A DNA stretch of 64,000 nt from Escherichia coli (GTDB lineage: Bacteria; Pseudomonadota; Gammaproteobacteria; Enterobacterales; Enterobacteriaceae). Where the stretch lies: the NCBI RefSeq assembly GCF_030013595.1, contig NZ_CP122768.1, one strand, 5' to 3'. Numbering within the stretch: position 1 is the first letter of the stretch; each line of letters begins with the position of its first letter. The translations under genes were made by a program, and so were the position numbers. The notes below the pieces were generated by a model. That model saw only the letters and a program-made list of their open reading frames with translations, did not search any database and was not told where the DNA came from. This document shows, one piece after another, positions 1 through 64,000 of the stretch.

Positions 1-18268: not shown

Positions 18269-18661
18269 ATGTCTGAACCCTTGTCCGGTTCCGGCACGGC
18301 TGCGGCGCTCGGCGGGGCGACGGTATTCGGGCTGTTTACCGGAACGGATTTCGGGATTGTGTTTGGTGCGTTCGCTGGGGCGTTATTTGTGGCAACGATG
18401 CCGCAGGCGCTTTCAGCCTGGCGTGTGGTGGCGCATTTTCTTGTGTCGTTCATTATCGGCGTGCTGGGCGCAGAGGTTCTGGCGTCCTGGCTGGTAAAGC
18501 ATACAGGGTTTGACGGTGCACCTGTTGACGCATTGTGTGCAGTACTGGTGTCAGTGGTGTCGGTGAAGATTCTGTCGTTCATCCACCAGCAGGATATCGC
18601 ATCACTGGTGTCCGGTCTGTTCTCCCGCCTGCGGGGCGGAGGAGGCGGCAATGTTAAGTAA
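18269..18661 (+). CDS. Putative holin (multi-TM, Gly/Ala-rich membrane protein)
   Basis: AGGAG ribosome-binding site; about 130 aa with several predicted TM helices; first gene of the lysis cassette. Confidence 0.45.
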   Translation: MSEPLSGSGTAAALGGATVFGLFTGTDFGIVFGAFAGALFVATMPQALSAWRVVAHFLVSFIIGVLGAEVLASWLVKHTGFDGAPVDALCAVLVSVVSVKILSFIHQQDIASLVSGLFSRLRGGGGGNVK

Positions 18662-18926
18662 CCTTCCCGGAGTGCTGAATGTGGCGTTATGTACGGTTAT
18701 CGTGCTGACGCTCTTTTTTTATCGTCGTCGTGACTCCAGACACAAACCGCTGATGTCATGGCTGGCCTGGCTGCTGATGCTGCTTTATGGCTTTGCTCCA
18801 CTCAGCTATCTGTGTGGTCGCCCGTTAGCAACGGGCTGGCTGGAAGTGTTTTTTAATCTGCTGTTCTGCGTGCTGGTGATACGCGCACGCGGGAACGTCA
18901 CAAAAATCTTTCCATTGTTGAGGTGA
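18651..18926 (+). CDS. Putative holin/antiholin-like membrane protein
   Basis: 91-aa hydrophobic protein overlapping neighbours on both sides. Confidence 0.45.
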   Translation: MLSNLPGVLNVALCTVIVLTLFFYRRRDSRHKPLMSWLAWLLMLLYGFAPLSYLCGRPLATGWLEVFFNLLFCVLVIRARGNVTKIFPLLR

Positions 18927-19306
18927 ATATGCCGGGTAAATTCAGATTCAGCCGTCGGAGCGAGAAAAATCTGGAGGGCGTCAAACCACAACTGGTTGCT
19001 GTCGTTCGCCGTGCCCTTGAGCTGACGGAAGTTGATTTCGGTATTACGGAAGGCCTGCGCAGTAAGTATCGCCAGAAACAGCTGGTCGCGGAAGGGAAAA
19101 GCCAGACCATGAACAGCCGCCACCTGACAGGTGATGCGGTGGATGTTGTGGCCTACATTGGCAGCCAGGTGTCATGGGACTGGCCTCTGTACGAGAAAAT
19201 CGCGCAGGCATTTAAGCAGGCTGCCGCAGAGCTGGGAACTGCCATCGAATGGGGCGGTGAGTGGCGGTCGTTAAAGGACGGGCCTCACTTTCAGCTGAAA
19301 CGATAA
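18923..19306 (+). CDS. Endolysin, L-alanyl-D-glutamate peptidase (peptidase M15 family)
   Basis: 127 aa; M15-like segments (DFGITEGLRS .. SRHLTGDAVDV .. GGEW). Confidence 0.7.
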   Translation: MNMPGKFRFSRRSEKNLEGVKPQLVAVVRRALELTEVDFGITEGLRSKYRQKQLVAEGKSQTMNSRHLTGDAVDVVAYIGSQVSWDWPLYEKIAQAFKQAAAELGTAIEWGGEWRSLKDGPHFQLKR

Positions 19307-19345
19307 ATAAGGCAAAGCCCCGGTTGTTGGAGCAATCGGGGCTTT

Positions 19346-19585
19346 GTGTTTATGGATTCATTTTGTGAATGCGCATGGGGATCATTCATGCCAGTAAAGC
19401 CTAACACGACGAAAGATAAATTTGGAGATGATCTGATGATAAAAGCAGAAACCACCCCGCAGTGGGCTGATGATGCCGCAAAAATCATCGCGGTATGCCA
19501 GGGCATCAGACACATACTGACGCCAGTTGCATGGATTATTTGTACCGCACTGGTTGCATACACAACAATTTATTTAAACAGATGA
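19346..19585 (+). CDS. Hypothetical lysis-associated protein with C-terminal TM helix
   Basis: 79-aa ORF following the endolysin. Confidence 0.3.
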   Translation: MFMDSFCECAWGSFMPVKPNTTKDKFGDDLMIKAETTPQWADDAAKIIAVCQGIRHILTPVAWIICTALVAYTTIYLNR

Positions 19586-19669
19586 GTGCTGATTTTATTC
19601 GGGCGGTGGCTTTTGCAATTCGCCTTGTGGCGGTCGCTGTTCTGATTTGGGCTGTGCGTTGGTGGTGAT

Positions 19670-19903
19670 ATGAGCCGAAAACACTGGACACACAGAATGC
19701 CGCGAACGGCGGCGAAATGGGCACTGGTAGCGATACTGGTGCCTTTTTTATTGGTGGGGTGCGTTAGCCTGGATAAGGCGCGTCAGCTTTTCGATACCGC
19801 GTCTCAGGCCTGCCAGATTATTGATGGCGTTCGGCGGTGTTCGCAGAACTGCTCACCAACATTACAGCAGCCCTTCAGCCGAGGGGCTGCAATAATGCTT
19901 TAG
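19670..19903 (+). CDS. Small lipoprotein (possible o-spanin-like)
   Basis: Lipobox LLVGC after a signal sequence; Cys/Pro-containing short periplasmic domain. Confidence 0.4.
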   Translation: MSRKHWTHRMPRTAAKWALVAILVPFLLVGCVSLDKARQLFDTASQACQIIDGVRRCSQNCSPTLQQPFSRGAAIML

Positions 19904-20106
19904 TTGTCTTTCATAAATCCTTTAATGACCCATCCCACAAGCCTGGTGATGCTGTACACCAACAAGGCAATTATCAGAGATACAAGGATATCAAACAGTG
20001 AGAATCCTTGCGTATCCGTTGTTGAAAATAAAAGACTAAAGATGAACACCAGAATGGCCAACAGAATACCTACCCGGTGAAAGCCTTTAGAAATCATGTT
20101 TTTCAT
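19900..20106 (-). CDS. Small two-TM membrane protein on the opposite strand
   Basis: 68-aa ORF with GGAGG ribosome-binding site 5 nt upstream; lies between lysis and packaging modules. Confidence 0.5.
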   Translation of the reverse strand: MKNMISKGFHRVGILLAILVFIFSLLFSTTDTQGFSLFDILVSLIIALLVYSITRLVGWVIKGFMKDN

Positions 20107-20167
20107 TTGTCCTCCATATTTGTTTTTTTAAAGGGTGGGCATTTTAACATCAGAAGGATGAAGTTCT

Positions 20168-20518
20168 ATGCCATCACGAATCCCACGTGCCTGCCGTAAG
20201 CGTGGATGCGCAGGTACAACCACAGACAGTTCTGGTTACTGCGATAAACATCGTGGTGAAGGATGGGCACAGCATCAGCGCGGACTGAGCCGCCACCAGC
20301 GTGGATATGGCTCGAAATGGGATGCCATACGGGTGCGCATACTGAAGCGTGATAATCATCTGTGTCAGAACTGCCTGCGCAATGGGATAGCCGTTGAAGC
20401 CAGAACTGTGGACCACATCATTCCGAAAGCTCATGGTGGCACGGATGCAGACAGCAACCTGCAGAGTCTGTGCTGGCCCTGCCATAAAGCAAAAACTGCG
20501 CGCGAACGAATCAGGTGA
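20168..20518 (+). CDS. HNH endonuclease
   Basis: Cys-rich zinc-binding and HNH motifs (CQNC .. VDHIIPKAHGGTDADSNLQSLCWPCH). Confidence 0.8.
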   Translation: MPSRIPRACRKRGCAGTTTDSSGYCDKHRGEGWAQHQRGLSRHQRGYGSKWDAIRVRILKRDNHLCQNCLRNGIAVEARTVDHIIPKAHGGTDADSNLQSLCWPCHKAKTARERIR

Positions 20519-20663
20519 TAATTATTCTCACTTGTGGGGAGGGGCGGGTCAAATCTCTGCAACCCTGGCTGCTCAGTACCGCCGCCTGACCTTTCCTCGC
20601 ATCGCCGCAGGTTCGAAAACTTTTTTTGGAATGTGATTAAATGATTGATAGGTAAAACCGATT

Positions 20664-21146
20664 ATGTCTGGACCCCCGAAAACCCCGCCACGCCTGCATT
20701 TGATACGAGGTAACCCCTCAAAGCGGCCAGTTAAAGACCCCAAAAAAACCGCTAAAAAGGATGAAAAAGGTCTCCCTAAAATTCCGCAACACTTAGGGGC
20801 GCAGGGGAAGTACTGGTTCAGGCGAATGGCGGAAGAGCTGAATGCGGAAGGGATCATTTCTCAGCTTGATGCGCGTGCACTCGAGTTACTGGTGGAAGCC
20901 TACACCGAATACCGGCATCACTGCGAAACACTCGATGTTGAGGGGTATACCTACCGCACGGAAACGCAGAACGGTGATGTGCTGATTAAGGCACACCCGG
21001 CTGCTGCGATGAAAGCGGATGCCTGGAAGCGGATCCGGGCGATGCTTGCAGAGTTTGGTATGTCACCGGCAAGCCGGGCGAAAGTAAATACCGCCGGACC
21101 GGATGATGTTGATCCGCTGGCGGAACTTTTAAAAGCGAGAGACTGA
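20664..21146 (+). CDS. Terminase small subunit
   Basis: 160-aa protein immediately upstream of and overlapping the large terminase. Confidence 0.7.
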   Translation: MSGPPKTPPRLHLIRGNPSKRPVKDPKKTAKKDEKGLPKIPQHLGAQGKYWFRRMAEELNAEGIISQLDARALELLVEAYTEYRHHCETLDVEGYTYRTETQNGDVLIKAHPAAAMKADAWKRIRAMLAEFGMSPASRAKVNTAGPDDVDPLAELLKARD

Positions 21147-22903
21147 TGGCAAAAGTGGCTGATGGGATCCGCTACGCCGAACGTGTTGTTGCAGGAGAAA
21201 TTGTCGCTGGCGAATTTGTCCGTCTGGCCTGCCAGCGTTTTCTTGATGATCTGAAGTACGGCGAAGAGCGGGGGATTTATTTCAGTGAACCCCGTGCGCA
21301 GCACATCCTGAATTTCTACAAATTTGTGCCCCATGTAAAAGGGGCGCTGGCAGGCCAGCCCATTGAACTGATGGACTGGCATGTATTTATCCTCATTAAT
21401 ATTTTTGGTTTTGTCATTCCGCTGGTCAATGAAGAGACCGGGGAAGTTGTCATGCGCAGCGATGGCAGCGGACGTCCGGTGATGGTGCGCCGGTTCCGGA
21501 CGGCGTACAACGAAGTCGCCCGTAAAAACGCAAAATCAACCCTGTCATCGGGTATCGGCCTGTATATGACGGGGGCAGATGGTGAAGGCGGTGCTGAGGT
21601 GTATTCAGCCGCAACCACGCGTGACCAGGCCAGAATTGTGTTTGAAGACGCCAAAAATATGGTCAGGAAAGCCCGGTCGACACTCGGGCGGTTGTTTGAT
21701 TTCAACAAGCTGGCGATTTACCAGGAGCAGAGCGCATCAAAATTTGAACCGCTTTCCTCGGATGCAAACAACCTGGACGGTCTGAACATCCACTGCGCCA
21801 TTATTGATGAGCTGCATGCACATAAAACCCGCGACGTGTGGGACGTTCTGGAAACGGCAACCGGTGCCCGTCTGCAGTCCCTGTTATTTGGTATCACCAC
21901 GGCGGGCTTTAACAAGGAAGGGATTTGTTACGAGCAACGCGATTACGCCATCAAGGTATTGCGTGGCTATAACAGCGACGTGGAGGGCGCGGTAAAAGAC
22001 GACTCCTACTTTGCGATTATTTACACCCTCGATGAGGGAGATGATCCGTTTGATGAAACGGTCTGGCAGAAAGCGAATCCCGGACTGGGCATCTGTAAAC
22101 GCTGGGATGATCTGCGTCGTCTGGCGAAAAAAGCGAAAGAACAGGTCTCTGCGCGGGTGAATTTTTTTACCAAACACATGAATGTGTGGGTAACAGCAGA
22201 GTCTGCCTGGATGGACATGATTAAGTGGGAGAAGTGCGAATACATTGCCCCACGACATGAGCTGAAAACGTATCCCATGTGGGTCGGCGTTGACCTTGCT
22301 CATAAGATTGATATCTGTGCGGCGGCAAAACTCTGGCGAACGGATAACGGGCATGTTCATGCCGATTTTAAATTCTGGCTTCCGGAAGGACGGCTGGAAC
22401 GATGCTCGCGGCAGCAGGCAGAACTTTACCGGAAGTGGGCGGAGATGGATAAGCTCATCCTGACGGATGGTGATGTTATCGATCATGCTCAGATAAAAAG
22501 TGACTTACTGGAATGGATTGGCGGTGAAAACCTCAGGGAACTGGGATTTGACCCGTGGAGTGCAATGCAGTTCAGTCTGGCTCTGGCTGAAGAAGGGATA
22601 TCGCTGGTGGAAGTTCCGCAGACGGTCCGCAATCTGTCAGAGGCCATGAAGGAAACGGAATCACTGGTCTATGCCGGGCGTTTCCATCACAGCAATCACC
22701 CGGTCATGAACTGGATGATGTCTAACGTTACGGTAAAACCGGACAAAAACGACAATATCTTCCCGAACAAATCCACGCCTGAAGCCAAAATCGACGGCCC
22801 TGTTGCGATGTTTACAGCAATGAGCCGGATGCTGGTCAATGGCGGTGAACCGGAGCCGGATCTGTCTGAACACCTGATTAGTGTTGGTATCCGCTCGCTT
22901 TAA
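21146..22903 (+). CDS. Terminase large subunit
   Basis: 585-aa protein with ATPase and nuclease regions. Confidence 0.9.
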
Positions 22904-22914
22904 CCGAGGGCATT

Positions 22915-23097
22915 ATGTTTCTGATAATTCTCACGCCACTGGTGGGCGTGCTGGGGGCGCTTTTGCTGTCGTATGGCACATGGATGATTTATCCCCCGGC
23001 AGGTTTTGTTGTTGCCGGGGCGCTGTGTCTGTGCTGGTCGTGGCTGGTTGCGCGTTATCTCGATCGCGGTCACCGGGTCGCCTCCGGAGGTGAGTAA
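22915..23097 (+). CDS. Small hydrophobic protein between terminase and portal
   Basis: 60-aa ORF with two predicted TM segments; exactly fills the intergenic gap. Confidence 0.3.
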
Positions 23098-24338
23098 TGT
23101 TTTTCCAGGGGCTTTTTCAACGCAAAAATAACACCCCCGTCACAACGCCCGGGATGCTTGCGGAAGAACTTGGATTGTCATACGACACCTATACCGGAAA
23201 GCGGATCAGCAGCCAGCGGGCCATGCGGCTGACGGCGGTCTATTCCTGCGTCAGGGTGCTGGCGGAGTCTGTTGGTATGCTGCCCTGCAGCCTCTACAAA
23301 ATCACCGGTACCCTTAAAACACGGGCGGTAGATGAACGACTGCATAAGCTGGTTTCGGCAAAACCTAATGGCTACATGACGCCGCAGGAATTCTGGGAGC
23401 TGGTCATTGTCTGCCTGTGTCTGCGGGGTAATTTTTACGCCTACAAGGTAAAGGCACTGGGGGAAGTGGTGGAGCTTCTTCCGATAGATCCGGGCTGTGT
23501 GGAACCGAAGCTGAACAGCCAGTGGCAGCCGGTTTATCAGGTGACGTTTCCGGATGGTTCCGTGGATGTGCTGACCCAGAATGAAATCTGGCATGTGCGC
23601 ACTCTGACGCTGGATGGACTTGTCGGGCTGAATCCCATTGCGTATGCGCGTGAGGCCATTTCACTGGCAGCGGCAACTGAGGAGCACGGCGCCAGGTTGT
23701 TTGGTAACGGCGCTGTGACATCCGGTGTGTTGCGTACGGATCAACAACTTTCTGATCAGGCTTATGCGCGTATCAAAAAGGACTTTGAGGAACGGCATGT
23801 CGGGCTGGGAAATTCTCATCGTCCGATGATTCTGGAAATGGGGCTGGACTGGAAAACGGTGGCACTGAATGCCGAGGACAGCCAGTTCCTGGAAACCCGC
23901 AAGTTTCAGCTGGAAGAAATCTGTCGCCTGTTCCGCGTACCGCTGCATATGGTGCAGAACACCGATCGCGCCACCTTCAACAATATTGAAGAGCTGGGGC
24001 TTGGTTTCATTAACTATTCCCTTGTGCCGTATCTGACCCGTATTGAACAGCGGATCAATACAGGGCTGGTCAGGGAGAGCAAACAGGGGAGGTTTTACGC
24101 CAAATTTAATGCCGGAGCATTGTTGCGTGGCGACATGAAATCCCGCTTTGAAGCGTATGCCACGGGGATCAACTGGGGGATTTATTCCCCTAATGACTGC
24201 CGTGATCTGGAGGATATGAATCCCCGACCGGGCGGTGATGTGTATCTGACACCGATGAACATGACCACCAGTCCCTCTGCTGGCGATGACAACGGTAAGA
24301 AAAAGGAGAGTGGAGATGCAGACAAAACAGCGTCTTGA
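23097..24338 (+). CDS. Portal protein (HK97 family)
   Basis: 413-aa protein in the conserved position after terminase. Confidence 0.85.
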   Translation: MFFQGLFQRKNNTPVTTPGMLAEELGLSYDTYTGKRISSQRAMRLTAVYSCVRVLAESVGMLPCSLYKITGTLKTRAVDERLHKLVSAKPNGYMTPQEFWELVIVCLCLRGNFYAYKVKALGEVVELLPIDPGCVEPKLNSQWQPVYQVTFPDGSVDVLTQNEIWHVRTLTLDGLVGLNPIAYAREAISLAAATEEHGARLFGNGAVTSGVLRTDQQLSDQAYARIKKDFEERHVGLGNSHRPMILEMGLDWKTVALNAEDSQFLETRKFQLEEICRLFRVPLHMVQNTDRATFNNIEELGLGFINYSLVPYLTRIEQRINTGLVRESKQGRFYAKFNAGALLRGDMKSRFEAYATGINWGIYSPNDCRDLEDMNPRPGGDVYLTPMNMTTSPSAGDDNGKKKESGDADKTAS

Positions 24339-24966
24339 TATACCGCTGAACCTGAAATCCGTCAGTGATTCCGGGGAATTTGAAGGTTACGGTTCTGTTT
24401 TTGGTGTTAAGGACAGCCACGATGATGTGGTGGTCCCCGGTGCCTTTACCACAACACTCCAGAAATGGAGCGAAAAAAAGGCGCTGCCTGCGTTGCTCTG
24501 GCAGCACCGCATGGATGAGCCCATCGGTGTGTACACCGAAATGAAAGAAGATGATGTCGGGCTTTATGTCAGGGGGCGATTACTCGTTGATGATGATCCC
24601 CTGGCAAAACGTGCACATGCCCATATGAAGGCCGGTTCTTTAACCGGTCTTTCTATTGGCTACATCCTGAAAGACTGGGAGTACGACCGTGAAAAAGGGG
24701 TATTCCTGCTGAAAGAGATCGACCTGTGGGAGGTCAGTCTGGTGACGTTTCCTTCCAATGATGAGGCACGCATCAGCGATGTGAAAAATGCGCTGGCGCG
24801 TGGGGAGATCCCTGATCAGAAAATCATTGAGCGGGTCCTGCGCGATGTTGGACTCTCGCGAACCCAGGCCAAAGCATTCATGGCCGGGGGATATGGCGCT
24901 TTATCCCTGCGTGATGCTGAGGATGTGGATGCCGCACTGAATGCACTGAAAAATCTTAAATTTTAA
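24316..24966 (+). CDS. Prohead maturation protease (HK97-type, S78)
   Basis: AAGGAG ribosome-binding site; about 216 aa between portal and capsid. Confidence 0.8.
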   Translation: MQTKQRLDIPLNLKSVSDSGEFEGYGSVFGVKDSHDDVVVPGAFTTTLQKWSEKKALPALLWQHRMDEPIGVYTEMKEDDVGLYVRGRLLVDDDPLAKRAHAHMKAGSLTGLSIGYILKDWEYDREKGVFLLKEIDLWEVSLVTFPSNDEARISDVKNALARGEIPDQKIIERVLRDVGLSRTQAKAFMAGGYGALSLRDAEDVDAALNALKNLKF

Positions 24967-24980
24967 CCAGGAGAAAAATA

Positions 24981-26204
24981 ATGGCTGACATTAAAGATGT
25001 GGAGCAGGTCGCGCAGGAGCTGCAGCAGAAGTTTGACGATTTTAAGGCAAAAAACGACAAGCGCATTGACGCGATCGAACAGGAAAAAAGCAAGCTGGCC
25101 GAACAGGTGGAAAGCCTGAACGGGCAAATCAGCGAGCTGGAGAACCTGAAAAGCGACCTGGAAAAAGAGCTGGCAGACATCAAGCGTCCGGCAGGCGGCA
25201 CGCAAAATAAAGTTGCCGGTGAACACAAAGAAGCGTTTATCGGATTTATGCGCAAGGGGCGTGAAGACGGTCTGCGTGAACTTGAACGTAAGGCGCTTCA
25301 GGTAGGTAATGATGAAGATGGTGGTTATGCCATTCCGGAAGAACTGGATCGTACCATCCTGACGCTGCTGAAAGATGAGGTGGTGATGCGCCAGGAAGCC
25401 ACTGTGATCACCCTCGGTGGCTCGGATTATAAAAAACTGGTGAATCTGGGCGGCACTAAGTCCGGATGGGTGGGGGAAACGGATACGCGTCCGGAAACCG
25501 CCACCTCAAAACTGGGACTGATTGAACCCTTTATGGGGGAAATCTACGGCAACCCGCAGGCTACCCAGAAAATGCTCGATGATGCTTTCTTCAATGTGGA
25601 AGACTGGATCAACAGTGAACTGGCGCTGGAATTTGCCGAACAGGAAGAAATTGCCTTTACCAGTGGCGACGGCAGCAAAAAACCAAAAGGTTTTCTGGCT
25701 TATGAGTCCACCGATGAAGATGACAAGACCCGTGCGTTTGGCAAACTTCAGCACATTGCTTCCGGCGCGGCTTCTGGCGTGACCGCTGATGCGATCATTA
25801 AACTGATTTACACCCTGCGCAAGGCGCACCGCAGCGGCGCGAAGTTCATGATGAACAACAGCAGCCTGTTTGCCATTCGCCTGCTGAAGGATAACGACGG
25901 AAATTATCTGTGGCGTCCGGGTATTGAGCTGGGTCAGCCTTCTTCTCTGGCAGGGTATGGCATCGTTGAGAATGAGCAGATGCCGGATATTGCTGCCGAT
26001 GCAAAAGCTATTGCGTTTGGTAACTTCAAACGCGGCTATACCATTGTTGATCGCATCGGTACCCGTATCCTGCGTGACCCGTACACCAACAAACCGTTTG
26101 TGGGCTTTTATACCACCAAGCGAACCGGCGGTATGCTGGTGGATTCTCAGGCGATTAAGCTGATGAAAATTGGGGCCGCAACCCGCCAGAAAGCCGCGGC
26201 GTAA
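24981..26204 (+). CDS. Major capsid protein (HK97 fold)
   Basis: 407 aa with coiled-coil N-terminal delta domain (KLAEQVESLNGQISELENLKSDLEKELADIK) then capsid core. Confidence 0.85.
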   Translation: MADIKDVEQVAQELQQKFDDFKAKNDKRIDAIEQEKSKLAEQVESLNGQISELENLKSDLEKELADIKRPAGGTQNKVAGEHKEAFIGFMRKGREDGLRELERKALQVGNDEDGGYAIPEELDRTILTLLKDEVVMRQEATVITLGGSDYKKLVNLGGTKSGWVGETDTRPETATSKLGLIEPFMGEIYGNPQATQKMLDDAFFNVEDWINSELALEFAEQEEIAFTSGDGSKKPKGFLAYESTDEDDKTRAFGKLQHIASGAASGVTADAIIKLIYTLRKAHRSGAKFMMNNSSLFAIRLLKDNDGNYLWRPGIELGQPSSLAGYGIVENEQMPDIAADAKAIAFGNFKRGYTIVDRIGTRILRDPYTNKPFVGFYTTKRTGGMLVDSQAIKLMKIGAATRQKAAA

Positions 26205-26248
26205 TGCGGTTTTTTATGCCCGCACAGTGTTGCGGGCAGGAGTTTCTG

Positions 26249-26566
26249 ATGGCAGCAATAGTGGAAAAACTCAGGGCGCAGTGCCGTATTGATACAGATG
26301 ATGCAACTGATGATGAGTTACTGATGCTGTATTTCCGGGCTGCCTGCCGCAAGGCAGAAAATTTTATCAACCGTAAGCTTTATGAGGAGACGGTGCCGGA
26401 AGGTGATCCTGACGGGGTGCTTATAGCTGATGATGTTTTGCTGGCGCTCATGTTGCTGGTCGGACACTGGTACGAAAACCGGGAAAATTCCTCAGATGTC
26501 AGCAAGGCACCAGTCCCGTTTGGTTTTTCTTCTCTGCTGGAGCCTTATCGTTTTATTCCTTTGTAG
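26249..26566 (+). CDS. Head-tail connector (gp6-like)
   Basis: GGCAGGAG ribosome-binding site; small protein after capsid; preceded by a hairpin at about 26221..26240. Confidence 0.55.
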   Translation: MAAIVEKLRAQCRIDTDDATDDELLMLYFRAACRKAENFINRKLYEETVPEGDPDGVLIADDVLLALMLLVGHWYENRENSSDVSKAPVPFGFSSLLEPYRFIPL

Positions 26567-26574
26567 GAGGAACC

Positions 26575-26913
26575 ATGCAGGCGGGCAGATTACGTGATCG
26601 CGTAACTATTCTGAATGTCACCACCGCCCGCTCTCCGTCAGGGCATCCGGTGGAGACGGTGACGGAGGGAGCTACCGTATGGGCAGAAGTTAAGGGTATC
26701 AGCGGGAGGGAGATAATCTCAGGCGGAGCAGAAACCGCTCAGGCTACAGTCAGAGTCTGGATGAGATTCCGGCGCGATGTGACAGCGACTTCACGTCTGA
26801 AAGTGCTGACCGGTGCATTTAAAGGGGCCACTCTTGGTATAGAAGGGCCACCAATACCGGATGCACGCGCCACCCGGCTTGAAATACTCTGCAGCCTGAA
26901 GGGGAATGTGTGA
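26575..26913 (+). CDS. Head closure/adaptor protein
   Basis: Position and size in the head-tail joining block. Confidence 0.55.
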   Translation: MQAGRLRDRVTILNVTTARSPSGHPVETVTEGATVWAEVKGISGREIISGGAETAQATVRVWMRFRRDVTATSRLKVLTGAFKGATLGIEGPPIPDARATRLEILCSLKGNV

Positions 26914-27359
26914 TGGATTTCAGTCTTGATTTTTCCGGCCTGGCGGATATTGCACGGGATCTGGAGACGCTCAGCAGGGCAGAAAACAATAAGGTTCTGC
27001 GCGATGCCACCCGTGCCGGTGCTGAAGTTATGCGGGATGCAGTTGTTGAACGTGCGCCGGAGCGAACCGGGAAACTGAAGAAAAATGTGGTTGTTCTCAC
27101 TCAGCGTTCAAAGCGTCGGGGAGAAATTATCTCGGGTGTCCACATTCGCGGACGGAACCTGCGAACCGGAAACAGTGATAACAGCATGAAAGCCAGCGAT
27201 CCCCGAAATGCGTTTTACTGGCGCTTTGTGGAGCTGGGAACGATAAACATGCCCGCGCATCCGTTCATTCGCCCGGCTTTCGATACGACAGAGGAACTGG
27301 CAGCACAGATTGCCATACAGCGAATGAATCAGGCTATTGATGAGGTCTTAAGTAAATGA
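26910..27359 (+). CDS. Tail component (HK97 gp10-like)
   Basis: Position and size; overlapping start and stop. Confidence 0.55.
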   Translation: MMDFSLDFSGLADIARDLETLSRAENNKVLRDATRAGAEVMRDAVVERAPERTGKLKKNVVVLTQRSKRRGEIISGVHIRGRNLRTGNSDNSMKASDPRNAFYWRFVELGTINMPAHPFIRPAFDTTEELAAQIAIQRMNQAIDEVLSK

Positions 27360-27700
27360 GAGAGACCACACTGTATTCCCTGCTGTCTCAGCTGGCCGGA
27401 GGACAGGTTTATCCTTATGTGGTCCCGCTGACGGAGGGAAAGCCTGCGGTATCTCCGCCGTGGCTGGTGTTTTCTGTGGTGTCTGACACGGCGTCTGATG
27501 TGCTTGATGGTCAGGCTGAATCCAGAATTACCGTGCAGATCGATGTCTGGGCGACGGTACCTGATGACGCAGATGGTATTCGTGAGCAGGCGATTGATGC
27601 GGTAAGGAAACTGGCACCCTCCGTTATTTCTAAAACGCAGGGTTATGATCCTGATTCCCGTCTGAGCAGAGCCACGCTTGAATTTCAGGTAATAACCTGA
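27356..27700 (+). CDS. Tail completion/terminator protein
   Basis: Position and size; overlapping start and stop. Confidence 0.5.
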   Translation: MRETTLYSLLSQLAGGQVYPYVVPLTEGKPAVSPPWLVFSVVSDTASDVLDGQAESRITVQIDVWATVPDDADGIREQAIDAVRKLAPSVISKTQGYDPDSRLSRATLEFQVIT

Positions 27701-27758
27701 GGTCGTTAATGATTTTACCCACCCGCCGCTGGCGGGTTTTTATTTTCAGGAGACGAGT

Positions 27759-28463
27759 ATGTCCTCTAATTTTGAGCGTTCGCAACTGACGAAAATTATG
27801 ATTTCGTCTGCACCGGTAACAGCAGAAACCCTGGATTCTGCCAGCTATCTTGGCCTGAGCTGTACAATCAAAGAGGTGCAGTTTACCGCAGGACAAAAGC
27901 AGGATATTGATGTCACCACGCTGTGTTCTGTTGAGCAGGAAAATATTAACGGTCTTGGTGCCGCGTCAGAGATTTCCATGTCAGGCAACTTTTACCTCAA
28001 TGCTGCCCAGAACGCGTTGCGCAGTGCCTATGACAATGACACCACGTATGGCTTTAAAGTTATTTTTCCGTCAGGAAACGGATTTACCTTTATGGCAGAG
28101 GTGCGTCAGCATACCTGGTCTGCAGGAACCAATGGTGTTGTGGCTGCAACGTTTTCCCTGCGCCTGAAAGGTAAACCTGTGCTGACGACAGAGCCGCTGA
28201 AAGTGAAGGTCGATTTAAACAGCACGCTGCAGGTTTCTGCCGGAGCGAAACTCGAAATGGTGGTTGAGGCTGCCGGTGGTGTGCCGCCTTATTCTTATGT
28301 TTGGAAGAAAGGTAGTTCTCCTGTTTCCGGACAGACGGCGGCAACGTTCAGTAAGGCATCAGCAGCATCCGGTGATGCCGGTGCGTATACCTGCGAGATT
28401 TCTGATTCAGCAAGCCCGGTTAACAAAGTGACCACCACTTCCTGCACTGTAACCGTCAGTTAA
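27759..28463 (+). CDS. Major tail protein with C-terminal Ig-like domain
   Basis: 234 aa; C-terminal ..PPYSYVWKKGSSPVSGQTAATFSKASAASGDAGAYTCEISD.. is a bacterial Ig-like fold signature. Confidence 0.7.
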   Translation: MSSNFERSQLTKIMISSAPVTAETLDSASYLGLSCTIKEVQFTAGQKQDIDVTTLCSVEQENINGLGAASEISMSGNFYLNAAQNALRSAYDNDTTYGFKVIFPSGNGFTFMAEVRQHTWSAGTNGVVAATFSLRLKGKPVLTTEPLKVKVDLNSTLQVSAGAKLEMVVEAAGGVPPYSYVWKKGSSPVSGQTAATFSKASAASGDAGAYTCEISDSASPVNKVTTTSCTVTVS

Positions 28464-28477
28464 TGAGGATGGATGTG

Positions 28478-28960
28478 ATGACTAAAAATATCCGTAATCT
28501 TGCACTGGCAACGATGTCGGGGTTTCGCCATAAAACCGTTGATGTGCCTGAATGGGAGGGAGCAACGGTTGTGTTACGGGAACCTTCTGCAGAAGCCTGG
28601 TTGCGCTGGCAGGAGATCGTTAAAGCCAGGGAAGATGATACATCGCCATCTGTTGCAGAGCGTGCCCGCCGAAATCTGGAGGCGGACGTTGAGCTGTTCA
28701 TTGATGTTCTGTGTGATACCGGGCTGCAACCCGTATTTTCAGCGGATGATCGTGAACAGGTGATTGCCGTGTATGGCCCGGTGCATGCCCGGCTTCTTCG
28801 CCAGTCTCTGGAACTGATCAGTGATGCCGGAGAGGTTAAAAAAAGTAGCGCTTCCGGGGATGCGTTTTCTGATGATGCTGGCGCTCAGGATGGGGCGCAC
28901 ATTGTCAGAGTTACGCCGGGAAATGTCCGCATCAGAAATCATGATGTGGGCAGAATTTGA
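28478..28960 (+). CDS. Tail assembly chaperone (lambda G-like)
   Basis: Position between major tail protein and tape measure; overlapping downstream out-of-frame ORF. Confidence 0.7.
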   Translation: MTKNIRNLALATMSGFRHKTVDVPEWEGATVVLREPSAEAWLRWQEIVKAREDDTSPSVAERARRNLEADVELFIDVLCDTGLQPVFSADDREQVIAVYGPVHARLLRQSLELISDAGEVKKSSASGDAFSDDAGAQDGAHIVRVTPGNVRIRNHDVGRI

Positions 28961-29150
28961 CAGGTTCAGCCCGCTGGGGGACGAACGGGCTGATATCCGG
29001 GCTGCCCAGATTGTTTCCGCTGTTTACGGTGCGCAGGGGGTCAAAGTACCACTGAATGATGTGCTTCTTCAGTGGGAGCAGGAGCAGACAGAAGGCGCCT
29101 CAGATCCATTTGCCGGGCTGGAAAACGCGCTTTTAACCGTGTCTCAGTGA
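28478..29150 (+). CDS. Tail assembly chaperone frameshift fusion (GT-like), predicted recoding product
   Basis: Second ORF (28821..29150) overlaps the G 3' end in the +1 (equivalently -2) frame; A7 run at 28838..28844 in the overlap. Confidence 0.45.
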
Positions 29151-29190
29151 GTCAACATAACCGCTTCGGCGGTTTTTTTTCGTCCGGAGA

Positions 29191-32100
29191 ATGAGTGTGG
29201 CGACATTACGTGAACTGATTATTAAAATTTCGGCAAACTCCCGGTCATTTCAGTCAGAGATCTCCCGGGCTTCGCGTATGGGGCAGGATTACTACCGTAC
29301 CATGCAGAACGGAAGCCGACAGTCCGCTGCTGCATCCCGTGAAATGCGGCGTGCACTGGCAGAAGTGACGGATCAGATAAATACAGCTAAATCTTCGGCA
29401 CTGAACATGGCGGGGGCATTTGCCGGGGCTTTTGCTACCGGTCATCTTATTTCTCTCGCCGATGAGTGGAATTCAGTCAATGCCCGTCTGAAGCAGGCCT
29501 CACAGTCCAGTGATGATTTTCAGGCATCACAACGTGAATTAATGGCAATCAGCCAGAGAACGGGGACGGCTTTTTCTGATAACGCCAGCCTTTTTGCCCG
29601 TTCTGCAGCTTCCATGCGGGAGTATGGTTACAGTTCTGAGGAGGTACTGAAAGTCACCGAGGCGATCTCCACGGGCCTGAAATTATCCGGTGCCAGTACA
29701 GCAGAAGCCAGTTCGGTGATTACGCAGTTCAGTCAGGCACTGGCGCAGGGAGTGCTGCGCGGTGAAGAGTTTAACTCGGTGAATGAGAACGGCGATCGTG
29801 TTATTCGTGCGCTGGCTGGGGGAATGGGAGTTGCCCGTAAGGATCTGAAGGCCATGGCGGATAACGGAAAACTGACCGCCGATAAGGTTGTTCCTGCACT
29901 GATTAGTCAGCTTGGGGCATTACGTGATGAATATGCGGCAATGCCTGATACGGTTTCATCCTCTGCAACCAAAGTTGAAAACGCCTTTATGGCCTGGGTT
30001 GGTGGTGCGAACGAGGCAAGCGGAGTGACGCAGACGCTCTCCGGTGTGCTGAATGGTATTGCAGGCAATATTGACACCGTGGCAACCGCTGCCGGCGCTC
30101 TGGTTGCCGTCGGGGTAGCCCGATATTTTGGCAATATGGCGTCTTCTGCTGGATCTGCAACTGCCGGATTAATTACTGCAGCCAGAAACGAAGTGGCTCT
30201 TGCTGAAGCGCAACTTCGGGGGACACAGATAGCAACCGCCAGGGCGCGTGCGGCGGTTTATCGTGCGCAACAGGCGGTTGTTGCTGCTCGCGGTACCGAA
30301 AGGCAGGCCGCAGCAGAAGCGAAGCTGACAGCTGCCCAGGCGTCACTTACCCGTAATATTGCGGCCAGAACAGCGGCACAGACAACGCTGAATACTGTCA
30401 CGTCAGTGGGGAGTCGTCTGTTAAGTGGTGCGCTGGGGCTGGTTGGTGGTGTGCCGGGACTCGTCATGCTGGGGGCGACGGCCTGGTACACGATGTATCA
30501 GAATCAGGAGCAGGCCAGAGAATCTGCACGCCAGTATGCCGCAACAATCGACGAAATTCGCCAGAAAACGTCGGCAATGTCGCTTCCTGAAGCGTCAGAT
30601 AATGAGGAAAAAACGCGACAGGCACTGAAGGAGCAGAACAGGTTAATTGACGAGCAGAAAAGTAAGATTAAATCCTTACAGGAAAAAATTGCTGGCTATC
30701 AGTATGTGCTGGCAAATCCGGGCTGGACAACCGATAACGGTTTTATGATTAACCACATGACGTCGGTAAAAACTGTCACAGAAGGGCTTGCAGAAGCAAC
30801 AAATCAACTGGCAGTTGAACAGTCTCGCCTCACTCAAATGCAGGGCAAAGCGCAATCCATTCAGGATGTGCTTGCCGGGCTGGAGGAGCGACGGGTGGCG
30901 TTGATCCGTCAACAGGCAGCGGAACAAAACAAAGCGTATCAGTCCCTGTTGATCATGAATGGGCAGCATACCGAGTTTAATCGCCTTCTCGGGCTTGGTA
31001 ATGAATTACTTCAGCAGCGACAGGGGCTGGTGAATGTACCGTTACGGCTACCACAGGCAACCCTGGATGATAAACAGCAGACCGCACTGAATAACAGCAA
31101 GCGCGAACTGGCTCTGTCCCGCCTTAAGGGGGAAGCGCGTGAGCGTGCCCGACTGGGCTATGCTGCGGATGATCTCGGCTTTGTGGGAGAGGCGTATCAG
31201 ACAGCCAGACAGAATTATATCAATAACTCACTGGATGCCTGGCGAAATAACCAGGCAAATAAACCCAAAGCGCATAAAAAGACCGAAGCGGAAAAAACAG
31301 AAGATATTTATAAACGGCTGATTAAACAGCAAAAAGAACAGATAGCACTGGCAGGGCAGAATACTGAACTGGCTAAGATGAAATATCAGGTCAGTCAGGG
31401 CGAATTATCAACCCTGTCAGAAGCGCAGAAAAAAACGCTTTTGCAGAATGCAGCACTCATCGACCAGAAAAAGATTCGTGAGCAGCTTGCCGCGTATGAA
31501 AGCAGTCTGGCGGACAGTAATGCCAGTGCCCGGGCGTCTGACGACGCGCAGTTGCTGGGATATGGTGAAGGCTCACGGATGCGTGAACGGCTCCAGGAAA
31601 TGTGGAGTATCCGGCATGAGTTTGAGCAGAAAAATAACGAGCTGCTGAGACAGTATCAGGCCGGAGAAATTGAAGAAGCCCTGTGGAAACAGGAGAAAGA
31701 ACTGAATAAAAAATATCTGGAAGAGCGTCTCAGCGATCAGCAGGATTATTATGCAAAGGCCGATGCTTTACGTAATAACTGGAATGCTGGACTCCAGGAG
31801 GGACTGACCAACTGGGCAGACAGTGCCACCGATTATGCTTCACAGGCGGCAGATGCTGTCGTTTCCACGATGGACGGGCTGGTATCAAATATTTCCGATG
31901 CACTGGCCGGGAATGTTGTGGACTGGAGGAACTGGGGGAGTTCAGTTCTCCGGGAAGTTTCAAAAATTCTGATGAATGCAGCCATTGTTAACGGACTGAA
32001 ATCACTCTCCGGTGCCGGAGGGTGGCTTGGTACGGTCGGCGGATGGATTTCGGGGGCAGTGGCAAACGCAAAAGGTGGTGTTTACACATCGGCAAATCTG

Positions 32101-32424
32101 AGTGCTTACAGTAACACTATTGTGGATACACCGACGTATTTTGCTTTTGCGAAAGGTGCCGGGCTGATGGGTGAGGCCGGGCCTGAAGCAATCATGCCAC
32201 TGACACGGGCAGCGGACGGCTCTCTTGGGGTCAGGGCCATTGGAAATGTGAATGGTGGCGGTGGATTTGTTTATTCTCCCGTGTATCACATCAGCATTCA
32301 GAATCAAGGGAGCAATGGCGAGATAGATGCGCGCTCAGCCAGGGGACTGGTGGATCTGATCGACAGCAGGGTTGTGTCAATTATGCAGTCATCGCGTCGG
32401 GATGGAGGATTGTACAGTGCCTGA
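29191..32424 (+). CDS. Tail tape measure protein
   Basis: 1077 aa, alpha-helical, Ala/Gln-rich. Confidence 0.9.
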   Translation: MSVATLRELIIKISANSRSFQSEISRASRMGQDYYRTMQNGSRQSAAASREMRRALAEVTDQINTAKSSALNMAGAFAGAFATGHLISLADEWNSVNARLKQASQSSDDFQASQRELMAISQRTGTAFSDNASLFARSAASMREYGYSSEEVLKVTEAISTGLKLSGASTAEASSVITQFSQALAQGVLRGEEFNSVNENGDRVIRALAGGMGVARKDLKAMADNGKLTADKVVPALISQLGALRDEYAAMPDTVSSSATKVENAFMAWVGGANEASGVTQTLSGVLNGIAGNIDTVATAAGALVAVGVARYFGNMASSAGSATAGLITAARNEVALAEAQLRGTQIATARARAAVYRAQQAVVAARGTERQAAAEAKLTAAQASLTRNIAARTAAQTTLNTVTSVGSRLLSGALGLVGGVPGLVMLGATAWYTMYQNQEQARESARQYAATIDEIRQKTSAMSLPEASDNEEKTRQALKEQNRLIDEQKSKIKSLQEKIAGYQYVLANPGWTTDNGFMINHMTSVKTVTEGLAEATNQLAVEQSRLTQMQGKAQSIQDVLAGLEERRVALIRQQAAEQNKAYQSLLIMNGQHTEFNRLLGLGNELLQQRQGLVNVPLRLPQATLDDKQQTALNNSKRELALSRLKGEARERARLGYAADDLGFVGEAYQTARQNYINNSLDAWRNNQANKPKAHKKTEAEKTEDIYKRLIKQQKEQIALAGQNTELAKMKYQVSQGELSTLSEAQKKTLLQNAALIDQKKIREQLAAYESSLADSNASARASDDAQLLGYGEGSRMRERLQEMWSIRHEFEQKNNELLRQYQAGEIEEALWKQEKELNKKYLEERLSDQQDYYAKADALRNNWNAGLQEGLTNWADSATDYASQAADAVVSTMDGLVSNISDALAGNVVDWRNWGSSVLREVSKILMNAAIVNGLKSLSGAGGWLGTVGGWISGAVANAKGGVYTSANLSAYSNTIVDTPTYFAFAKGAGLMGEAGPEAIMPLTRAADGSLGVRAIGNVNGGGGFVYSPVYHISIQNQGSNGEIDARSARGLVDLIDSRVVSIMQSSRRDGGLYSA

Positions 32425-32758
32425 GCCTGAAGTTTTTAACTGGATCCCCCGTGAGGGGATGGAGACGACACGAAAGCCATCAGTTATTACGGTAAAGTTT
32501 GGTGACGGATATGAACAGCGACGGGCTGGTGGCCTGAATGCGGATCTGAAAACGTTTAAACCGGTATTTCGTGTCACAGATGAATATTCCCGTGCCGCGC
32601 TGGACAGTTTTTTATCCCGTCATGCCGGGATTCGTGCTTTTTTGTGGCGTCCGCCAAAACACAACAGGACTGTCCGGGTTGTCTGCAGGGAGTGGAGCAT
32701 TTCGGATAATGCCATGTATACCGATTTTAACTGTACCTTTGAAGAGGTCACTCACTGA
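32420..32758 (+). CDS. Minor tail protein M
   Basis: Lambda gpM-like sequence (MPEPEVFNWIPREGMETTRKPSVITVKFGDGYEQRR..); start approximate. Confidence 0.75.
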   Translation, partial: PEPEVFNWIPREGMETTRKPSVITVKFGDGYEQRRAGGLNADLKTFKPVFRVTDEYSRAALDSFLSRHAGIRAFLWRPPKHNRTVRVVCREWSISDNAMYTDFNCTFEEVTH

Positions 32759-33456
32759 TGCAGGGTATACAGCAGGAAACACTCAATGAGTGCACTAAAA
32801 CGGAGCAATCCGCGCTGGTCGTGCTCTGGGAAATTGATCTGACAGAGGTCGGCGGAGAACGTTATTTCTTCTGTAATGAGCAGAACGAAAAAGGTGAACC
32901 AGTCACCTGGCAGGGGCGGCAGTATCAGGCTTATCCCATTCAGGGAAGCGGATTTGAGATGAACGGCAAAGGAGCCAGTGCAAGGCCAACGCTTAAAGTC
33001 TCTAATCTGTACGGCATGGTCACCGGGATGGCGGAAGATTTGCAGAGTCTGGTCGGCGGAACGGTGGTCCGGCGTAAGGTTTACGCCCGTTTTCTGGATG
33101 CGGTGAACTTCGTCAACGGAAACAGCGAAGCCGATCCGGAGCAGGAGATTATCAGCCGCTGGCGCATCGAGCAGTGTAGCAATTTAACAGCGGTAAGTGC
33201 CTCCTTTGTACTGTCCACGCCGACGGAAACGGATGGCGCTGTTTTTCCGGGACGTATCATGCTGGCCAACACCTGCACCTGGACCTATCGCGGTGATGAG
33301 TGCGGTTATCACGGTCCGGCGGTCGCGGATGAATATGACCAGCCGACGTCCGATATCACGAAGGATAAATGCAGCAAATGCCTGAGCGGTTGTAAGTTCC
33401 GCAATAACGTCGGCAACTTTGGTGGCTTCCTTTCCATTAACAAACTTTCGCAGTAA
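32758..33456 (+). CDS. Minor tail protein L
   Basis: Lambda gpL-like; C-terminal Cys cluster (CSKCLSGCKFRNNVGNFGGF). Confidence 0.85.
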   Translation: MQGIQQETLNECTKTEQSALVVLWEIDLTEVGGERYFFCNEQNEKGEPVTWQGRQYQAYPIQGSGFEMNGKGASARPTLKVSNLYGMVTGMAEDLQSLVGGTVVRRKVYARFLDAVNFVNGNSEADPEQEIISRWRIEQCSNLTAVSASFVLSTPTETDGAVFPGRIMLANTCTWTYRGDECGYHGPAVADEYDQPTSDITKDKCSKCLSGCKFRNNVGNFGGFLSINKLSQ

Positions 33457-33461
33457 ATCCC

Positions 33462-34205
33462 ATGACACAGACAGAATCAGCGATTCTGGCGCACGCCCGG
33501 CGATGTGCGCCAGCGGAGTCGTGCGGCTTCGTGGTAAGCACGCCGGAGGGGGAAAGATATTTCCCCTGCGTGAATATCTCCGGTGAGCCGGAGGCGTATT
33601 TCCGTATGTCGCCGGAAGACTGGCTGCAGGCAGAAATGCAGGGTGAGATTGTGGCGCTGGTCCACAGCCACCCCGGTGGTCTGCCCTGGCTGAGTGAGGC
33701 CGACCGGCGGCTGCAGGTGCAGAGTGATTTGCCGTGGTGGCTGGTTTGCCGGGGGGCGATTCACAAGTTCCGCTGTGTGCCACATCTTTCCGGGCGGCGC
33801 TTTGAGCACGGGGTGACGGACTGTTACACGCTGTTCCGGGATGCTTACCATCTGGCGGGGATTGAGATGCCGGATTTTCATCGCGAGGATGACTGGTGGC
33901 GTCACGGTCAGAATCTCTATCTGGATAATCTGGAGGCCACAGGGCTGTATCAGGTGCCGTTGTCAGCGGCGCAGCCGGGCGATGTGCTGCTGTGCTGTTT
34001 TGGTTCATCGGTGCCGAATCATGCCGCCATTTACTGTGGTGACAGCGAGCTGCTGCACCATATTCCTGAACAACTGAGCAAACGAGAGAGGTACACCGAC
34101 AAATGGCAGCGACGCACACACTCCCTCTGGCGTCACCGGGCATGGCACGCATCTGCCTTTACGGGGATTTGCAACGATTTGGCCGCCGCATCGACCTTCG
34201 AGTGA
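33462..34205 (+). CDS. Tail assembly protein K (MPN/JAB plus NlpC/P60 domains)
   Basis: Lambda gpK-like; HSHP metal-binding motif (ALVHSHPGG). Confidence 0.85.
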   Translation: MTQTESAILAHARRCAPAESCGFVVSTPEGERYFPCVNISGEPEAYFRMSPEDWLQAEMQGEIVALVHSHPGGLPWLSEADRRLQVQSDLPWWLVCRGAIHKFRCVPHLSGRRFEHGVTDCYTLFRDAYHLAGIEMPDFHREDDWWRHGQNLYLDNLEATGLYQVPLSAAQPGDVLLCCFGSSVPNHAAIYCGDSELLHHIPEQLSKRERYTDKWQRRTHSLWRHRAWHASAFTGICNDLAAASTFE

Positions 34206-34750
34206 AAACGGGGTCCGAAGCCATCCGGGCGCTGGCCATGCAGAACCCGGCGTTTCGTCAGAAACTGAGCGACGGCTGGTACCAGGTACGCATTGCCGGG
34301 CGTGATGCAGGTGAAACCGAATTGTCTGCCCGTCTTAATGAGCCGCTGGCAAATGGTGCCGTGATCCACATCGTGCCGCGTCTGGCGGGAGCTAAAAGTG
34401 GCGGTGTTTTTCAGGCAGTGCTGGGTGCGGCGCTGATTGCGGTGGCATGGTGGAACCCTGTGGGCTGGCTGGGTGCCGCGGCTGTATCGGGCATGTATGC
34501 GGCAGGGGCCAGTATGATCCTGGGCGGTGTTGCACAGATGCTGGCCCCTAAACCCAAAACTCCCCGCACACAGACAACGGATAACGGCAAACAGAACACC
34601 TATTTTTCTTCACTGGATAATATGGTTGCCCAGGGCAATGTTCTGCCCGTTCTGTACGGTGAAATGCGCGTGGGATCACGTGTGGTATCTCAGGAGATCA
34701 GCACAGCAGATGAAGGTGATGGTGGTCAGGTTGTGGTGATTGGTCGCTGA
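34103..34750 (+). CDS. Tail assembly protein I
   Basis: Near-identical to lambda gpI as recalled (MAATHTLPLASPGMARICLYGDLQRFGRRIDLRV..). Confidence 0.85.
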   Translation: MAATHTLPLASPGMARICLYGDLQRFGRRIDLRVKTGSEAIRALAMQNPAFRQKLSDGWYQVRIAGRDAGETELSARLNEPLANGAVIHIVPRLAGAKSGGVFQAVLGAALIAVAWWNPVGWLGAAAVSGMYAAGASMILGGVAQMLAPKPKTPRTQTTDNGKQNTYFSSLDNMVAQGNVLPVLYGEMRVGSRVVSQEISTADEGDGGQVVVIGR

Positions 34751-34807
34751 TGCAAAATGTTTTATGTGAAACCGCCTGCGGGCGGTTTTGTCGTTTCTGG
34801 AGCGTGA

Positions 34808-38209
<3,402 letters not shown>

Positions 38210-38227
38210 ATTTTATAATCCATAACG

Positions 38228-38251
38228 GGCGTCAGAAATGACGCCTTTTTT
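38228..38251 (+). terminator. Intrinsic terminator after J
   Basis: ggcgtca-gaaa-tgacgcc followed by T6. Confidence 0.5.
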
Positions 38252-38275
38252 ATTGCAGAAAAGCGAGAGGTAATT

Positions 38276-38875
38276 ATGCGTAAACTTTATGCCGCCATTT
38301 TGTCCGCAGCCATTTGTCTGGCCGTATCCGGTGCGCCTGCATGGGCGTCTGAGCAGCAGGCCACGCTGAGCGTGGGGTATCTTCATGCCCGGACGAACGT
38401 TCCCGGCAGTGATGATCTGAACGGGATTAACGTGAAATACCGTTATGAGTTTACGGACACACTGGGGATGGTGACGTCATTCAGCTATGCAGGAGACAAG
38501 AATCGCCAGCTGACCCATTACAGCGATACCCGCTGGCATGAAGATTCCGTTCGTAACCGCTGGTTCAGCGTAATGGCGGGGCCGTCTGTGCGCGTGAATG
38601 AATGGTTCAGCGCGTATGCGATGGCGGGTGTGGCTTACAGCCGTGTGTCGACTTTCTCCGGGGATTATCTCCGCGTAACTGACAACAAGGGGAAAACGCA
38701 CGACGTGCTGACCGGAAGTGATGACGGTCGCCACAGCAACACGTCTCTGGCGTGGGGAGCTGGCGTGCAGTTTAACCCGACCGAATCCGTGGCCATTGAT
38801 ATTGCTTATGAAGGCTCCGGCAGTGGCGACTGGCGCACTGACGGTTTCATCGTGGGTGTCGGTTATAAGTTCTGA
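38276..38875 (+). CDS. lom: Lom-like outer-membrane beta-barrel protein (Ail/Lom/PagC family)
   Basis: Signal peptide MRKLYAAILSAAICLAVSGAPAWA; barrel ending ..GVGYKF. Confidence 0.8.
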   Translation: MRKLYAAILSAAICLAVSGAPAWASEQQATLSVGYLHARTNVPGSDDLNGINVKYRYEFTDTLGMVTSFSYAGDKNRQLTHYSDTRWHEDSVRNRWFSVMAGPSVRVNEWFSAYAMAGVAYSRVSTFSGDYLRVTDNKGKTHDVLTGSDDGRHSNTSLAWGAGVQFNPTESVAIDIAYEGSGSGDWRTDGFIVGVGYKF

Positions 38876-38902
38876 TTAGCCAGGTAACACAGTGTTATGA
38901 CA

Positions 38903-38928
38903 GCCCGCCGGTTCAGGCGGGCTTTTTT
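38903..38928 (+). terminator. Intrinsic terminator after lom
   Basis: gcccgcc-ggttcag-gcgggc followed by T6. Confidence 0.5.
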
Positions 38929-38939
38929 GTGGGGTGAAT

Positions 38940-41900
38940 ATGGCAGTAAAGATTTCAGGTGTACTGAAAGACGGCACAGGAAAACCGGTACAGAACTGCA
39001 CAATCCAGCTGAAAGCAAAACGTAACAGCACCACGGTGGTGGTGAACACGCTGGCCTCAGAAAATCCGGATGAAGCCGGGCGTTACAGCATGGACGTTGA
39101 GTACGGTCAGTACAGCGTTATTCTGTTGGTGGAAGGATTCCCGCCGTCACATGCCGGGACCATCACCGTGTATGAAGATTCCCGACCCGGTACGCTGAAT
39201 GATTTTCTCGGTGCCATGACGGAGGATGATGCCCGTCCGGAGGCACTGCGCCGTTTTGAACTGATGGTGGAAGAGGTGGCGCGTAACGCGTCCGCGGTGG
39301 CACAGAACACGGCAGCCGCGAAGAAGTCAGCCAGCGATGCCGGCACATCAGCCCGTGAGGCGGCAACCCATGCGACTGATGCTGCAGGCTCAGCACGCGC
39401 AGCCAGCACGTCAGCCGGACAGGCCGCGTCGTCGGCTCAGTCAGCGTCTTCCAGCGCAGGAACGGCATCAACAAAGGCCACTGAAGCGGAAAAAAGTGCT
39501 GCCGCTGCAGAGTCCTCAAAAAGCGCGGCGGCCACCAGTGCCGGTGCGGCGAAAACGTCAGAAACGAATGCCGCAGCGTCACAACAATCAGCAGCCACTT
39601 CTGCATCCACCGCGACTACGAAAGCGTCAGAAGCTGCCACCTCAGCCCGGGATGCGGCGGCCTCAAAAGAGGCAGCGAAATCATCAGAAACGAACGCATC
39701 CTCGAGCGCCAGTAGCGCAGCTTCCTCGGCAACGGCGGCAGGAAATTCCGCGAAGGCGGCAAAAACGTCAGAGACGAACGCCAGGTCTTCTGAAACGGCA
39801 GCGGGACAGAGCGCCTCGGCTGCGGCAGGCTCAAAAACAGCGGCTGCATCATCTGCCAGTGCAGCGTCAACAAGTGCCGGGCAGGCCTCAGCCAGTGCCA
39901 CCGCCGCCGGAAAATCGGCAGAAAGCGCCGCATCGTCTGCTTCAACAGCCACAACGAAGGCTGGCGAAGCCACTGAACAGGCCAGCGCAGCAGCGAGGTC
40001 TGCTTCCGCAGCGAAGACATCCGAAACGAACGCGAAAGCGTCGGAAACCAGCGCAGAATCCTCAAAAACGGCAGCCGCATCGTCCGCCAGTTCGGCAGTG
40101 TCATCGGCATCATCTGCGTCTGCTTCAAAAGATGAGGCGACCAGACAGGCGTCAGCAGCGAAGGGCAGCGCCACGACGGCATCCACGAAGGCGACAGAGG
40201 CAGCTGGCAGTGCGAGGGCAGCAGCTCAGAGCAAAAGTACGGCGGAATCTGCAGCAACGCGCGCTGAGACAGCGGCAAAACGGGCAGAGGATATTGCATC
40301 CGCCGTGGCGCTTGAGGATGCGAGCACGACGAAAAAGGGGATAGTACAGCTCAGCAGTGCGACCAACAGTACGTCTGAAACGCTGGCGGCAACGCCAAAG
40401 GCAGTAAAATCAGCCTATGACAATGCAGAGAAACGTCTGCAGAAAGACCAGAACGGCGCTGATATACCCGATAAGGGACGCTTCCTGAACAACATTAACG
40501 CGGTCAGTAAAACAGACTTTGCTGATAAGCGTGGTATGCGTTATGTGCGGGTTAACGCTCCTGCAGGTGCAACATCTGGAAAATATTACCCTGTTGTTGT
40601 TATGCGTTCTGCTGGCTCAGTAAGCGAACTGGCATCAAGGGTCATTATCACCACGGCAACGCGAACCGCAGGCGATCCGATGAATAACTGCGAGTTTAAC
40701 GGGTTTGTTATGCCTGGTGGCTGGACTGACAGGGGGCGTTATGCTTATGGAATGTTCTGGCAATATCAAAACAATGAACGAGCCATCCACTCAATAATGA
40801 TGAGTAATAAGGGCGATGATTTGCGCTCTGTGTTCTATGTTGATGGTGCTGCTTTCCCTGTTTTTGCGTTTATTGAAGATGGCCTGTCAATATCCGCACC
40901 TGGTGCTGATCTCGTTGTTAATGATACGACCTATAAGTTTGGGGCAACAAATCCAGCGACGGAATGTATCGCGGCGGACGTTATCCTTGATTTTAAGAGT
41001 GGCCGTGGTTTTTATGAGTCCCATTCGTTAATCGTTAACGATAACTTGTCGTGCAAAAAACTTTTTGCCACAGACGAAATTGTAGCGCGTGGTGGTAATC
41101 AGATTCGAATGATAGGTGGGGAGTATGGTGCATTATGGCGTAATGATGGCGCTAAAACTTACCTGCTGCTTACCAATCAAGGTGATGTTTATGGTGGCTG
41201 GAATACATTAAGACCGTTTGCTATTGATAACGCAACCGGCGAACTGGTTATTGGAACCAAACTGTCCGCAAGTCTGAACGGTAATGCATTAACAGCAACA
41301 AAGCTGCAAACGCCAAGACTGGTTTCTGGGGTTGAGTTTGATGGTTCCAGAGATATTACTTTAACCGCTGCGCATGTTGCTGCTTTTGCCAGAAGAGCAA
41401 CGGATACGTATGCCGATGCGGATGGGGGCGTTCCCTGGAATGCCGAATCAGGCGCTTACAATGTCACCCGCTCTGGCAACAGCTATATTCTGGTTAACTT
41501 CTATACCGGAGTCGGAAGTTGCCGGACATTGCAGATGAAGGCGCATTACAGAAATGGAGGTCTGTTCTACCGTTCCTCAAGAGATGGCTATGGTTTTGAG
41601 GAAGACTGGGCAGAAGTTTATACCTCGAAAAATCTTCCACCAGAAAGCTACCCAGTCGGCGCACCAATCCCGTGGCCATCAGATACCGTTCCGTCTGGTT
41701 ATGCCCTGATGCAGGGGCAGACTTTTGACAAATCTGCTTACCCGAAACTTGCAGCCGCTTATCCGTCAGGCGTGATCCCTGATATGCGTGGCTGGACGAT
41801 TAAGGGCAAACCTGCCAGTGGTCGGGCCGTATTGTCTCAGGAACAGGACGGCATTAAATCGCACACCCACAGCGCCAGCGTATCCAGTACGGATTTGGGG

Positions 41901-42293
41901 ACGAAAACCACATCGTCGTTTGATTACGGCACTAAATCCACGAATAACACCGGGGCGCATACGCACAGTGTGAGCGGTACAGCCGCAAGTGCCGGAAACC
42001 ATACTCATAGTGTCACAGGCGCATCAGCAGTCAGCCAGTGGTCACAAAATGGGTCAGTACATAAGGTAGTGTCTGCGGCCAGTGTGAATACAAGTGCTGC
42101 AGGAGCACACACTCATAGTGTCAGCGGCACAGCTGCATCTGCAGGTGCTCACGCACATACTGTCGGTATTGGTGCTCATACGCACTCTGTTGCGATTGGC
42201 TCACATGGACACACTATCACCGTTAACGCTGCTGGTAACGCGGAAAACACCGTCAAAAACATCGCATTTAACTACATTGTGAGGCTTGCATAA
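38940..42293 (+). CDS. Side tail fibre protein (Stf-like) with long Ala/Ser-rich repeat region
   Basis: N-terminus [26 protein letters not shown].. (lambda Stf-like); GAHTHS-type repeats near the C-terminus. Confidence 0.85.
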
Positions 42294-42877
42294 TGGCATT
42301 CAGAATGAGTGAACAACCACGGACCATAAAAATTTATAATCTGCTGGCCGGAACTAATGAATTTATTGGTGAAGGTGATGCATATATTCCGCCTCATACA
42401 GGTCTGCCAGCAAACAGTACCGATATTGCACCGCCAGATATTCCGGCTGACTTTGTGGCTGTTTTCAACAGTGATGAGGCATCGTGGCATCTCGTTGAAG
42501 ACCATCGGGGTAAAACAGTTTATGACGTGGCATCAGGGGACGCGTTATTTATTTCTGAACTCGGTCCGTTACCGGAAAATGTTACCTGGTTATCGCCGGA
42601 AGGGGAATATCAGAAGTGGAACGGCACAGCCTGGGTGAAAGATGCAGAAGCAGAAAAACTATTCCGGATCCGGGAAGCGGAAGAAACAAAAAACAGCTTG
42701 ATGCAGGTAGCCAGTGAGCATATAGCGCCGCTTCAGGATGCTGTAGATCTGGAGATCGCAACGGAGGAAGAAAACTCGTTGCTGGAAGCCTGGAAGAAGT
42801 ATCGGGTGTTGCTGAACCGTGTTGATACATCAACTGCACCTGATATTGAGTGGCCGGAAGAACCAGACACAATGTAA
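42293..42877 (+). CDS. Tail fibre assembly protein (Tfa)
   Basis: 194 aa immediately after stf with overlapping start. Confidence 0.8.
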
Positions 42878-43243
42878 GCGAAAAAGAAAAACCGCAGACA
42901 CGACGTATGCAGGACGTGCTGCGGTTGGCTGGTGAACTTTCGATAGTGCGAGTATTGAATGATTTCCAGCCGTTATTGATTTTATATAACTGTAGTGGAG
43001 TTATTCAACACACAGGCAAAACGGAATAATCTGAGAAAAAAGCGTGCTTCGCCAATCAGGGGGGCGAAGCACGTCTGAATGACACCTGAAAATTTCCCGT
43101 CCGTTAAGTGTCCGCCCCGAGAGAAGTGGGGAACCATAACACCCTGTCGGGACGCAGAAAGAAACAACACAACTTGCAGGGATATTTCTCGATACTGCGT
43201 CAATGGTGGGGGATGTTAAATTATTACACTTAGTTACAAATAG

Positions 43244-43279
43244 AAAAGCCTCTGACTTCATAAGCAGAGGCTTTTCTTA
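43244..43279. terminator. Bidirectional hairpin terminator near the prophage right end
   Basis: agcctctg-N10-cagaggct with an A-run before and T-rich tract after. Confidence 0.45.
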
Positions 43280-43395
43280 AATGCGCGTGCATTTTGCGTG
43301 TATATTTTTGTCTTTTTCTGGTCCGCTCACTGTCTGGTCAGTGTCCATAAGTGACTGTTTTTATAGTCTCTGTCTGGTTGTGGTCCTGTCAAAAG

Positions 43396-43422
43396 TGGTG
43401 GAGCTGGCGGGAGTTGAACCCG
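43396..43422. repeat. att core, right copy (within the ssrA 3' end)
   Basis: Identical 27-mer to 292..318. Confidence 0.8.
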
Positions 43423-43758
43423 CGTCCGAAATTCCTACGTCCTCGGTACTACATGCTTAGTCAGTCTTTACATTCGCTTGCCAGCTGCGGACGGACACGC
43501 CACTAACAAACTAGCCTGATTAAGTTTTAACGCTTCAACCCCAGGCAGGGCTTCCACGCGATCTCTTTTGGGTTTGACCTCTCTTGATCCCCGTCCTAAG
43601 AGCGGAGGCTAGGGAGAGAGGGCTCTAAGCAGGTTATTAAGCTGCTAAAGCGTAGTTTTCGTCGTTTGCGACTATTTTTTGCGGCTTTTTACGAGGCCAA
43701 CCGCCCCTCGGCATGCACCTTGGGTTTCGCAAATCCCGTCGAATCCAGAATCAGCCCC
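43396..43758 (-). ncRNA. ssrA: tmRNA (SsrA), 363 nt
   Basis: Reverse complement begins ggggctgattctggattcgacgggatttgcg.. and ends ..gggttcaactcccgccagctccacca; contains the tag-reading frame (..gcaaacgacgaaaactacgctttagcagcttaa). Confidence 0.95.
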
Positions 43759-43972
43759 AATGTGTAACGGTAAGTATACCAGATTCATGAGTGCCATGAC
43801 CAGCCTCAATGGCGTTATCGTTAAAGATTTAGCACCCATGTAGCCTGATTTTTATTCGATTAAGCAATGGGATGGCAACATTTGTGTCGGATGTGATAGC
43901 CAATAAGATGTTCATTCGCGCCGCCGGAGAGGGAGGCGCGGTGAGGAACTGGTCAATAATTGGAGTGCAGGT

Positions 43973-44455
43973 TTAACGGTGGGCGTTTTTCATGATACGC
44001 GCTTTATCCACCTGCCATTCGCGCTCTTTGATATCTGAACGTTTATCGTGCTGTTTCTTACCTTTGGCGACGCCGATTTTCACTTTGCACCAGGCATTTT
44101 TCCAGTACAGGGAGAGCGCCACTACGGTATAGCCTTCTCGATTGACGCGACCGTACAATGAGTCCAGTTCGCGCTGGTTGAGAAGTAACTTGCGGGTACG
44201 GGTAGGATCGCACACCACATGCGTGGAGGCCACAGCCATTGGCGTGATGTTAGCGCCAAACAGAAATGCCTCTCCGTCACGCAGAAGGACGTAGCTGTCG
44301 CTGATATTGGCTTTTCCTGCGCGCAGGGATTTAACCTCCCAGCCTTGCAGGGCAAGTCCCGCCTCGAACTCTTCTTCGATAAAGTATTCGTGCCGGGCGC
44401 GCTTGTTAAGCGCGATGGTCGCTGAACCAGGTTTATGTGCTTTTTTCTTCGTCAT
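43973..44455 (-). CDS. smpB: SsrA-binding protein SmpB
   Basis: 160 aa, [45 protein letters not shown].. Confidence 0.95.
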
Positions 44456-44586
44456 AAGCGTCGTGAATCATCGGTAATCTGAAATCGAAAACACCCCATA
44501 TCAATCCTGCGGGGGACAAGGCTCTATCTTAGCATGAACCCGATGTTACCCAGCGCCGGGATAGCGTTTTTTTTACAGCAGGATAA

Positions 44587-45063
44587 ATGATATTATTTGT
44601 TGGATTTTTGTTGATGGAAATTGTTATGCCTCAGATTAGCCGGACCGCACTGGTACCCTACAGCGCGGAGCAAATGTATCAGTTAGTGAATGACGTTCAG
44701 TCTTATCCTCAGTTTTTGCCGGGTTGTACCGGAAGTCGGATTCTGGAGTCCACTCCTGGGCAGATGACTGCGGCGGTAGATGTCTCTAAGGCTGGGATCA
44801 GCAAAACGTTTACTACCCGCAACCAGTTGACCAGTAACCAAAGTATTCTTATGAATCTGGTGGATGGGCCGTTCAAGAAATTGATCGGTGGATGGAAGTT
44901 TACGCCGCTGAGCCAGGAGGCGTGTCGTATCGAGTTTCATCTCGATTTTGAGTTTACCAATAAGTTGATTGAACTCGCCTTTGGTCGCGTGTTTAAAGAG
45001 CTGGCGGCTAATATGGTCCGGGCTTTTACGGTTCGTGCGAAAGAGGTTTACAGTGCCAGGTAA
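44587..45063 (+). CDS. ratA: Ribosome association toxin RatA (SRPBCC family)
   Basis: 158-aa ORF matching E. coli RatA/YfjG as recalled. Confidence 0.85.
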
Positions 45064-45343
45064 AATTGCCGTTGAGGTGGCTTATGCGCTACCTGAGAAG
45101 CAGTACCTGCAGCGCGTGACGCTGCAGGAGGGCGCGACGGTTGAAGAAGCTATTCGCGCCAGTGGTTTGCTGGAATTGCGTACCGATATCGATTTAACTA
45201 AAAACAAAGTCGGCATTTACAGCCGTCCGGCCAAACTGAGCGATACCGTGCATGATGGCGATAGGGTGGAGATTTATCGTCCTCTCATTGCCGATCCGAA
45301 AGAGCTGCGCAGGCAACGAGCAGAAAAATCAGCGAATAAATAA
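45053..45343 (+). CDS. ratB: RatB/YfjF small protein
   Basis: 96-aa ORF from GTG overlapping the ratA 3' end. Confidence 0.75.
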
Positions 45344-45404
45344 CAGACAGAAAAAAGGTGCTCATTGAGCACCTTTTTTAACGTCTTTGAGAGCAACTTT
45401 ATTA

Positions 45405-45746
45405 TTAGTTACCACTCAGCGCAGGTTTATTATCAATATTGGTCAACACCCCGCTACTATTAAAGGTCAGCGTCAGCGTTTGCTGCGTTACACCTTCATG
45501 ACCTGGTTGCTGGCGGAAGACATAGAACCAGGTATTCGTACCAAATGGATCGGACATCAGCGGTGTACCCAATGCGTACGCAACTTGTTGTTGCGTCATG
45601 CCAACGCGTATTTTGGATACGTCGTTAGCGGTCAGATAATTCCCTTGGTTGATATCAGGACGGTAAACCACTCGCTCCAGAGTGGAACAGCCTGCGGTCA
45701 ACATCAATAGTACTGCTGCTGCAGCAGTCAGCGTTTTACAGCGCAT
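45405..45746 (-). CDS. bamE: Outer-membrane assembly lipoprotein BamE
   Basis: 113 aa, lipobox LTAGC. Confidence 0.9.
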
Positions 45747-45894
45747 AGTGATTTGATTCCTTTTCGGGCCCGAGCAGTACGTGGCTCATCTGTAATATGC
45801 CGATGATAATAGACCTTTCATCACTTTAAAACCTTTTGCTTTCCGGTCTTACGGCGTTTTGCTGTTTACTCTGACCGTGAAGCAGGAAAAAAGT

Positions 45895-47556
45895 TTACGC
45901 CGCAAGTAGTTCTTTCGCATTCGCCAGTGTGTTACGTGTGACTTCACTGCCACCAAGCAGGCGCGCCAGCTCTTGTAACCGCGCTTTTTTATCCAGGGAT
46001 TGCATATGCGTTTCTGTCATCGCACCATCGGTTTCTTTGCTGACAAAATAGTGTTGATGACCACATCCCGCGACTTGTGGCAGGTGGGTAACACACATCA
46101 CCTGAGTTGATTCGCCAAGTTGACGCAGCAGTTTGCCGACAACTGCCGCTGTTGGACCGCTAATCCCTACATCCACTTCATCAAAAATCAGTGCCGGGGT
46201 TTCCATTTTACGCGCCGTGATGACCTGAATTGCCAATGCGATGCGGGACAATTCACCACCGGATGCAACTTTGGCAATAGGCTGCATTGGCTGACCTGGG
46301 TTGGTGGTTACCCGAAACTCAATACGATCAGCGCCGTCAGCGCCCAGGTGATGCTCGTCAAATTTAATATCGATCGTAAACTGCCCATGTGGCATAGAGA
46401 GCGCATGCATACTTTTGGTGATCAGCTGTGCCAACTCATTTGCATAATGCTGGCGTTGCAGGTGTAATGCGTGCGCGGTTTCCAGTGCCTGCTGATGATG
46501 TTTCGTTACCGCCAGCGCGAGCGTTTCTTGTGAGTCGGCCTGATCGTCCAGTTGCTGCTGTTCTTCCAGTAGCGACTGGTAATACTGTGGCAATGCCTCA
46601 GGGCTGACGTGATGTTTACGTGCCAGCGAAATCTGTTTTGAGATGCGCTGTTCAAGTTCAAACAGTCGGTTGGGATCGAGATCCAGACGATCGCAGTAGT
46701 GGCGCAGTTCATCGCTGGCTTCAGTAATCTGGATGGTAGCTTCTTCCAGCATATCAAGTACGCCGGACAGTTTGCTGTCCATGCCAATCAATTCGCTCAC
46801 CAGTTGTTTAGCCGTGTAAAGCTGACTTTGCAGGTTTGCGTCTTCACCGTCGGCCATTACTGCCAATGCATTCTGGCTGGTAGTCAGCAATTGACCGCTG
46901 TTCGCCAGACGTTTGTACTCTTCGTCGATTTGCTCAAACTCTCCGGGCTGCGGATTAAATTCGTTAAGTTCTTTTAATTGGTATTGCAGCAGTTCTGCAC
47001 GGGCGGCGCGTTCCTGACTTAACTGTTGATGATGCGCGAGGTCACGGCAGCTTTGATGCCACAACTGATAACGTGCGGTCATTTCCTGGAGTAGAGAGGT
47101 TTCATTGGCATAGCCATCAAGCAGGAATTTTTGGTGCTCGGGTTTGGTGAGTAACTGATGAGCGTGCTGACCATGGATCTGAATCAGCAACTGACCCAGT
47201 TCGCGCAGTTGTGAAAGAGGAACCGCTGTACCGTTGATAAAACCACGGGAGCGACCATCGCTGCTGATTACGCGACGAAGCAAACATTCATGCCCGTCTT
47301 CAAGCTGGTTTTCTTCCAGCCAGCGCAGGGCCGCTGGCGTATCTTTCAGAGAAAAACGGGCGCACAGGTCGGCACGAGCAGCGCCGGTACGCACCATGTC
47401 GGCTTCAGCGCGACCACCGAGACAAAGGCCGAGGGCATCTATTGCAATAGATTTACCCGCGCCGGTCTCGCCAGTTATTACGGTCATGCCGCTATGAAAA
47501 TCAATCTCAAGCTCACGAACGATAGCAAAGTTGCTGATGGTCAGTTGTGCCAACAT
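45895..47556 (-). CDS. recN: DNA repair protein RecN
   Basis: 553 aa, SMC-like ATPase; Walker A GETGAGKS. Confidence 0.95.
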
Positions 47557-47641
47557 AGTTGTTTTCCTGTATGAAAAACCATTACTGTTATTGTGTACAG
47601 TATAAACTGGTTTTATATACAGTAAAGAGGCTGGCGTAAAA

Positions 47642-48520
47642 TTAGAATAATTTTTTTGACCAGCCGAGCTTGGTGCTTAATGTATTGAAATAACTGTAAT
47701 CTTTCGGATGAATCAGATTCAGATGGTAATCACAGCGACGAATCAGGACATCTTCACCTTCCTGAATCGGCAGTGCTATCTGGCTGTCGCAACTGATTTC
47801 CAGGTCGTTACGGCGATGCGAAAAACGCAGACGGATCGTGCTGCTGCTGTTTATCACCAGCGGTCGCGCTGACAACGTATGCGGGAACATGGGCACCAGG
47901 GTAATCGCATCCAGAGAGGGTGTCAGAATAGGACCGCCCGCAGAGAGGGAATAGGCGGTGGAGCCTGTTGGCGTCGAAATAATCAGGCCATCAGAACGCT
48001 GAGAAAACGCAAAGATCTCGTCGATATACACTTCGAACTCAATCATATGCGCCACTTTGCCAGGATGAAGTACCACTTCGTTAATCGCCGTGCTGATGCG
48101 TTTCTGGCAATCTTGCTGACAAACTTGCGCTTCCAGCAAAAAACGTTTCTCGCTGATGTAGTGGCCTTCCAGCACATCGGCTAATTGTTGCTGGGCGTTA
48201 TCGGGATCAAGGTCGGTCAGGAAACCCAGGTTGCCACGGTTGATTCCAATAACTTTAATATCGTAACGGGCGAGTGTGCGTGCCGCGCCCAGCATATTAC
48301 CGTCGCCACCAACGACTACCGCGAGATCAGCCAGTTGTCCAATCTCCGCGAGCGTGCCAGTTTTCACATTCTTCAGTTGCAGTTCGTGAGCGATTTGCTG
48401 CTCAACGATGACCTCGTAACCTTTTGTGCACAGCCAGCGGTAGAGCATTTCATGTGTTGTCAGTGCAGTGGGGTGCCGTGGGTGTCCCACAATGCCAATA
48501 CACTTGAAATGATTATTCAT
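47642..48520 (-). CDS. nadK: NAD kinase
   Basis: 292 aa with GGDG motif ([11 protein letters not shown]). Confidence 0.95.
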
Positions 48521-48609
48521 TTTTCCGAGGTCCTTGTTGCGAAGATTGATGACAATGTGAGTGCTTCCCTTGAAACCCTGAAACTGATCCCCATAATAAG
48601 CGAAGTTAG

Positions 48610-49236
<627 letters not shown>

Positions 49237-49290
49237 TTTCTGCTTTCGTAATAAATCACGGCCCAGCATGCGAATGCCGGGCCGTTTTCG

Positions 49291-50553
49291 TTACTCCGCC
49301 ACACTCTCGCGCAGCGGTTTCACAGGAAAAACTTTTACCTGTTTAATCATATTGTCCTGTACGTCGAGAATATCGATATCGTACTCGCCAATACGTACAC
49401 GGGTGCCCGCGACCGGGATCTCTTCCAGTGCCTCAAGAATGACGCCATTAACCGTTCGTGCATCATCTTCCGGTAGATGCCAGTTAAAGGCTTTGTTGAT
49501 TTCCCGCACGTTGGCGGTGCCATCAATAATCACCGAACCGTCGTTTTGCGGCGTGACCTCTTCGGCAAGTGTTGGCGACATGGACGTGGTGAAATCACCG
49601 ACGATCTCTTCCAGAATATCTTCAACCGTCACCAGTCCCTGAATGTCTCCATACTCGTTGACGACCAGGCCGACTTTCTTTTTGTTGCGCTGAAACTTCA
49701 CCAACTGCGTGCTGAGGGGCGTACCTTCCGGGACAAAATAGATCTCGTCCGCGGCGCGCAGCATGGTTTCTTTGGTGAACTCTTTTTTCTCCGACATCAA
49801 CCGCCAGGCTTCACGTACTCGCAGCATACTGATGGCGTCGTCCAGCGAATCACGGTAGAGCACGATGCGCCCGTGAGGTGAGTGGGATAGTTGGCGCAGA
49901 ATCGATTTCCAGTCATCGTTGATATCAATACCGATAATTTCACTGCGCGGCACCATGATGTCATCAACGGTCATCTTTTCCAGATCGAGCACAGACAGCA
50001 GCATATCCTGATTGCGACGGGAAATTTGTGAGCGCGACTCATGCACGATAGTGCGCAACTCTTCTTTGCTCAAAGAGCCGCTAACCACGATATCGGTTTT
50101 GATACCCATCATGCGCATCAGCATACGGGTGATAGCATTCAGCAACCAGACCAGCGGCATCATCAAAATTTGCAGCGGAGCCAGCAGAAAACTACTCGGA
50201 TAAGCGACTTTTTCCGGGTACAGCGCGGCAATGGTTTTCGGCAATACCTCAGCAAATACTAGTACGACAAAAGTCAGCACACCAGTTGCAATTGCCACGC
50301 CCGCATCGCCGTACAAACGCATCCCAACAATAGTGCCGAGCGCGGAGGCAAGAATATTGACCAGGTTATTGCCGATTAACACCAGGCTTATCAGGCGGTC
50401 TGGCTTACGCAGCAATTTTTCGACGCGTTTGGCCGAGCGATTACCCTGTTTCGCCATATGTCGCAGACGATAGCGGTTGAGGGTCATCATTCCGGTTTCG
50501 GACCCGGAAAAATAGGCTGAAATGACCACCATGATGATCAGAATAATGATCAA
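49291..50553 (-). CDS. yfjD: CorC/HlyC-family membrane protein with CBS domains (YfjD-like)
   Basis: 420 aa; DUF21 transmembrane region plus CBS pair. Confidence 0.85.
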   Translation of the reverse strand: MIIILIIMVVISAYFSGSETGMMTLNRYRLRHMAKQGNRSAKRVEKLLRKPDRLISLVLIGNNLVNILASALGTIVGMRLYGDAGVAIATGVLTFVVLVFAEVLPKTIAALYPEKVAYPSSFLLAPLQILMMPLVWLLNAITRMLMRMMGIKTDIVVSGSLSKEELRTIVHESRSQISRRNQDMLLSVLDLEKMTVDDIMVPRSEIIGIDINDDWKSILRQLSHSPHGRIVLYRDSLDDAISMLRVREAWRLMSEKKEFTKETMLRAADEIYFVPEGTPLSTQLVKFQRNKKKVGLVVNEYGDIQGLVTVEDILEEIVGDFTTSMSPTLAEEVTPQNDGSVIIDGTANVREINKAFNWHLPEDDARTVNGVILEALEEIPVAGTRVRIGEYDIDILDVQDNMIKQVKVFPVKPLRESVAE

Positions 50554-50597
50554 CGTAGTAGTAGAAATGTGTTCCAGGGGAAACTCCTTTTCTGGGT

Positions 50598-51389
50598 TTA
50601 GCTGATTAACTGCTGGACAATTCGGCTGCCGAAGTAGGCCAGTGTCAGAATGACTGCACCCGCAACGTTAAACCAGACGACGCGGCGTCCACGCCATCCT
50701 TCATGATAATGTCCCCACAGCAGCACAATATAGACAAACCACGCCACGATAGAGAGCACGGCCTTGTCGATATTTTCCATGCTAAATAAGTTGTGCATGT
50801 AGAACAGGCCAGTGCAAAGCGTGAGCGTTAGCAGCACCACGCCAATCTGCGTGATGTGGAACATTTTACGCTCGATACTCATTAATGGCGGCATTTCCTG
50901 GTTAAACGCCAGCTTCTTGTTCTTCAGTTGGTAATCAATCCACGCCAGTTGCAGCGCGTACAGGGCGGCGATAATCAGCGTGGCATAGGAAAAGAGCGAT
51001 AAGCCAATGTGCACCAGCATCCCAGGCGTTGCTTCCAGATGAGTGATGTATTCATTGGGCATGAAGGTCGCCAGCGCCAGGTTGATAAGCGCAAAGGCAT
51101 AGACAATGGGTAGCAGCAACCAGCCACGATTGCGAGAAGCCACAATGGTCATTACCGTACAGATCATCAAACTGACCAATGAACCAACGTTCAGCAGGCT
51201 GAGGTTTTGTCCGCTATCACCGTCGGGCAGGATGCGGGCTTCCAGAGCGATTGCGTGGCAGACCAGCGCAATGACCGCAGAAATAATAGCCATGCGCCGC
51301 CAGCCGCCGTTTTTTTGCAGCAGACCGGGAACAATCAGCGCAAGACTGACGGAGTAGGCGACAAGCGCGAGCAGAGCAAAAACGGGCAT
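50598..51389 (-). CDS. ypjD: Inner membrane protein YpjD (cytochrome c assembly-like)
   Basis: Polytopic membrane protein; start set at the internal Met to give 263 aa. Confidence 0.75.
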   Translation of the reverse strand: MPVFALLALVAYSVSLALIVPGLLQKNGGWRRMAIISAVIALVCHAIALEARILPDGDSGQNLSLLNVGSLVSLMICTVMTIVASRNRGWLLLPIVYAFALINLALATFMPNEYITHLEATPGMLVHIGLSLFSYATLIIAALYALQLAWIDYQLKNKKLAFNQEMPPLMSIERKMFHITQIGVVLLTLTLCTGLFYMHNLFSMENIDKAVLSIVAWFVYIVLLWGHYHEGWRGRRVVWFNVAGAVILTLAYFGSRIVQQLIS

Positions 51390-51555
51390 AGTGATGTCGA
51401 CAGTTTGAGCAATAAGAAAGAGAAGCAGTATAGCGTCAGGTGAACGCTGCTCCAACCGTTGCATAACAACAAAGACGCCTTCATGTTATACTGCGGCAAA
51501 ATACTGATGATGTGTCGCGATTGCGGCCAACCGTTTCCACCCCAGGCGAGAGACA

Positions 51556-52917
51556 ATGTTTGATAATTTAACCGATCGTTTGTCGCGCACGCTGCGCAAT
51601 ATCAGTGGCCGTGGACGCCTCACTGAAGACAACGTAAAAGATACGCTGCGCGAAGTGCGCATGGCGCTGCTGGAGGCGGACGTCGCTCTGCCGGTAGTGC
51701 GTGAGTTTATCAATCGCGTAAAAGAGAAAGCGGTTGGTCATGAAGTTAATAAGAGCCTGACGCCGGGGCAGGAGTTCGTCAAAATCGTCCGTAACGAACT
51801 GGTTGCGGCGATGGGCGAACAGAACCAGACCCTGAACCTGGCTGCGCAACCGCCAGCGGTCGTGCTGATGGCGGGCCTGCAAGGTGCCGGTAAAACAACC
51901 AGCGTTGGTAAACTCGGTAAGTTCCTGCGCGAGAAGCACAAGAAGAAAGTGCTGGTGGTTTCCGCCGACGTTTATCGCCCGGCGGCAATCAAACAGCTTG
52001 AGACGCTGGCAGAGCAGGTGGGCGTTGATTTCTTCCCTTCTGATGTTGGTCAGAAGCCGGTAGATATCGTTAACGCGGCGCTGAAAGAAGCCAAACTGAA
52101 ATTCTACGACGTGCTGCTGGTGGATACCGCTGGTCGTCTGCACGTTGACGAAGCGATGATGGATGAGATCAAACAAGTCCATGCGTCGATTAATCCGGTT
52201 GAAACCCTGTTTGTGGTTGACGCCATGACCGGTCAGGATGCGGCCAATACGGCAAAAGCATTTAATGAAGCGTTACCGCTTACCGGCGTAGTGTTGACCA
52301 AAGTGGACGGCGATGCCCGCGGCGGTGCGGCACTCTCTATTCGTCACATCACTGGCAAACCGATCAAGTTCCTCGGTGTTGGCGAGAAAACTGAGGCGCT
52401 GGAGCCGTTCCATCCGGACCGCATCGCGTCGCGTATTCTCGGCATGGGCGACGTACTGTCACTGATCGAAGATATCGAAAGCAAAGTTGACCGCGCGCAG
52501 GCAGAGAAATTAGCCAGCAAGCTGAAAAAAGGCGACGGCTTCGATCTCAACGACTTTCTTGAGCAGCTGCGCCAGATGAAAAATATGGGCGGCATGGCTA
52601 GCCTGATGGGCAAGCTGCCGGGCATGGGGCAGATCCCGGATAACGTCAAGTCGCAGATGGACGATAAAGTGCTGGTGCGTATGGAAGCCATCATCAACTC
52701 GATGACGATGAAAGAGCGCGCTAAGCCAGAAATCATCAAAGGTTCGCGTAAGCGTCGTATCGCCGCCGGTTGCGGGATGCAGGTACAGGACGTTAACCGC
52801 CTTCTGAAGCAGTTCGACGACATGCAGCGCATGATGAAGAAAATGAAGAAGGGCGGAATGGCGAAGATGATGAGAAGCATGAAGGGTATGATGCCGCCGG
52901 GATTTCCTGGTCGCTAA
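51556..52917 (+). CDS. ffh: Signal recognition particle protein Ffh
   Basis: 453 aa; GTPase motifs and Met-rich M domain. Confidence 0.95.
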   Translation: MFDNLTDRLSRTLRNISGRGRLTEDNVKDTLREVRMALLEADVALPVVREFINRVKEKAVGHEVNKSLTPGQEFVKIVRNELVAAMGEQNQTLNLAAQPPAVVLMAGLQGAGKTTSVGKLGKFLREKHKKKVLVVSADVYRPAAIKQLETLAEQVGVDFFPSDVGQKPVDIVNAALKEAKLKFYDVLLVDTAGRLHVDEAMMDEIKQVHASINPVETLFVVDAMTGQDAANTAKAFNEALPLTGVVLTKVDGDARGGAALSIRHITGKPIKFLGVGEKTEALEPFHPDRIASRILGMGDVLSLIEDIESKVDRAQAEKLASKLKKGDGFDLNDFLEQLRQMKNMGGMASLMGKLPGMGQIPDNVKSQMDDKVLVRMEAIINSMTMKERAKPEIIKGSRKRRIAAGCGMQVQDVNRLLKQFDDMQRMMKKMKKGGMAKMMRSMKGMMPPGFPGR

Positions 52918-53087
52918 TCGGCCTGGCTTGTTTGCCATTTTGGCACCGGGGTGTGCTCGTCATCCTCACGTACTGCGTGTACGCTCCGGTGACTGCGCGC
53001 ACTCCGGCACCAGACTGGCTGCACCGCCGACGGCCTTTTACAGCAGAGTTAGCAACTGTTGATTGCAATTTCCGCAAAAATGAGTAA

Positions 53088-53414
<327 letters not shown>

Positions 53415-53432
53415 TCTGTCACGGTGGTCATG

Positions 53433-53981
53433 ATGAGCAAACAACTCACCGCGCAAGCACCTGTTGATCCCATCGTTTTGGGAAAAATGGGTTCGTCTTA
53501 CGGTATTCGTGGGTGGCTCAGAGTGTTTTCTTCCACCGAAGACGCCGAAAGCATTTTTGACTATCAGCCCTGGTTTATCCAGAAGGCGGGTCAGTGGCAG
53601 CAAGTCCAGCTGGAAAGCTGGAAGCACCACAATCAGGACATGATCATCAAGCTGAAAGGCGTTGACGATCGTGATGCGGCGAACCTGCTGACGAATTGTG
53701 AAATTGTCGTGGATTCATCGCAGCTGCCTCAGCTTGAAGAGGGTGACTACTACTGGAAAGACCTGATGGGCTGCCAGGTAGTAACCACTGAAGGCTACGA
53801 TCTCGGTAAAGTCGTCGATATGATGGAAACCGGATCTAATGACGTTCTCGTCATTAAGGCAAACCTGAAAGATGCGTTTGGTATCAAGGAACGTCTCGTA
53901 CCGTTCCTCGATGGGCAGGTTATCAAGAAAGTCGATCTCACTACTCGTTCAATCGAAGTAGATTGGGATCCTGGTTTTTAA
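53433..53981 (+). CDS. rimM: Ribosome maturation factor RimM
   Basis: 182 aa from [10 protein letters not shown].. Confidence 0.9.
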
Positions 53982-54011
53982 ACCACCGGATAAACGGTAA
54001 AAGACGGCGCT

Positions 54012-54779
54012 ATGTGGATTGGCATAATTAGCCTGTTTCCTGAAATGTTCCGCGCAATTACCGATTACGGGGTAACTGGCCGGGCAGTTAAAAATGGCCT
54101 GCTGAGCATCCAGAGCTGGAGTCCTCGCGACTTCACGCATGACCGGCACCGTACCGTGGACGATCGTCCTTACGGCGGCGGACCGGGGATGTTAATGATG
54201 GTGCAACCTTTGCGGGACGCCATTCATGCAGCAAAAGCCGCGGCGGGTGAAGGCGCAAAGGTGATTTATCTGTCACCACAGGGACGCAAGCTTGATCAAG
54301 AGGGCGTCAGCGAACTGGCAACGAATCAAAAATTGATTCTGGTGTGCGGTCGCTACGAAGGTATAGATGAGCGCGTGATCCAAACCGAAATTGACGAAGA
54401 ATGGTCAATCGGCGATTACGTTCTCAGTGGTGGTGAGTTACCAGCAATGACGCTGATTGACTCCGTTTCCCGGTTTATTCCGGGAGTACTGGGACATGAA
54501 GCCTCGGCAACGGAAGATTCCTTTGCTGAAGGATTGCTGGATTGCCCGCACTATACGCGGCCTGAGGTGTTAGAAGGGATGGAAGTTCCGTCAGTGTTAC
54601 TGTCGGGCAACCATGCCGAGATACGTCGCTGGCGTTTGAAACAGTCGCTGGGCCGTACCTGGCTTAGAAGACCTGAACTTCTGGAAAACCTGGCTCTGAC
54701 TGAAGAGCAAGCAAGGTTGCTGGCGGAGTTCAAAACGGAACACGCACAACAGCAACATAAACATGATGGGATGGCGTAA
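54012..54779 (+). CDS. trmD: tRNA (guanine37-N1)-methyltransferase TrmD
   Basis: 255 aa. Confidence 0.95.
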
Positions 54780-54817
54780 GCCCCCGAGATATCAGTTTAC
54801 CCAGGATAAGAGATTAA

Positions 54818-55168
<351 letters not shown>

Positions 55169-55244
55169 GATTTCGCTTAAGCGACATCCTGTTAAGAAGG
55201 GCTGGCCAATTGGCTGGCCCTTTTTTTGTCTGTTTGCTCGTGTT

Positions 55245-55727
55245 TTAAGGGGTTGTAATCACCACTGCGACGCGGCGGTTCTCGGCGCGGCCCTGGGCGG
55301 TCTTGTTACTGGCTATGGGATATTTTTTTCCTAAACCCTGTGTGGTGAGATTGCTGCGTGGAATTTTTCCACCCATAGCCCATGCATCGGCCACGACATT
55401 CGCCCGTTTCAATGATAAGCCTTCGTTGTAACTGTCTTCACCATAGTTATCGGTGTGTCCATCCATACGGGCATGTGTTAGCCCTGTCGAGGCCAATTTG
55501 GCTGCCATGGTTTGGATCTGTTGCTGGCTTTCCGGGAGCAATTTGTAGTCATTTTTTGCGAACAGAATGGCATCTGATAAGCCCAGCGACCAGTCGCCGG
55601 CGGATTCAGTAAATCCATAAGATTGCATAGCGACGACTTGCTCAGGAGTAAACTTTCCCTGAGGGGACTGGCAGCCAGTCAGTACTAGCGAGGTGAAAAT
55701 CAGGGGTGCTACCAGGTGCTTTATCAT
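55245..55727 (-). CDS. yfiB: OmpA-family lipoprotein YfiB
   Basis: Lipobox LTGC; OmpA-like C-terminal domain. Confidence 0.85.
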   Translation of the reverse strand: MIKHLVAPLIFTSLVLTGCQSPQGKFTPEQVVAMQSYGFTESAGDWSLGLSDAILFAKNDYKLLPESQQQIQTMAAKLASTGLTHARMDGHTDNYGEDSYNEGLSLKRANVVADAWAMGGKIPRSNLTTQGLGKKYPIASNKTAQGRAENRRVAVVITTP

Positions 55728-55742
55728 ATCGATATATCCTTG

Positions 55743-64000: not shown

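Follow-up and report, generated by a model that had tools for sequence, protein, structure and literature searches.

The closest described counterpart of the locus analysed here is the lysis module of phage phiP27, for which two kinds of published evidence exist. Deletion of the phiP27-type gene encoding a 130-aa holin led to loss of antibiotic-induced Stx2e release (PMC12571312). In a computational survey, Kongari et al. (2018) listed the phiP27 lipoprotein as an o-spanin, its periplasmic domain being the shortest of those surveyed, classed the phiP27 pair as 'separated', accepted its combined periplasmic length of 62 residues, and raised type I i-spanins as a possibility (PMC6139136). In relatives, the lysis module adjoins stx2e, LT-II and pertussis-like toxin genes. 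Because toxin genes lie beside the module and its first holin controls Stx2e release, the way in which lysis finishes bears on toxin release in porcine and human pathogenic E. coli.

Here, we examined gene content, family membership, conservation, presence or absence, and selection at such a module in a 64,000-nt stretch of E. coli DNA (hereafter the window). The window contains a 43-kb phiP27-like prophage inserted in ssrA; its 27-bp att repeat (292-318, 43396-43422) falls within the 3' end of the tmRNA. The identity of the prophage follows from matches to phiP27 and to 1,255 E. coli genomes, each of which matches some of positions 18000-20700. An IS3-type element is present in the early region, so the prophage may no longer be lytic. 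We consider it probable (roughly 70%) that positions 18269-20106 represent the late-operon lysis module of this prophage followed by a self-contained moron, with a core made up of a holin pair, an M15C endolysin and a lipoprotein, and with two further open reading frames (ORFs), of 65 aa and 28 codons, as accessory elements.

A four-gene lysis core shared among enterobacterial prophages

The core genes, two hairpins and the right border of the region are as follows.

18269..18661, + strand: holin-family protein 1, 130 aa, about three hydrophobic or transmembrane (TM) segments by hydropathy; PF16931 Phage_holin_8 (6.5e-23), phrog_198 holin (3e-43)
18651..18926, + strand: holin-family protein 2, 91 aa, three TM segments; PF05449 Phage_holin_3_7 (1.2e-22), phrog_217 holin (1.8e-38)
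18929..19306, + strand: soluble endolysin, predicted M15C L-alanyl-D-glutamate endopeptidase, 125 aa; PF13539 (6e-12), phrog_465 (1.5e-73)
19309..19350, + strand: 16-bp hairpin that immediately follows the endolysin stop and borders the accessory insert on its left; dG -28.8 kcal/mol, z -6.8
19670..19903, + strand: predicted small outer-membrane (OM) lipoprotein; 60 canonical codons (19670-19849) and a 17-codon extension (19850-19900)
19719..19750, + strand: terminator-like hairpin with U6, inside the part of the lipoprotein gene that encodes the signal peptide; dG -17.9 kcal/mol, z -4.1
20168..20518, + strand: HNH endonuclease (PF01844, 4e-16), first gene of the packaging module and right border of the moron

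All ORFs named in a preliminary description of this region are present where it had placed them. Both membrane proteins that it called holin-like scored well above the Pfam gathering cut-offs (81.6 bits against 26.4 for the first, 80.1 against 25.4 for the second), and each combines this score with multiple TM domains (TMDs) and a gene next to an endolysin, as expected of its family. The start of the second holin gene (18651) overlaps the end of the first (18661). Holin-family protein 1 is the 130-aa holin needed for Stx2e release (PMC12571312).

The endolysin had been taken for an L-Ala-D-Glu peptidase rather than a lysozyme, and its matches to solved structures agree (PDB 23ri, 2e-43; 8q2g, 1e-42; ChiX 5opz, 3.5e-42; T5 endolysin 2mxz, 4.8e-23). 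We preferred the start at ATG 18929, preceded by a GAGGTG Shine-Dalgarno (SD) sequence, over GTG 18923. The translation contains the zinc motif H65-x6-D72...H120, and neither a signal nor a SAR sequence was found in it. Full-length similarity to solved members, together with the zinc motif, assigns the product to the predicted M15C L-alanyl-D-glutamate endopeptidases.

The conserved core thus comprises four genes, encoding the PF16931 holin, the PF05449 holin, the M15C endopeptidase and the 60-aa OM lipoprotein. The order holin_8, holin_3_7, M15 or GH108 endolysin, lipoprotein is kept in Yersinia, Cronobacter, Salmonella and E. coli, so the cassette is unlike that of lambda, yet not rare. The epithet atypical in the preliminary description is therefore apt with respect to lambda and inapt with respect to enterobacterial prophages, among which this is an ordinary, widespread phiP27 module.

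A small lipoprotein in the position of Rz/Rz1

The canonical lipoprotein (60 aa) consists of a signal peptide and a 30-aa mature part. Its lipobox, LVGC at residues 28-31, fits the o-spanin pattern [LVI][ASTVI][GAS]C, with the Cys invariant in 21/21 homologues, and residues +2 to +4 are VSL, the lack of Asp at +2 being consistent with predicted sorting to the OM. The protein matched phrog_7528 over 60/60 positions (3e-36) and has 153 homologue clusters across Enterobacterales; C31, C48 and C57 are invariant. The canonical mature part has a net charge of -1 and no Pro in its 30 residues, and is predicted to be helical.

The small lipoprotein of the preliminary description is thus present, but the last 17 codons of its ORF are a stop-loss extension (TGA to TGC) found in the window copy only, and the extended ORF runs into the 3' hairpin of the convergent minus-strand gene. 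As a stop-loss variant, the window copy may be impaired. An AF2 model had low confidence (pLDDT 61), with the 17-aa extension modelled as disordered, and hydropathy revealed no hydrophobic segment beyond the signal peptide; the extension is not a TMD. We also considered the lipoprotein as a unimolecular spanin of the T1 gp11 type and rejected this, as the protein does not have the C-terminal TMD of that type.

In Salmonella and Yersinia, the lipoprotein gene directly follows the endolysin gene with no gene between them. One cassette with the same holin pair has a lysozyme and Rz (PF03245) instead, and small proteins of phrog_1115 precede either Rz or the lipoprotein, depending on the cassette. 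The slot of the lipoprotein is equivalent to the lambdoid Rz/Rz1 slot. Within the gene, the hairpin at 19719..19750 is almost invariant from E. coli to Yersinia, and synonymous divergence in the signal-peptide half is half that in the mature half. Dual coding was rejected as the cause of the conserved signal region, the other frames being closed or only 16 codons long after the start.

Accessory genes between endolysin and lipoprotein

Two ORFs occupy the interval between the endolysin and the lipoprotein.

19388..19585, + strand: predicted 65-aa tail-anchored membrane protein; TM at about residues 43-61, GC 43.9%
19582..19668, + strand: 28-codon hydrophobic ORF; TM at residues 4-27, ATGA overlap with the 65-aa ORF

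The hairpin at their left edge (19309..19350) is identical in UR21, tcmA_3 and O8:H8 and missing from loci without the 65-aa gene. The 65-aa ORF is open from GTG 19346, and relatives are annotated from the ATG corresponding to 19388. Its homologues form 33 clusters, confined to E. coli and Salmonella, with a strongly conserved N-terminal domain; the window copy has W26 and Q38 in place of a nearly invariant G and R in relatives. The protein had no family in Pfam, NCBIfam or PADLOC. What is left in the 28-codon ORF is the C-terminal TM part of a tail-anchored family of 57-67 aa (phrog_4493/1115/3246), whose longer members matched phrog_1115 at 4e-33 and phrog_4493 at 1e-15. In 933W-like phages, the phrog_1115/4493 proteins are encoded between lysozyme R and a canonical Rz, and phage PhiR12_2 has the family in the interval from lysozyme R to Rz. 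The 65-aa and 28-codon ORFs are AT-richer accessory insertions and not spanin subunits. Searches of Pfam, PHROGs, NCBIfam and PADLOC returned no functional family for the 65-aa, 28-aa, lipoprotein or 68-aa (minus-strand) products.

The final step of lysis

We infer when these genes are expressed, how their products lie in the membrane, what part the lipoprotein plays in lysis and what the moron does, beginning with lysis. Late transcripts would lead to synthesis of the holins, which would permeabilise the inner membrane; the cytoplasmic endolysin would reach the murein and cut the L-Ala-D-Glu bond of the stem peptide; and the lipoprotein, which has two conserved Cys and a mature part of 30 residues that is probably helical, would act in the final OM step without a canonical i-spanin partner.

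Such a partner was sought in nine cassettes, in which no plus-strand ORF of at least 70 aa with a single N-terminal TMD was found, barring marginal matches and obvious false positives. The neighbours of the lipoprotein have C-terminal TMDs and not the N-terminal one of an adjacent i-spanin. Furthermore, Pfam, PHROGs and NCBIfam searches returned no Rz- or Rz1-like product in the cassette. The preliminary description had left the spanin assignment unclear, and nothing here resembles Rz/Rz1; on the other hand, an existing survey names the lipoprotein as the o-spanin of phiP27 (PMC6139136), and the 65-aa and 28-codon ORFs are accessory. The i-spanin ORF that the survey assigned to phiP27 has a TTG start, no PHROG match and no homologue in the window, and lies antisense to an ORF matching phrog_36812 at 5e-20. 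It looks spurious, which suggests that the only published spanin assignment for the phiP27 module is half wrong. If the i-spanin assignment is wrong, the OM step would rest on a 30-residue lipoprotein alone.

A lytic role for the lipoprotein is suggested by its position and by one bioinformatic survey, and the 30-aa mature part is too short to cross the periplasm. As a tentative proposal, more doubtful than not, the 60-aa lipoprotein may be a stand-alone OM disruption factor that replaces Rz/Rz1 in widespread enterobacterial prophages without an inner-membrane partner, in which case the published two-component assignment for phiP27 would be an artefact. We regard it as unlikely that the lipoprotein instead serves superinfection exclusion or receptor masking, in the manner of the OM lipoproteins Cor and Llp, and that these phages are spanin-less. 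The very short mature part and the missing i-spanin partner would suit such a role, no annotation names the lipoprotein a spanin, and no spanin could be identified in about 13% of the phages surveyed (PMC6139136). Against it, in the late operon the endolysin gene is always followed at once by that of the lipoprotein, irrespective of the packaging module and of whether the endolysin is M15 or GH108; the lipoprotein also swaps with Rz in cassettes with the same holin pair, and a consensus promoter scan detected no promoter of its own. A minimal two-component spanin, in which the 65-aa protein would serve as an i-spanin of non-canonical type I topology (N-out, C-in) and its 42-residue N-terminal domain would meet the 30-residue lipoprotein in the periplasm, appears very improbable. 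The two genes do lie near each other downstream of the endolysin, the 65-aa family strongly conserves its N-terminal domain, and both the type I topology and a 62-residue combined length have been entertained (PMC6139136). Nevertheless, 304 E. coli genomes have the lipoprotein and 34 the complete block of 65-aa and 28-aa ORFs, which the cassettes of Salmonella, Yersinia, C311 and phiP27 do not have. A Salmonella homologue of the 65-aa protein follows tail-fibre genes, outside any lysis cassette and without a nearby lipoprotein. The 65-aa gene also differs in GC (43.9% against about 56% in its neighbours), and its product has no signal peptide and an N-terminal tail of zero net charge.

A minus-strand moron between lysis and packaging genes

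The convergent gene and its signals are listed below.

19900..20106, - strand: moron gene encoding a 68-aa two-TM protein; motifs GFHRxG and GWxIxGF, GC 38.6%
20110..20115, - strand: SD sequence GGAGGA, 4 nt before the ATG
20141..20149, - strand: putative extended -10 promoter element TGTTAAAAT; a weak -35 region overlaps the HNH start codon
19858..19899, - strand: 3' hairpin, dG -23.3 kcal/mol, z -4.8, no U-run after it; the extended lipoprotein ORF reads through it on the plus strand

The ORF is under purifying selection (dN/dS about 0.21 at dS about 0.9-1.0), its length and frame are kept at 70% aa identity, and the gene is real. Among 5,426 E. coli genomes, 15 carry it, whereas 1,255 show some match to positions 18000-20700 (2.7 kb). 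In UR21, which does not have it, HNH starts 42 nt after the lipoprotein stop. Its GC content of 38.6% compares with 51-58% in the flanks (55-56% for the lipoprotein core and HNH). By presence or absence at the same site and by base composition, the gene is variable cargo, a classic moron. The preliminary description had arrived at cargo between lysis and packaging genes from position, and at a two-TM product with a strong ribosome-binding site; both are borne out. The two homologies that it had named as telling against it did not appear, namely Rz/Rz1 homology in the products of 19346..19903 and structural-protein homology of the minus-strand gene.

The divergent copies of Sx181 and O8:H8 have GGAAAA as their SD sequence. 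Upstream of it, GATGnTAAAAT is invariant in 6/6 aligned copies despite diverging flanks, TGnTAAAAT is kept across 70%-identical copies, and the L015 copy carries TGTTATAAG at the position of the extended -10. The -35 is weak, and a consensus scan for two hexamers missed the promoter for that reason; the putative call rests on the conserved extended -10. At the other end, the hairpin stem GCAGCCC/GGGCTGC is kept in 70%-identical copies, in which the loop differs. The moron may thus be viewed as a 0.3-kb AT-rich unit (extended -10, SD, 68-aa ORF and 3' hairpin) that takes the place of the 42-nt spacer between lipoprotein stop and HNH start.

The product is predicted to form an inner-membrane helical hairpin, N-in/C-in, and was modelled by AF2 with helices at residues 2-28 and 37-66 (pLDDT 87). 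A homologue in L015 (49% identity) has the same slot and orientation, and a more distant family member is likewise a lone opposite-strand gene on a phage contig. A profile search returned 78 representative proteins at E<=1e-3. Distant members lie beside fimbrial genes, so the family is not phage-specific, and longer proteins containing the two-TM module carry tRNA_anti-like or DUF2569 domains, which give no functional lead. No significant match was obtained in Pfam, PHROGs, NCBIfam, PADLOC, PDB or BFVD, the best being insignificant (PspG, 0.076; HpsC, 0.0027, far below cut-off; PADLOC 2TM, 0.11). Weak matches to PspG, pilin and TatA-like proteins, far under the cut-offs, were rejected as noise from hydrophobic composition. 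A Foldseek search of the model against BFVD and PDB gave nothing below E=0.06, and tblastn against 50,697 phage records gave no match. The protein belongs to an undescribed family of two-TM proteins (GFHRxG...GWxIxGF).

Two functional readings of the 68-aa protein were weighed, both of which we judge improbable. In one, it acts on lysis as an antiholin, a lysis-timing factor or an exclusion factor for the adjacent holin pair, as its class II holin or pinholin-like size and topology (68 aa, two TMDs) could suggest; moreover, all inspected enterobacterial prophage copies with an adjacent lysis cassette adjoin the PF16931 and PF05449 pair or its remains. Yet the gene runs opposite to the cassette and has a putative promoter element of its own, is restricted to the 15 genomes although the cassette is common, and has distant relatives in non-lysis contexts, while the protein matches no holin family or, in Foldseek, any structure below E=0.06, and does not have the charged C-terminal tail typical of holins. 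In the other, the protein, being small, hydrophobic and encoded at an accessory site of the prophage, would be a membrane-depolarising toxin, belonging to a type I toxin-antitoxin-like element or acting as an abortive-infection effector, for which convergent late transcription could supply an antisense RNA and to which the weak match to the PADLOC '2TM effector' (E=0.11) would point. That match is insignificant, and no sensor or antitoxin gene lies nearby. An Rfam search covering the entire window gave no RNA family between 18 and 20.2 kb, hence no known antisense or toxin-antitoxin RNA there and no sRNA at the locus. The gene has a strong SD sequence and a putative promoter, and no visible control element. 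Known type I toxins cross the membrane with one TM segment, which also counts against a toxin.

Our best guess is that the moron benefits the lysogen through superinfection exclusion or another envelope effect. It would most likely be transcribed in the lysogen from its own promoter, its product most likely inserting in the inner membrane as a helical hairpin, and during lytic growth convergent late transcription would probably oppose it. The gene adds an undescribed, apparently two-helix family of small membrane proteins to the prophage morons and is a candidate for phage-challenge screens.

Comparison with known systems

The phiP27 lysis module (L28-L30 and the downstream lipoprotein ORF) has the same two holin families, M15 endolysin and lipoprotein as the window, with shared DNA about 91% identical, and in both HNH, cos and a P27-type terminase come next. 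phiP27 differs in having stx2e upstream, L31 and a minus-strand 90-aa ORF between endolysin and lipoprotein instead of the 65-aa and 28-aa ORFs, L33 where the window has the 68-aa moron, and a normal lipoprotein stop codon.

The endolysin resembles the T5 endolysin, Serratia ChiX and PDB 8q2g in being a single domain of about 125-137 aa with end-to-end alignment, an H-x6-D...H metal motif and a conserved Trp by the active site (PMC10487532). The window protein is known only as a sequence relative of these three, and ChiX, unlike it, has a role in protein secretion and not in phage release.

The moron is similar to lambda bor and lambdoid morons as a small envelope-protein gene on the opposite strand that has its own (here putative) promoter, exceeds its surroundings in AT content and occurs in some but not all related phages. 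Like the window moron, bor lies just after the lysis genes of lambda. Bor is an OM lipoprotein, whereas the window product is a predicted two-TM inner-membrane hairpin unrelated to any named family.

With lambda Rz/Rz1, the cassette shares an OM lipoprotein gene directly downstream of the endolysin, a consensus lipobox, no Lol-avoidance Asp at +2 and periplasmic Cys residues as in Rz1. It differs in having no i-spanin, and in a mature part of 30 aa that is predicted to be helical and is Pro-free, whereas Rz1 is Pro-rich. Single genes that handle the OM step without an Rz/Rz1 pair are the u-spanin T1 gp11 and the phiKT gp28 'disruptin'. T1 gp11 has a C-terminal TMD, which the lipoprotein does not have, and phiKT gp28 is a cationic non-lipidated peptide, in contrast to the net charge of -1 of the canonical mature lipoprotein. 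If the lipoprotein does act alone, it would represent a third way of completing lysis in Gram-negative bacteria, next to spanins and to the cationic peptide disruptin.

Gene content and a conserved lysis core

Each ORF of the preliminary description is present, both among the predicted ORFs and in the sequence itself.

Genes of the lysis cassette and the adjoining minus-strand gene
18269-18661, plus strand: holin-family protein 1, 130 aa
18651-18926, plus strand: holin-family protein 2, 91 aa
18929-19306, plus strand: endopeptidase, 125 aa, from an ATG behind a GAGGTG Shine-Dalgarno
19388-19585, plus strand: 65-aa protein; the ORF opens with GTG at 19346, and relatives are annotated from the ATG equivalent to 19388
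19582-19668, plus strand: 28-aa ORF, in ATGA overlap with the 65-aa ORF
19670-19903, plus strand: lipoprotein ORF, 77 aa
19900-20106, minus strand: 68-aa protein, with GGAGGA four bases before the ATG

Kyte-Doolittle hydropathy was used to locate membrane segments, and the sequences were searched for lipoboxes. About three hydrophobic segments were found in each of the 130-aa and 91-aa proteins and two in the minus-strand protein, described earlier as a two-TM product with a strong ribosome-binding site. The 65-aa protein has one C-terminal segment (approximately residues 43-61), a single segment fills the 28-aa peptide, and the 77-aa product has a signal peptide and the lipobox LVGC at residues 28-31, with Val at +2. 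These results bear out the C-terminal TM protein, the 28-codon hydrophobic ORF and the small lipoprotein described earlier.

The two proteins described as holin-like matched Phage_holin_8 (PF16931, 6.5e-23; 130 aa) and Phage_holin_3_7 (PF05449, 1.2e-22; 91 aa). The primers with which a 130-aa "putative holin" was cloned in PMC12571312 are perfect matches to 18269-18288 and 18642-18661; there, enrofloxacin no longer induced Stx2e release once the gene was deleted, and release returned when it was resupplied, so the first holin has an experimental release phenotype. Full-length alignments of the 125-aa protein were obtained with PDB 23ri and 8q2g (~1e-42), Serratia ChiX (5opz, 3.5e-42) and the T5 endolysin (2mxz, 4.8e-23), and it retains H65-x6-D72 and H120. 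The protein is an M15C L-alanyl-D-glutamate endopeptidase, in line with the L-Ala-D-Glu peptidase endolysin proposed earlier. With no signal sequence of its own, it would need the holins for access to the murein.

The gene order is holin_8, holin_3_7, GH108 endolysin and lipoprotein in Yersinia, and holin_8, holin_3_7, M15 endolysin and lipoprotein in Salmonella, where nothing lies between the last two; in Cronobacter, two small TM genes separate endolysin and lipoprotein. Because this order is constant, the conserved core is four genes, of which the endolysin can be of the M15 or the GH108 type. The cassette had been called atypical, but the same core is common to E. coli, Salmonella, Yersinia and Cronobacter and represents a common phiP27 type.

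A lone lipoprotein in the putative spanin slot

The lipoprotein matched phrog_7528 (3e-36; the profile has only 60 positions), and its homologues form 153 clusters, all from Enterobacterales and all unnamed. In a published survey, phiP27, an Stx2e phage, is listed with a "separated" two-component spanin, both subunits being singletons and their combined periplasmic length of 62 residues being the shortest surveyed; its supplement places the i-spanin at 20348-20542 (64 aa) and the o-spanin at 20706-20861 (51 aa) (Kongari et al. 2018, PMC6139136). That o-spanin ORF corresponds to the window's lipoprotein counted from Met10. The published i-spanin looks unsupported and spurious, because its ORF (2781-2975, plus strand, in our phiP27 locus) starts with TTG, has no PHROG match, has no counterpart in the window and lies antisense to a 90-aa ORF (2765-3037, minus strand) with a full-length match to phrog_36812 (5e-20). 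The two-component assignment accordingly looks unsound.

Nine cassettes were searched for ORFs on the plus strand, 70 aa or longer, whose only TMD is N-terminal. This turned up the lipoprotein itself, a holin and phiP27 L31, and nothing else; L31 has three acidic residues inside its hydrophobic stretch. The lipoprotein has the lipobox, predicted outer-membrane sorting and position of an o-spanin and lacks the partner; it has no C-terminal TMD, as a u-spanin would. The earlier view that spanin assignment is unclear therefore holds, since the lipoprotein fits an o-spanin and the nine cassettes yielded no i-spanin partner. A prophage that shares the holin pair has a lysozyme and Rz (PF03245) at the lipoprotein's place, and small tail-anchored proteins of the phrog_1115 kind precede either Rz or the lipoprotein; on these grounds the lipoprotein occupies the spanin slot, and it does so alone across several genera. 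Its position suggests a role in outer-membrane disruption.

C31, C48 and C57 are invariant in the family alignment. Unusually, the best conserved part is the signal peptide, including a long basic n-region, and synonymous divergence (pS) is 0.23 in the signal-peptide half of the gene versus 0.45 in the mature half. The former half (19670-19760) contains a terminator-like element that hardly varies from E. coli to Yersinia.

19719-19750, plus strand: hairpin followed by U6, dG -17.9 kcal/mol, z -4.1

Conservation of this half may reflect an RNA element, a recombination junction or a role of the signal peptide itself. At its other end, the gene closes with CAG AAC TGA in all seven other loci aligned versus CAG AAC TGC in the window, where 17 further codons carry the ORF through the convergent gene's hairpin; the extension was modelled as disordered (AF2).

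Accessory genes between endolysin and lipoprotein

Homologue clusters of the 65-aa protein came from E. coli and Salmonella only. The N-terminal 45 residues of the family are nearly invariant and the TM segment is more variable; the window's protein has Trp26 and Gln38 where almost all relatives have Gly and Arg, possibly a mark of decay. A Salmonella homologue lies 3' of tail-fibre genes, far from any lysis cassette, the block of 65-aa and 28-aa ORFs occurs in 34 E. coli genomes versus 304 with the lipoprotein, and the GC content of the 65-aa gene is 43.9% versus approximately 56% in its neighbours.

Left edge of the 65-aa insert: 16-bp hairpin, dG -28.8 kcal/mol

The 65-aa gene thus behaves as cargo in its own right. 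The 28-aa ORF matches phrog_4493, phrog_3246 and phrog_1115 at their C-terminal TM end, and its full-length relatives (57-67 aa) are found in Sx181, phiSTEC1575-Stx2k and Cronobacter; in 933W-like phages the family lies between lysozyme R and Rz. The ORF itself is a 5'-truncated remnant that kept an ATG. Both ORFs had figured in the unclear spanin assignment; contexts, distribution and the GC content of the 65-aa gene mark them instead as accessory insertions, and neither appears to be a spanin subunit.

Prophage context and cargo

Boundary and flanking features of the prophage
292-318 and 43396-43422: perfect 27-bp direct repeat, TGGTGGAGCTGGCGGGAGTTGAACCCG, bounding the prophage
387-1649, minus strand: 420-aa ORF at the left prophage end, putative integrase
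17364-17517: two tRNA genes, one tRNA-Gly, upstream of the lysis cassette
43396-43758, minus strand: tmRNA gene, whose 3' end is the right copy of the repeat

The repeats are att sites of a prophage of approximately 43 kb integrated in ssrA, and the 420-aa ORF is probably its integrase. The chromosomal flanks (recN, nadK, grpE) are 100% identical to swine E. coli isolates. Positions 18000-20700 gave a 91% match to phiP27 and partial matches in 1,255 of 5,426 complete E. coli genomes. An HNH endonuclease, a P27-family small terminase and a large terminase follow 3' of the cassette, which is part of the late operon of a phiP27-type prophage.

In the ~750 bp after the tRNA genes (17520-18268), no ORF matched any family, and the prophage has no toxin gene at this position, where relatives carry toxin cargo. 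At or beside it, the relatives have stx2e, LT-II, pertussis-like toxin or TerB/DUF3927 genes (phiP27, L001; E. coli O8:H8, L010; Yersinia kristensenii, L011; Cronobacter malonaticus, L012; and a further locus, L004). Immediately next to cassettes of the same type lie genes for LT-II-type enterotoxin (subunits A and B) and for pertussis-S1-like toxin, in E. coli O8:H8 (L010 1-1138), Y. kristensenii (L011 4988-6140) and C. malonaticus (L012 489-1217); AB5-toxin cargo is a recurrent neighbour of the phiP27-type cassette.

Elsewhere in the prophage, a full-length Gram-negative porin gene on the opposite strand (14242-15339, minus; PF00267, 1.7e-154), adjoined by a DNA methylase gene (16136-17182), is further moron-like cargo. 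An Rfam ALIL pseudoknot, an IS3-family frameshift element, lies at 10780-10896 (minus) between ORFs 9964-10854 and 10851-11177, so the early region carries an IS insertion, possibly leaving the prophage defective. Side-by-side Rfam matches to isrK and C4 antisense RNA (8091-8279) form a P1/P7-type antirepressor control module, as in some lambdoid prophages, and an IS009 sRNA match (213.9 bits, 42636-42834) lies at the right prophage end inside ORF 42293-42877.

A predicted moron on the minus strand

Signals of the minus-strand gene
20141-20149, minus strand: extended -10, GATGnTAAAAT, invariant in the DNA alignment while its flanks diverge
3' of the stop: hairpin, dG -23.3 kcal/mol, z -4.8; stem GCAGCCC/GGGCTGC kept, loop variable

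The preliminary description took this gene for cargo between lysis and packaging genes, and its presence in only 15 of 5,426 E. coli genomes, its GC content of 38.6% and its own elements favour that view. It lies directly downstream of the lysis cassette wherever the cassette remains, in prophages with P27-type or lambda-type terminases; in STEC308 the cassette side is lost and hyaA adjoins it. Compared with UR21, a 0.3-kb unit replaces the 42-nt spacer between lipoprotein stop and HNH start. A 49%-identical homologue in another enterobacterial genome, with TGTTATAAG upstream, is also on the opposite strand, with a lysis cassette (same holin pair, lysozyme and Rz) on one side and an HNH gene on the other. 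The gene was unannotated in three loci examined, and a tblastn search of 50,697 sequenced phage records did not find it. Copies 70% identical keep the 68-codon length, the sole indel being two codons, and dN/dS is 0.21 at dS of approximately 0.9-1.0. Together, these features appear to define the gene as a moron.

Searched with a profile at E<=1e-3, 1.84 billion representative proteins yielded 78 matches, mostly of 66-77 aa, with an N-terminal GFHRxG and a C-terminal Y...R..GWxIxGF motif. Among distant members, one stands alone on the opposite strand of a phage contig, one lies near a resolvase and one in a fimbrial island. The members fall outside all Pfam, PHROG, NCBIfam and PADLOC families and form an undescribed family of small membrane proteins. 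The AF2 model is a confidently predicted helical hairpin (pLDDT 87), and Foldseek against BFVD and PDB gave no informative match, none better than E=0.06. Our best guess is a lysogen-expressed inner-membrane protein acting on the envelope or on incoming phage, and holin-like and toxin-like roles rank below it. In lambda, bor, a small envelope-protein gene, lies just after the lysis genes on the opposite strand, a place and orientation comparable to those of the gene described here.

Follow-up and report, generated by a model that had tools for sequence, protein, structure and literature searches.

Which part of this DNA would be cut when the prophage that it carries is packaged, and which proteins and DNA elements would take part in the cutting? 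In this work we are presenting an analysis of a 64-kb stretch of Escherichia coli DNA (hereafter the window), in which a gene of an HNH endonuclease stands just upstream of the genes of the small (TerS) and large (TerL) terminase subunits. Initial annotation had proposed that this is the HK97-type arrangement, in which the HNH protein assists cleavage at cos, and that the gap between the HNH and TerS genes is the likely cos site. Our results make it highly probable that we are dealing with the module by which an HK97-type cos phage packages its DNA, located in the middle of a prophage, with HNH-aided nicks at 20589|20590 and 20579|20580 and with two sub-sites, one for TerS and one that we call the G-box.

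Results

The prophage and its packaging region

The window contains a complete prophage of about 43 kb (292-43422), integrated in the 3' end of ssrA. Its completeness is evident from the 27-bp direct repeat TGGTGGAGCTGGCGGGAGTTGAACCCG present at both ends (292-318 and 43396-43422) together with an integrase gene. The second copy of the repeat is the 3' end of ssrA itself (tmRNA gene at 43396-43758, minus strand), and the host DNA flanking the prophage is 98.3% identical to E. coli. The features of the prophage that are needed below are as follows.

387-1649, minus strand: integrase gene, at the prophage end far from ssrA
20168-20518, plus strand: packaging-associated HNH endonuclease, 116 aa (PF01844, E=4e-16; PHROG 144, 1e-41)
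20519-20663, no strand: intergenic cos region, 145 bp, which aligns with the HNH-TerS gaps of phi467, phiP27, mEp235, Pm34, SfV and ST64B and with the joined HK97 ends
20664-21146, plus strand: terminase small subunit, P27 family, 160 aa (PF05119, 1.6e-25; PHROG 83, 4e-55; TIGR01558)
21146-22903, plus strand: terminase large subunit, HK97 family, 585 aa (PF03354, 2e-27; PF20441, 3.5e-51; PHROG 9, 1e-189)
23097-24338, plus strand: HK97-type portal (PF04860, 9e-107)
24286-24966, plus strand: S78 prohead protease (PF04586, 4e-33)
24981-26204, plus strand: HK97-fold major capsid protein (PF05065, 9e-81)

The open reading frames 20168-20518 and 20664-21146 lie on the same strand and are separated by 145 bp, so the HNH gene does stand just upstream of the TerS gene, as had been noticed, and the portal, protease and capsid genes located downstream of the terminase genes (23097-26204) are all of the HK97 type. 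Gene identities and synteny are in this case directly observed, as are the homology of the cut region to recorded phage ends and the conservation of the sub-sites described below. Of 5426 complete E. coli genomes, 1018 carry the annotated block of HNH gene, gap, TerS and TerL, and so do phages phi467, mEp235 and phiP27; the part of this block from the HNH gene through cos to TerS is 95-96% identical to phi467 and several sequenced E. coli phages.

Several neighbouring features were recorded along the way. An ORF of 68 aa (19900-20106, minus strand), directly upstream of the HNH gene and with two hydrophobic stretches, had no match in Pfam or PHROG and may encode a small membrane protein of the moron type; the region similar to phi467 starts only past it, at about 20158. 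Between the TerL and portal genes lies a hydrophobic ORF of 60 aa (22915-23097, plus strand), and the ORF at the same position is labelled 'integral membrane protein' in phiP27 (L37), ST64B (sb3) and SfII. Upstream of the lysis cassette there are genes of an N6/N4 DNA methyltransferase (PF01555; 16136-17182, plus strand) and of tRNA-Gly(UCC) (17443-17517, plus strand). In phi467 and phiP27 the stx2e genes are located upstream of the lysis cassette; the ORFs of the window that were examined included no stx gene.

The cos site and its predicted cohesive ends

Initial annotation suggested that the gap be aligned with HK97-like cos sequences. The joined ends of HK97 do align with it, and so do two other anchors taken from relatives, which together bear out the identification of the gap as cos; with the cos measured in SfI they make four independent anchors that agree. 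In the GenBank record of phiP27 a 10-bp 'cos-site' feature (CGCCCGCCCC), located 61 bp past the HNH stop codon, aligns to 20580-20589. The HK97 record ends with ...CGCCGCCAAA, at the same 21-nt distance from TCAAATCT as in the window: it closes as ...GGGGGGGGATCAAATCT-N21-ACCGCCGCCAAA and restarts as GTTTGAATTT, the window counterpart being GGGGCGGGTCAAATCT-N21-ACCGCCGCCTGA|CCTTT, and this identical spacing places the HK97 junction at 20589|20590. The numbering of the HK97 TerS site (+15 to +29, with G at 21 and then the A-tract) fits position 1 of the record as +1. In the linear record of Proteus phage Pm34, whose joined ends read ...CCTAGGAC|CGCCCCCTTACC..., the junction ...GGAC|CGCCCCCTTA aligns to 20579|20580; the exact coincidence with the predicted nick suggests that these record ends are the physical ones.

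The HK97 overhang is a 3' overhang of 10 nt (PMC11331095; PMC9410871, legend to Figure 1). Since the HK97 and Pm34 anchors are exactly 10 nt apart, equal to this length, we predict nicks at 20589|20590 in the top strand and at 20579|20580 in the bottom strand, leaving the following 3' ends.

20580-20589, plus strand: predicted 10-nt 3' cohesive end CGCCGCCTGA, from alignment to recorded phage ends

One of the two sources is not uniform on this point: PMC9410871 gives 10 nt in the Figure 1 legend and '12-nt 3' overhangs' in its Discussion, and PMC11331095 gives 10 nt. In phage SfI, which belongs to the same HNH lineage, cos was measured in virion DNA as a 10-nt gap TGCCCGCCCC (PMC3636060). Alignment to the ends of such relatives suggests that the phage of the window, too, has fixed ends with 3' overhangs of about 10 nt. 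The predicted cohesive end differs from that of HK97 at three of ten positions and from that of phiP27 at five or more.

It is rather unlikely that cos lies in the gap with nicks or an overhang differing from those predicted, for example with a 9-nt overhang or a shift by a few bases. Such a shift is conceivable, because TerL is only 38% identical to that of phiP27 and distant from that of HK97 (E=4e-35), and the overhang sequences do vary among relatives (CGCCGCCTGA, CGCCCGCCCC, TGCCCGCCCC, CGCCGCCAAA and CGCCCCCTTA); the overhang of Pseudomonas phage D3 is 9 nt long. On the other hand, Pm34, the closest relative with a linear record (TerL 80% identical), ends exactly at the predicted bottom-strand nick, and the distance from the G-box to the right end is alike in HK97, D3, Dragolir and the window (48-49 nt).

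The records of phi467 and mEp235 and those of the 96-99% identical relatives in the phage collection are not cut at cos. Two records were rejected as end anchors: that of mEp235, which is linearised at the TerS ATG, and that of Providencia phage PSTRCR_117lys, in which about 38 bp around the cut site are missing. Compared with Pm34, the latter record (MW358929, given as 'circular'; end of L008 and start of L007) lacks the cut site together with a portion of the TerS site, reading ...CTCTCGCC|GGTTAGAAAAC..., which is probably an assembly artefact at physical ends. A promoter and terminator scan of the gap gave one weak antisense promoter-like match only, no more than in shuffled sequences, and a repeat search yielded just one direct repeat of 7 nt and one weak inverted repeat of 11 nt, both likely due to chance.

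The candidate TerS site downstream of the cut

Past the cut the gap contains a G/C block followed by A/T tracts.

20603-20627, plus strand: candidate small-terminase recognition site CGCCGCAGGTTCGAAAACTTTTTTT, at +14 to +38 from the top-strand nick

This sequence is conserved only in phages having this type of TerS, among them the phage of the window, phi467, mEp235, Pm34 and Providencia, Klebsiella and Morganella phages, and phages with the SfV/P27 type of TerS have ACCCGCGAAAAATGAAAT in its place. In phi467, mEp235 and Pm34 the box of the site reads CCGCAGGTT(C/A)GAAAAC, as in the window. The TerS site of HK97 was mapped to +15 to +29 (PMC11331095), and within it a G:C pair and the adjacent 9-bp A-tract are essential. 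Because 20603-20627 parallels this site in both position and composition, we take it as the likely TerS recognition site.

The upstream G-box

On the other side of the cut we noticed a second conserved element.

20536-20558, plus strand: G-box GGGGAGGGGCGGGTCAAATCTCT, proposed upstream cos sub-site, with the exact 15-mer core GGGGCGGGTCAAATC at 20541-20555

The 15-mer occurs once in the window, and its start is 49 nt before the predicted right end. An exact-match scan found it in at least 120 IMG/VR contigs (loci L015-L134, L215 and L217). In about 100 of the 122 occurrences listed, an HNH gene on the same strand ends 25-100 nt upstream, many of these HNH proteins being only 30-45% identical to that of the window, and TerS and TerL genes follow downstream where they are recognisable; about 10 listed occurrences fall in unrelated coding DNA, as chance predicts. 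The viral contigs that share the box include at least 50 divergent ones, and its place is nearly always right behind an HNH gene and ahead of a cos-like cut site. When the listed loci were clustered into 64 groups with less than 70% flank identity to one another, two features still recurred across the groups: TCT(G/A) immediately behind the box, and at +37 to +45 the motif AC(C/G)G(C/G)CG. In two contigs of IMG/VR (L047, with boxes at 469 and 3571; L057, with boxes at 3492 and 6363) the set of G-box, cos and TerS is present twice, at a distance of about 3 kb and with an HNH gene in between, perhaps because part of the region was duplicated in tandem or because another cos-bearing element lies next to it.

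A second sample was chosen by HNH similarity, not by the box, and comprised 78 informative loci. In about 72 of them a variant of the box can be recognised at the fixed distance (28 exact, 41 with one to three mismatches and 3 with four); among the variants are GGGGGGGATCAAATC of HK97 and AGGGCGGGTCAAAAG of mEp235, and the consensus is G7-9, then T/A-CAAA-T/A-C. As only 28 of the 78 match exactly, the exactness of the 15-mer match is partly an ascertainment effect, and the element itself is real. Where the HNH gene closes a record, the distance from the start of the box to the right end can be read off directly: it is 49 nt in HK97 (two mismatches), 48 nt in Pseudomonas phage D3 (GGGGCGGGTCAAAAC, one mismatch) and 48 nt in Paenibacillus phage Dragolir (GGGGAGGTTCAAAAA, four mismatches). 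The ends of the HK97 and D3 records are, we presume, the experimentally determined ones.

We considered whether the G-box and the cut-site region act as a folded single strand, either a cruciform or hairpin or an RNA element, and not as duplex protein sites. In favour of pairing, the box GGGGCGG and the cut-site CCGCC(C)CC are complementary in many lineages, as appears in many single-sequence folds, and there are small inverted repeats between box and cut site. Against this, window positions 20530-20600 fold no better than shuffled sequences (DNA z=+1.13), RNAalifold on 57 lineages gave -2.2 kcal/mol with essentially no covariation and no consensus structure, no Rfam family matches the region, and in some lineages the second element is in direct, not inverted, orientation. 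For the pairing of box and cut site in particular covariation is uninformative, because the box sequence was fixed by the search. With the shuffle test, RNAalifold and Rfam all negative and the complementarity not general, structured DNA or RNA at cos was rejected as very unlikely; lacking a fold above shuffles and covariation, the G-box is best read as a duplex protein-recognition site.

The two HK97 packaging papers (PMC9410871, PMC11331095) and a 2024 review (PMC7617512) mention only the downstream TerS site and no upstream box, and when the literature was searched for the box sequence, the papers listed contained nothing but unrelated primers. The G-box is possibly the sole new element of this locus.

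Module exchange inside the overhang

The similarity of the window to phiP27 ends inside the overhang. At the DNA level it runs from the start of the HNH gene (84% identity across the gene and 94% between its last codons and the cut site) up to about 20586 and then stops, with the breakpoint at about 20586-20590, while at the protein level identity is 90% for HNH, 20% for TerS and 38% for TerL. Among the loci selected by HNH (L135-L214) each of five types of box plus spacer is joined to both types of TerS site, and the junction falls at about overhang positions 8-10, as in L088 (7870-7943), which reads GACCGCCCGCC|AACCCTTCTTCGC. HNH, G-box and nick on one side and TerS site, TerS and TerL on the other thus behave as separate, exchangeable modules, the former being found in identical form next to either of two unrelated forms of the latter. 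Judged from these sequences, one HNH lineage evidently serves two terminase lineages.

The HNH endonuclease

The HNH protein has the catalytic His-Asn-His residues and both CxxC pairs. According to the alignment, catalytic D82-H83, N97 and H106 and the zinc ligands C66-x2-C69 and C102-x2-C105 are intact, and D82, H83, N97, H106, C66, C69 and C102 are invariant. It also carries an N-terminal CxxxxC...CxxH zinc ribbon; HNH proteins of this zinc-ribbon type have been described (PMC3592412). The protein is 90% identical to L34 of phiP27, among solved structures the HNH endonuclease 5H0M comes closest to it (E=2.6e-15), and it is homologous to gp74 of HK97 (36% identity over 70 aa, BLASTP E=5e-11), which agrees with the HK97-type gene arrangement proposed initially. 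Gp74 stimulates cos cleavage by TerL in vitro (PMC9410871; PMC11331095); by this homology and by its position the HNH protein of the window would likewise aid cos cleavage.

HNH genes are mobile in phages, caution has been advised on inferring their role from position (PMC12315714), and several GenBank records of close relatives carry the label 'homing endonuclease', which would make this gene a free-standing selfish element, a neighbour of the terminase by accident and without any part in packaging. We find this hardly credible. Instead of sporadic spread without fixed synteny, the order HNH-cos-TerS is fixed in about 1000 E. coli prophages (synteny in 1018 genomes) and in divergent viral contigs, namely at about 100 of the 122 listed G-box occurrences, where many of the HNH proteins are only 30-45% identical to that of the window. 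Moreover, the protein is homologous to gp74, which is needed for cos cleavage in vitro, it is small (116 aa), has no DNA-targeting domain apart from the zinc ribbon, and was never seen interrupting a gene.

A further label was found to be wrong in phage Pm34 (KY420199), where gp2 (L010, 256-606), given as 'holin', is the packaging HNH, 72% identical to that of the window; this phage has an extra ORF of 65 aa (gp1) between the HNH gene and the genome end.

The terminase subunits

TerS belongs to the P27 family by scores far above the cutoffs (TIGR01558, 107.7 bits against 45.6; PF05119, 89.8 bits against 24.7), and no sequence similarity to HK97 gp1 was found. Its structure model is of medium confidence (pLDDT 67), and a Foldseek search with this model gave no significant match. 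The start of TerL overlaps the TerS stop codon (21146). TerL consists of an ATPase (PF03354) and a nuclease (PF20441) domain, its only sequence match in the PDB is HK97 TerL (6Z6D, E=4e-35), and its identity is 99.5% to phi467, 87% to mEp235, 80% to Pm34 and 38% to phiP27. No headful (pac-type) terminase family matched it in Pfam and PHROG profile searches.

A TerL of the headful type would have spoken against a cos site, as had been pointed out at the outset; with TerL in the HK97 family (6Z6D as the sole PDB match, 87% identity to mEp235) and no headful match, that objection fails. Headful packaging, with the gap as merely a regulatory or intergenic spacer, can practically be dismissed: the TerS family alone does not dictate the packaging mode, but HK97 TerL is the sole match among solved structures with pac-type families unmatched, relatives have defined 10-nt cohesive ends, and their linear records end at the homologous base.

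Discussion

Proposed course of packaging

Taken as an HK97-type cos module, the locus would work as follows. After induction the P27-family TerS would recognise the concatemer at the G/C-plus-A/T-tract site 20603-20627, about 14-38 bp past the cut. TerL of the HK97 family, helped by the HNH protein encoded just upstream, would make staggered nicks at 20589|20590 (top strand) and 20579|20580 (bottom strand), which would leave 10-nt 3' cohesive ends CGCCGCCTGA. Packaging would then run rightward via terS, terL and the head and tail genes and stop at the next cos, so that the HNH gene and the G-box would be the last DNA packaged. By analogy with lambda cosQ, the G-box (20536-20558) would be a probable protein-recognition sub-site for cutting or for termination. 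Inferred in this scheme are the exact nicks in this prophage, the assignment of each strand's cut to a nuclease, the TerS site and what the G-box does.

Relation to known systems

With HK97 the module shares the gene order gp74 (HNH)-cos-gp1 (TerS)-gp2 (TerL), a homologous HNH protein, the TerL family, the type of portal, protease and capsid, and an A/T-tract TerS site downstream of the cut; the right-end DNA is alignable, with the G-box variant GGGGGGGATCAAATC, the 21-nt spacing and 7 of 10 overhang bases in common. The differences are that gp1 has no sequence similarity to the P27-family TerS of the window, that gp74 is without the N-terminal zinc ribbon, that the distance from HNH to TerS is 145 bp in the window and 368 bp in HK97, and that the DNA downstream of the cut is unrelated.

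The Stx2e phage phiP27 (L34, cos-site, L35, L36) has in common with the window the HNH protein, the DNA up to the cut, the Pfam/TIGRFAM family of TerS and the alignment at cos, while its overhang is CGCCCGCCCC instead of CGCCGCCTGA and its TerS and TerL are divergent. It is a former member of the Myoviridae (PMC11364771), in contrast to the prophage of the window with its lambda-like tail-fibre module. Phages phi467 and mEp235 (Nochtlivirus, Hendrixvirinae) and Pm34 have TerS and TerL of the same lineage as the window; Hendrixvirinae is the subfamily of both mEp235 and HK97. Shigella phages SfV and SfI and Salmonella phage ST64B carry the same HNH lineage (74-76% identical) as the last gene before cos in their records, as well as the G-box, and a 10-nt cos was measured in SfI, but their TerS and TerL are of the phiP27-like type and the TerS-site box is ACCCGCGAAAAATGAAAT.

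The cos of lambda (cosQ-cosN-cosB) is similar in outline, with one element ahead of the nick site and a TerS-binding element past it, in the same order relative to the packaging direction (PMC7617512); it differs in the unrelated TerL family, 12-nt 5' overhangs, absence of HNH and unrelated sub-site sequences. A cosQ-like function of the G-box is a hypothesis prompted by its position upstream of the nick, in the last DNA to enter the head. Wieczorek et al. (in 2002) reportedly found that alterations of the portal protein suppress cosQ mutations.

Significance

The HNH-cos-terminase module is already known: it is of the HK97 type familiar from textbooks, and the prophage family that carries it is very common. 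Refined here are the cohesive end, predicted to the base, and the anatomy of cos, which is resolved into three parts. The value of the present results lies mainly in annotation: they place the predicted virion genome ends for an E. coli prophage family that includes the Stx2e phages phi467 and phiP27, and they set right two labels of public records, 'homing endonuclease' and 'holin'.

The G-box has a wider bearing. In current models of HK97 packaging the sole defined site is that of TerS, downstream at +15 to +29, while the deeply conserved upstream element, at -49 to -29, falls inside the cos fragment (-312 to +472) on which all in-vitro work has been done. A tentative proposal, which we consider somewhat less probable than its opposite, is that the G-box is a universal, undescribed sub-site of HNH-dependent cos packaging with 3' overhangs, either a counterpart of cosQ or a docking site of HNH and TerL for the bottom-strand cut, and that the HNH/G-box and TerS/TerL units reassort freely with the breakpoint inside the overhang. 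Such a sub-site may span phages of Enterobacteria, Pseudomonas and Paenibacillus, and the box bears on two questions of their biology, namely how the HNH nuclease is positioned and what signals the termination of packaging.

Follow-up and report, generated by a model that had tools for sequence, protein, structure and literature searches.

Gene-boundary mosaicism in lambdoid and related temperate phages has reportedly been textbook knowledge since the genomes of HK97 and HK022 were compared. Three described phages provide the main points of reference for the locus analyzed here. The Stx2e-converting phage phiP27 (AJ298298) carries a contractile tail with sheath and baseplate genes as well as stx2e, and its cos site is annotated between the HNH endonuclease gene and the gene for the small terminase subunit (TerS). 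HK97 (NC_002167) orders its packaging and head genes as TerS, large terminase subunit (TerL), portal, prohead protease, and major capsid protein (MCP), with an HNH gene located cyclically upstream of TerS. In phage lambda (NC_001416), the distal tail genes follow the order M-L-K-I-J-lom-stf-tfa. HK97 gene 15 is a moron in the slot between the tail genes T and H; its location and the concept of morons are documented in the literature and in the HK97 record (PMC3594210).

Here, we analyze a window of 64,000 nucleotides from Escherichia coli; all positions are counted from its first letter, and the virion module lies on the plus strand. We conclude, at a probability of about 0.9, that positions 20168-42877 are the late operon, which holds the virion genes, of a temperate prophage of ~43.1 kb inserted at ssrA in the E. 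coli chromosome and, with the same confidence, that this operon is a multi-part mosaic that arose by horizontal exchange of cassettes among enterobacterial temperate phages. The original prediction had described a mosaic virion module in which HK97-like packaging and head genes are joined to a lambda-type tail. Its mosaic character is borne out; its division into two parts is only partly right.

Results

The ends of the prophage were set from the att repeat, the tmRNA gene, and a same-site prophage in strain ETEC1732, which places att repeats at 279-329 and 43383-43433 and the insertion at the 3' end of ssrA. The range of 20664-42877 originally proposed for the module is exact, running from the ATG of the small terminase gene to the stop codon of tfa, and Pfam supports the family assignment of every gene in the module. 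The HNH gene lies outside this range, yet is part of the module. We delimited segments by per-gene tblastn against the lambda and HK97 genomes and by blastn breakpoints; the donor names phiP27, HK97, and lambda denote best-characterized relatives only and imply no direction of transfer. The kinship with phiP27 extends well beyond the virion genes, as the early, replication, Q, DNA-methylase, lysis, and HNH genes are shared in the same order at 84-95% nucleotide identity over most of 1792-20583. At the nucleotide level, no similarity to phiP27 was detected for the integrase. The contractile tail and stx2e of phiP27 have no counterpart here: sheath, L47, baseplate, StxA, and StxB gave no tblastn match in the window, and the prophage is stx-negative.

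The first segment of the mosaic is phiP27-like and consists of the HNH endonuclease gene (20168-20518; Pfam HNH, E = 4e-16), a packaging accessory upstream of TerS whose product is 90% identical in amino acids to L34 of phiP27 and 36% to the HNH protein of HK97 (HK97 39054-39413). The non-coding gap that follows (20519-20663) has the motif CTGCAACCCTGGCTG in common with phiP27 and probably contains cos, by analogy with the site annotated in that phage; nucleotide similarity to phiP27 stops inside this gap, at 20583. The second segment is a separate allele of TerS and TerL. TerS (20664-21146; Pfam Terminase_4, E = 1.6e-25) belongs to the P27 family by the names that PGAP gives it in relatives and is 96.6% identical at the nucleotide level to phage PhiR49_2, and it found no match in lambda, HK97, or phiP27 by tblastn. 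TerL (21146-22903; 585 aa, with the Pfam domains TerL_ATPase and TerL_nuclease) shows 29% amino acid identity to HK97 and 38% to phiP27, and no tblastn match in lambda. Both terminase genes thus differ in allele from those of phiP27.

Similarity to phiP27 resumes in the third segment, a block of four genes at 92.8% nucleotide identity over 22862-26238. It comprises a small ORF of 60 codons (orf60, 22915-23097; 73% amino acid identity to phiP27 L37, hypothetical in relatives), the portal gene (23097-24338; Pfam Phage_portal, E = 9e-107; 94% to phiP27, 32% to HK97, none in lambda), the prohead serine protease gene (24316-24966; Pfam Peptidase_S78, E = 4e-33; 100% to phiP27 L39, 35% to HK97 gp4), and the gene for an MCP of the HK97-fold family (24981-26204; Pfam Phage_capsid, E = 9e-81; 96% to phiP27, 23-26% to HK97 gp5). 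The start of the protease gene was chosen from homologues, the frame being open from 24286. All three of the last-named Pfam matches exceed the gathering cut-offs. The head module contains no separate scaffold or decoration gene, and the gap between protease and MCP spans 14 nt only; weak coiled-coil-type matches at the N-terminus of the MCP are consistent with a delta-like domain. The cross-link residues K169, N356, and E363 of gp5 are not conserved in a MAFFT alignment, which places R, a gap, and T, respectively, at these positions, the last two being uncertain at 23% identity.

The packaging and head genes follow the order of HK97, as do the virion genes as a whole, and the Pfam families of the head match as well. 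However, the proteins are only 23-35% identical to those of HK97 or, as with TerS and the connector, without an HK97 match by tblastn, and it is phiP27 that portal, protease, and MCP match best (94-100%). Judged from these comparisons, only architecture and Pfam family make the head genes HK97-type. None of the packaging and head genes showed detectable similarity to lambda in per-gene tblastn, so that a best match to lambda, which would have spoken against the prediction, was not found. The fourth segment is a single cassette with its own allele, the gp6-like head-tail connector or adaptor gene (26249-26566; Pfam Phage_connect_1). It is 43% identical in amino acids to phiP27 L41 and is swapped separately, being replaced across 26172-26564 in six relatives.

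From head closure through the tape measure (26575-32424), the fifth segment is HK97-like at 50-80% amino acid identity, including the chaperone genes G and T. The head closure gene (26575-26913; 65% to HK97 gp7), an HK97-gp10-like gene (26910-27359; 80% to HK97p08), and a tail completion or terminator gene (27356-27700; 50% to HK97p09) have no lambda match by tblastn, and neither does the major tail (tube) protein (27759-28463), which is 70.5% identical to HK97 gp12 and has a C-terminal Ig-like domain (Ig_2, Ig_3, and weak TTP matches). The tape measure protein (29191-32424; 1077 aa; Pfam Phage_HK97_TLTM, TMP_3, Tape_meas_lam_C) aligns over its full length with HK97 gp16 at 55%, whereas its similarity to lambda H is confined to the C-terminal 240 aa (27%). 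Apart from this stretch, the shaft genes have no lambda match, and the description of the tail as lambda-type as a whole fails. Lambda likewise lacks similarity to the module in its packaging, head, head-tail joining, tube, and chaperone genes.

The minor tail protein M (32417-32758; Pfam Phage_min_tail), which probably starts with GTG and overlaps the stop codon of H, forms a sixth segment as an orphan allele, its tblastn identity being 40% with the M protein of lambda and 39% with that of HK97. The switch to lambda-like DNA follows at 32738-32758, within the final ~20 nt of M, where M and L overlap in a TGATG stop/start. The blastn match to lambda opens at 32738, 20 nt upstream of the start codon of L, and continues at 91.9% nucleotide identity to 37767; 18 of the best 30 phage records begin to match at position 32754, and one more at 32817. 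By these match edges, the lambda junction lies at M/L, inside the tail module and away from the border between head and tail.

The lambda-like seventh segment extends from L to residue ~1000 of J. L (32758-33456), K (33462-34205), and I (34103-34750) are 93%, 91%, and 78% identical in amino acids to their lambda counterparts and ~35% to those of HK97, whose tip proteins L-K-I-J as a group reach ~34%. Residues 1-1000 of the tip attachment protein J (34811-37810) are ~96% identical to lambda J in bins of 50 aa. The C-terminal receptor-binding domain of J (residues 1001-1132; 37811-38209) constitutes an eighth segment, a swapped cassette with ~40% identity to lambda J and 97-99% to the long-tailed Stx1a, Stx2a, and Stx2c phages, CP-1639, and YYZ-2008; the domain is variable among relatives. 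Next is lom (segment nine; 38276-38875; Pfam Ail_Lom, E = 6e-119), a moron for a Lom/Ail outer-membrane protein in a divergent allele 47% identical to lambda Lom; HK97 has no lom. The side tail fiber gene stf (segment ten; 38934-42293; 1119 aa; Pfam phage_tail_N, Gp34_trimer, Collar) is mosaic within the gene, its product matching lambda Stf at residues 1-354 (81%) and 906-1119 (68%) around an unrelated middle. The tail fiber assembly gene tfa (42293-42877; Pfam Caudo_TAP), 95% identical to lambda orf-194, closes the operon as a lambda-like eleventh segment. The gene order from M to tfa was rightly predicted to be that of lambda. The sequences are lambda-like from L to Tfa (78-96%, with Lom at 47%), but not in M.

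The composite is ordinary, as it recurs in E. coli: in 175 complete genomes, 80% or more of the module is found at a single place, with a mean identity of ~94% in the best of them; in the phages vB_EcoS-640R1 and PhiR49_2, coverage is 64-69%. Synteny with the module is end-to-end in Z1323HEC0477, ETEC1732, PhiR49_2, and vB_EcoS-640R1, with portal through MCP replaced in PhiR49_2. In the ETEC1732 prophage, the left arm is 99.6-99.96% identical, whereas identity drops to 88% over 20160-26172 and returns to 95% over 26564-41977, which indicates that the head block was exchanged as a unit. Relatives of the composite vary in the connector cassette, the receptor-binding domain of J, stf, and the morons (sodC and T/H inserts). 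Among 107 related loci, breaks cluster at 20158, 22845, 26172/26206, 26564, 29113/29159, and 37116-38192, that is, at the edges of genes or domains and in hairpin-bearing gaps. We regard the gene combination as old and common, with no fresh junction.

One feature sets the present copy apart from most of these relatives. In 102 of the 107 related loci, the overlapping chaperone genes G and T contain the slippery sequence A_AAA_AAG and then TAG, and T lies in the -1 frame. In the window (G and T at 28478-29150; Pfam Phage_TAC_1 and Phage_tail_T), the run at 28838-28844 has seven A residues (A7) where A8 is normal. G thereby loses its stop codon and continues to 28960, and the frame of T, which ends at 29150, is +1 rather than -1 relative to G. 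Frame analysis and alignment accordingly recovered no programmed -1 frameshift for a G-T fusion in the window; the replacement of A8 by A7 removes the normal -1 route to this product. The run is A8 in ~95% of the related loci and A7 in five. Loss of one A is not clonal: it arose independently on at least six sequence backgrounds, in six of the 85 loci whose flanks sufficed for comparison, and none of the loci compared had gained an A.

The shortened run matters for whether the prophage still forms particles. One explanation, which we consider possible although the odds run somewhat against it, is that the copy is a decaying, 'grounded' remnant unable to build tails, with A7 as an inactivating mutation and an insertion element crippling early and late expression. 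Besides the rarity of A7 and its consequences for both reading frames, this explanation draws on an identical state in ETEC1732, which PGAP has marked as a pseudogene, and on an IS3-family element at 9921-11229, in the early-right operon between replication genes. Together, the A7 run and the IS3 element mean that this copy may make no functional tails or may induce poorly. However, all other virion ORFs are full length relative to their homologues, the IS element is intergenic relative to L17/L18 of phiP27, and errors of sequencing or assembly also typically drop one base from a homopolymer. Moreover, a -2 slip on A7 would, by the reading frames, restore the exact G-T product of the normal gene pair, and one of -1 would restore G itself to normal. 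Decay would in any case bear on the functional state of one copy rather than on the identity of the module. That the A8 run acts as a hypermutable, reversible switch that alternates the prophage between tail-competent and tail-less ('grounded') states, or puts it in a -2 regime yielding the exact G-T product, seems to us improbable.

Every intergenic gap of at least 40 nt between 26 and 39 kb contains a hairpin. The four hairpins placed at 26221, 27723, 29160, and 34770 by the original prediction are all present and located in gaps, and they are conserved as it had proposed, in that their positions correspond to those annotated as 'putative terminator' in the HK97 record and the stem-loop of the I/J gap equals that of lambda; HK97 has terminator hairpins in three of the same gaps. 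Hairpin 1 (26217-26238) forms an 8-bp stem, TGCCCGCA-CAGTGT-TGCGGGCA, that is also found after the MCP gene of phiP27 with the same stem core. It has a T-run on its 5' side only and is followed on the 3' side by a Shine-Dalgarno sequence and the ATG of the connector gene at 26249; lacking a 3' T-tail, it is not a canonical terminator. Similarity to phiP27 stops here (26238) and similarity to PhiR49_2 opens (~26206), and by these flanks hairpin 1 marks a cassette boundary. Hairpin 2 (27721-27737), ahead of the major tail gene, has the canonical shape of an intrinsic terminator, with a 7-bp stem (ACCCGCC-GCT-GGCGGGT) followed by the T-run TTTTTATTTT, and matches the HK97 feature at 6692-6719 in position and stem.

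The remaining hairpins border moron slots. Hairpin 3 (29159-29174; a 6-bp stem, AACCGC-UUCG-GCGGUU, followed by U8) forms the right edge of the T/H slot, which the module has in common with HK97. The slot is empty in the window, the module having neither gene 15 nor any other moron of HK97, whereas in 13 relatives it is filled by ~400-450 nt that terminate in hairpin 3 or an equivalent and encode either a lipoprotein or a small membrane/zinc-ribbon protein. Hairpin 4 (34769-34788; an 8-bp stem, AAACCGCC-TGCG-GGCGGTTT, with an interrupted T-run) is located in the I/J gap, likewise a moron slot, into which sodC is inserted in strain Z1323. Two further terminator-like hairpins are absent from the original prediction: hairpin 5 (38227-38246), between J and lom, and hairpin 6 (38902-38923), after lom, homologous and near-identical to the one in the lom/stf gap of lambda; together they flank lom. 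All six gaps fold more strongly than dinucleotide shuffles (z = -4.0, -2.45, -1.48, -2.52, -2.97, and -2.14 for hairpins 1-6), each value being modest and the set consistent. A terminator scan of the whole region was mildly enriched (28 versus 20.1 +/- 4.2 expected), which locates the signal in the placement of strong hairpins in gaps rather than in their total count.

From their positions, these hairpins mark the borders of cassettes as well as moron slots (T/H, I/J, and either side of lom). Whether they do so as terminators is a separate matter, as they could instead be mainly conserved recombination 'linker' sequences that join unrelated modules. The switch from phiP27-like to PhiR49_2-like sequence falls inside ~15 nt common to all three, composed of the T-run and the 5' arm of hairpin 1; the breakpoint clusters at 26206 and 29159 adjoin hairpins 1 and 3, and stems of HK97 or lambda have been kept despite differing flanks. 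Yet five of the six hairpins, with hairpin 1 as the exception, show the full shape of an intrinsic terminator, a GC stem and then a T-run, and the hairpin-free gene edges at 20158, 22845, 26564, and 32738 break just as sharply. Hairpins at the ends of inserts are explained by morons that bring their own terminator (PMC3594210), and selection for intact genes alone would likewise leave junctions in gaps. We consider the linker function unlikely. As predicted intrinsic terminators, the hairpins would insulate independently expressed inserts in the lysogen.

Discussion

The virion module analyzed here reads most readily as a late operon pieced together from many cassettes. The simpler scheme, an HK97-like head joined directly to a lambda-like tail from M to Tfa at a single junction, is very doubtful. 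It does account for the HK97 order and Pfam families of a head that has no lambda match, and for L through Tfa, which are lambda-like and, lom included, in lambda order. However, the head proteins are far closer to phiP27 than to HK97, everything from head closure through the tape measure is HK97-like rather than lambda-like, M is about equally distant from both references at 40%, and the lambda junction lies at M/L, within the tail module. Moreover, we count at least eight junctions, at 20583, 22862, 26206-26238, 26566, 32738-32758, and ~37800, and at lom and stf. A strict two-part reading was also rejected on direct comparison, as the major tail protein, G/T, and H match HK97 better than lambda in tblastn and blastn searches. 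An assembly chimera of two or more prophages in one genome is a highly improbable source of the mosaic: a median of four module-matching places per E. coli genome would provide the material and several short phage records break at module borders, but the composite stands end-to-end in 175 complete genomes and is largely present in sequenced phage records, M/L is no breakpoint among the 107 related loci, and the reading frames are unbroken across all junctions.

From the known biology of the families involved, the multi-part operon would work as follows. The product of the Q-family antiterminator gene (13669-14052; Pfam Phage_antitermQ) would allow late transcription to pass the terminator-like hairpins in the gaps. 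The HNH endonuclease, together with TerS and TerL, would cut the DNA and package it into an HK97-fold capsid, assembled from the portal protein, the S78 protease, and an MCP with its own N-terminal scaffold-like domain. A non-contractile, HK97-like tail shaft would be assembled on a lambda-like tip complex, and the non-lambda C-terminal domain of J would, together with the side fibers, determine host range.

On its own, the finding matters little: the patchwork is real, but it represents an already known and common mode of evolution of such phages, and the composite is routinely annotated in the 175 complete genomes of E. coli that carry it. What it offers is a clean and well-resolved example of mosaicism. 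An annotation as 'HK97-like head, lambda-like tail' would misname the tail shaft genes and overlook the kinship with phiP27. The example shows a capsid block that is common to the contractile-tailed phiP27 and to a phage with a non-contractile tail, a junction within the tail that requires an orphan M and an HK97-like tape measure protein to work with a lambda-like tip, and hairpin-bearing gaps that serve also as moron slots.

Organization of the prophage late operon

The virion genes form the right arm of a prophage of about 43.1 kb, bounded by a direct repeat (279-329 and 43383-43433) that is the 3' end of ssrA, the tmRNA gene (minus strand, 43396-43758). The window is E. coli chromosome, with a right flank (smpB, ratA, bamE, recN, ffh onward) that shares 98% identity with thousands of genomes; in strain ETEC1732, a sister prophage occupies the identical ssrA site. 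The module, a late operon running from an HNH endonuclease gene through tfa (20168-42877), consists of densely packed ORFs on the plus strand throughout. The interval of the original prediction begins exactly at the TerS ATG (20664) and ends exactly at the tfa stop (42877); the HNH gene (20168-20518), identified by Pfam immediately upstream of TerS, also belongs to the packaging unit. Pfam assignments give, in order, TerS, TerL, a 60-aa ORF, portal, S78 prohead protease, HK97-fold major capsid protein (MCP) and gp6-like connector; then a head-completion protein, an HK97-gp10-like protein, tail-completion protein, tail tube with Ig domain, chaperones G and T, and tape measure; and finally M, L, K, I, J, Lom, Stf and Tfa.

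The sole basis for placing cos was the phiP27 annotation. Phage records starting at query position 1 do not locate it at 20664: they align on the minus strand and stop at different module borders, as partial assemblies would. Two long antisense ORFs, 35411-37435 (-) (674 aa, in J) and 33184-34152 (-) (322 aa, in L/K), were also considered as genes. Since the antisense open frame in lambda J is equally long (705 codons versus 749), codon composition probably accounts for both, as is typical in GC-rich coding DNA.

A phiP27-like capsid block

The head genes had been called HK97-like, to be checked by per-gene comparison with lambda and HK97. In tblastn searches, not one packaging or head gene matched lambda, which upholds the separation of the head from lambda. 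Identity to HK97 was low (TerL 29%, portal 32%, protease 35%, MCP 26%), and TerS and the connector were without an HK97 match. A protein search with the MCP returned phiP27 as top match (96%), and the region 22862-26238, comprising orf60, portal, protease and MCP, is 92.8% identical to phiP27 in nucleotides, with protein identities of 94% for portal and 100% for protease. The cross-link residues of the HK97 MCP are not kept: K169 is replaced by R, N356 by a gap and E363 by T, in an alignment whose 23% identity calls for caution. On these comparisons, "HK97-type" holds solely for head architecture and fold family.

The relationship to phiP27 extends to the early, replication, Q, methylase, lysis and HNH genes, which are 84-95% identical in nucleotides and keep their order. 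In contrast, TerS and TerL form a separate allele (TerL 38% identical in amino acids, TerS unmatched) with 96.6% nucleotide identity to Escherichia phage PhiR49_2, and the connector is 43% identical to phiP27 L41. The contractile tail and stx2e of phiP27 have no counterpart in the window.

An HK97-like tail shaft joined to a lambda-like tip

Identity to HK97 rises in the joining and shaft genes: 65% for head closure, 80% for the gp10-like protein, 50% for tail completion, 70.5% for the major tail protein, 65% and 63% for G and T, and 55% for the tape measure. From head closure through tape measure, tblastn found no lambda match except 27% identity over the tape-measure C-terminus. The shaft is thus at odds with a lambda-type tail as a whole. 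The proposal that the genes from M to Tfa are lambda-like holds for L (93%), K (91%), I (78%), J (89%) and Tfa (95%), compared with about 34% to HK97, and fails for M, with which its lambda and HK97 counterparts share 40% and 39% identity, respectively. Nucleotide similarity to lambda sets in at 32738, a position that precedes the L ATG (32758) by 20 nt, and continues at 91.9% as far as 37767; among the 30 top phage records, 18 start matching at 32754 and one more at 32817. These observations place the lambda junction between M and L, within the tail module; the tail shaft is HK97-like. The single textbook junction envisaged before therefore gives way to a switch at M|L with more junctions on both sides.

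A recent crossover at M|L was rejected, as coverage does not drop there among 107 relatives (63, 61 and 57 HSPs span it). Since no breakpoint cluster lies at M|L, the lineage has the pairing of HK97-like shaft and lambda-like tip as a fixed trait.

Variation continues within the tip. Residues 1-1000 of J are about 96% identical to lambda J, while the receptor-binding domain (residues 1001-1132) is about 40% identical to lambda and 97-99% identical to long-tailed Stx1a/2a/2c phages, CP-1639 and YYZ-2008. Lom is a divergent allele (47%), and Stf is mosaic inside the gene. The K protein of the window, 247 aa long, carries JAB/MPN and NlpC/P60 domains. Residues 1-45 (33462-33600) match at 100% the translation of lambda 14133-14267, upstream of the annotated K start (14276) and in a different frame, so that the lambda reference annotation (199 aa) looks N-terminally truncated or frameshifted relative to window K. 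The Rfam family IS009 (RF02111) scores 213.9 bits at 42636-42834 (+), wholly within the tfa CDS; this family therefore matches prophage tfa sequence. Right after tfa, a non-coding block of about 100 nt (42880-42988) is 87-94% conserved between differing flanks, with counterparts in lambda (24162-24259), in HK97 (20943-21039, adjoining the sib site) and at the right end of phiP27 (42239-42344).

Breakpoints and intergenic hairpins

At least 80% of the module is found in one place in 175 complete E. coli genomes. Against the ETEC1732 prophage, identity is 99.6-99.96% in the left arm, 88% at 20160-26172, 95% at 26564-41977 and 98% past that; in this comparison the head block is exchanged as one unit. 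A survey of 107 loci (104 IMG/VR loci retrieved by the G/T sequence and three annotated relatives) revealed sharp break clusters at 20158, 22845, 26172/26206, 26564, 29113/29159, 30632/30782 and 37116-38192.

The four hairpins noted previously (26217-26238, 27721-27737, 29159-29174 and 34769-34788; hairpins 1-4) are all present, and two further ones lie at 38227-38246 and 38902-38923 (hairpins 5 and 6). As region-wide terminator enrichment is weak (28 found versus 20.1 ± 4.2 expected), we judged chance occurrence by placement, folding z-scores and positional conservation rather than by counts. All six gaps of at least 40 nt contain a hairpin, and each folds better than shuffled controls (z -1.5 to -4.0). 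Five have intrinsic-terminator shape, a GC stem followed by a T-run; the T-run of hairpin 1 is on its 5' side. HK97 has putative terminators annotated in its three equivalent gaps and shares the stem of hairpin 2; in lambda, the stem-loop of hairpin 4 is identical and hairpin 6 near-identical. An Rfam scan of 19500-43900 matched no RNA family at any hairpin, only the tmRNA and IS009.

These gaps also hold accessory genes. In 13 relatives, the T/H gap contains an AT-rich insert of 400-450 nt that ends in the same terminator and encodes a small membrane/zinc-ribbon protein or a lipoprotein; in HK97, gene 15, the founding moron, occupies this slot (PMC3594210). The E. coli relative Z1323 carries sodC in the I/J gap, and lom is flanked by hairpins 5 and 6. 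We read the hairpins as putative Q-suppressible terminators marking the limits of moron slots and the edges of cassettes. They could also serve as recombination linkers: at hairpin 1, phiP27-like sequence switches to PhiR49_2-like sequence inside a shared stretch of about 15 nt (T-run and 5' arm). However, gene edges that lack a hairpin show junctions just as sharp, and a linker role is therefore possible but not required.

At the MCP stop and hairpin 1, 26190-26227 forms a 38-nt direct repeat (76% identity; common sequence GGTTTTTTATGCCCG) with 15638-15675, which lies in the non-coding stretch 5' of a porin gene on the minus strand. The repeat may represent either a terminator/linker motif that recurs or a match by chance.

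State of this prophage copy

Relatives carry GTT AAA AAA AAG TAG at the G/T site, an A_AAA_AAG -1 heptamer that leaves T in the -1 frame. In the window the run is A7 instead of A8 (28838-28844), by which the G stop is lost, about 41 codons are added and T is shifted to the +1 frame. Of 107 related loci, 102 have A8 and five have A7. A clonal marker is ruled out, as each A7 locus has A8 loci for its nearest neighbours, and two A7 loci have flanks identical to those of an A8 locus; A7 thus either reflects a loss that recurred, on no fewer than six independent backgrounds, or is a recurrent sequencing error in a homopolymer.

At 9921-11229, between replication genes of the early-right operon, lies an IS3-family element that is missing from phiP27 and the ETEC1732 prophage; its ORFs, 10851-11177 and 9964-10854 on the minus strand, have HTH_Tnp_1 and rve domains. 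The element could exert a polar effect on Q and late expression. Given the A7 run and this element, this prophage copy may be defective, which leaves the identity of the module unchanged. Inside a replication-initiator-like gene (8914-9825), direct repeats of 20 nt form two pairs (9310/9342 and 9378/9402) and look like origin iterons (9310-9421).

The phiP27 stx2e slot is empty (16136-18033), and no Stx match occurs anywhere in the window. Instead of ileZ/argO and stxAB, there is a DNA methyltransferase gene (16136-17182), tRNA-Gly(UCC) (17443-17517) and then a 132-aa hypothetical ORF. An OmpC-like porin gene (14242-15339, minus strand; Porin_1, E = 2e-154) directly follows Q downstream, at the position taken in phiP27 by L22, an unrelated gene. 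The porin gene may be a lysogenic-conversion or exclusion gene, perhaps relatable to the non-lambda receptor-binding domain of J.

A composite virion module

The original HK97/HK022 genome paper, which is cited by the moron review, is reportedly that of Juhala et al. 2000. Our literature search found that review (PMC3594210) and no paper on this particular phiP27/HK97/lambda composite. Gene interval and hairpins are confirmed as first observed; of the interpretation, mosaicism and a head without lambda matches stand, and the two-part division into HK97 head and lambda tail does not. A more accurate label is a phiP27-like capsid block, an HK97-like tail shaft and a lambda-like tail tip. The module is an instance of the ordinary, known mosaicism of temperate enterobacterial phages, assembled from more parts than initially proposed.

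What the first reader, a model, noticed from the sequence alone, without database searches (positions are those of the whole stretch)
28478..29150. Tail-chaperone recoding site with a +1/-2 frame relation rather than the usual -1
The G-like ORF and the overlapping downstream ORF sit in the conserved G/GT position, and the overlap contains an A7 run (28838..28844). The downstream frame is +1 (equivalently -2) relative to G, so an A AAA AAG-type -1 slip does not fit: the -1 frame hits TAG immediately. This points to the less common -2/+1 class of tail-chaperone frameshift, or to a 1-nt sequencing error in the homopolymer.
Basis: seen in the sequence. Interest (0 to 1): 0.45.

Follow-up and report, generated by a model that had tools for sequence, protein, structure and literature searches.

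The report
Ordinary tail-chaperone frameshift site, one A short
This is the standard backward (-1) ribosomal frameshift site of a lambda/HK97-type prophage tail-chaperone gene pair, recorded here with seven A's instead of the family's eight, most likely through a sequencing miscall or a recent slip mutation, so it is not a new +1/-2 recoding class.

Summary
There is an A7 run at 28838-28844, the T-domain frame is +1 relative to the G frame, and the -1 frame is blocked by TAA and TAG. The headline interpretation is not supported.

Close relatives carry A8: 104 of 108 IMG/VR contigs and about 885 of 898 complete E. coli genomes. A8 reads GTT AAA AAA AAG TAG, a textbook A_AAA_AAG -1 heptamer followed at once by the G stop. 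In nine diverse homologous pairs (37-96% identity, HK97 included) T is always in the -1 frame.

A7 copies are not a lineage. They sit on at least 7 separate backgrounds, and several have an A8 twin at 0-5 substitutions. NCBI's annotation pipeline (PGAP) calls G a pseudogene in every A7 genome I inspected.

Nine of the 13 A7 complete genomes come from one nanopore-only project, and the accessions for the window's exact read-through protein sit next to that project's. A7 also occurs in short-read assemblies, so genuine deletions exist too.

My weights for this window: homopolymer miscall about 0.65, genuine 1-nt deletion about 0.30, evolved +1/-2 site about 0.03. Low interest.

The parts
27759..28463 (+). 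Major tail (tube) protein gene with a C-terminal Ig-like domain. It is the upstream neighbour that fixes the G/GT position.
   Evidence: weak matches to Phage_TTP_11 and Phage_tail_2, plus Ig_2/Ig_3. Relatives annotate it as major tail subunit or immunoglobulin domain-containing protein.
28478..28843 (+). G (tail assembly chaperone) coding sequence up to the second Lys codon. These 122 residues are identical to those of a wild-type 123-aa G.
   Evidence: PF06222 E 1.6e-57, covering 1-123 of 124 profile positions; 0 differences from wild-type G P0016 over residues 1-122.
28838..28844 (+). A7 run. It is what remains of the family's A8 slip site (A_AAA_AAG), with one A missing.
   Evidence: seven of seven close relatives have A8; 104 A8 and 4 A7 contigs in IMG/VR; 13 A7 among 898 E. 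coli genomes.
28846..28848 (+). TAG. This is the G stop codon in A8 relatives. In the window it is out of frame with G because of the missing A.
   Evidence: G is annotated as 123 aa, ending at the equivalent position, in all relatives; an A8 reconstruction gives ...GEVKKK followed by a stop.
28844..28960 (+). 0-frame read-through tail. Thirty-eight out-of-frame residues (SSASGD...VGRI) and TGA are appended to G as the sequence is recorded.
   Evidence: No Pfam match beyond residue 122 (protein 3). PGAP marks G as a pseudogene ('missing C-terminus') in the six A7 genomes inspected.
28845..29150 (+). T-domain frame (VALPGMRF...TVSQ, then a stop). It is the C-terminal extension of the GT fusion.
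   Evidence: PF06223 E 5.9e-20; a -1 slip on A8, or a -2 slip on A7, joins it to G as a 224-aa GT. HK97's homologue is annotated 'translated due to a -1 frameshift'.
29159..29180 (+). Terminator-like hairpin plus a T8 tract between T and the tape measure gene. I used the T-run as an unconstrained homopolymer control.
   Evidence: for the hairpin; the T-run is T7 or T9 in 24 of 98 loci.
29191..32424 (+). Tape measure protein gene, the downstream neighbour of the G/GT pair.
   Evidence: Phage_HK97_TLTM E 4.9e-93, TMP_3, Tape_meas_lam_C.

Best explanation
The locus is an ordinary lambda/HK97-type G/GT tail-assembly-chaperone pair. It is expressed by a canonical -1 ribosomal frameshift on A_AAA_AAG, with the G stop codon TAG directly after the heptamer. 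In the real phage most ribosomes stop at TAG and make the 123-aa G. A minority slip back one base on the Lys codons and read on into T, making the 224-aa GT. The window records the eight-A run as seven A's, and that alone produces the apparent +1/-2 geometry and the 38-residue read-through tail on G. The missing A is most likely a homopolymer under-call in a nanopore-only assembly.

Shown here: the family state is A8 and -1; A7 is a scattered minority state; A7 is strongly enriched in one nanopore-only project. Inferred: that this window comes from that project, and that frameshifting in this family works as it does in lambda, HK97 and dnaX.
For: - Seven of seven close relatives read GTT AAA AAA AAG TAG.
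- IMG/VR holds 104 A8 contigs and 4 A7 contigs. Among complete E. coli genomes, 13 of 898 carry A7.
- A 70%-identical Stx phage and Vibrio, Bordetella and Burkholderia homologues keep A_AAA_AAG in register. T is in the -1 frame in nine of nine pairs, and HK97's record says '-1 frameshift'.
- In A8 relatives the -1 frame opens only after a TAA that abuts the run, and the 0 frame closes at TAG. The shift is therefore confined to 10 nt.
- The equally long intergenic T-run 330 bp away varies in 24 of 98 of the same loci. The A-run is non-8 in 1.4-3.7% of unbiased samples, so A8 is held by selection.
- Nine of the 13 A7 complete genomes are Belgian pig ETEC assemblies, which are listed as Oxford Nanopore GridION only (PMC13109261 Table 1).
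- The window's exact 160-aa product is recorded under accessions (MDM49.../MDM51..., WHG75562.1) adjacent to that project's.
- Four distinct G haplotypes in that accession series all carry A7.
- The window's T-run at 27737 is T5, one base shorter than the shortest allele (T6) among 92 other loci, which carry T6-T8.
Against: - The 20-kb host flank aligns to its nearest genome with no gaps, although it contains 30 homopolymers of 6 or more bases.
- Two checkable 8-mers in the window, the T8 runs at 29173 and 44567, have the expected length.
- A7 alleles are real elsewhere. One A7 product (P0003) is listed in 201 blocks of the collection, including SPAdes short-read contigs and a metagenome.
- The link between the window and the nanopore project rests only on adjacent accession numbers. 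The look-up of encoding contigs could not retrieve the source record.
Confidence: 0.65

Rival explanations
1. A genuine 1-nt slipped-strand deletion (A8 to A7) in the prophage. The site is still a derived form of the canonical -1 site, but the allele is real. Standard decoding then makes a 160-aa G with a 38-residue nonsense tail. A -1 slip on T_AAA_AAA would give exactly wild-type G. A -2 slip would give exactly wild-type GT, and a +1 slip would give GT lacking one Lys. RNA polymerase slippage to an A8 mRNA would restore the wild-type message. The prophage would most likely be defective or strongly impaired in tail assembly, because the G:GT ratio and the identity of the bulk product are wrong. 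It would be an early step of prophage decay, invisible to selection while the phage is lysogenic.
For: - A7 occurs in short-read assemblies and a metagenome.
- A7 arises on at least 7 backgrounds that are 50-138 substitutions apart over 3.4 kb. Four of them have an A8 twin at 0-5 substitutions, and small groups of identical A7 copies come from different assemblies, so the allele is heritable.
- The window's assembly is otherwise free of indels across 20 kb of host DNA.
- 28838 is the only uncompensated 1-nt indel inside a coding region of the structural module.
- All other structural genes are intact, as expected for a very recent event.
- The product logic was verified by translation.
- C_AAA_AAA alone gives 25-60% -1 shifting in E. 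coli (PMC1851650), so authentic G could still be made.
Against: There is a strong batch effect. Nine of the 13 A7 complete genomes, representing four G haplotypes, come from one nanopore-only project to which this window's protein accessions are adjacent. The background frequency of A7 outside that project is only about 0.5% among complete genomes (4 of about 889) and 3.7% in IMG/VR.
Confidence: 0.3
2. An evolved, programmed +1 or -2 frameshift site, as in phage Mu's -2 G/GT shift. On this reading A7 is the functional state and the ribosome is directed into the +1 frame to make GT.
For: - The frame geometry as recorded is +1/-2.
- The A-run allows tRNA-Lys to re-pair after a +1 or a -2 move, and the -2 product equals wild-type GT.
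- -2 and +1 tail-chaperone shifts exist in other phages (Atkins et al. 2016, PMC5009743; PMC4378225).
- An SD-like GGAGAGG lies 2 nt upstream of the run, a spacing that in prfB favours +1. That comparison is from my own knowledge of prfB.
Against: - No relative, close or distant, uses this frame: none of nine diverse pairs and no more than 4% of close relatives.
- A7 carriers never form a diverged clade.
- The 0-frame has no nearby stop, so the bulk product would be a G with a 38-aa junk tail rather than a proper G.
- The SD-like motif is absent in the Stx-phage relative.
- The downstream RNA structure is not significant, z = -1.47.
- All 11 close phage-collection records have the one-base-longer span, and the two I read directly (Evi, phi467) have A8.
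Confidence: 0.03

Closest known systems
Phage lambda G/GT and HK97 gp13/gp14 tail assembly chaperones (programmed -1 frameshift; Levin et al. 1993; Xu, Hendrix & Duda 2004, 2013, 2014, as cited in PMC5009743)
   Same: Same protein families (PF06222 and PF06223). Same gene position between the major tail protein and the tape measure. T has no independent role as a separate ORF. There is a -1 frame relation in all relatives, including HK97 at 61.5% identity, whose record carries a joined CDS 'translated due to a -1 frameshift'.
   Different: The heptamer in this subfamily is A_AAA_AAG with the stop codon immediately 3' of it. Lambda-type members such as mEp390 have G_GGA_AAG with the stop further downstream. 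The window as recorded lacks one A, so the -1 geometry is broken.
E. coli dnaX and IS-element A_AAA_AAG -1 frameshift sites
   Same: Identical slippery heptamer, decoded by the single E. coli tRNA-Lys. It is recognised in dnaX as slippery and promoting -1 frameshifting (abstract of PMC1851650; the rest from my own knowledge).
   Different: No significant downstream stem-loop here (z = -1.47), and no conserved upstream SD element at the dnaX spacing. The purpose here is a fixed G:GT ratio for tail assembly, not a truncated replicase subunit.
Phage Mu -2 (and other +1) tail-chaperone frameshifts
   Same: Same biological role, and the same nominal +1/-2 frame relation as the window as recorded (PMC5009743; PMC4378225).
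   Different: In Mu the -2 relation is the conserved functional state. Here it appears only in a scattered minority of 4% or less, breaks the G stop codon, and its carriers sit next to A8 twins.
'Savior' or leaky homopolymer indels compensated by low-level frameshifting (herpesvirus thymidine kinase G-run; Atkins et al. 2016)
   Same: If the A7 is genuine, low-level -1, -2/+1 or transcriptional slippage on the run could still yield authentic G and GT (concept from PMC5009743).
   Different: There is no evidence of any selective benefit of the indel here. The scattered tip distribution looks like mutation or error, not maintenance.

Membership tests
Lambda/HK97-type G/GT tail assembly chaperone pair with programmed -1 frameshift | Upstream ORF is a gpG-family chaperone | tested here: met
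   PF06222 Phage_TAC_1, E 1.6e-57, full-length match.
Lambda/HK97-type G/GT tail assembly chaperone pair with programmed -1 frameshift | Downstream overlapping frame encodes a gpT-family domain | tested here: met
   PF06223 Phage_tail_T, E 5.9e-20.
Lambda/HK97-type G/GT tail assembly chaperone pair with programmed -1 frameshift | Position between the major tail protein gene and the tape measure gene | tested here: met
   Tail tube/Ig gene at 27759-28463 and tape measure at 29191-32424. Same order in relatives.
Lambda/HK97-type G/GT tail assembly chaperone pair with programmed -1 frameshift | T frame is -1 relative to G | tested here: not met
   Not met in the window as recorded, where the relation is +1. 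Met in seven of seven close relatives and nine of nine diverse homologues. The failure is due to one missing A in a homopolymer.
Lambda/HK97-type G/GT tail assembly chaperone pair with programmed -1 frameshift | X_XXY_YYZ slippery heptamer in register within the overlap | tested here: not met
   In the window the 0-frame reads T_AAA_AAA and the -1 frame then runs AAG TAG. Relatives have A_AAA_AAG in register followed by TAG.
Lambda/HK97-type G/GT tail assembly chaperone pair with programmed -1 frameshift | G and GT fusion proteins made in a fixed ratio | not testable with these tools
   Needs protein analysis of an induced lysate.
+1/-2 class of tail-chaperone frameshifts (Mu-type) | T frame is +1/-2 relative to G | tested here: met
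   Met as recorded.
+1/-2 class of tail-chaperone frameshifts (Mu-type) | The frame relation is conserved among related phages | tested here: not met
   IMG/VR: 104 A8 against 4 A7. Complete genomes: about 885 against 13. Diverse homologues: none of nine are +1/-2.
+1/-2 class of tail-chaperone frameshifts (Mu-type) | Carriers form an evolving lineage, meaning the state is maintained | tested here: not met
   A7 sits on at least 7 backgrounds. The nearest neighbours are A8 copies, often at 0-5 substitutions.
+1/-2 class of tail-chaperone frameshifts (Mu-type) | The unshifted product is a proper G that ends near the shift site | tested here: not met
   The 0-frame runs 38 further codons with no family match. 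PGAP calls it a pseudogene.

The most novel reading that the evidence does not exclude
The A7 is genuine and the allele is a viable, leaky state. A single A-run would serve all three reading frames: -1 slippage on T_AAA_AAA regenerates authentic G, -2/+1 slippage or RNA-polymerase stuttering regenerates GT, and the bulk 0-frame product is a disposable extended G. The A8/A7 tract would then act as a reversible, contingency-like switch that turns prophage tail assembly down and up again in E. coli populations.
Probability: 0.04. Interest if true: 0.5.

Novelty: already known. Interest (0 to 1): 0.1.

Why it matters
It matters little for biology. The site is a textbook A_AAA_AAG -1 tail-chaperone frameshift, and the odd geometry disappears when one A is restored.

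It has some practical value:
- The slip site is by its nature a long homopolymer, so it is prone both to nanopore under-calls and to real slip mutations. A scan for unusual recoding will keep flagging it.
- The annotation pipeline (PGAP) turns the chaperone into a pseudogene in the A7 genomes.
- In this subfamily the pipeline never joins G and T into the frameshift product, although the HK97 reference record does.

If the deletion is genuine, it would mark a very recent inactivating or weakening hit in an otherwise intact prophage.

Tried and rejected
- **Downstream stimulatory RNA structure.** A fold of 28845-28935 gives -33.6 kcal/mol, z = -1.47, with 17 of 200 shuffles as good. This is not significant, so I dropped it.
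- **Upstream SD-like GGAGAGG as a +1 stimulator.** It is present in close relatives but absent in the Stx-phage homologue and coincides with the Gly-Glu-Val codons. I treat it as incidental.
- **Retrieving the window's source record.** The look-up of encoding contigs on the exact 160-aa product returned nothing. Only accession numbers from the listing of cluster members were available.
- **T7 at 20621 as a nanopore signature shared with ETEC1732.** A relaxed pattern showed T7 also in two loci from outside the project (3 of 20 others in all). It is a natural minor allele and weak evidence, so I down-weighted it.
- **A clean host flank as evidence against nanopore error.** ETEC1732, known to be nanopore-only, is equally clean in its coding regions yet has A7. 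The clean flank therefore does not discriminate.
- **Literature search for the project paper.** It gave only a secondary paper's table of sequencing platforms.
- **One literature search failed** on a syntax restriction for '-2', and one paper reading failed likewise for '+1'.

Full report
**1. The observation**

The region reads ...GGA GAG GTT AAA AAA AGT AGC GCT..., with an A7 run at 28838-28844. The ORF that starts at ATG 28478 is a full-length gpG-family chaperone (PF06222, E 1.6e-57). The frame that ends at 29150 carries a gpT domain (PF06223, E 5.9e-20). The pair lies between a tail-tube/Ig gene (27759-28463) and an HK97/lambda-type tape measure gene (29191-32424).

The T frame opens after TGA at 28815-28817 and is +1 relative to G. 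The -1 frame has TAA at 28837-28839 and TAG at 28846-28848.

The G frame does not end near the run. It continues for 38 further codons to TGA at 28958-28960, giving a 160-aa product. A7/T7 runs are common in the window, with 35 matches against 20.4 +/- 6.3 expected. So the run matters only because of where it lies.

**2. What relatives show**

The 851-bp region has close matches in 901 of 5,426 complete E. coli genomes and in 11 phage records at 94% identity or more. In seven relatives that I read directly, the run is A8: GTT AAA AAA AAG TAG. That is the classical A_AAA_AAG -1 heptamer, in register, followed at once by the G stop. G is annotated as 123 aa in all of them.

- Exact-pattern scans of IMG/VR found 104 contigs with A8 and 4 with A7.
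- A 90-nt A7 query found exactly 13 A7 genomes among the 898 complete genomes that carry the locus. None has the window's own flanking haplotype.
- A 70%-identical Stx-phage version reads AGA AAA AAG TAG, the same heptamer and stop.

I then sampled diverse homologues: HK97, Enterobacter LAU1, Klebsiella Kp4872-1, Vibrio Pm34, mEp390, Bordetella PHB09, Burkholderia phi644-2, Stx1_14040 and the JJ1886 prophage. T is in the -1 frame in nine of nine. A_AAA_AAG is in register in five and G_GGA_AAG in mEp390. HK97's record carries a joined CDS 'translated due to a -1 frameshift'.

In the A8 relatives the -1 frame opens only after a TAA that abuts the run, and the 0 frame closes at TAG. The shift is therefore confined to a 10-nt window that is essentially the heptamer.

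**3. Is A7 a lineage or a set of tip events?**

Over the 674-bp G-T region, the nearest neighbours of every A7 copy include A8 copies, at 0-4 substitutions. The window's nearest is an A8 copy at 4 substitutions.

Over about 3.4 kb, twelve A7 loci fall on at least seven backgrounds that are 50-138 substitutions apart. Four of those backgrounds have an A8 locus at 0-5 substitutions. So A7 has arisen, or been miscalled, many times independently, and it has not diverged as a clade.

As an internal control I used the equally long T-run in the terminator-like element 330 bp downstream (29173-29180). It is T7 or T9 in 24 of 98 of the same loci, whereas the A-run departs from 8 in only 1.4-3.7% of unbiased samples. 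A8 is therefore held by purifying selection, as expected for the functional state.

PGAP annotates G as a pseudogene ('missing C-terminus') in all six A7 genomes that I inspected.

**4. Error or real mutation in this window?**

Evidence for a genuine allele:
- A7 exists in short-read data. One 160-aa read-through product (P0003) is listed in 201 blocks of the collection, including SPAdes contigs and an infant-gut metagenome. Small groups of identical A7 loci come from different assemblies.
- The window's 20-kb host flank aligns to its nearest genome (98.9% identity) with no gaps, despite 30 homopolymers of 6 or more bases.
- 28838 is the only uncompensated 1-nt indel inside a coding region across the structural module when compared with strain WAT.

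Evidence for an artefact:
- Nine of the 13 A7 complete genomes belong to one Belgian pig-ETEC project. Its assemblies are listed as Oxford Nanopore GridION only (PMC13109261, Table 1).
- The window's exact 160-aa product is recorded under accessions (MDM4989851.1, MDM5158827.1, MDM5159484.1, WHG75562.1) that are adjacent to that project's (MDM49..., WHH...).
- At least four distinct G haplotypes in that accession series all show A7. That is very unlikely for independent real mutations, given a background of about 0.5-4%.
- A known nanopore-only genome, ETEC1732, is likewise clean in its coding regions yet has A7. A clean flank therefore does not argue against a miscall.
- The window's T-run at 27737 is T5, while 92 other loci have T6-T8.
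- The T7 at 20621 turned out to be a natural minor allele, so I give it little weight.

I put a miscall at about 0.65 and a genuine deletion at about 0.30. The link between the window and the nanopore project is an inference from accession numbers, not a demonstrated fact.

**5. Mechanism**

For the family, this is inferred from homology to lambda and HK97 G/GT and from the known behaviour of A_AAA_AAG in E. coli. Most ribosomes decode AAA AAA AAG and terminate at TAG, giving G (123 aa). A minority slip -1 on the Lys codons and continue as ...EVKKKVALPGMRF..., giving GT (224 aa). G and the G part of GT bind the tape measure. The T part recruits the major tail protein, and the ratio of the two is critical (Xu et al. 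2013, 2014, as summarised in PMC5009743).

If the A7 is genuine, explicit translation gives the following:
- the 0 frame gives G with a 38-aa nonsense tail;
- a -1 slip gives exactly wild-type G;
- a -2 slip gives exactly wild-type GT;
- a +1 slip gives GT lacking one Lys;
- an mRNA with one extra A from transcriptional slippage is the wild-type message.

C_AAA_AAA alone supports 25-60% -1 shifting in E. coli (PMC1851650), so the allele could be leaky. The bulk product and the G:GT ratio would still be wrong, so impaired tail assembly is the expected phenotype. That is an inference.

**6. Comparison with known systems, and novelty**

Tail-chaperone frameshifts are mostly -1, and Mu's -2 is described as exceptional (PMC4378225; PMC5009743). 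This locus belongs, by protein family, synteny and the state of its relatives, to the -1 majority.

The window as recorded fails the '-1 frame' and 'heptamer in register' features, but only because of one missing A. It also fails three of the four features expected of a real +1/-2 site: conservation among relatives, maintenance as a lineage, and a proper unshifted G product.

No significant downstream RNA structure was found. The upstream SD-like GGAGAGG is not conserved in the Stx-phage relative.

**Verdict**

This is an already known kind of site. The unusual geometry is an artefact or a recent lesion. Interest is low.

Noticed in passing
window 29159-29180: Terminator-like hairpin (AACCGCTTCGGCGGTT) plus a T8 tract between the T stop and the tape measure start. 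The T-run length is polymorphic among relatives (T7, T8 or T9; 24 of 98 loci are not T8). This also shifts the annotated tape measure start by one base between records.
   Followed up: partly
window 27721-27745: A second terminator-like hairpin (ACCCGCCGCTGGCGGGT) upstream of the tail tube gene. Its T-run is T5 in the window but T6, T7 or T8 in all 92 other loci that carry it. This may be another homopolymer under-call.
   Followed up: partly
window 20621-20627: An intergenic T7 upstream of the small terminase gene. Most relatives have T8 (17 of 20). T7 is also seen in nanopore-only ETEC1732 and in two IMG/VR loci.
   Followed up: partly
window 28829-28835: An SD-like GGAGAGG lies 2 nt upstream of the A-run, within the Gly-Glu-Val codons. 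GAGG is kept in close relatives, but the motif is absent in the 70%-identical Stx-phage homologue, so it is probably incidental.
   Followed up: partly
relatives L001-L005, L117-L122, L142 (equivalent to window 28478-29150): In this subfamily, PGAP and most phage submitters annotate G and a separate 'tail assembly protein T' or 'DUF4035' ORF from various internal starts (75-96 aa). They never annotate the joined -1 frameshift product, although HK97's reference record does. In the A7 genomes G is marked as a pseudogene.
   Followed up: partly
window 28838-28844 and the A8 relatives: On the wild-type A8 tract, an mRNA with one extra A from RNA-polymerase stuttering would encode the same GT protein as a -1 ribosomal slip (a codon-arithmetic inference, not run as a translation). 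Sequence alone cannot tell which route makes GT in this subfamily.
   Followed up: no
window 43396-43758 and 17443-17517: A tmRNA gene (ssrA, tag ANDENYALAA) sits directly after the prophage tail-fibre end, with smpB next to it. The prophage therefore occupies the ssrA attachment site. A tRNA-Gly(tcc) gene lies inside the prophage.
   Followed up: partly
window 44000-64000: The host flank (smpB, ratA, recN, grpE, ffh, rpsP, trmD, aroF, tyrA, pheA, and an IS4 copy near 62468-63805) is at most 98.9% identical to any of 5,426 complete RefSeq E. coli genomes. The source strain is therefore not in that collection and belongs to a less sampled lineage.
   Followed up: partly
window 27759-28463: The major tail protein carries a C-terminal Ig-like domain (Ig_2/Ig_3 matches), as in lambda gpV-type decorated tail tubes.
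   Followed up: no

Follow-up and report, generated by a model that had tools for sequence, protein, structure and literature searches.

The window, a stretch of 64,000 nucleotides of Escherichia coli DNA, contains a lambdoid prophage tail module in which J is followed by lom, stf, and tfa, all four of which are strongly matched by Pfam (Table 1). The original prediction that stf encodes a side tail fiber is correct, and a repetitive tract lies at the predicted position within it. The real start of stf is ATG 38940, which is preceded by GGGGTGA and by the lom terminator hairpin. PGAP assigned the same start in a relative with 98% identity, naming the gene stfR. The list of open reading frames (ORFs) extends stf to GTG 38934 (1119 codons), and the ORF numbering used below therefore equals protein numbering + 2. 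Fragments of the Stf protein present in databases carry wrong names.

Bioinformatic analysis of Stf identifies four Pfam domains (PF08400, PF21446, PF07484, and PF03335). At the N terminus, PF08400 (phage_tail_N) matches residues 3-136 with an E-value of 1.6e-71 (239 bits versus a cutoff of 26.6), and the PDB entries 9e7m/9mgh ('Tail fiber protein') align with residues 3-96 (E = 2e-51). Downstream of the tract, the T4 gp34-like domain is also matched by PDB 4uxe/5nxf (residues 708-778). The C-terminal part consists of a collar (PF07484, residues 909-956, E = 7.2e-12) and a receptor-binding tip, where PF03335 is also found, and PDB 2xgf (T4 gp37) matches the whole of residues 904-1119 with an E-value of 5.6e-88. 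Two DNA repeats, D4 and D12, encode GAHTHSVSG motifs in this tip.

Table 1. Coordinates of stf, its domains, neighboring genes, and off-frame ORFs in the window
Feature	Position	Strand	Details
J, tail tip	34811-38209		Pfam
lom	38276-38875		Pfam
stf, side tail fiber gene	38940..42293	+	1117 aa from ATG 38940
N-terminal tail-attachment (collar) domain and short linker	38940..39230	+	ORF aa 3-99
Two capping heptads (14 residues), in tract phase	39231..39272	+	contain F, L, M, V
Tract of 50 uninterrupted Ala/Ser/Thr-rich heptads	39273..40322	+	ORF aa 114-463
Junction motif (29 residues)	40323..40409	+	ORF aa 464-492, conserved
T4 gp34-like trimerization domain	40926..41225	+	ORF aa 665-764; PF21446, E = 3.4e-27
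Collar domain and T4 gp37-like receptor-binding tip, His-x-His repeats	41643..42290	+	ORF aa 904-1119
tfa, tail fiber assembly chaperone	42293..42877	+	PF02413 Caudo_TAP, E = 3.7e-45
tmRNA	43396-43758	-	after tfa, with smpB also there
Spurious +1-frame ORF, 335 aa, Arg/Pro/Gln-rich	39337..40344	+	0 stops in frame
Four spurious antisense ORFs	39107-39409, 39163-39606, 39437-40186, 39616-40299	-	

Heptad periodicity and helix prediction

The degenerate Ala/Ser/Thr-rich protein repeat that had been predicted is real. Residues 106-466 are 71% Ala + Ser + Thr, with 36% Ala, 23% Ser, and 12% Thr compared with 12, 9, and 8%, respectively, in the rest of the protein, and the combined fraction is at least 0.6 in all 30-residue windows from approximately residue 121 to 465. 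Of the two motifs that had been proposed to recur, KTSETNA is present in three exact copies and two variants, whereas SAxxSAxxAxTSA has no exact instance when taken literally, although the consensus underlying it is real. Similarly, the label 'low complexity' is correct for the composition but overlooks a strict heptad period, indicative of a coiled-coil rod rather than a floppy tract. Indeed, residue-identity autocorrelation is 0.38-0.43 at each multiple of 7 up to lag 56 (z = 8-10, 500 shuffles) and does not rise above background at any other lag.

When the tract is written in sevens, no phase break is seen, and the 50 heptads yield the consensus x-A-x-(T/S)-S-A-(S/T). A heptad HMM (Viterbi) likewise recovers one single segment (aa 114-459) with zero phase shifts, and there is no proline within the 50 heptads. 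Of the 50 heptads, 47 have Ala and 3 have Val in column 2, 37 have Ser in column 5, and 35 have Ala in column 6. The putative core would thus be small and semi-polar, one of its columns being Ala/Val throughout and the other predominantly Ser with an adjacent Ala. This interior differs from the canonical Leu/Ile/Val core, and canonical hydrophobic residues are confined to the end caps, which consist of the two heptads preceding the tract and its last three heptads. The last three heptads (21 residues) contain Ile, Val, and Leu and are conserved, and both caps show little or no variation among 24 relatives. In the two heptads that precede the tract, the residues Leu, Arg, Arg, Phe, Met, Val, Glu, and Glu are invariant in these 24 proteins.

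AF2 modeling of a monomer, using a 24-sequence alignment, predicts helix at residues 100-280 and 288-463 (6-186 and 194-369 of the modeled segment), with a mean pLDDT of 80.9 and 164 residues reaching 90 or more. The lone break in the predicted helix, which falls exactly at its midpoint, is in this model a fold-back artifact of modeling one chain of a homo-oligomer alone. A Pfam scan of the tract gave nothing above threshold, and searches of the PDB with either the whole protein or the tract alone found no solved structure over the tract segment. The tract-only search returned marginal matches to residues 172-267 of T7 gp17 (E = 0.04) and to a T5-type L-shaped tail fiber (E = 0.02), the matched stretches of which we take to be helical shaft parts of those fibers. 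A search of the literature on alanine-rich heptad tail fibers found nothing specific. We also considered a collagen-like prophage fiber, which was rejected because the tract lacks a Gly-X-Y period.

Repeat DNA, tract length, and the junction

The tract was originally predicted to be prone to slippage, a claim that we found to be unsupported by the DNA. Tandem Repeats Finder (minimum score 30), which had been suggested as a check, reports no array in the tract, and tandem units of 9-21 nt are absent also with one mismatch allowed. Exact direct repeats reach at most 12 nt, compared with a maximum of 11-13 nt in control segments of stf and 12.9 +/- 1.9 nt in synonymous shuffles of the tract, and the frequency of 6-nt near-repeats matches that in the controls. 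As assessed by the synonymous shuffles and control segments, exact and near-exact DNA repeats therefore show no excess over the effect of amino acid composition. In-phase repeat units are only ∼44% identical in DNA and 40% identical in amino acids, which we used as a baseline. Identical peptide motifs are encoded by different codons, and the members of DNA repeat family D1 are 78-89% identical. A search for higher-order repeats found a faint 112-aa (16-heptad) echo with at most 69% aa and 58% nt identity in 35-aa windows, which is barely above the in-phase baseline and points to an ancient rather than a recent duplication. Because constraint acts on the heptad pattern only, drift has altered the DNA, and the repeat persists at the protein level alone.

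The original prediction also held that the tract may vary in length, and proposed a comparison among relatives. This is the case between distant lineages but not among close relatives, in which length is kept. The anchor-to-anchor distance is identical in 115 of 120 close protein clusters, and three clusters show indels of +/-3 residues at locally repeated triplet motifs (SSA deleted, AAG duplicated). Of 5426 complete E. coli genomes, 3580 carry 80% or more of the tract, and E. coli copies number roughly 10,000 overall. In a spread sample of these genomes, the matches covering at least 98% of the query keep its span with two exceptions, one 1-nt deletion and one 132-nt insertion. The 1-nt deletion lies inside the tract of one E. 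coli relative, where it generates a pseudogene, and the 132-nt insertion is positioned after the tract in both relatives checked. Apparent span differences of +1 and +132 nt among the E. coli matches were rejected as tract changes, being located after the tract. The anchors are 346 aa apart in relatives L001, L004, and L005, with DNA identities as low as 89.7%, and tract length is unchanged in every intact E. coli relative checked.

For the distant comparison, we used 26 representatives of 50%-identity clusters in which both anchors are present. Their anchor distances are 93, 122, 129, 138, 143, 234, 241, or 346 residues, the window's tract belonging to the longest class found. In 22 of the 26 representatives, the difference from the 346 residues of the window is an exact multiple of 7 aa, and the in-phase differences amount to 15, 16, 29, 31, or 32 heptads fewer. 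Five of the seven distinct alternative lengths are in phase, where 1 in 7 is expected by chance (binomial estimate ∼1e-3). Block gaps in pairwise alignments are 105, 112, 224, 70, 147, and 49 aa long. Of 60 heptad segments with a length of 70 aa or more in the relatives, 52 have no phase shift, which corresponds to one shift per ∼1100 residues, and some relatives show residue skips of 1 or 5. Such rare out-of-phase changes, including the +/-3-aa indels, indicate that strict phase is preferred but not absolute. Length variation between lineages in whole heptads is as expected for a coiled coil, in which the length changes that survive would be whole numbers of heptads. The gp37-like tip is the same with 50 (the query and P0129), 35 (P0131), and 34 heptads (P0152). 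A further possibility, which we regard as rather unlikely, is that shaft length is tuned, whole-heptad changes adjusting the reach of the tip to the depth of the host O-antigen or capsule, with a small Ala/Ser core that would make such indels structurally neutral.

Identity to relatives is 90-99% over the N-terminal domain and the tract, and in many of them collapses at approximately residues 481-520, directly after a conserved 24-residue motif. The junction motif is common to the tail fibers H of P2, S of Mu/D108, and S of P1/P7. A tblastn search with residues 455-520 finds matches in P2-like, Mu/D108, and P7 phages, and the Mu S protein (5yvq) aligns with residues 438-523. A few junctions lie inside the tract instead, as for example in P0122 and P0133. 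The break in similarity just after the tract suggests that the N-terminal domain and the shaft form a conserved adaptor for exchangeable receptor-binding ends, different C termini presumably having been recombined onto it just past the tract. A fusion of lambda Stf 1-393 to P2 H from residue 251 is a working fiber (PMC11338833).

The tract as a candidate proximal shaft

In Ur-lambda, Stf is a trimeric fiber in which residues 102-393 form a proximal coiled coil, four trimers are present per virion, and adsorption is faster (Yu et al. 2025, Sci Adv, PMC12617516). In the same study, lambda gpStfN comprises residues 1-91 and is followed by a linker (residues 92-101), three linkers were seen linking three collar domains to the Stf bundle, and the lambda rod is an AlphaFold3 model fitted into cryo-ET density, without an atomic-resolution solution (PMC12617516). 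In laboratory lambda, orf-401 represents the N-terminal part of stf, and it aligns colinearly with the window's DNA with a single 315-nt gap inside the tract. At the protein level, P0127, which belongs to the lambda-length class (35 heptads), shares 259 identical residues with the window protein with one 105-aa gap. Because it is colinear with the lambda Stf coiled coil, the tract therefore corresponds to the same proximal rod, which in the window exceeds that of lambda by 15 heptads (105 aa, 315 nt). We consider it very probable that the tract is the proximal shaft of a lambda/StfR-type side tail fiber, a continuous helical rod that carries the receptor-binding part. The coiled-coil shaft of the lambda-type side fiber is already known from phage lambda; what we observed here are the heptad periodicity, the helix prediction, the lambda Stf homology, the in-phase differences in length, and the site of the mosaic junction.

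In such a shaft, approximately 52 consecutive heptads (364 residues) would form one continuous α-helix, and, on the basis of the homology with Ur-lambda Stf, three parallel chains would assemble into a trimeric coiled coil. Small residues would fill the core, probably Ala at one position and Ser with a neighboring Ala at the other. The rise of an α-helix is ∼0.148 nm per residue, and the 364 residues would thus produce a thin rod of ∼52-54 nm, some 15-16 nm longer than that of lambda. By analogy with lambda, this rod would hold the distal receptor-binding part, with its gp34-like and gp37-like domains, at a distance from the tail. The end caps with their larger hydrophobic residues probably set the register, and the interior would be a generic spacer. 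Because an Ala/Ser core is far less hydrophobic than that of canonical coiled coils, the stability of the rod must depend on its length and on the flanking domains.

Two other readings concern the tract itself. If it were a hypermutable, slippage-prone repeat, its length would shift often between close prophages and thereby vary the fiber, and the 3-residue indels at repeated triplets in 3 of 120 close clusters, the 1-nt deletion in one E. coli relative, and the different lengths in distant relatives could be seen in this light. However, we found neither an array nor tandem units in the DNA, the longest repeat is at control level, and in-phase units have a DNA identity of only ∼0.44, whereas length is preserved in nearly all close clusters and down to 89.7% DNA identity, and most of the tract is held by 3580 complete E. 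coli genomes. We therefore judge slippage to be very unlikely. The tract could alternatively be an intrinsically disordered, flexible linker tethering the receptor-binding part to the tail, a reading in line with its Ala/Ser/Thr/Gly/Lys/Glu-rich composition, which is typical of disordered linkers, and with the lack of a Pfam domain. Yet a disordered linker has no need of a strict 7-residue phase over 350 residues, nor would it explain length differences in whole heptads, and both the absence of Pro and AF2 helix with pLDDT above 90 across large parts speak against it. Moreover, the proximal rod of Ur-lambda rotates as a rigid body in cryo-ET (PMC12617516), and disorder thus appears highly improbable.

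The remaining alternative concerns the other reading frames. The tract has a GC content of 62%, versus 50% in the rest of stf, and contains 0, 2, and 1 stops per 350 codons in frames +1, -1, and -2, respectively, versus 14, 16, and 20 in a control segment of stf. This depletion results from its GCN/TCN/ACN codon composition, and the near-absence of stops in these three frames gives rise to five off-frame ORFs of 100-335 aa, in agreement with the spurious GC-rich antisense ORFs that had been predicted. The GenBank entry of phage phi458 includes one antisense ORF spanning the tract, labeled there as a hypothetical protein. That at least one long alternative-frame or antisense ORF is a real overlapping gene might be argued from this annotation and from ORF length (227-335 aa), but the translations are pure low complexity, and codon composition directly accounts for the missing stops. 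None of the four ORFs scanned (all but 39107-39409) is above the Pfam threshold, one antisense ORF having a sub-cutoff match of 18 bits versus a cutoff of 27. In addition, substitutions in the stf frame fall predominantly at codon position 3, with 65 of 107 relative to lambda, 54 of 77 relative to phi458, and 22 of 31 relative to an E. coli relative, a pattern that an overlapping constrained frame would suppress. This excess in all three relatives indicates that the stf frame is the one under purifying selection, and there is almost no likelihood of an overlapping gene.

The importance of a proximal shaft at this position lies mainly in annotation and engineering, and it opens no new biological question. 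For annotation, the tract is best treated as a structured spacer rod and not as junk, the composition of which predictably yields false ORF calls in other frames. For engineering, a conserved adaptor that tolerates length changes in whole heptads would be useful in the design of chimeric side fibers for phage-based delivery, and chimeric fiber engineering with lambda Stf 1-393 has already been achieved.

Among known systems, Ur-lambda Stf resembles the fiber in the window in having a collar domain, an A/S/T heptad tract with end caps, an 11-residue sequence at the junction, and a gp37-like tip, and in being encoded in the same J-lom-stf-tfa gene order. The two differ in size, 1117 aa in the window versus 774 aa for lambda Stf, and the window protein has an extra gp34-like trimerization domain between shaft and tip. 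A more distant likeness is to T7 gp17 (residues ∼150-270) and the L-shaped fiber of T5/DT57C, which share the same layout of a tail-binding domain, a trimeric helical rod, and a β-rich end, although their likeness to the tract is marginal (see E-values above) and may reflect composition only. The rods of T7 and T5-type fibers are much shorter, and their cores are more conventionally hydrophobic. Further close counterparts are E. coli prophage fibers of the stfR type (the name given by PGAP), which have the same tract length and the same anchor distance of 346 aa at 96-98% DNA identity, and the tracts of which differ from that of the window by point substitutions only. The prophage in the window adjoins tmRNA/smpB and, unlike one of its relatives, has no invertase gene after tfa.

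Variation next to the heptad tract

In some E. coli relatives (loci L005 and L007), we found a 132-nt (44-aa) insertion directly 3' of the tract of Ala/Ser/Thr-rich heptads in stf, the side tail fibre gene, at a point corresponding to window position 40358. This insertion duplicates the junction motif, the conserved stretch immediately following the tract; the motif is present twice in protein P0107. In relatives with this insertion, it is the repeat at the junction that varies rather than the heptads. In strain 2015C-3107 (L007, NZ_CP027317.1), stf carries a frameshifted annotation, caused by the loss of 1 nt within the heptads, at the position equivalent to 39441 in the window. The neighboring gpJ in this strain is broken by an IS3 element.

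The heptad tract also accounts for several errors in public records. In phage phi458 (OP434518), an antisense "hypothetical protein" is annotated over the tract (3004-3741, minus strand) and the real stf is split, while several partial Stf proteins in NCBI (P0010, P0020, P0029, and P0035) are labeled "short-chain fatty acid transporter."

Start codon and distal part of Stf

ORF calling placed the stf start at GTG 38934 (38903-38942 examined). The true start is almost certainly ATG 38940; a GGGGTGA ribosome-binding site lies immediately 5' of this codon, preceded by the lom terminator hairpin (cccgcc...ggcggg, then T6), and PGAP chose the equivalent start in a relative. Short DNA repeats of two families (D4 and D12) encode repeated GAHTHSVSG/His-x-His motifs in the gp37-like tip, and are a second repeat in stf, unrelated to the heptad tract. 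P0047, a plasmid-borne E. coli Stf of 875 aa, is 97-99% identical to the Stf of the window, yet it lacks approximately residues 521-800, i.e. the gp34-like middle part, which indicates that loss of a whole domain is tolerated or recent.

RNA matches and chromosomal site

The Rfam IS009 match is full length (214 bits) and lies wholly within the 3' part of the tfa CDS. The ALIL pseudoknot overlaps the end of a minus-strand ORF of 296 aa. Of the two tRNA genes, ARAGORN reports only the second, Gly-tcc.

Repeats and RNA features in the window
Feature	Position	Strand	Remark
isrK and C4 antisense RNA matches	8091-8279	+	adjacent to each other
ALIL pseudoknot	10780-10896	-	IS3-type frameshift signal
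Two tRNA genes	17364-17517	+	Rfam; adjacent, in prophage
D4/D12 repeats	41948-42197
IS009	42636-42834	+	Rfam
tmRNA	43396-43758	-

Within 42877-44455, the 3' end of tmRNA is ∼520 nt from the tail-fibre end of the prophage, with smpB located past tmRNA as seen from the prophage. Downstream of tfa, there is no pin-type invertase in the window, whereas in strain 2014C-3061 a 98%-identical stf is followed by a recombinase gene. That copy adjoins prfC, a chromosomal site different from the one near tmRNA/smpB in the window.

Follow-up and report, generated by a model that had tools for sequence, protein, structure and literature searches.

What occupies the DNA between the last gene of a lambdoid prophage and the bacterial gene in which that prophage is inserted, and how much of this DNA belongs to the attachment site? 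The question is raised by 518 bases (42878–43395) that separate tfa from ssrA in a 64,000-nucleotide stretch of an Escherichia coli genome (contig NZ_CP122768.1), the whole of which is referred to here as the window. This interval is 100% identical in pig enterotoxigenic (ETEC) strains, for example ETEC1732. It is a non-coding, three-part patchwork of modules that have been exchanged between lambdoid phages, and it probably works as an att arm joined to a stack of leftward terminators.

The prophage and its attachment site

The interval is framed by the following features:

42293..42877, plus strand: tfa (tail fibre assembly), the left boundary; stop codon at 42875–42877
43396..43758, minus strand: ssrA (tmRNA gene), the right boundary; Rfam tmRNA, 292.8 bits
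43396..43422: att core, 27 bp at the ssrA 3′ end, identical to 292–318
292..450: second core copy (292–318) and P′ arm, with candidate arm-type sites at 378–385 and 389–396; the integrase gene comes next
451..1649, minus strand: tyrosine integrase with an arm-binding domain (Pfam PF12167 Arm-DNA-bind_2, E = 3e-19, and PF00589 Phage_integrase)

The tfa gene is a 194-aa ORF that matches the Pfam family Caudo_TAP (E = 3.7e-45) and is also annotated as tfa in RefSeq. On the other side of the interval, ARAGORN gives the tag peptide of ssrA as ANDENYALAA, and ssrA is followed by smpB. Because the core is duplicated at 292–318, where two minus-strand features, the integrase gene and an Xis-like ORF, adjoin it, the stretch from about 319 to 43395 is, judging from its sequence, a lambdoid prophage integrated in ssrA. 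The order in the circular phage is tfa, the 518-base interval, core, P′ arm, and int, which is the layout of lambda.

The integrase gene (387–1649, minus strand) appears to be frameshifted near its 3′ end. The reading frame breaks after ...AIRKK at an A-run, near 640–700, and the last 71 amino acids, including the catalytic end, lie in another frame (ORF 451–906; 94% identical to the LMessi integrase). Either the frameshift is real, in which case the prophage would be unable to excise, or it reflects a homopolymer sequencing error. Since the integrase looks frameshifted, the attachment arm described below (module C) may be out of use.

Several minor features of the prophage and its left end were also recorded. 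To the left of the second core copy, the segment 230–291 (TGTTGGTGTTGTCCTTGCACCGTCC) resembles the repeat-rich end of a P arm and may be a remnant of another element formerly inserted at ssrA. The coordinates expected for the left end of the window in ETEC1732 (NZ_CP122823.1 1223477–1227000) contain two integrase genes in a different arrangement; this annotation is misaligned with the left end of the window and was left unused. The window is probably from another strain, unless the two prophages are of unequal length. The prophage carries a tRNA-Gly(TCC) gene at 17443–17517 (plus strand). In its side tail-fibre protein (38934–42293, plus strand), a low-complexity stretch rich in Ala, Ser, and Thr is very long and is accompanied by long shadow ORFs on each strand; HTHS motifs are repeated near the C-terminus.

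Coding content of the interval

The first-pass annotation recognized no credible ORF between tfa and the att core, and this assessment holds. The identical RefSeq stretch of ETEC1732 has no annotated feature in the gap from tfa to ssrA, no protein family is matched, and close homologues of the interval differ by 1-nt indels. The six longest candidate ORFs (41–86 aa) have no Pfam match and reach PHROG families only at E = 0.14–0.38.

A small protein gene hidden in the interval, either a 59-aa ORF (42850–43029, plus strand) or a Cys-rich 46-aa ORF (43079–43219, plus strand), is hardly credible. PGAP does call a homologue of the 59-aa ORF a hypothetical protein in strain TUM1881, and one reading frame is open on each strand across the part of the interval nearest tfa (module A, below). 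However, the same 59-aa ORF is unannotated in the identical strain ETEC1732 and its start falls within tfa, the frames differ among homologues, the Pfam and PHROG searches gave no significant match, and the ORFs pass through terminator stems. The absence of genes is accounted for if the interval consists of an att arm and inherited terminators.

Mosaic structure

The similarity searches break the interval into parts with separate histories of occurrence: query positions 1–135, 1–345, and 372–571 differ from one another in the phages and prophages that they match. The following modules are distinguished:

42880..42984, minus strand: module A, a conserved element of about 100 nt with homologues in lambdoid phages, apparently orphaned from dinI
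42985..43092, minus strand: module B1, a putative relic that carries hairpin 2 and recurs at the right ends of numerous other prophages
43093..43205: module B2, non-coding filler common only to ompW-integrated prophages, with 1-nt indels among homologues
43209..43395: module C, assigned as the attP P arm of an ssrA-specific integration module by alignment with ssrA-type attP

Of 5426 complete E. coli genomes, 3137 (58%) match some part of the interval, for the most part module A.

It had been proposed that the region as a whole probably carries attP arm binding sites. Taken literally, all 518 bp would be a P arm full of Int, Xis, and IHF sites, a reading that we consider very unlikely. The interval does sit between the last phage gene and the core, and low-stringency repeats occur throughout it. 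However, the DNA from 42878 to 43205 is shared with prophages that have other integrases and other sites (ompW and tRNA-Ser), as well as with lambda, HK97, and phi80. Because it occurs in prophages at other sites, it cannot provide arm sites for this integrase. Moreover, the ssrA-type arms of other phages start only at about 43209, and what precedes them is unrelated (a tail-fibre gene or the promoter of dinI), and the candidate arm-type motif is confined to 43285–43303 and the P′ arm. The proposal thus stands for the 187 bp adjoining ssrA (43209–43395), which are found in ssrA-type phages only, and falls for the other 330 bp (42878–43205).

The comparison yields a rule for telling an att arm from adjacent non-coding DNA, namely whether the sequence travels with the integration site. 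Here 43209–43395 is inherited with the site and 42878–43205 is not, which places the boundary at about 43209. The region is otherwise mostly ordinary, and it matters little for this window.

The P arm adjacent to ssrA

Module C can be aligned from end to end with the attP of phage LMessi, which is contiguous, and alignments were also obtained with PhiR12_1, the Cronobacter phage phiES15, and CP-1639. It is common only to phages and prophages that integrate in ssrA (CP-1639, LMessi, PhiR12, phiES15, and Sakai Sp17). In the Sakai genome, module C forms the first bases of Sp17, directly after ssrA. A pattern search of viral contigs recovered 47 distinct copies, nearly all of which continue into the ssrA 3′ end, and the module is present in 571 E. 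coli genomes, nearly always as one copy each. The prophage has a duplicated core that matches the bacterial target, an integrase of the arm-binding kind, and an arm-type motif on both arms. On these alignments and motifs, we take module C to be the genuine P arm in the attP of a lambdoid phage that integrates in ssrA. It contains two groups of repeats:

43285..43303, plus strand: two tandem candidate arm-type integrase sites, GCGTGCAT and GCGTGTAT, starting at 43285 and 43296, 11 bp apart
43309–43329, 43331–43347, and 43371–43391, plus strand: three direct repeats TGTCT..GGTCC, between the arm-type candidates and the core

The search for arm-type repeats that the first-pass annotation had recommended was rewarded by the motif RYGTGCAT, which forms a tandem pair with an 11-bp period at 43285/43296 and again in the P′ arm at 378/389, where the pair spans 378–396. 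The tandem candidates are conserved in all aligned ssrA-type arms. The TGTCT..GGTCC repeats are candidate sites for Xis, Int, or a host factor, and we infer that they would bind Int or Xis. Even when one mismatch is allowed, the P arm lacks the IHF consensus (WATCAANNNNTTR), which has four one-mismatch matches in the P′ arm.

Hairpins of the interval

Three hairpins had been reported, at about 42893–42925, 43036–43068, and 43244–43279. All of them are real, to within a few bases, and they are joined by a fourth stem-loop (42927–42971) that was absent from the first list:

42890..42926, minus strand: hairpin 1, the terminator hairpin of module A, with the minus-strand T-run TTTTTCTTTTT from 42891 down to 42881
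42927..42971, minus strand: stem-loop 1 of module A (GGCTGG...CCAGCC), in which the loop is large and hardly varies
43043..43073, minus strand: hairpin 2, a perfect 11-bp GC-rich stem (43043–43053/43063–43073); z = −3.35
43242..43277, either strand: hairpin 3, a two-way terminator candidate; z = −4.64 and −4.16

The folding z-scores of the hairpins range from −3.35 to −4.72, and 0 or 1 of 200 dinucleotide shuffles folded as well. Hairpins 1 and 2 have a T-run on the minus strand only, hairpin 3 on both strands. The arrangement that defines an intrinsic terminator, a GC-rich stem-loop followed by a U-run, is accordingly found on the minus strand for hairpins 1, 2, and 3 and also on the plus strand for hairpin 3. 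For hairpin 2, the minus-strand terminator geometry noted at first reading is borne out by TTTTTT running from 43041 down to 43036; the span first given for this hairpin (43036–43068) takes in the A-run. A generic terminator scan listed none of the three hairpins. This is no contradiction, since their loops are 9–10 nt long (the limit of the scan is 8 nt) or their stems are bulged. We infer that the hairpins terminate transcription, and a stack of such terminators would protect the tail-fibre genes against read-through that comes from ssrA and int.

Hairpin 3 and the tmRNA gene

Hairpin 3, at the outer end of module C, is a perfect 13-bp palindrome (43242–43254/43265–43277). Flanked by an A-run and, on the opposite side, by a T-run, it is terminator-like on both strands. 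The hairpin is kept in all relatives while the stem itself varies (for example, GCCTCTG/CAGAGGC versus ACCCCAG/CTGGGGT). Compensatory changes are seen at 5 of the 13 pairs and 89.9% of cells are paired, a score that 0 of 500 shuffles reach; slid controls likewise fall short of these values.

The hairpin lies 119–154 nt from the core. The corresponding distances are about 147–180 nt for lambda tI and 137–186 nt for the annotated HK97 sib, and this similarity makes hairpin 3 the positional counterpart of tI. In the circular phage, hairpin 3 would lie downstream of int across attP, like lambda tI/sib, and integration would part the hairpin from int. Beyond the mature tmRNA end, hairpin 3 is the first structure in the lysogen that resembles a terminator. 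The tmRNA gene ssrA is heavily transcribed, and hairpin 3 probably ends the tmRNA precursor. Read on the plus strand, the same hairpin could stop phage transcripts from running antisense into ssrA.

In lambda, sib acts as a retroregulator: read-through of tI gives a long duplex that is cut by RNase III. The corresponding comparison failed for hairpin 3, in which the stem stays at 13 bp and no similarity to lambda or HK97 sib was detected. Retroregulation by RNase III is therefore unsupported here, and it is the terminator position alone that matches. The two-way look of hairpin 3 is a further difference from lambda tI/sib.

In its overall layout the locus is like the attP regions of lambda and HK97. 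In each case tail-fibre genes are followed by a non-coding stretch, a terminator, the P arm, the core, the P′ arm, and int/xis on the opposite strand, with the terminator about 120–190 nt beyond the core and parted from int by integration. The integrases share an arm-binding domain, and tandem repeats are present in both arms. Unlike lambda, the window has the ssrA 3′ end as its core, and hairpin 3 would also serve the tmRNA gene in the lysogen.

Probable relics of other attachment modules

Of the 5426 E. coli genomes, 943 contain module B1 or its portion around hairpin 2. Its copies are located at prophage right ends, after cdtABC, nleG clusters, and other cargo, and the segment 43031–43092 is also found in phages ev099, mEp332, and PhiR70_1. 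In ev099, the homologue of hairpin 2 lies about 150 nt from a 3′ fragment of tRNA-Ser(CGA) that ends in CCA, which is the tI position of that attP. The same tRNA-Ser-like fragment is found upstream of the hairpin 2 homologue in IHE3034 and strain S7. Hairpin 2 is probably the tI-position terminator of a tRNA-Ser-type arm.

Module B2 is much rarer, being covered in only 74 genomes. In SLK172 and TUM1881, it is contiguous with modules A and B1 beside an ompW fragment. The most likely source of B1 and B2, from this configuration, is an ompW-type phage in which A, B1, and B2 were already combined. The whole of 42985–43205 is probably a relic of other right-end and att modules, of the tRNA-Ser type and the ompW type. 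A CA-rich run in B2 (about 43163–43175) suggested AgvB/GcvB mimicry; this candidate was rejected, as AgvB is located at the Q/PR′ site, Rfam gave no match, and B2 is poorly conserved.

The DNA between module C and module A differs in related prophages. In Sakai Sp17 the order is ssrA, module C, LexA boxes, dinI, module A, tfa. LexA boxes and dinI also stand beside module C in CP-1639 and PhiR12_1, and CP-1639 has module A after dinI as well. The interval under study contains no LexA box, and no dinI gene was found in the window. The window is thus like Sakai Sp17 and CP-1639 in having the same P-arm family directly after ssrA and module A beside the end of the tail-fibre genes, and unlike them in having B1 and B2, rather than a LexA-controlled dinI, between the arm and module A. 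The presence of LexA boxes and dinI in the relatives, and the lack of both here, suggest that B1 and B2 replaced a LexA-controlled dinI cassette. The segment 42880–42984 would then represent the conserved 3′ UTR and terminator of the lost dinI-family gene. Elsewhere in the window, a perfect LexA box (TACTGTTATTGTGTACAGTA) is located at 47585–47604, immediately upstream of recN, an SOS gene for which such a box is expected.

Distribution and structure of module A

Module A is a very widespread and strongly conserved non-coding element of lambdoid phages, and it is present in lambda itself. It is 84–96% identical to a stretch downstream of the tail-fibre genes in HK97, mEp460, phi80, and HK633, and it also occurs in Stx phages. 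In lambda, a copy with 88% identity lies at 24162–24259, in the non-coding DNA that separates ea31 from ea47 (the b region), and is oriented with the leftward transcripts; the 5′ arm of its first stem is altered, with AACTGG in place of GGCTGG. A fragment is also found in E. coli K-12 MG1655 (about 304228–304309, the ykgJ/ecpE spacer), where it comes after a remnant of the dinI C-terminus. The annotators of HK633 read the sequence shared with this K-12 spacer as attP; it is more likely to be the widespread module A.

Most copies are tied to dinI. Of 135 copies collected, 87 begin just after a dinI-like stop codon, and the copies in Sakai Sp17 and Sp15 come after dinI. Module A is therefore normally the 3′ UTR and terminator of that gene. 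These 87 homologues share the mRNA 3′ end and its terminator with a gene, and the copy in the window, which has no gene upstream, does not. The 3′ UTR of the chromosomal dinI of E. coli has no similarity to module A. A DinI protein scan returned only near-identical genes and so provides no independent test of 3′-UTR conservation.

Module A folds at −30.5 kcal/mol (z = −4.72). The stem of hairpin 1 is kept in homologues by means of different arms (CCGCAG/CUGCGG, CCGUGG/CCACGG, and CCGCCG/CGGCGG), some of which are chimeric. Single-sequence folds were used for this hairpin because the RNAalifold consensus failed, with bulges shifting between variants. Many homologues have a poor T-run after hairpin 1, for example GCGGCTTCCAAC, which is the commonest variant. 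Termination alone therefore fails to explain the conservation of module A, and stem-loop 1 and the hairpin loop are indeed more conserved than a terminator requires.

The small-RNA question

The extra conservation of module A bears on an earlier suggestion that the region possibly encodes a small RNA. In its most developed form, the minus strand of module A would be a regulatory small RNA that is absent from RNA family libraries and normally arises as the 3′-terminal part of a dinI-family transcript induced by the SOS response. In the window, this RNA would have a gene of its own, about 92 nt long, with a promoter-like sequence to drive it and an end at hairpin 1, where a long U tail would suit Hfq:

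42979..43008, minus strand: promoter-like TTGAAT-18-TAAAAT at the B1/A junction; a consensus match only, 9/12

We regard this possibility as doubtful. Several observations favour it. Module A remains about 83% identical behind dinI genes whose coding sequences are only 54% identical (phi80 dinL versus mEp460 dinI). Conservation starts right after the stop codon and takes in a near-invariant 45-nt stem-loop and a conserved hairpin loop, and the architecture is that of a stem-loop, a terminator, and a U-run in succession. The element is also what chiefly accounts for the matches in 3137 of 5426 E. coli genomes. The promoter-like site is conserved in six aligned copies in which B1 and A are linked. 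In helix 1, G-U outnumber C-A combinations by 9 to 4, which slightly favours the dinI-sense strand and is weakly informative. A precedent exists in DinR, a small RNA from a dinI 3′ UTR (PMC10907235).

Other observations speak against a small RNA. The promoter match is no better than chance, shuffled sequences yielding about as many sites, and on its own it is not significant. There is no LexA box here, and the U-run is poor in many copies. A search of the window for complements to the module A loop gave only chance-level 10-mers. Module A matches no Rfam family. When 42860–43400 was compared with Rfam 15 under lax filters, the best matches were terminator look-alikes of 10–22 bits, in families with thresholds of 39–300 bits; across 41500–45000 the scan returned only tmRNA, IS009 (in tfa), and further terminator look-alikes. 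Nor is module A the known phage RNA PasB, and it is likewise distinct from AgvB and AsxR, whose place is the Q/PR′ site (PMC4104026). Among published Hfq peaks, the sole one close to a homologue is that of EcOnc47 in Sakai Sp15, which seems to overlap a copy of module A, is on the opposite strand, and lacks Northern confirmation; its placement on the tail-fibre-sense strand (PMC4104026 Table S2) uses an estimated genome-version shift of +131 to +152. Finally, the conservation could reflect use of module A as a recombination junction, and chimeric hairpin arms are indeed seen. The pattern fits a conserved recombination junction that also serves as the final leftward terminator ahead of the convergent late operon.

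If module A did encode an SOS-linked small RNA, it would be a phage counterpart to Klebsiella DinR, and in the present lysogen the RNA, cut loose from dinI behind a new promoter-like sequence, could be made without DNA damage. DinR is an Hfq-dependent small RNA cut from the Klebsiella dinI mRNA's 3′ end (PMC10907235). By analogy, module A may be likened to it as the 3′ end of a dinI-family transcript in most phages, ending in a shared terminator. It differs in that DinR comes from the chromosomal dinI and has a Klebsiella-specific seed, whereas the window has no dinI gene at all. PasB, AgvB, AsxR, and the EcOnc series are also comparable, being short terminator-ended RNAs from the spacers of lambdoid prophages that are often convergent with phage genes. 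Their locations set them apart from module A: PasB, which lacks a homologue in the window, is found between tail genes I and J, AgvB and AsxR are found at the Q/PR′ site, and EcOnc47, near a copy of module A, is on the other strand and unvalidated.

Other RNA matches

A full-length Rfam IS009 match (213.9 bits) is located at 42636–42834 (plus strand), within the tfa coding sequence. It is probably due to conservation of the tfa sequence and does not represent a separate RNA gene. PasB was considered because its flanks often carry IS009, and it was rejected, as the window has no significant match to it and PasB lies between tail genes I and J (E2348/69). In Sakai Sp15, an 82%-identical homologue of the EPEC small RNA PasB is present between tail genes I and J (NC_002695.2, about 2902857–2902926). 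It is at the site of this Sp15 homologue of PasB that Tree et al. placed EcOnc22, an Hfq-dependent RNA of about 85 nt. EcOnc22, EcOnc23, and EcOnc24 therefore look like PasB homologues, a link that we did not find stated in either source paper.
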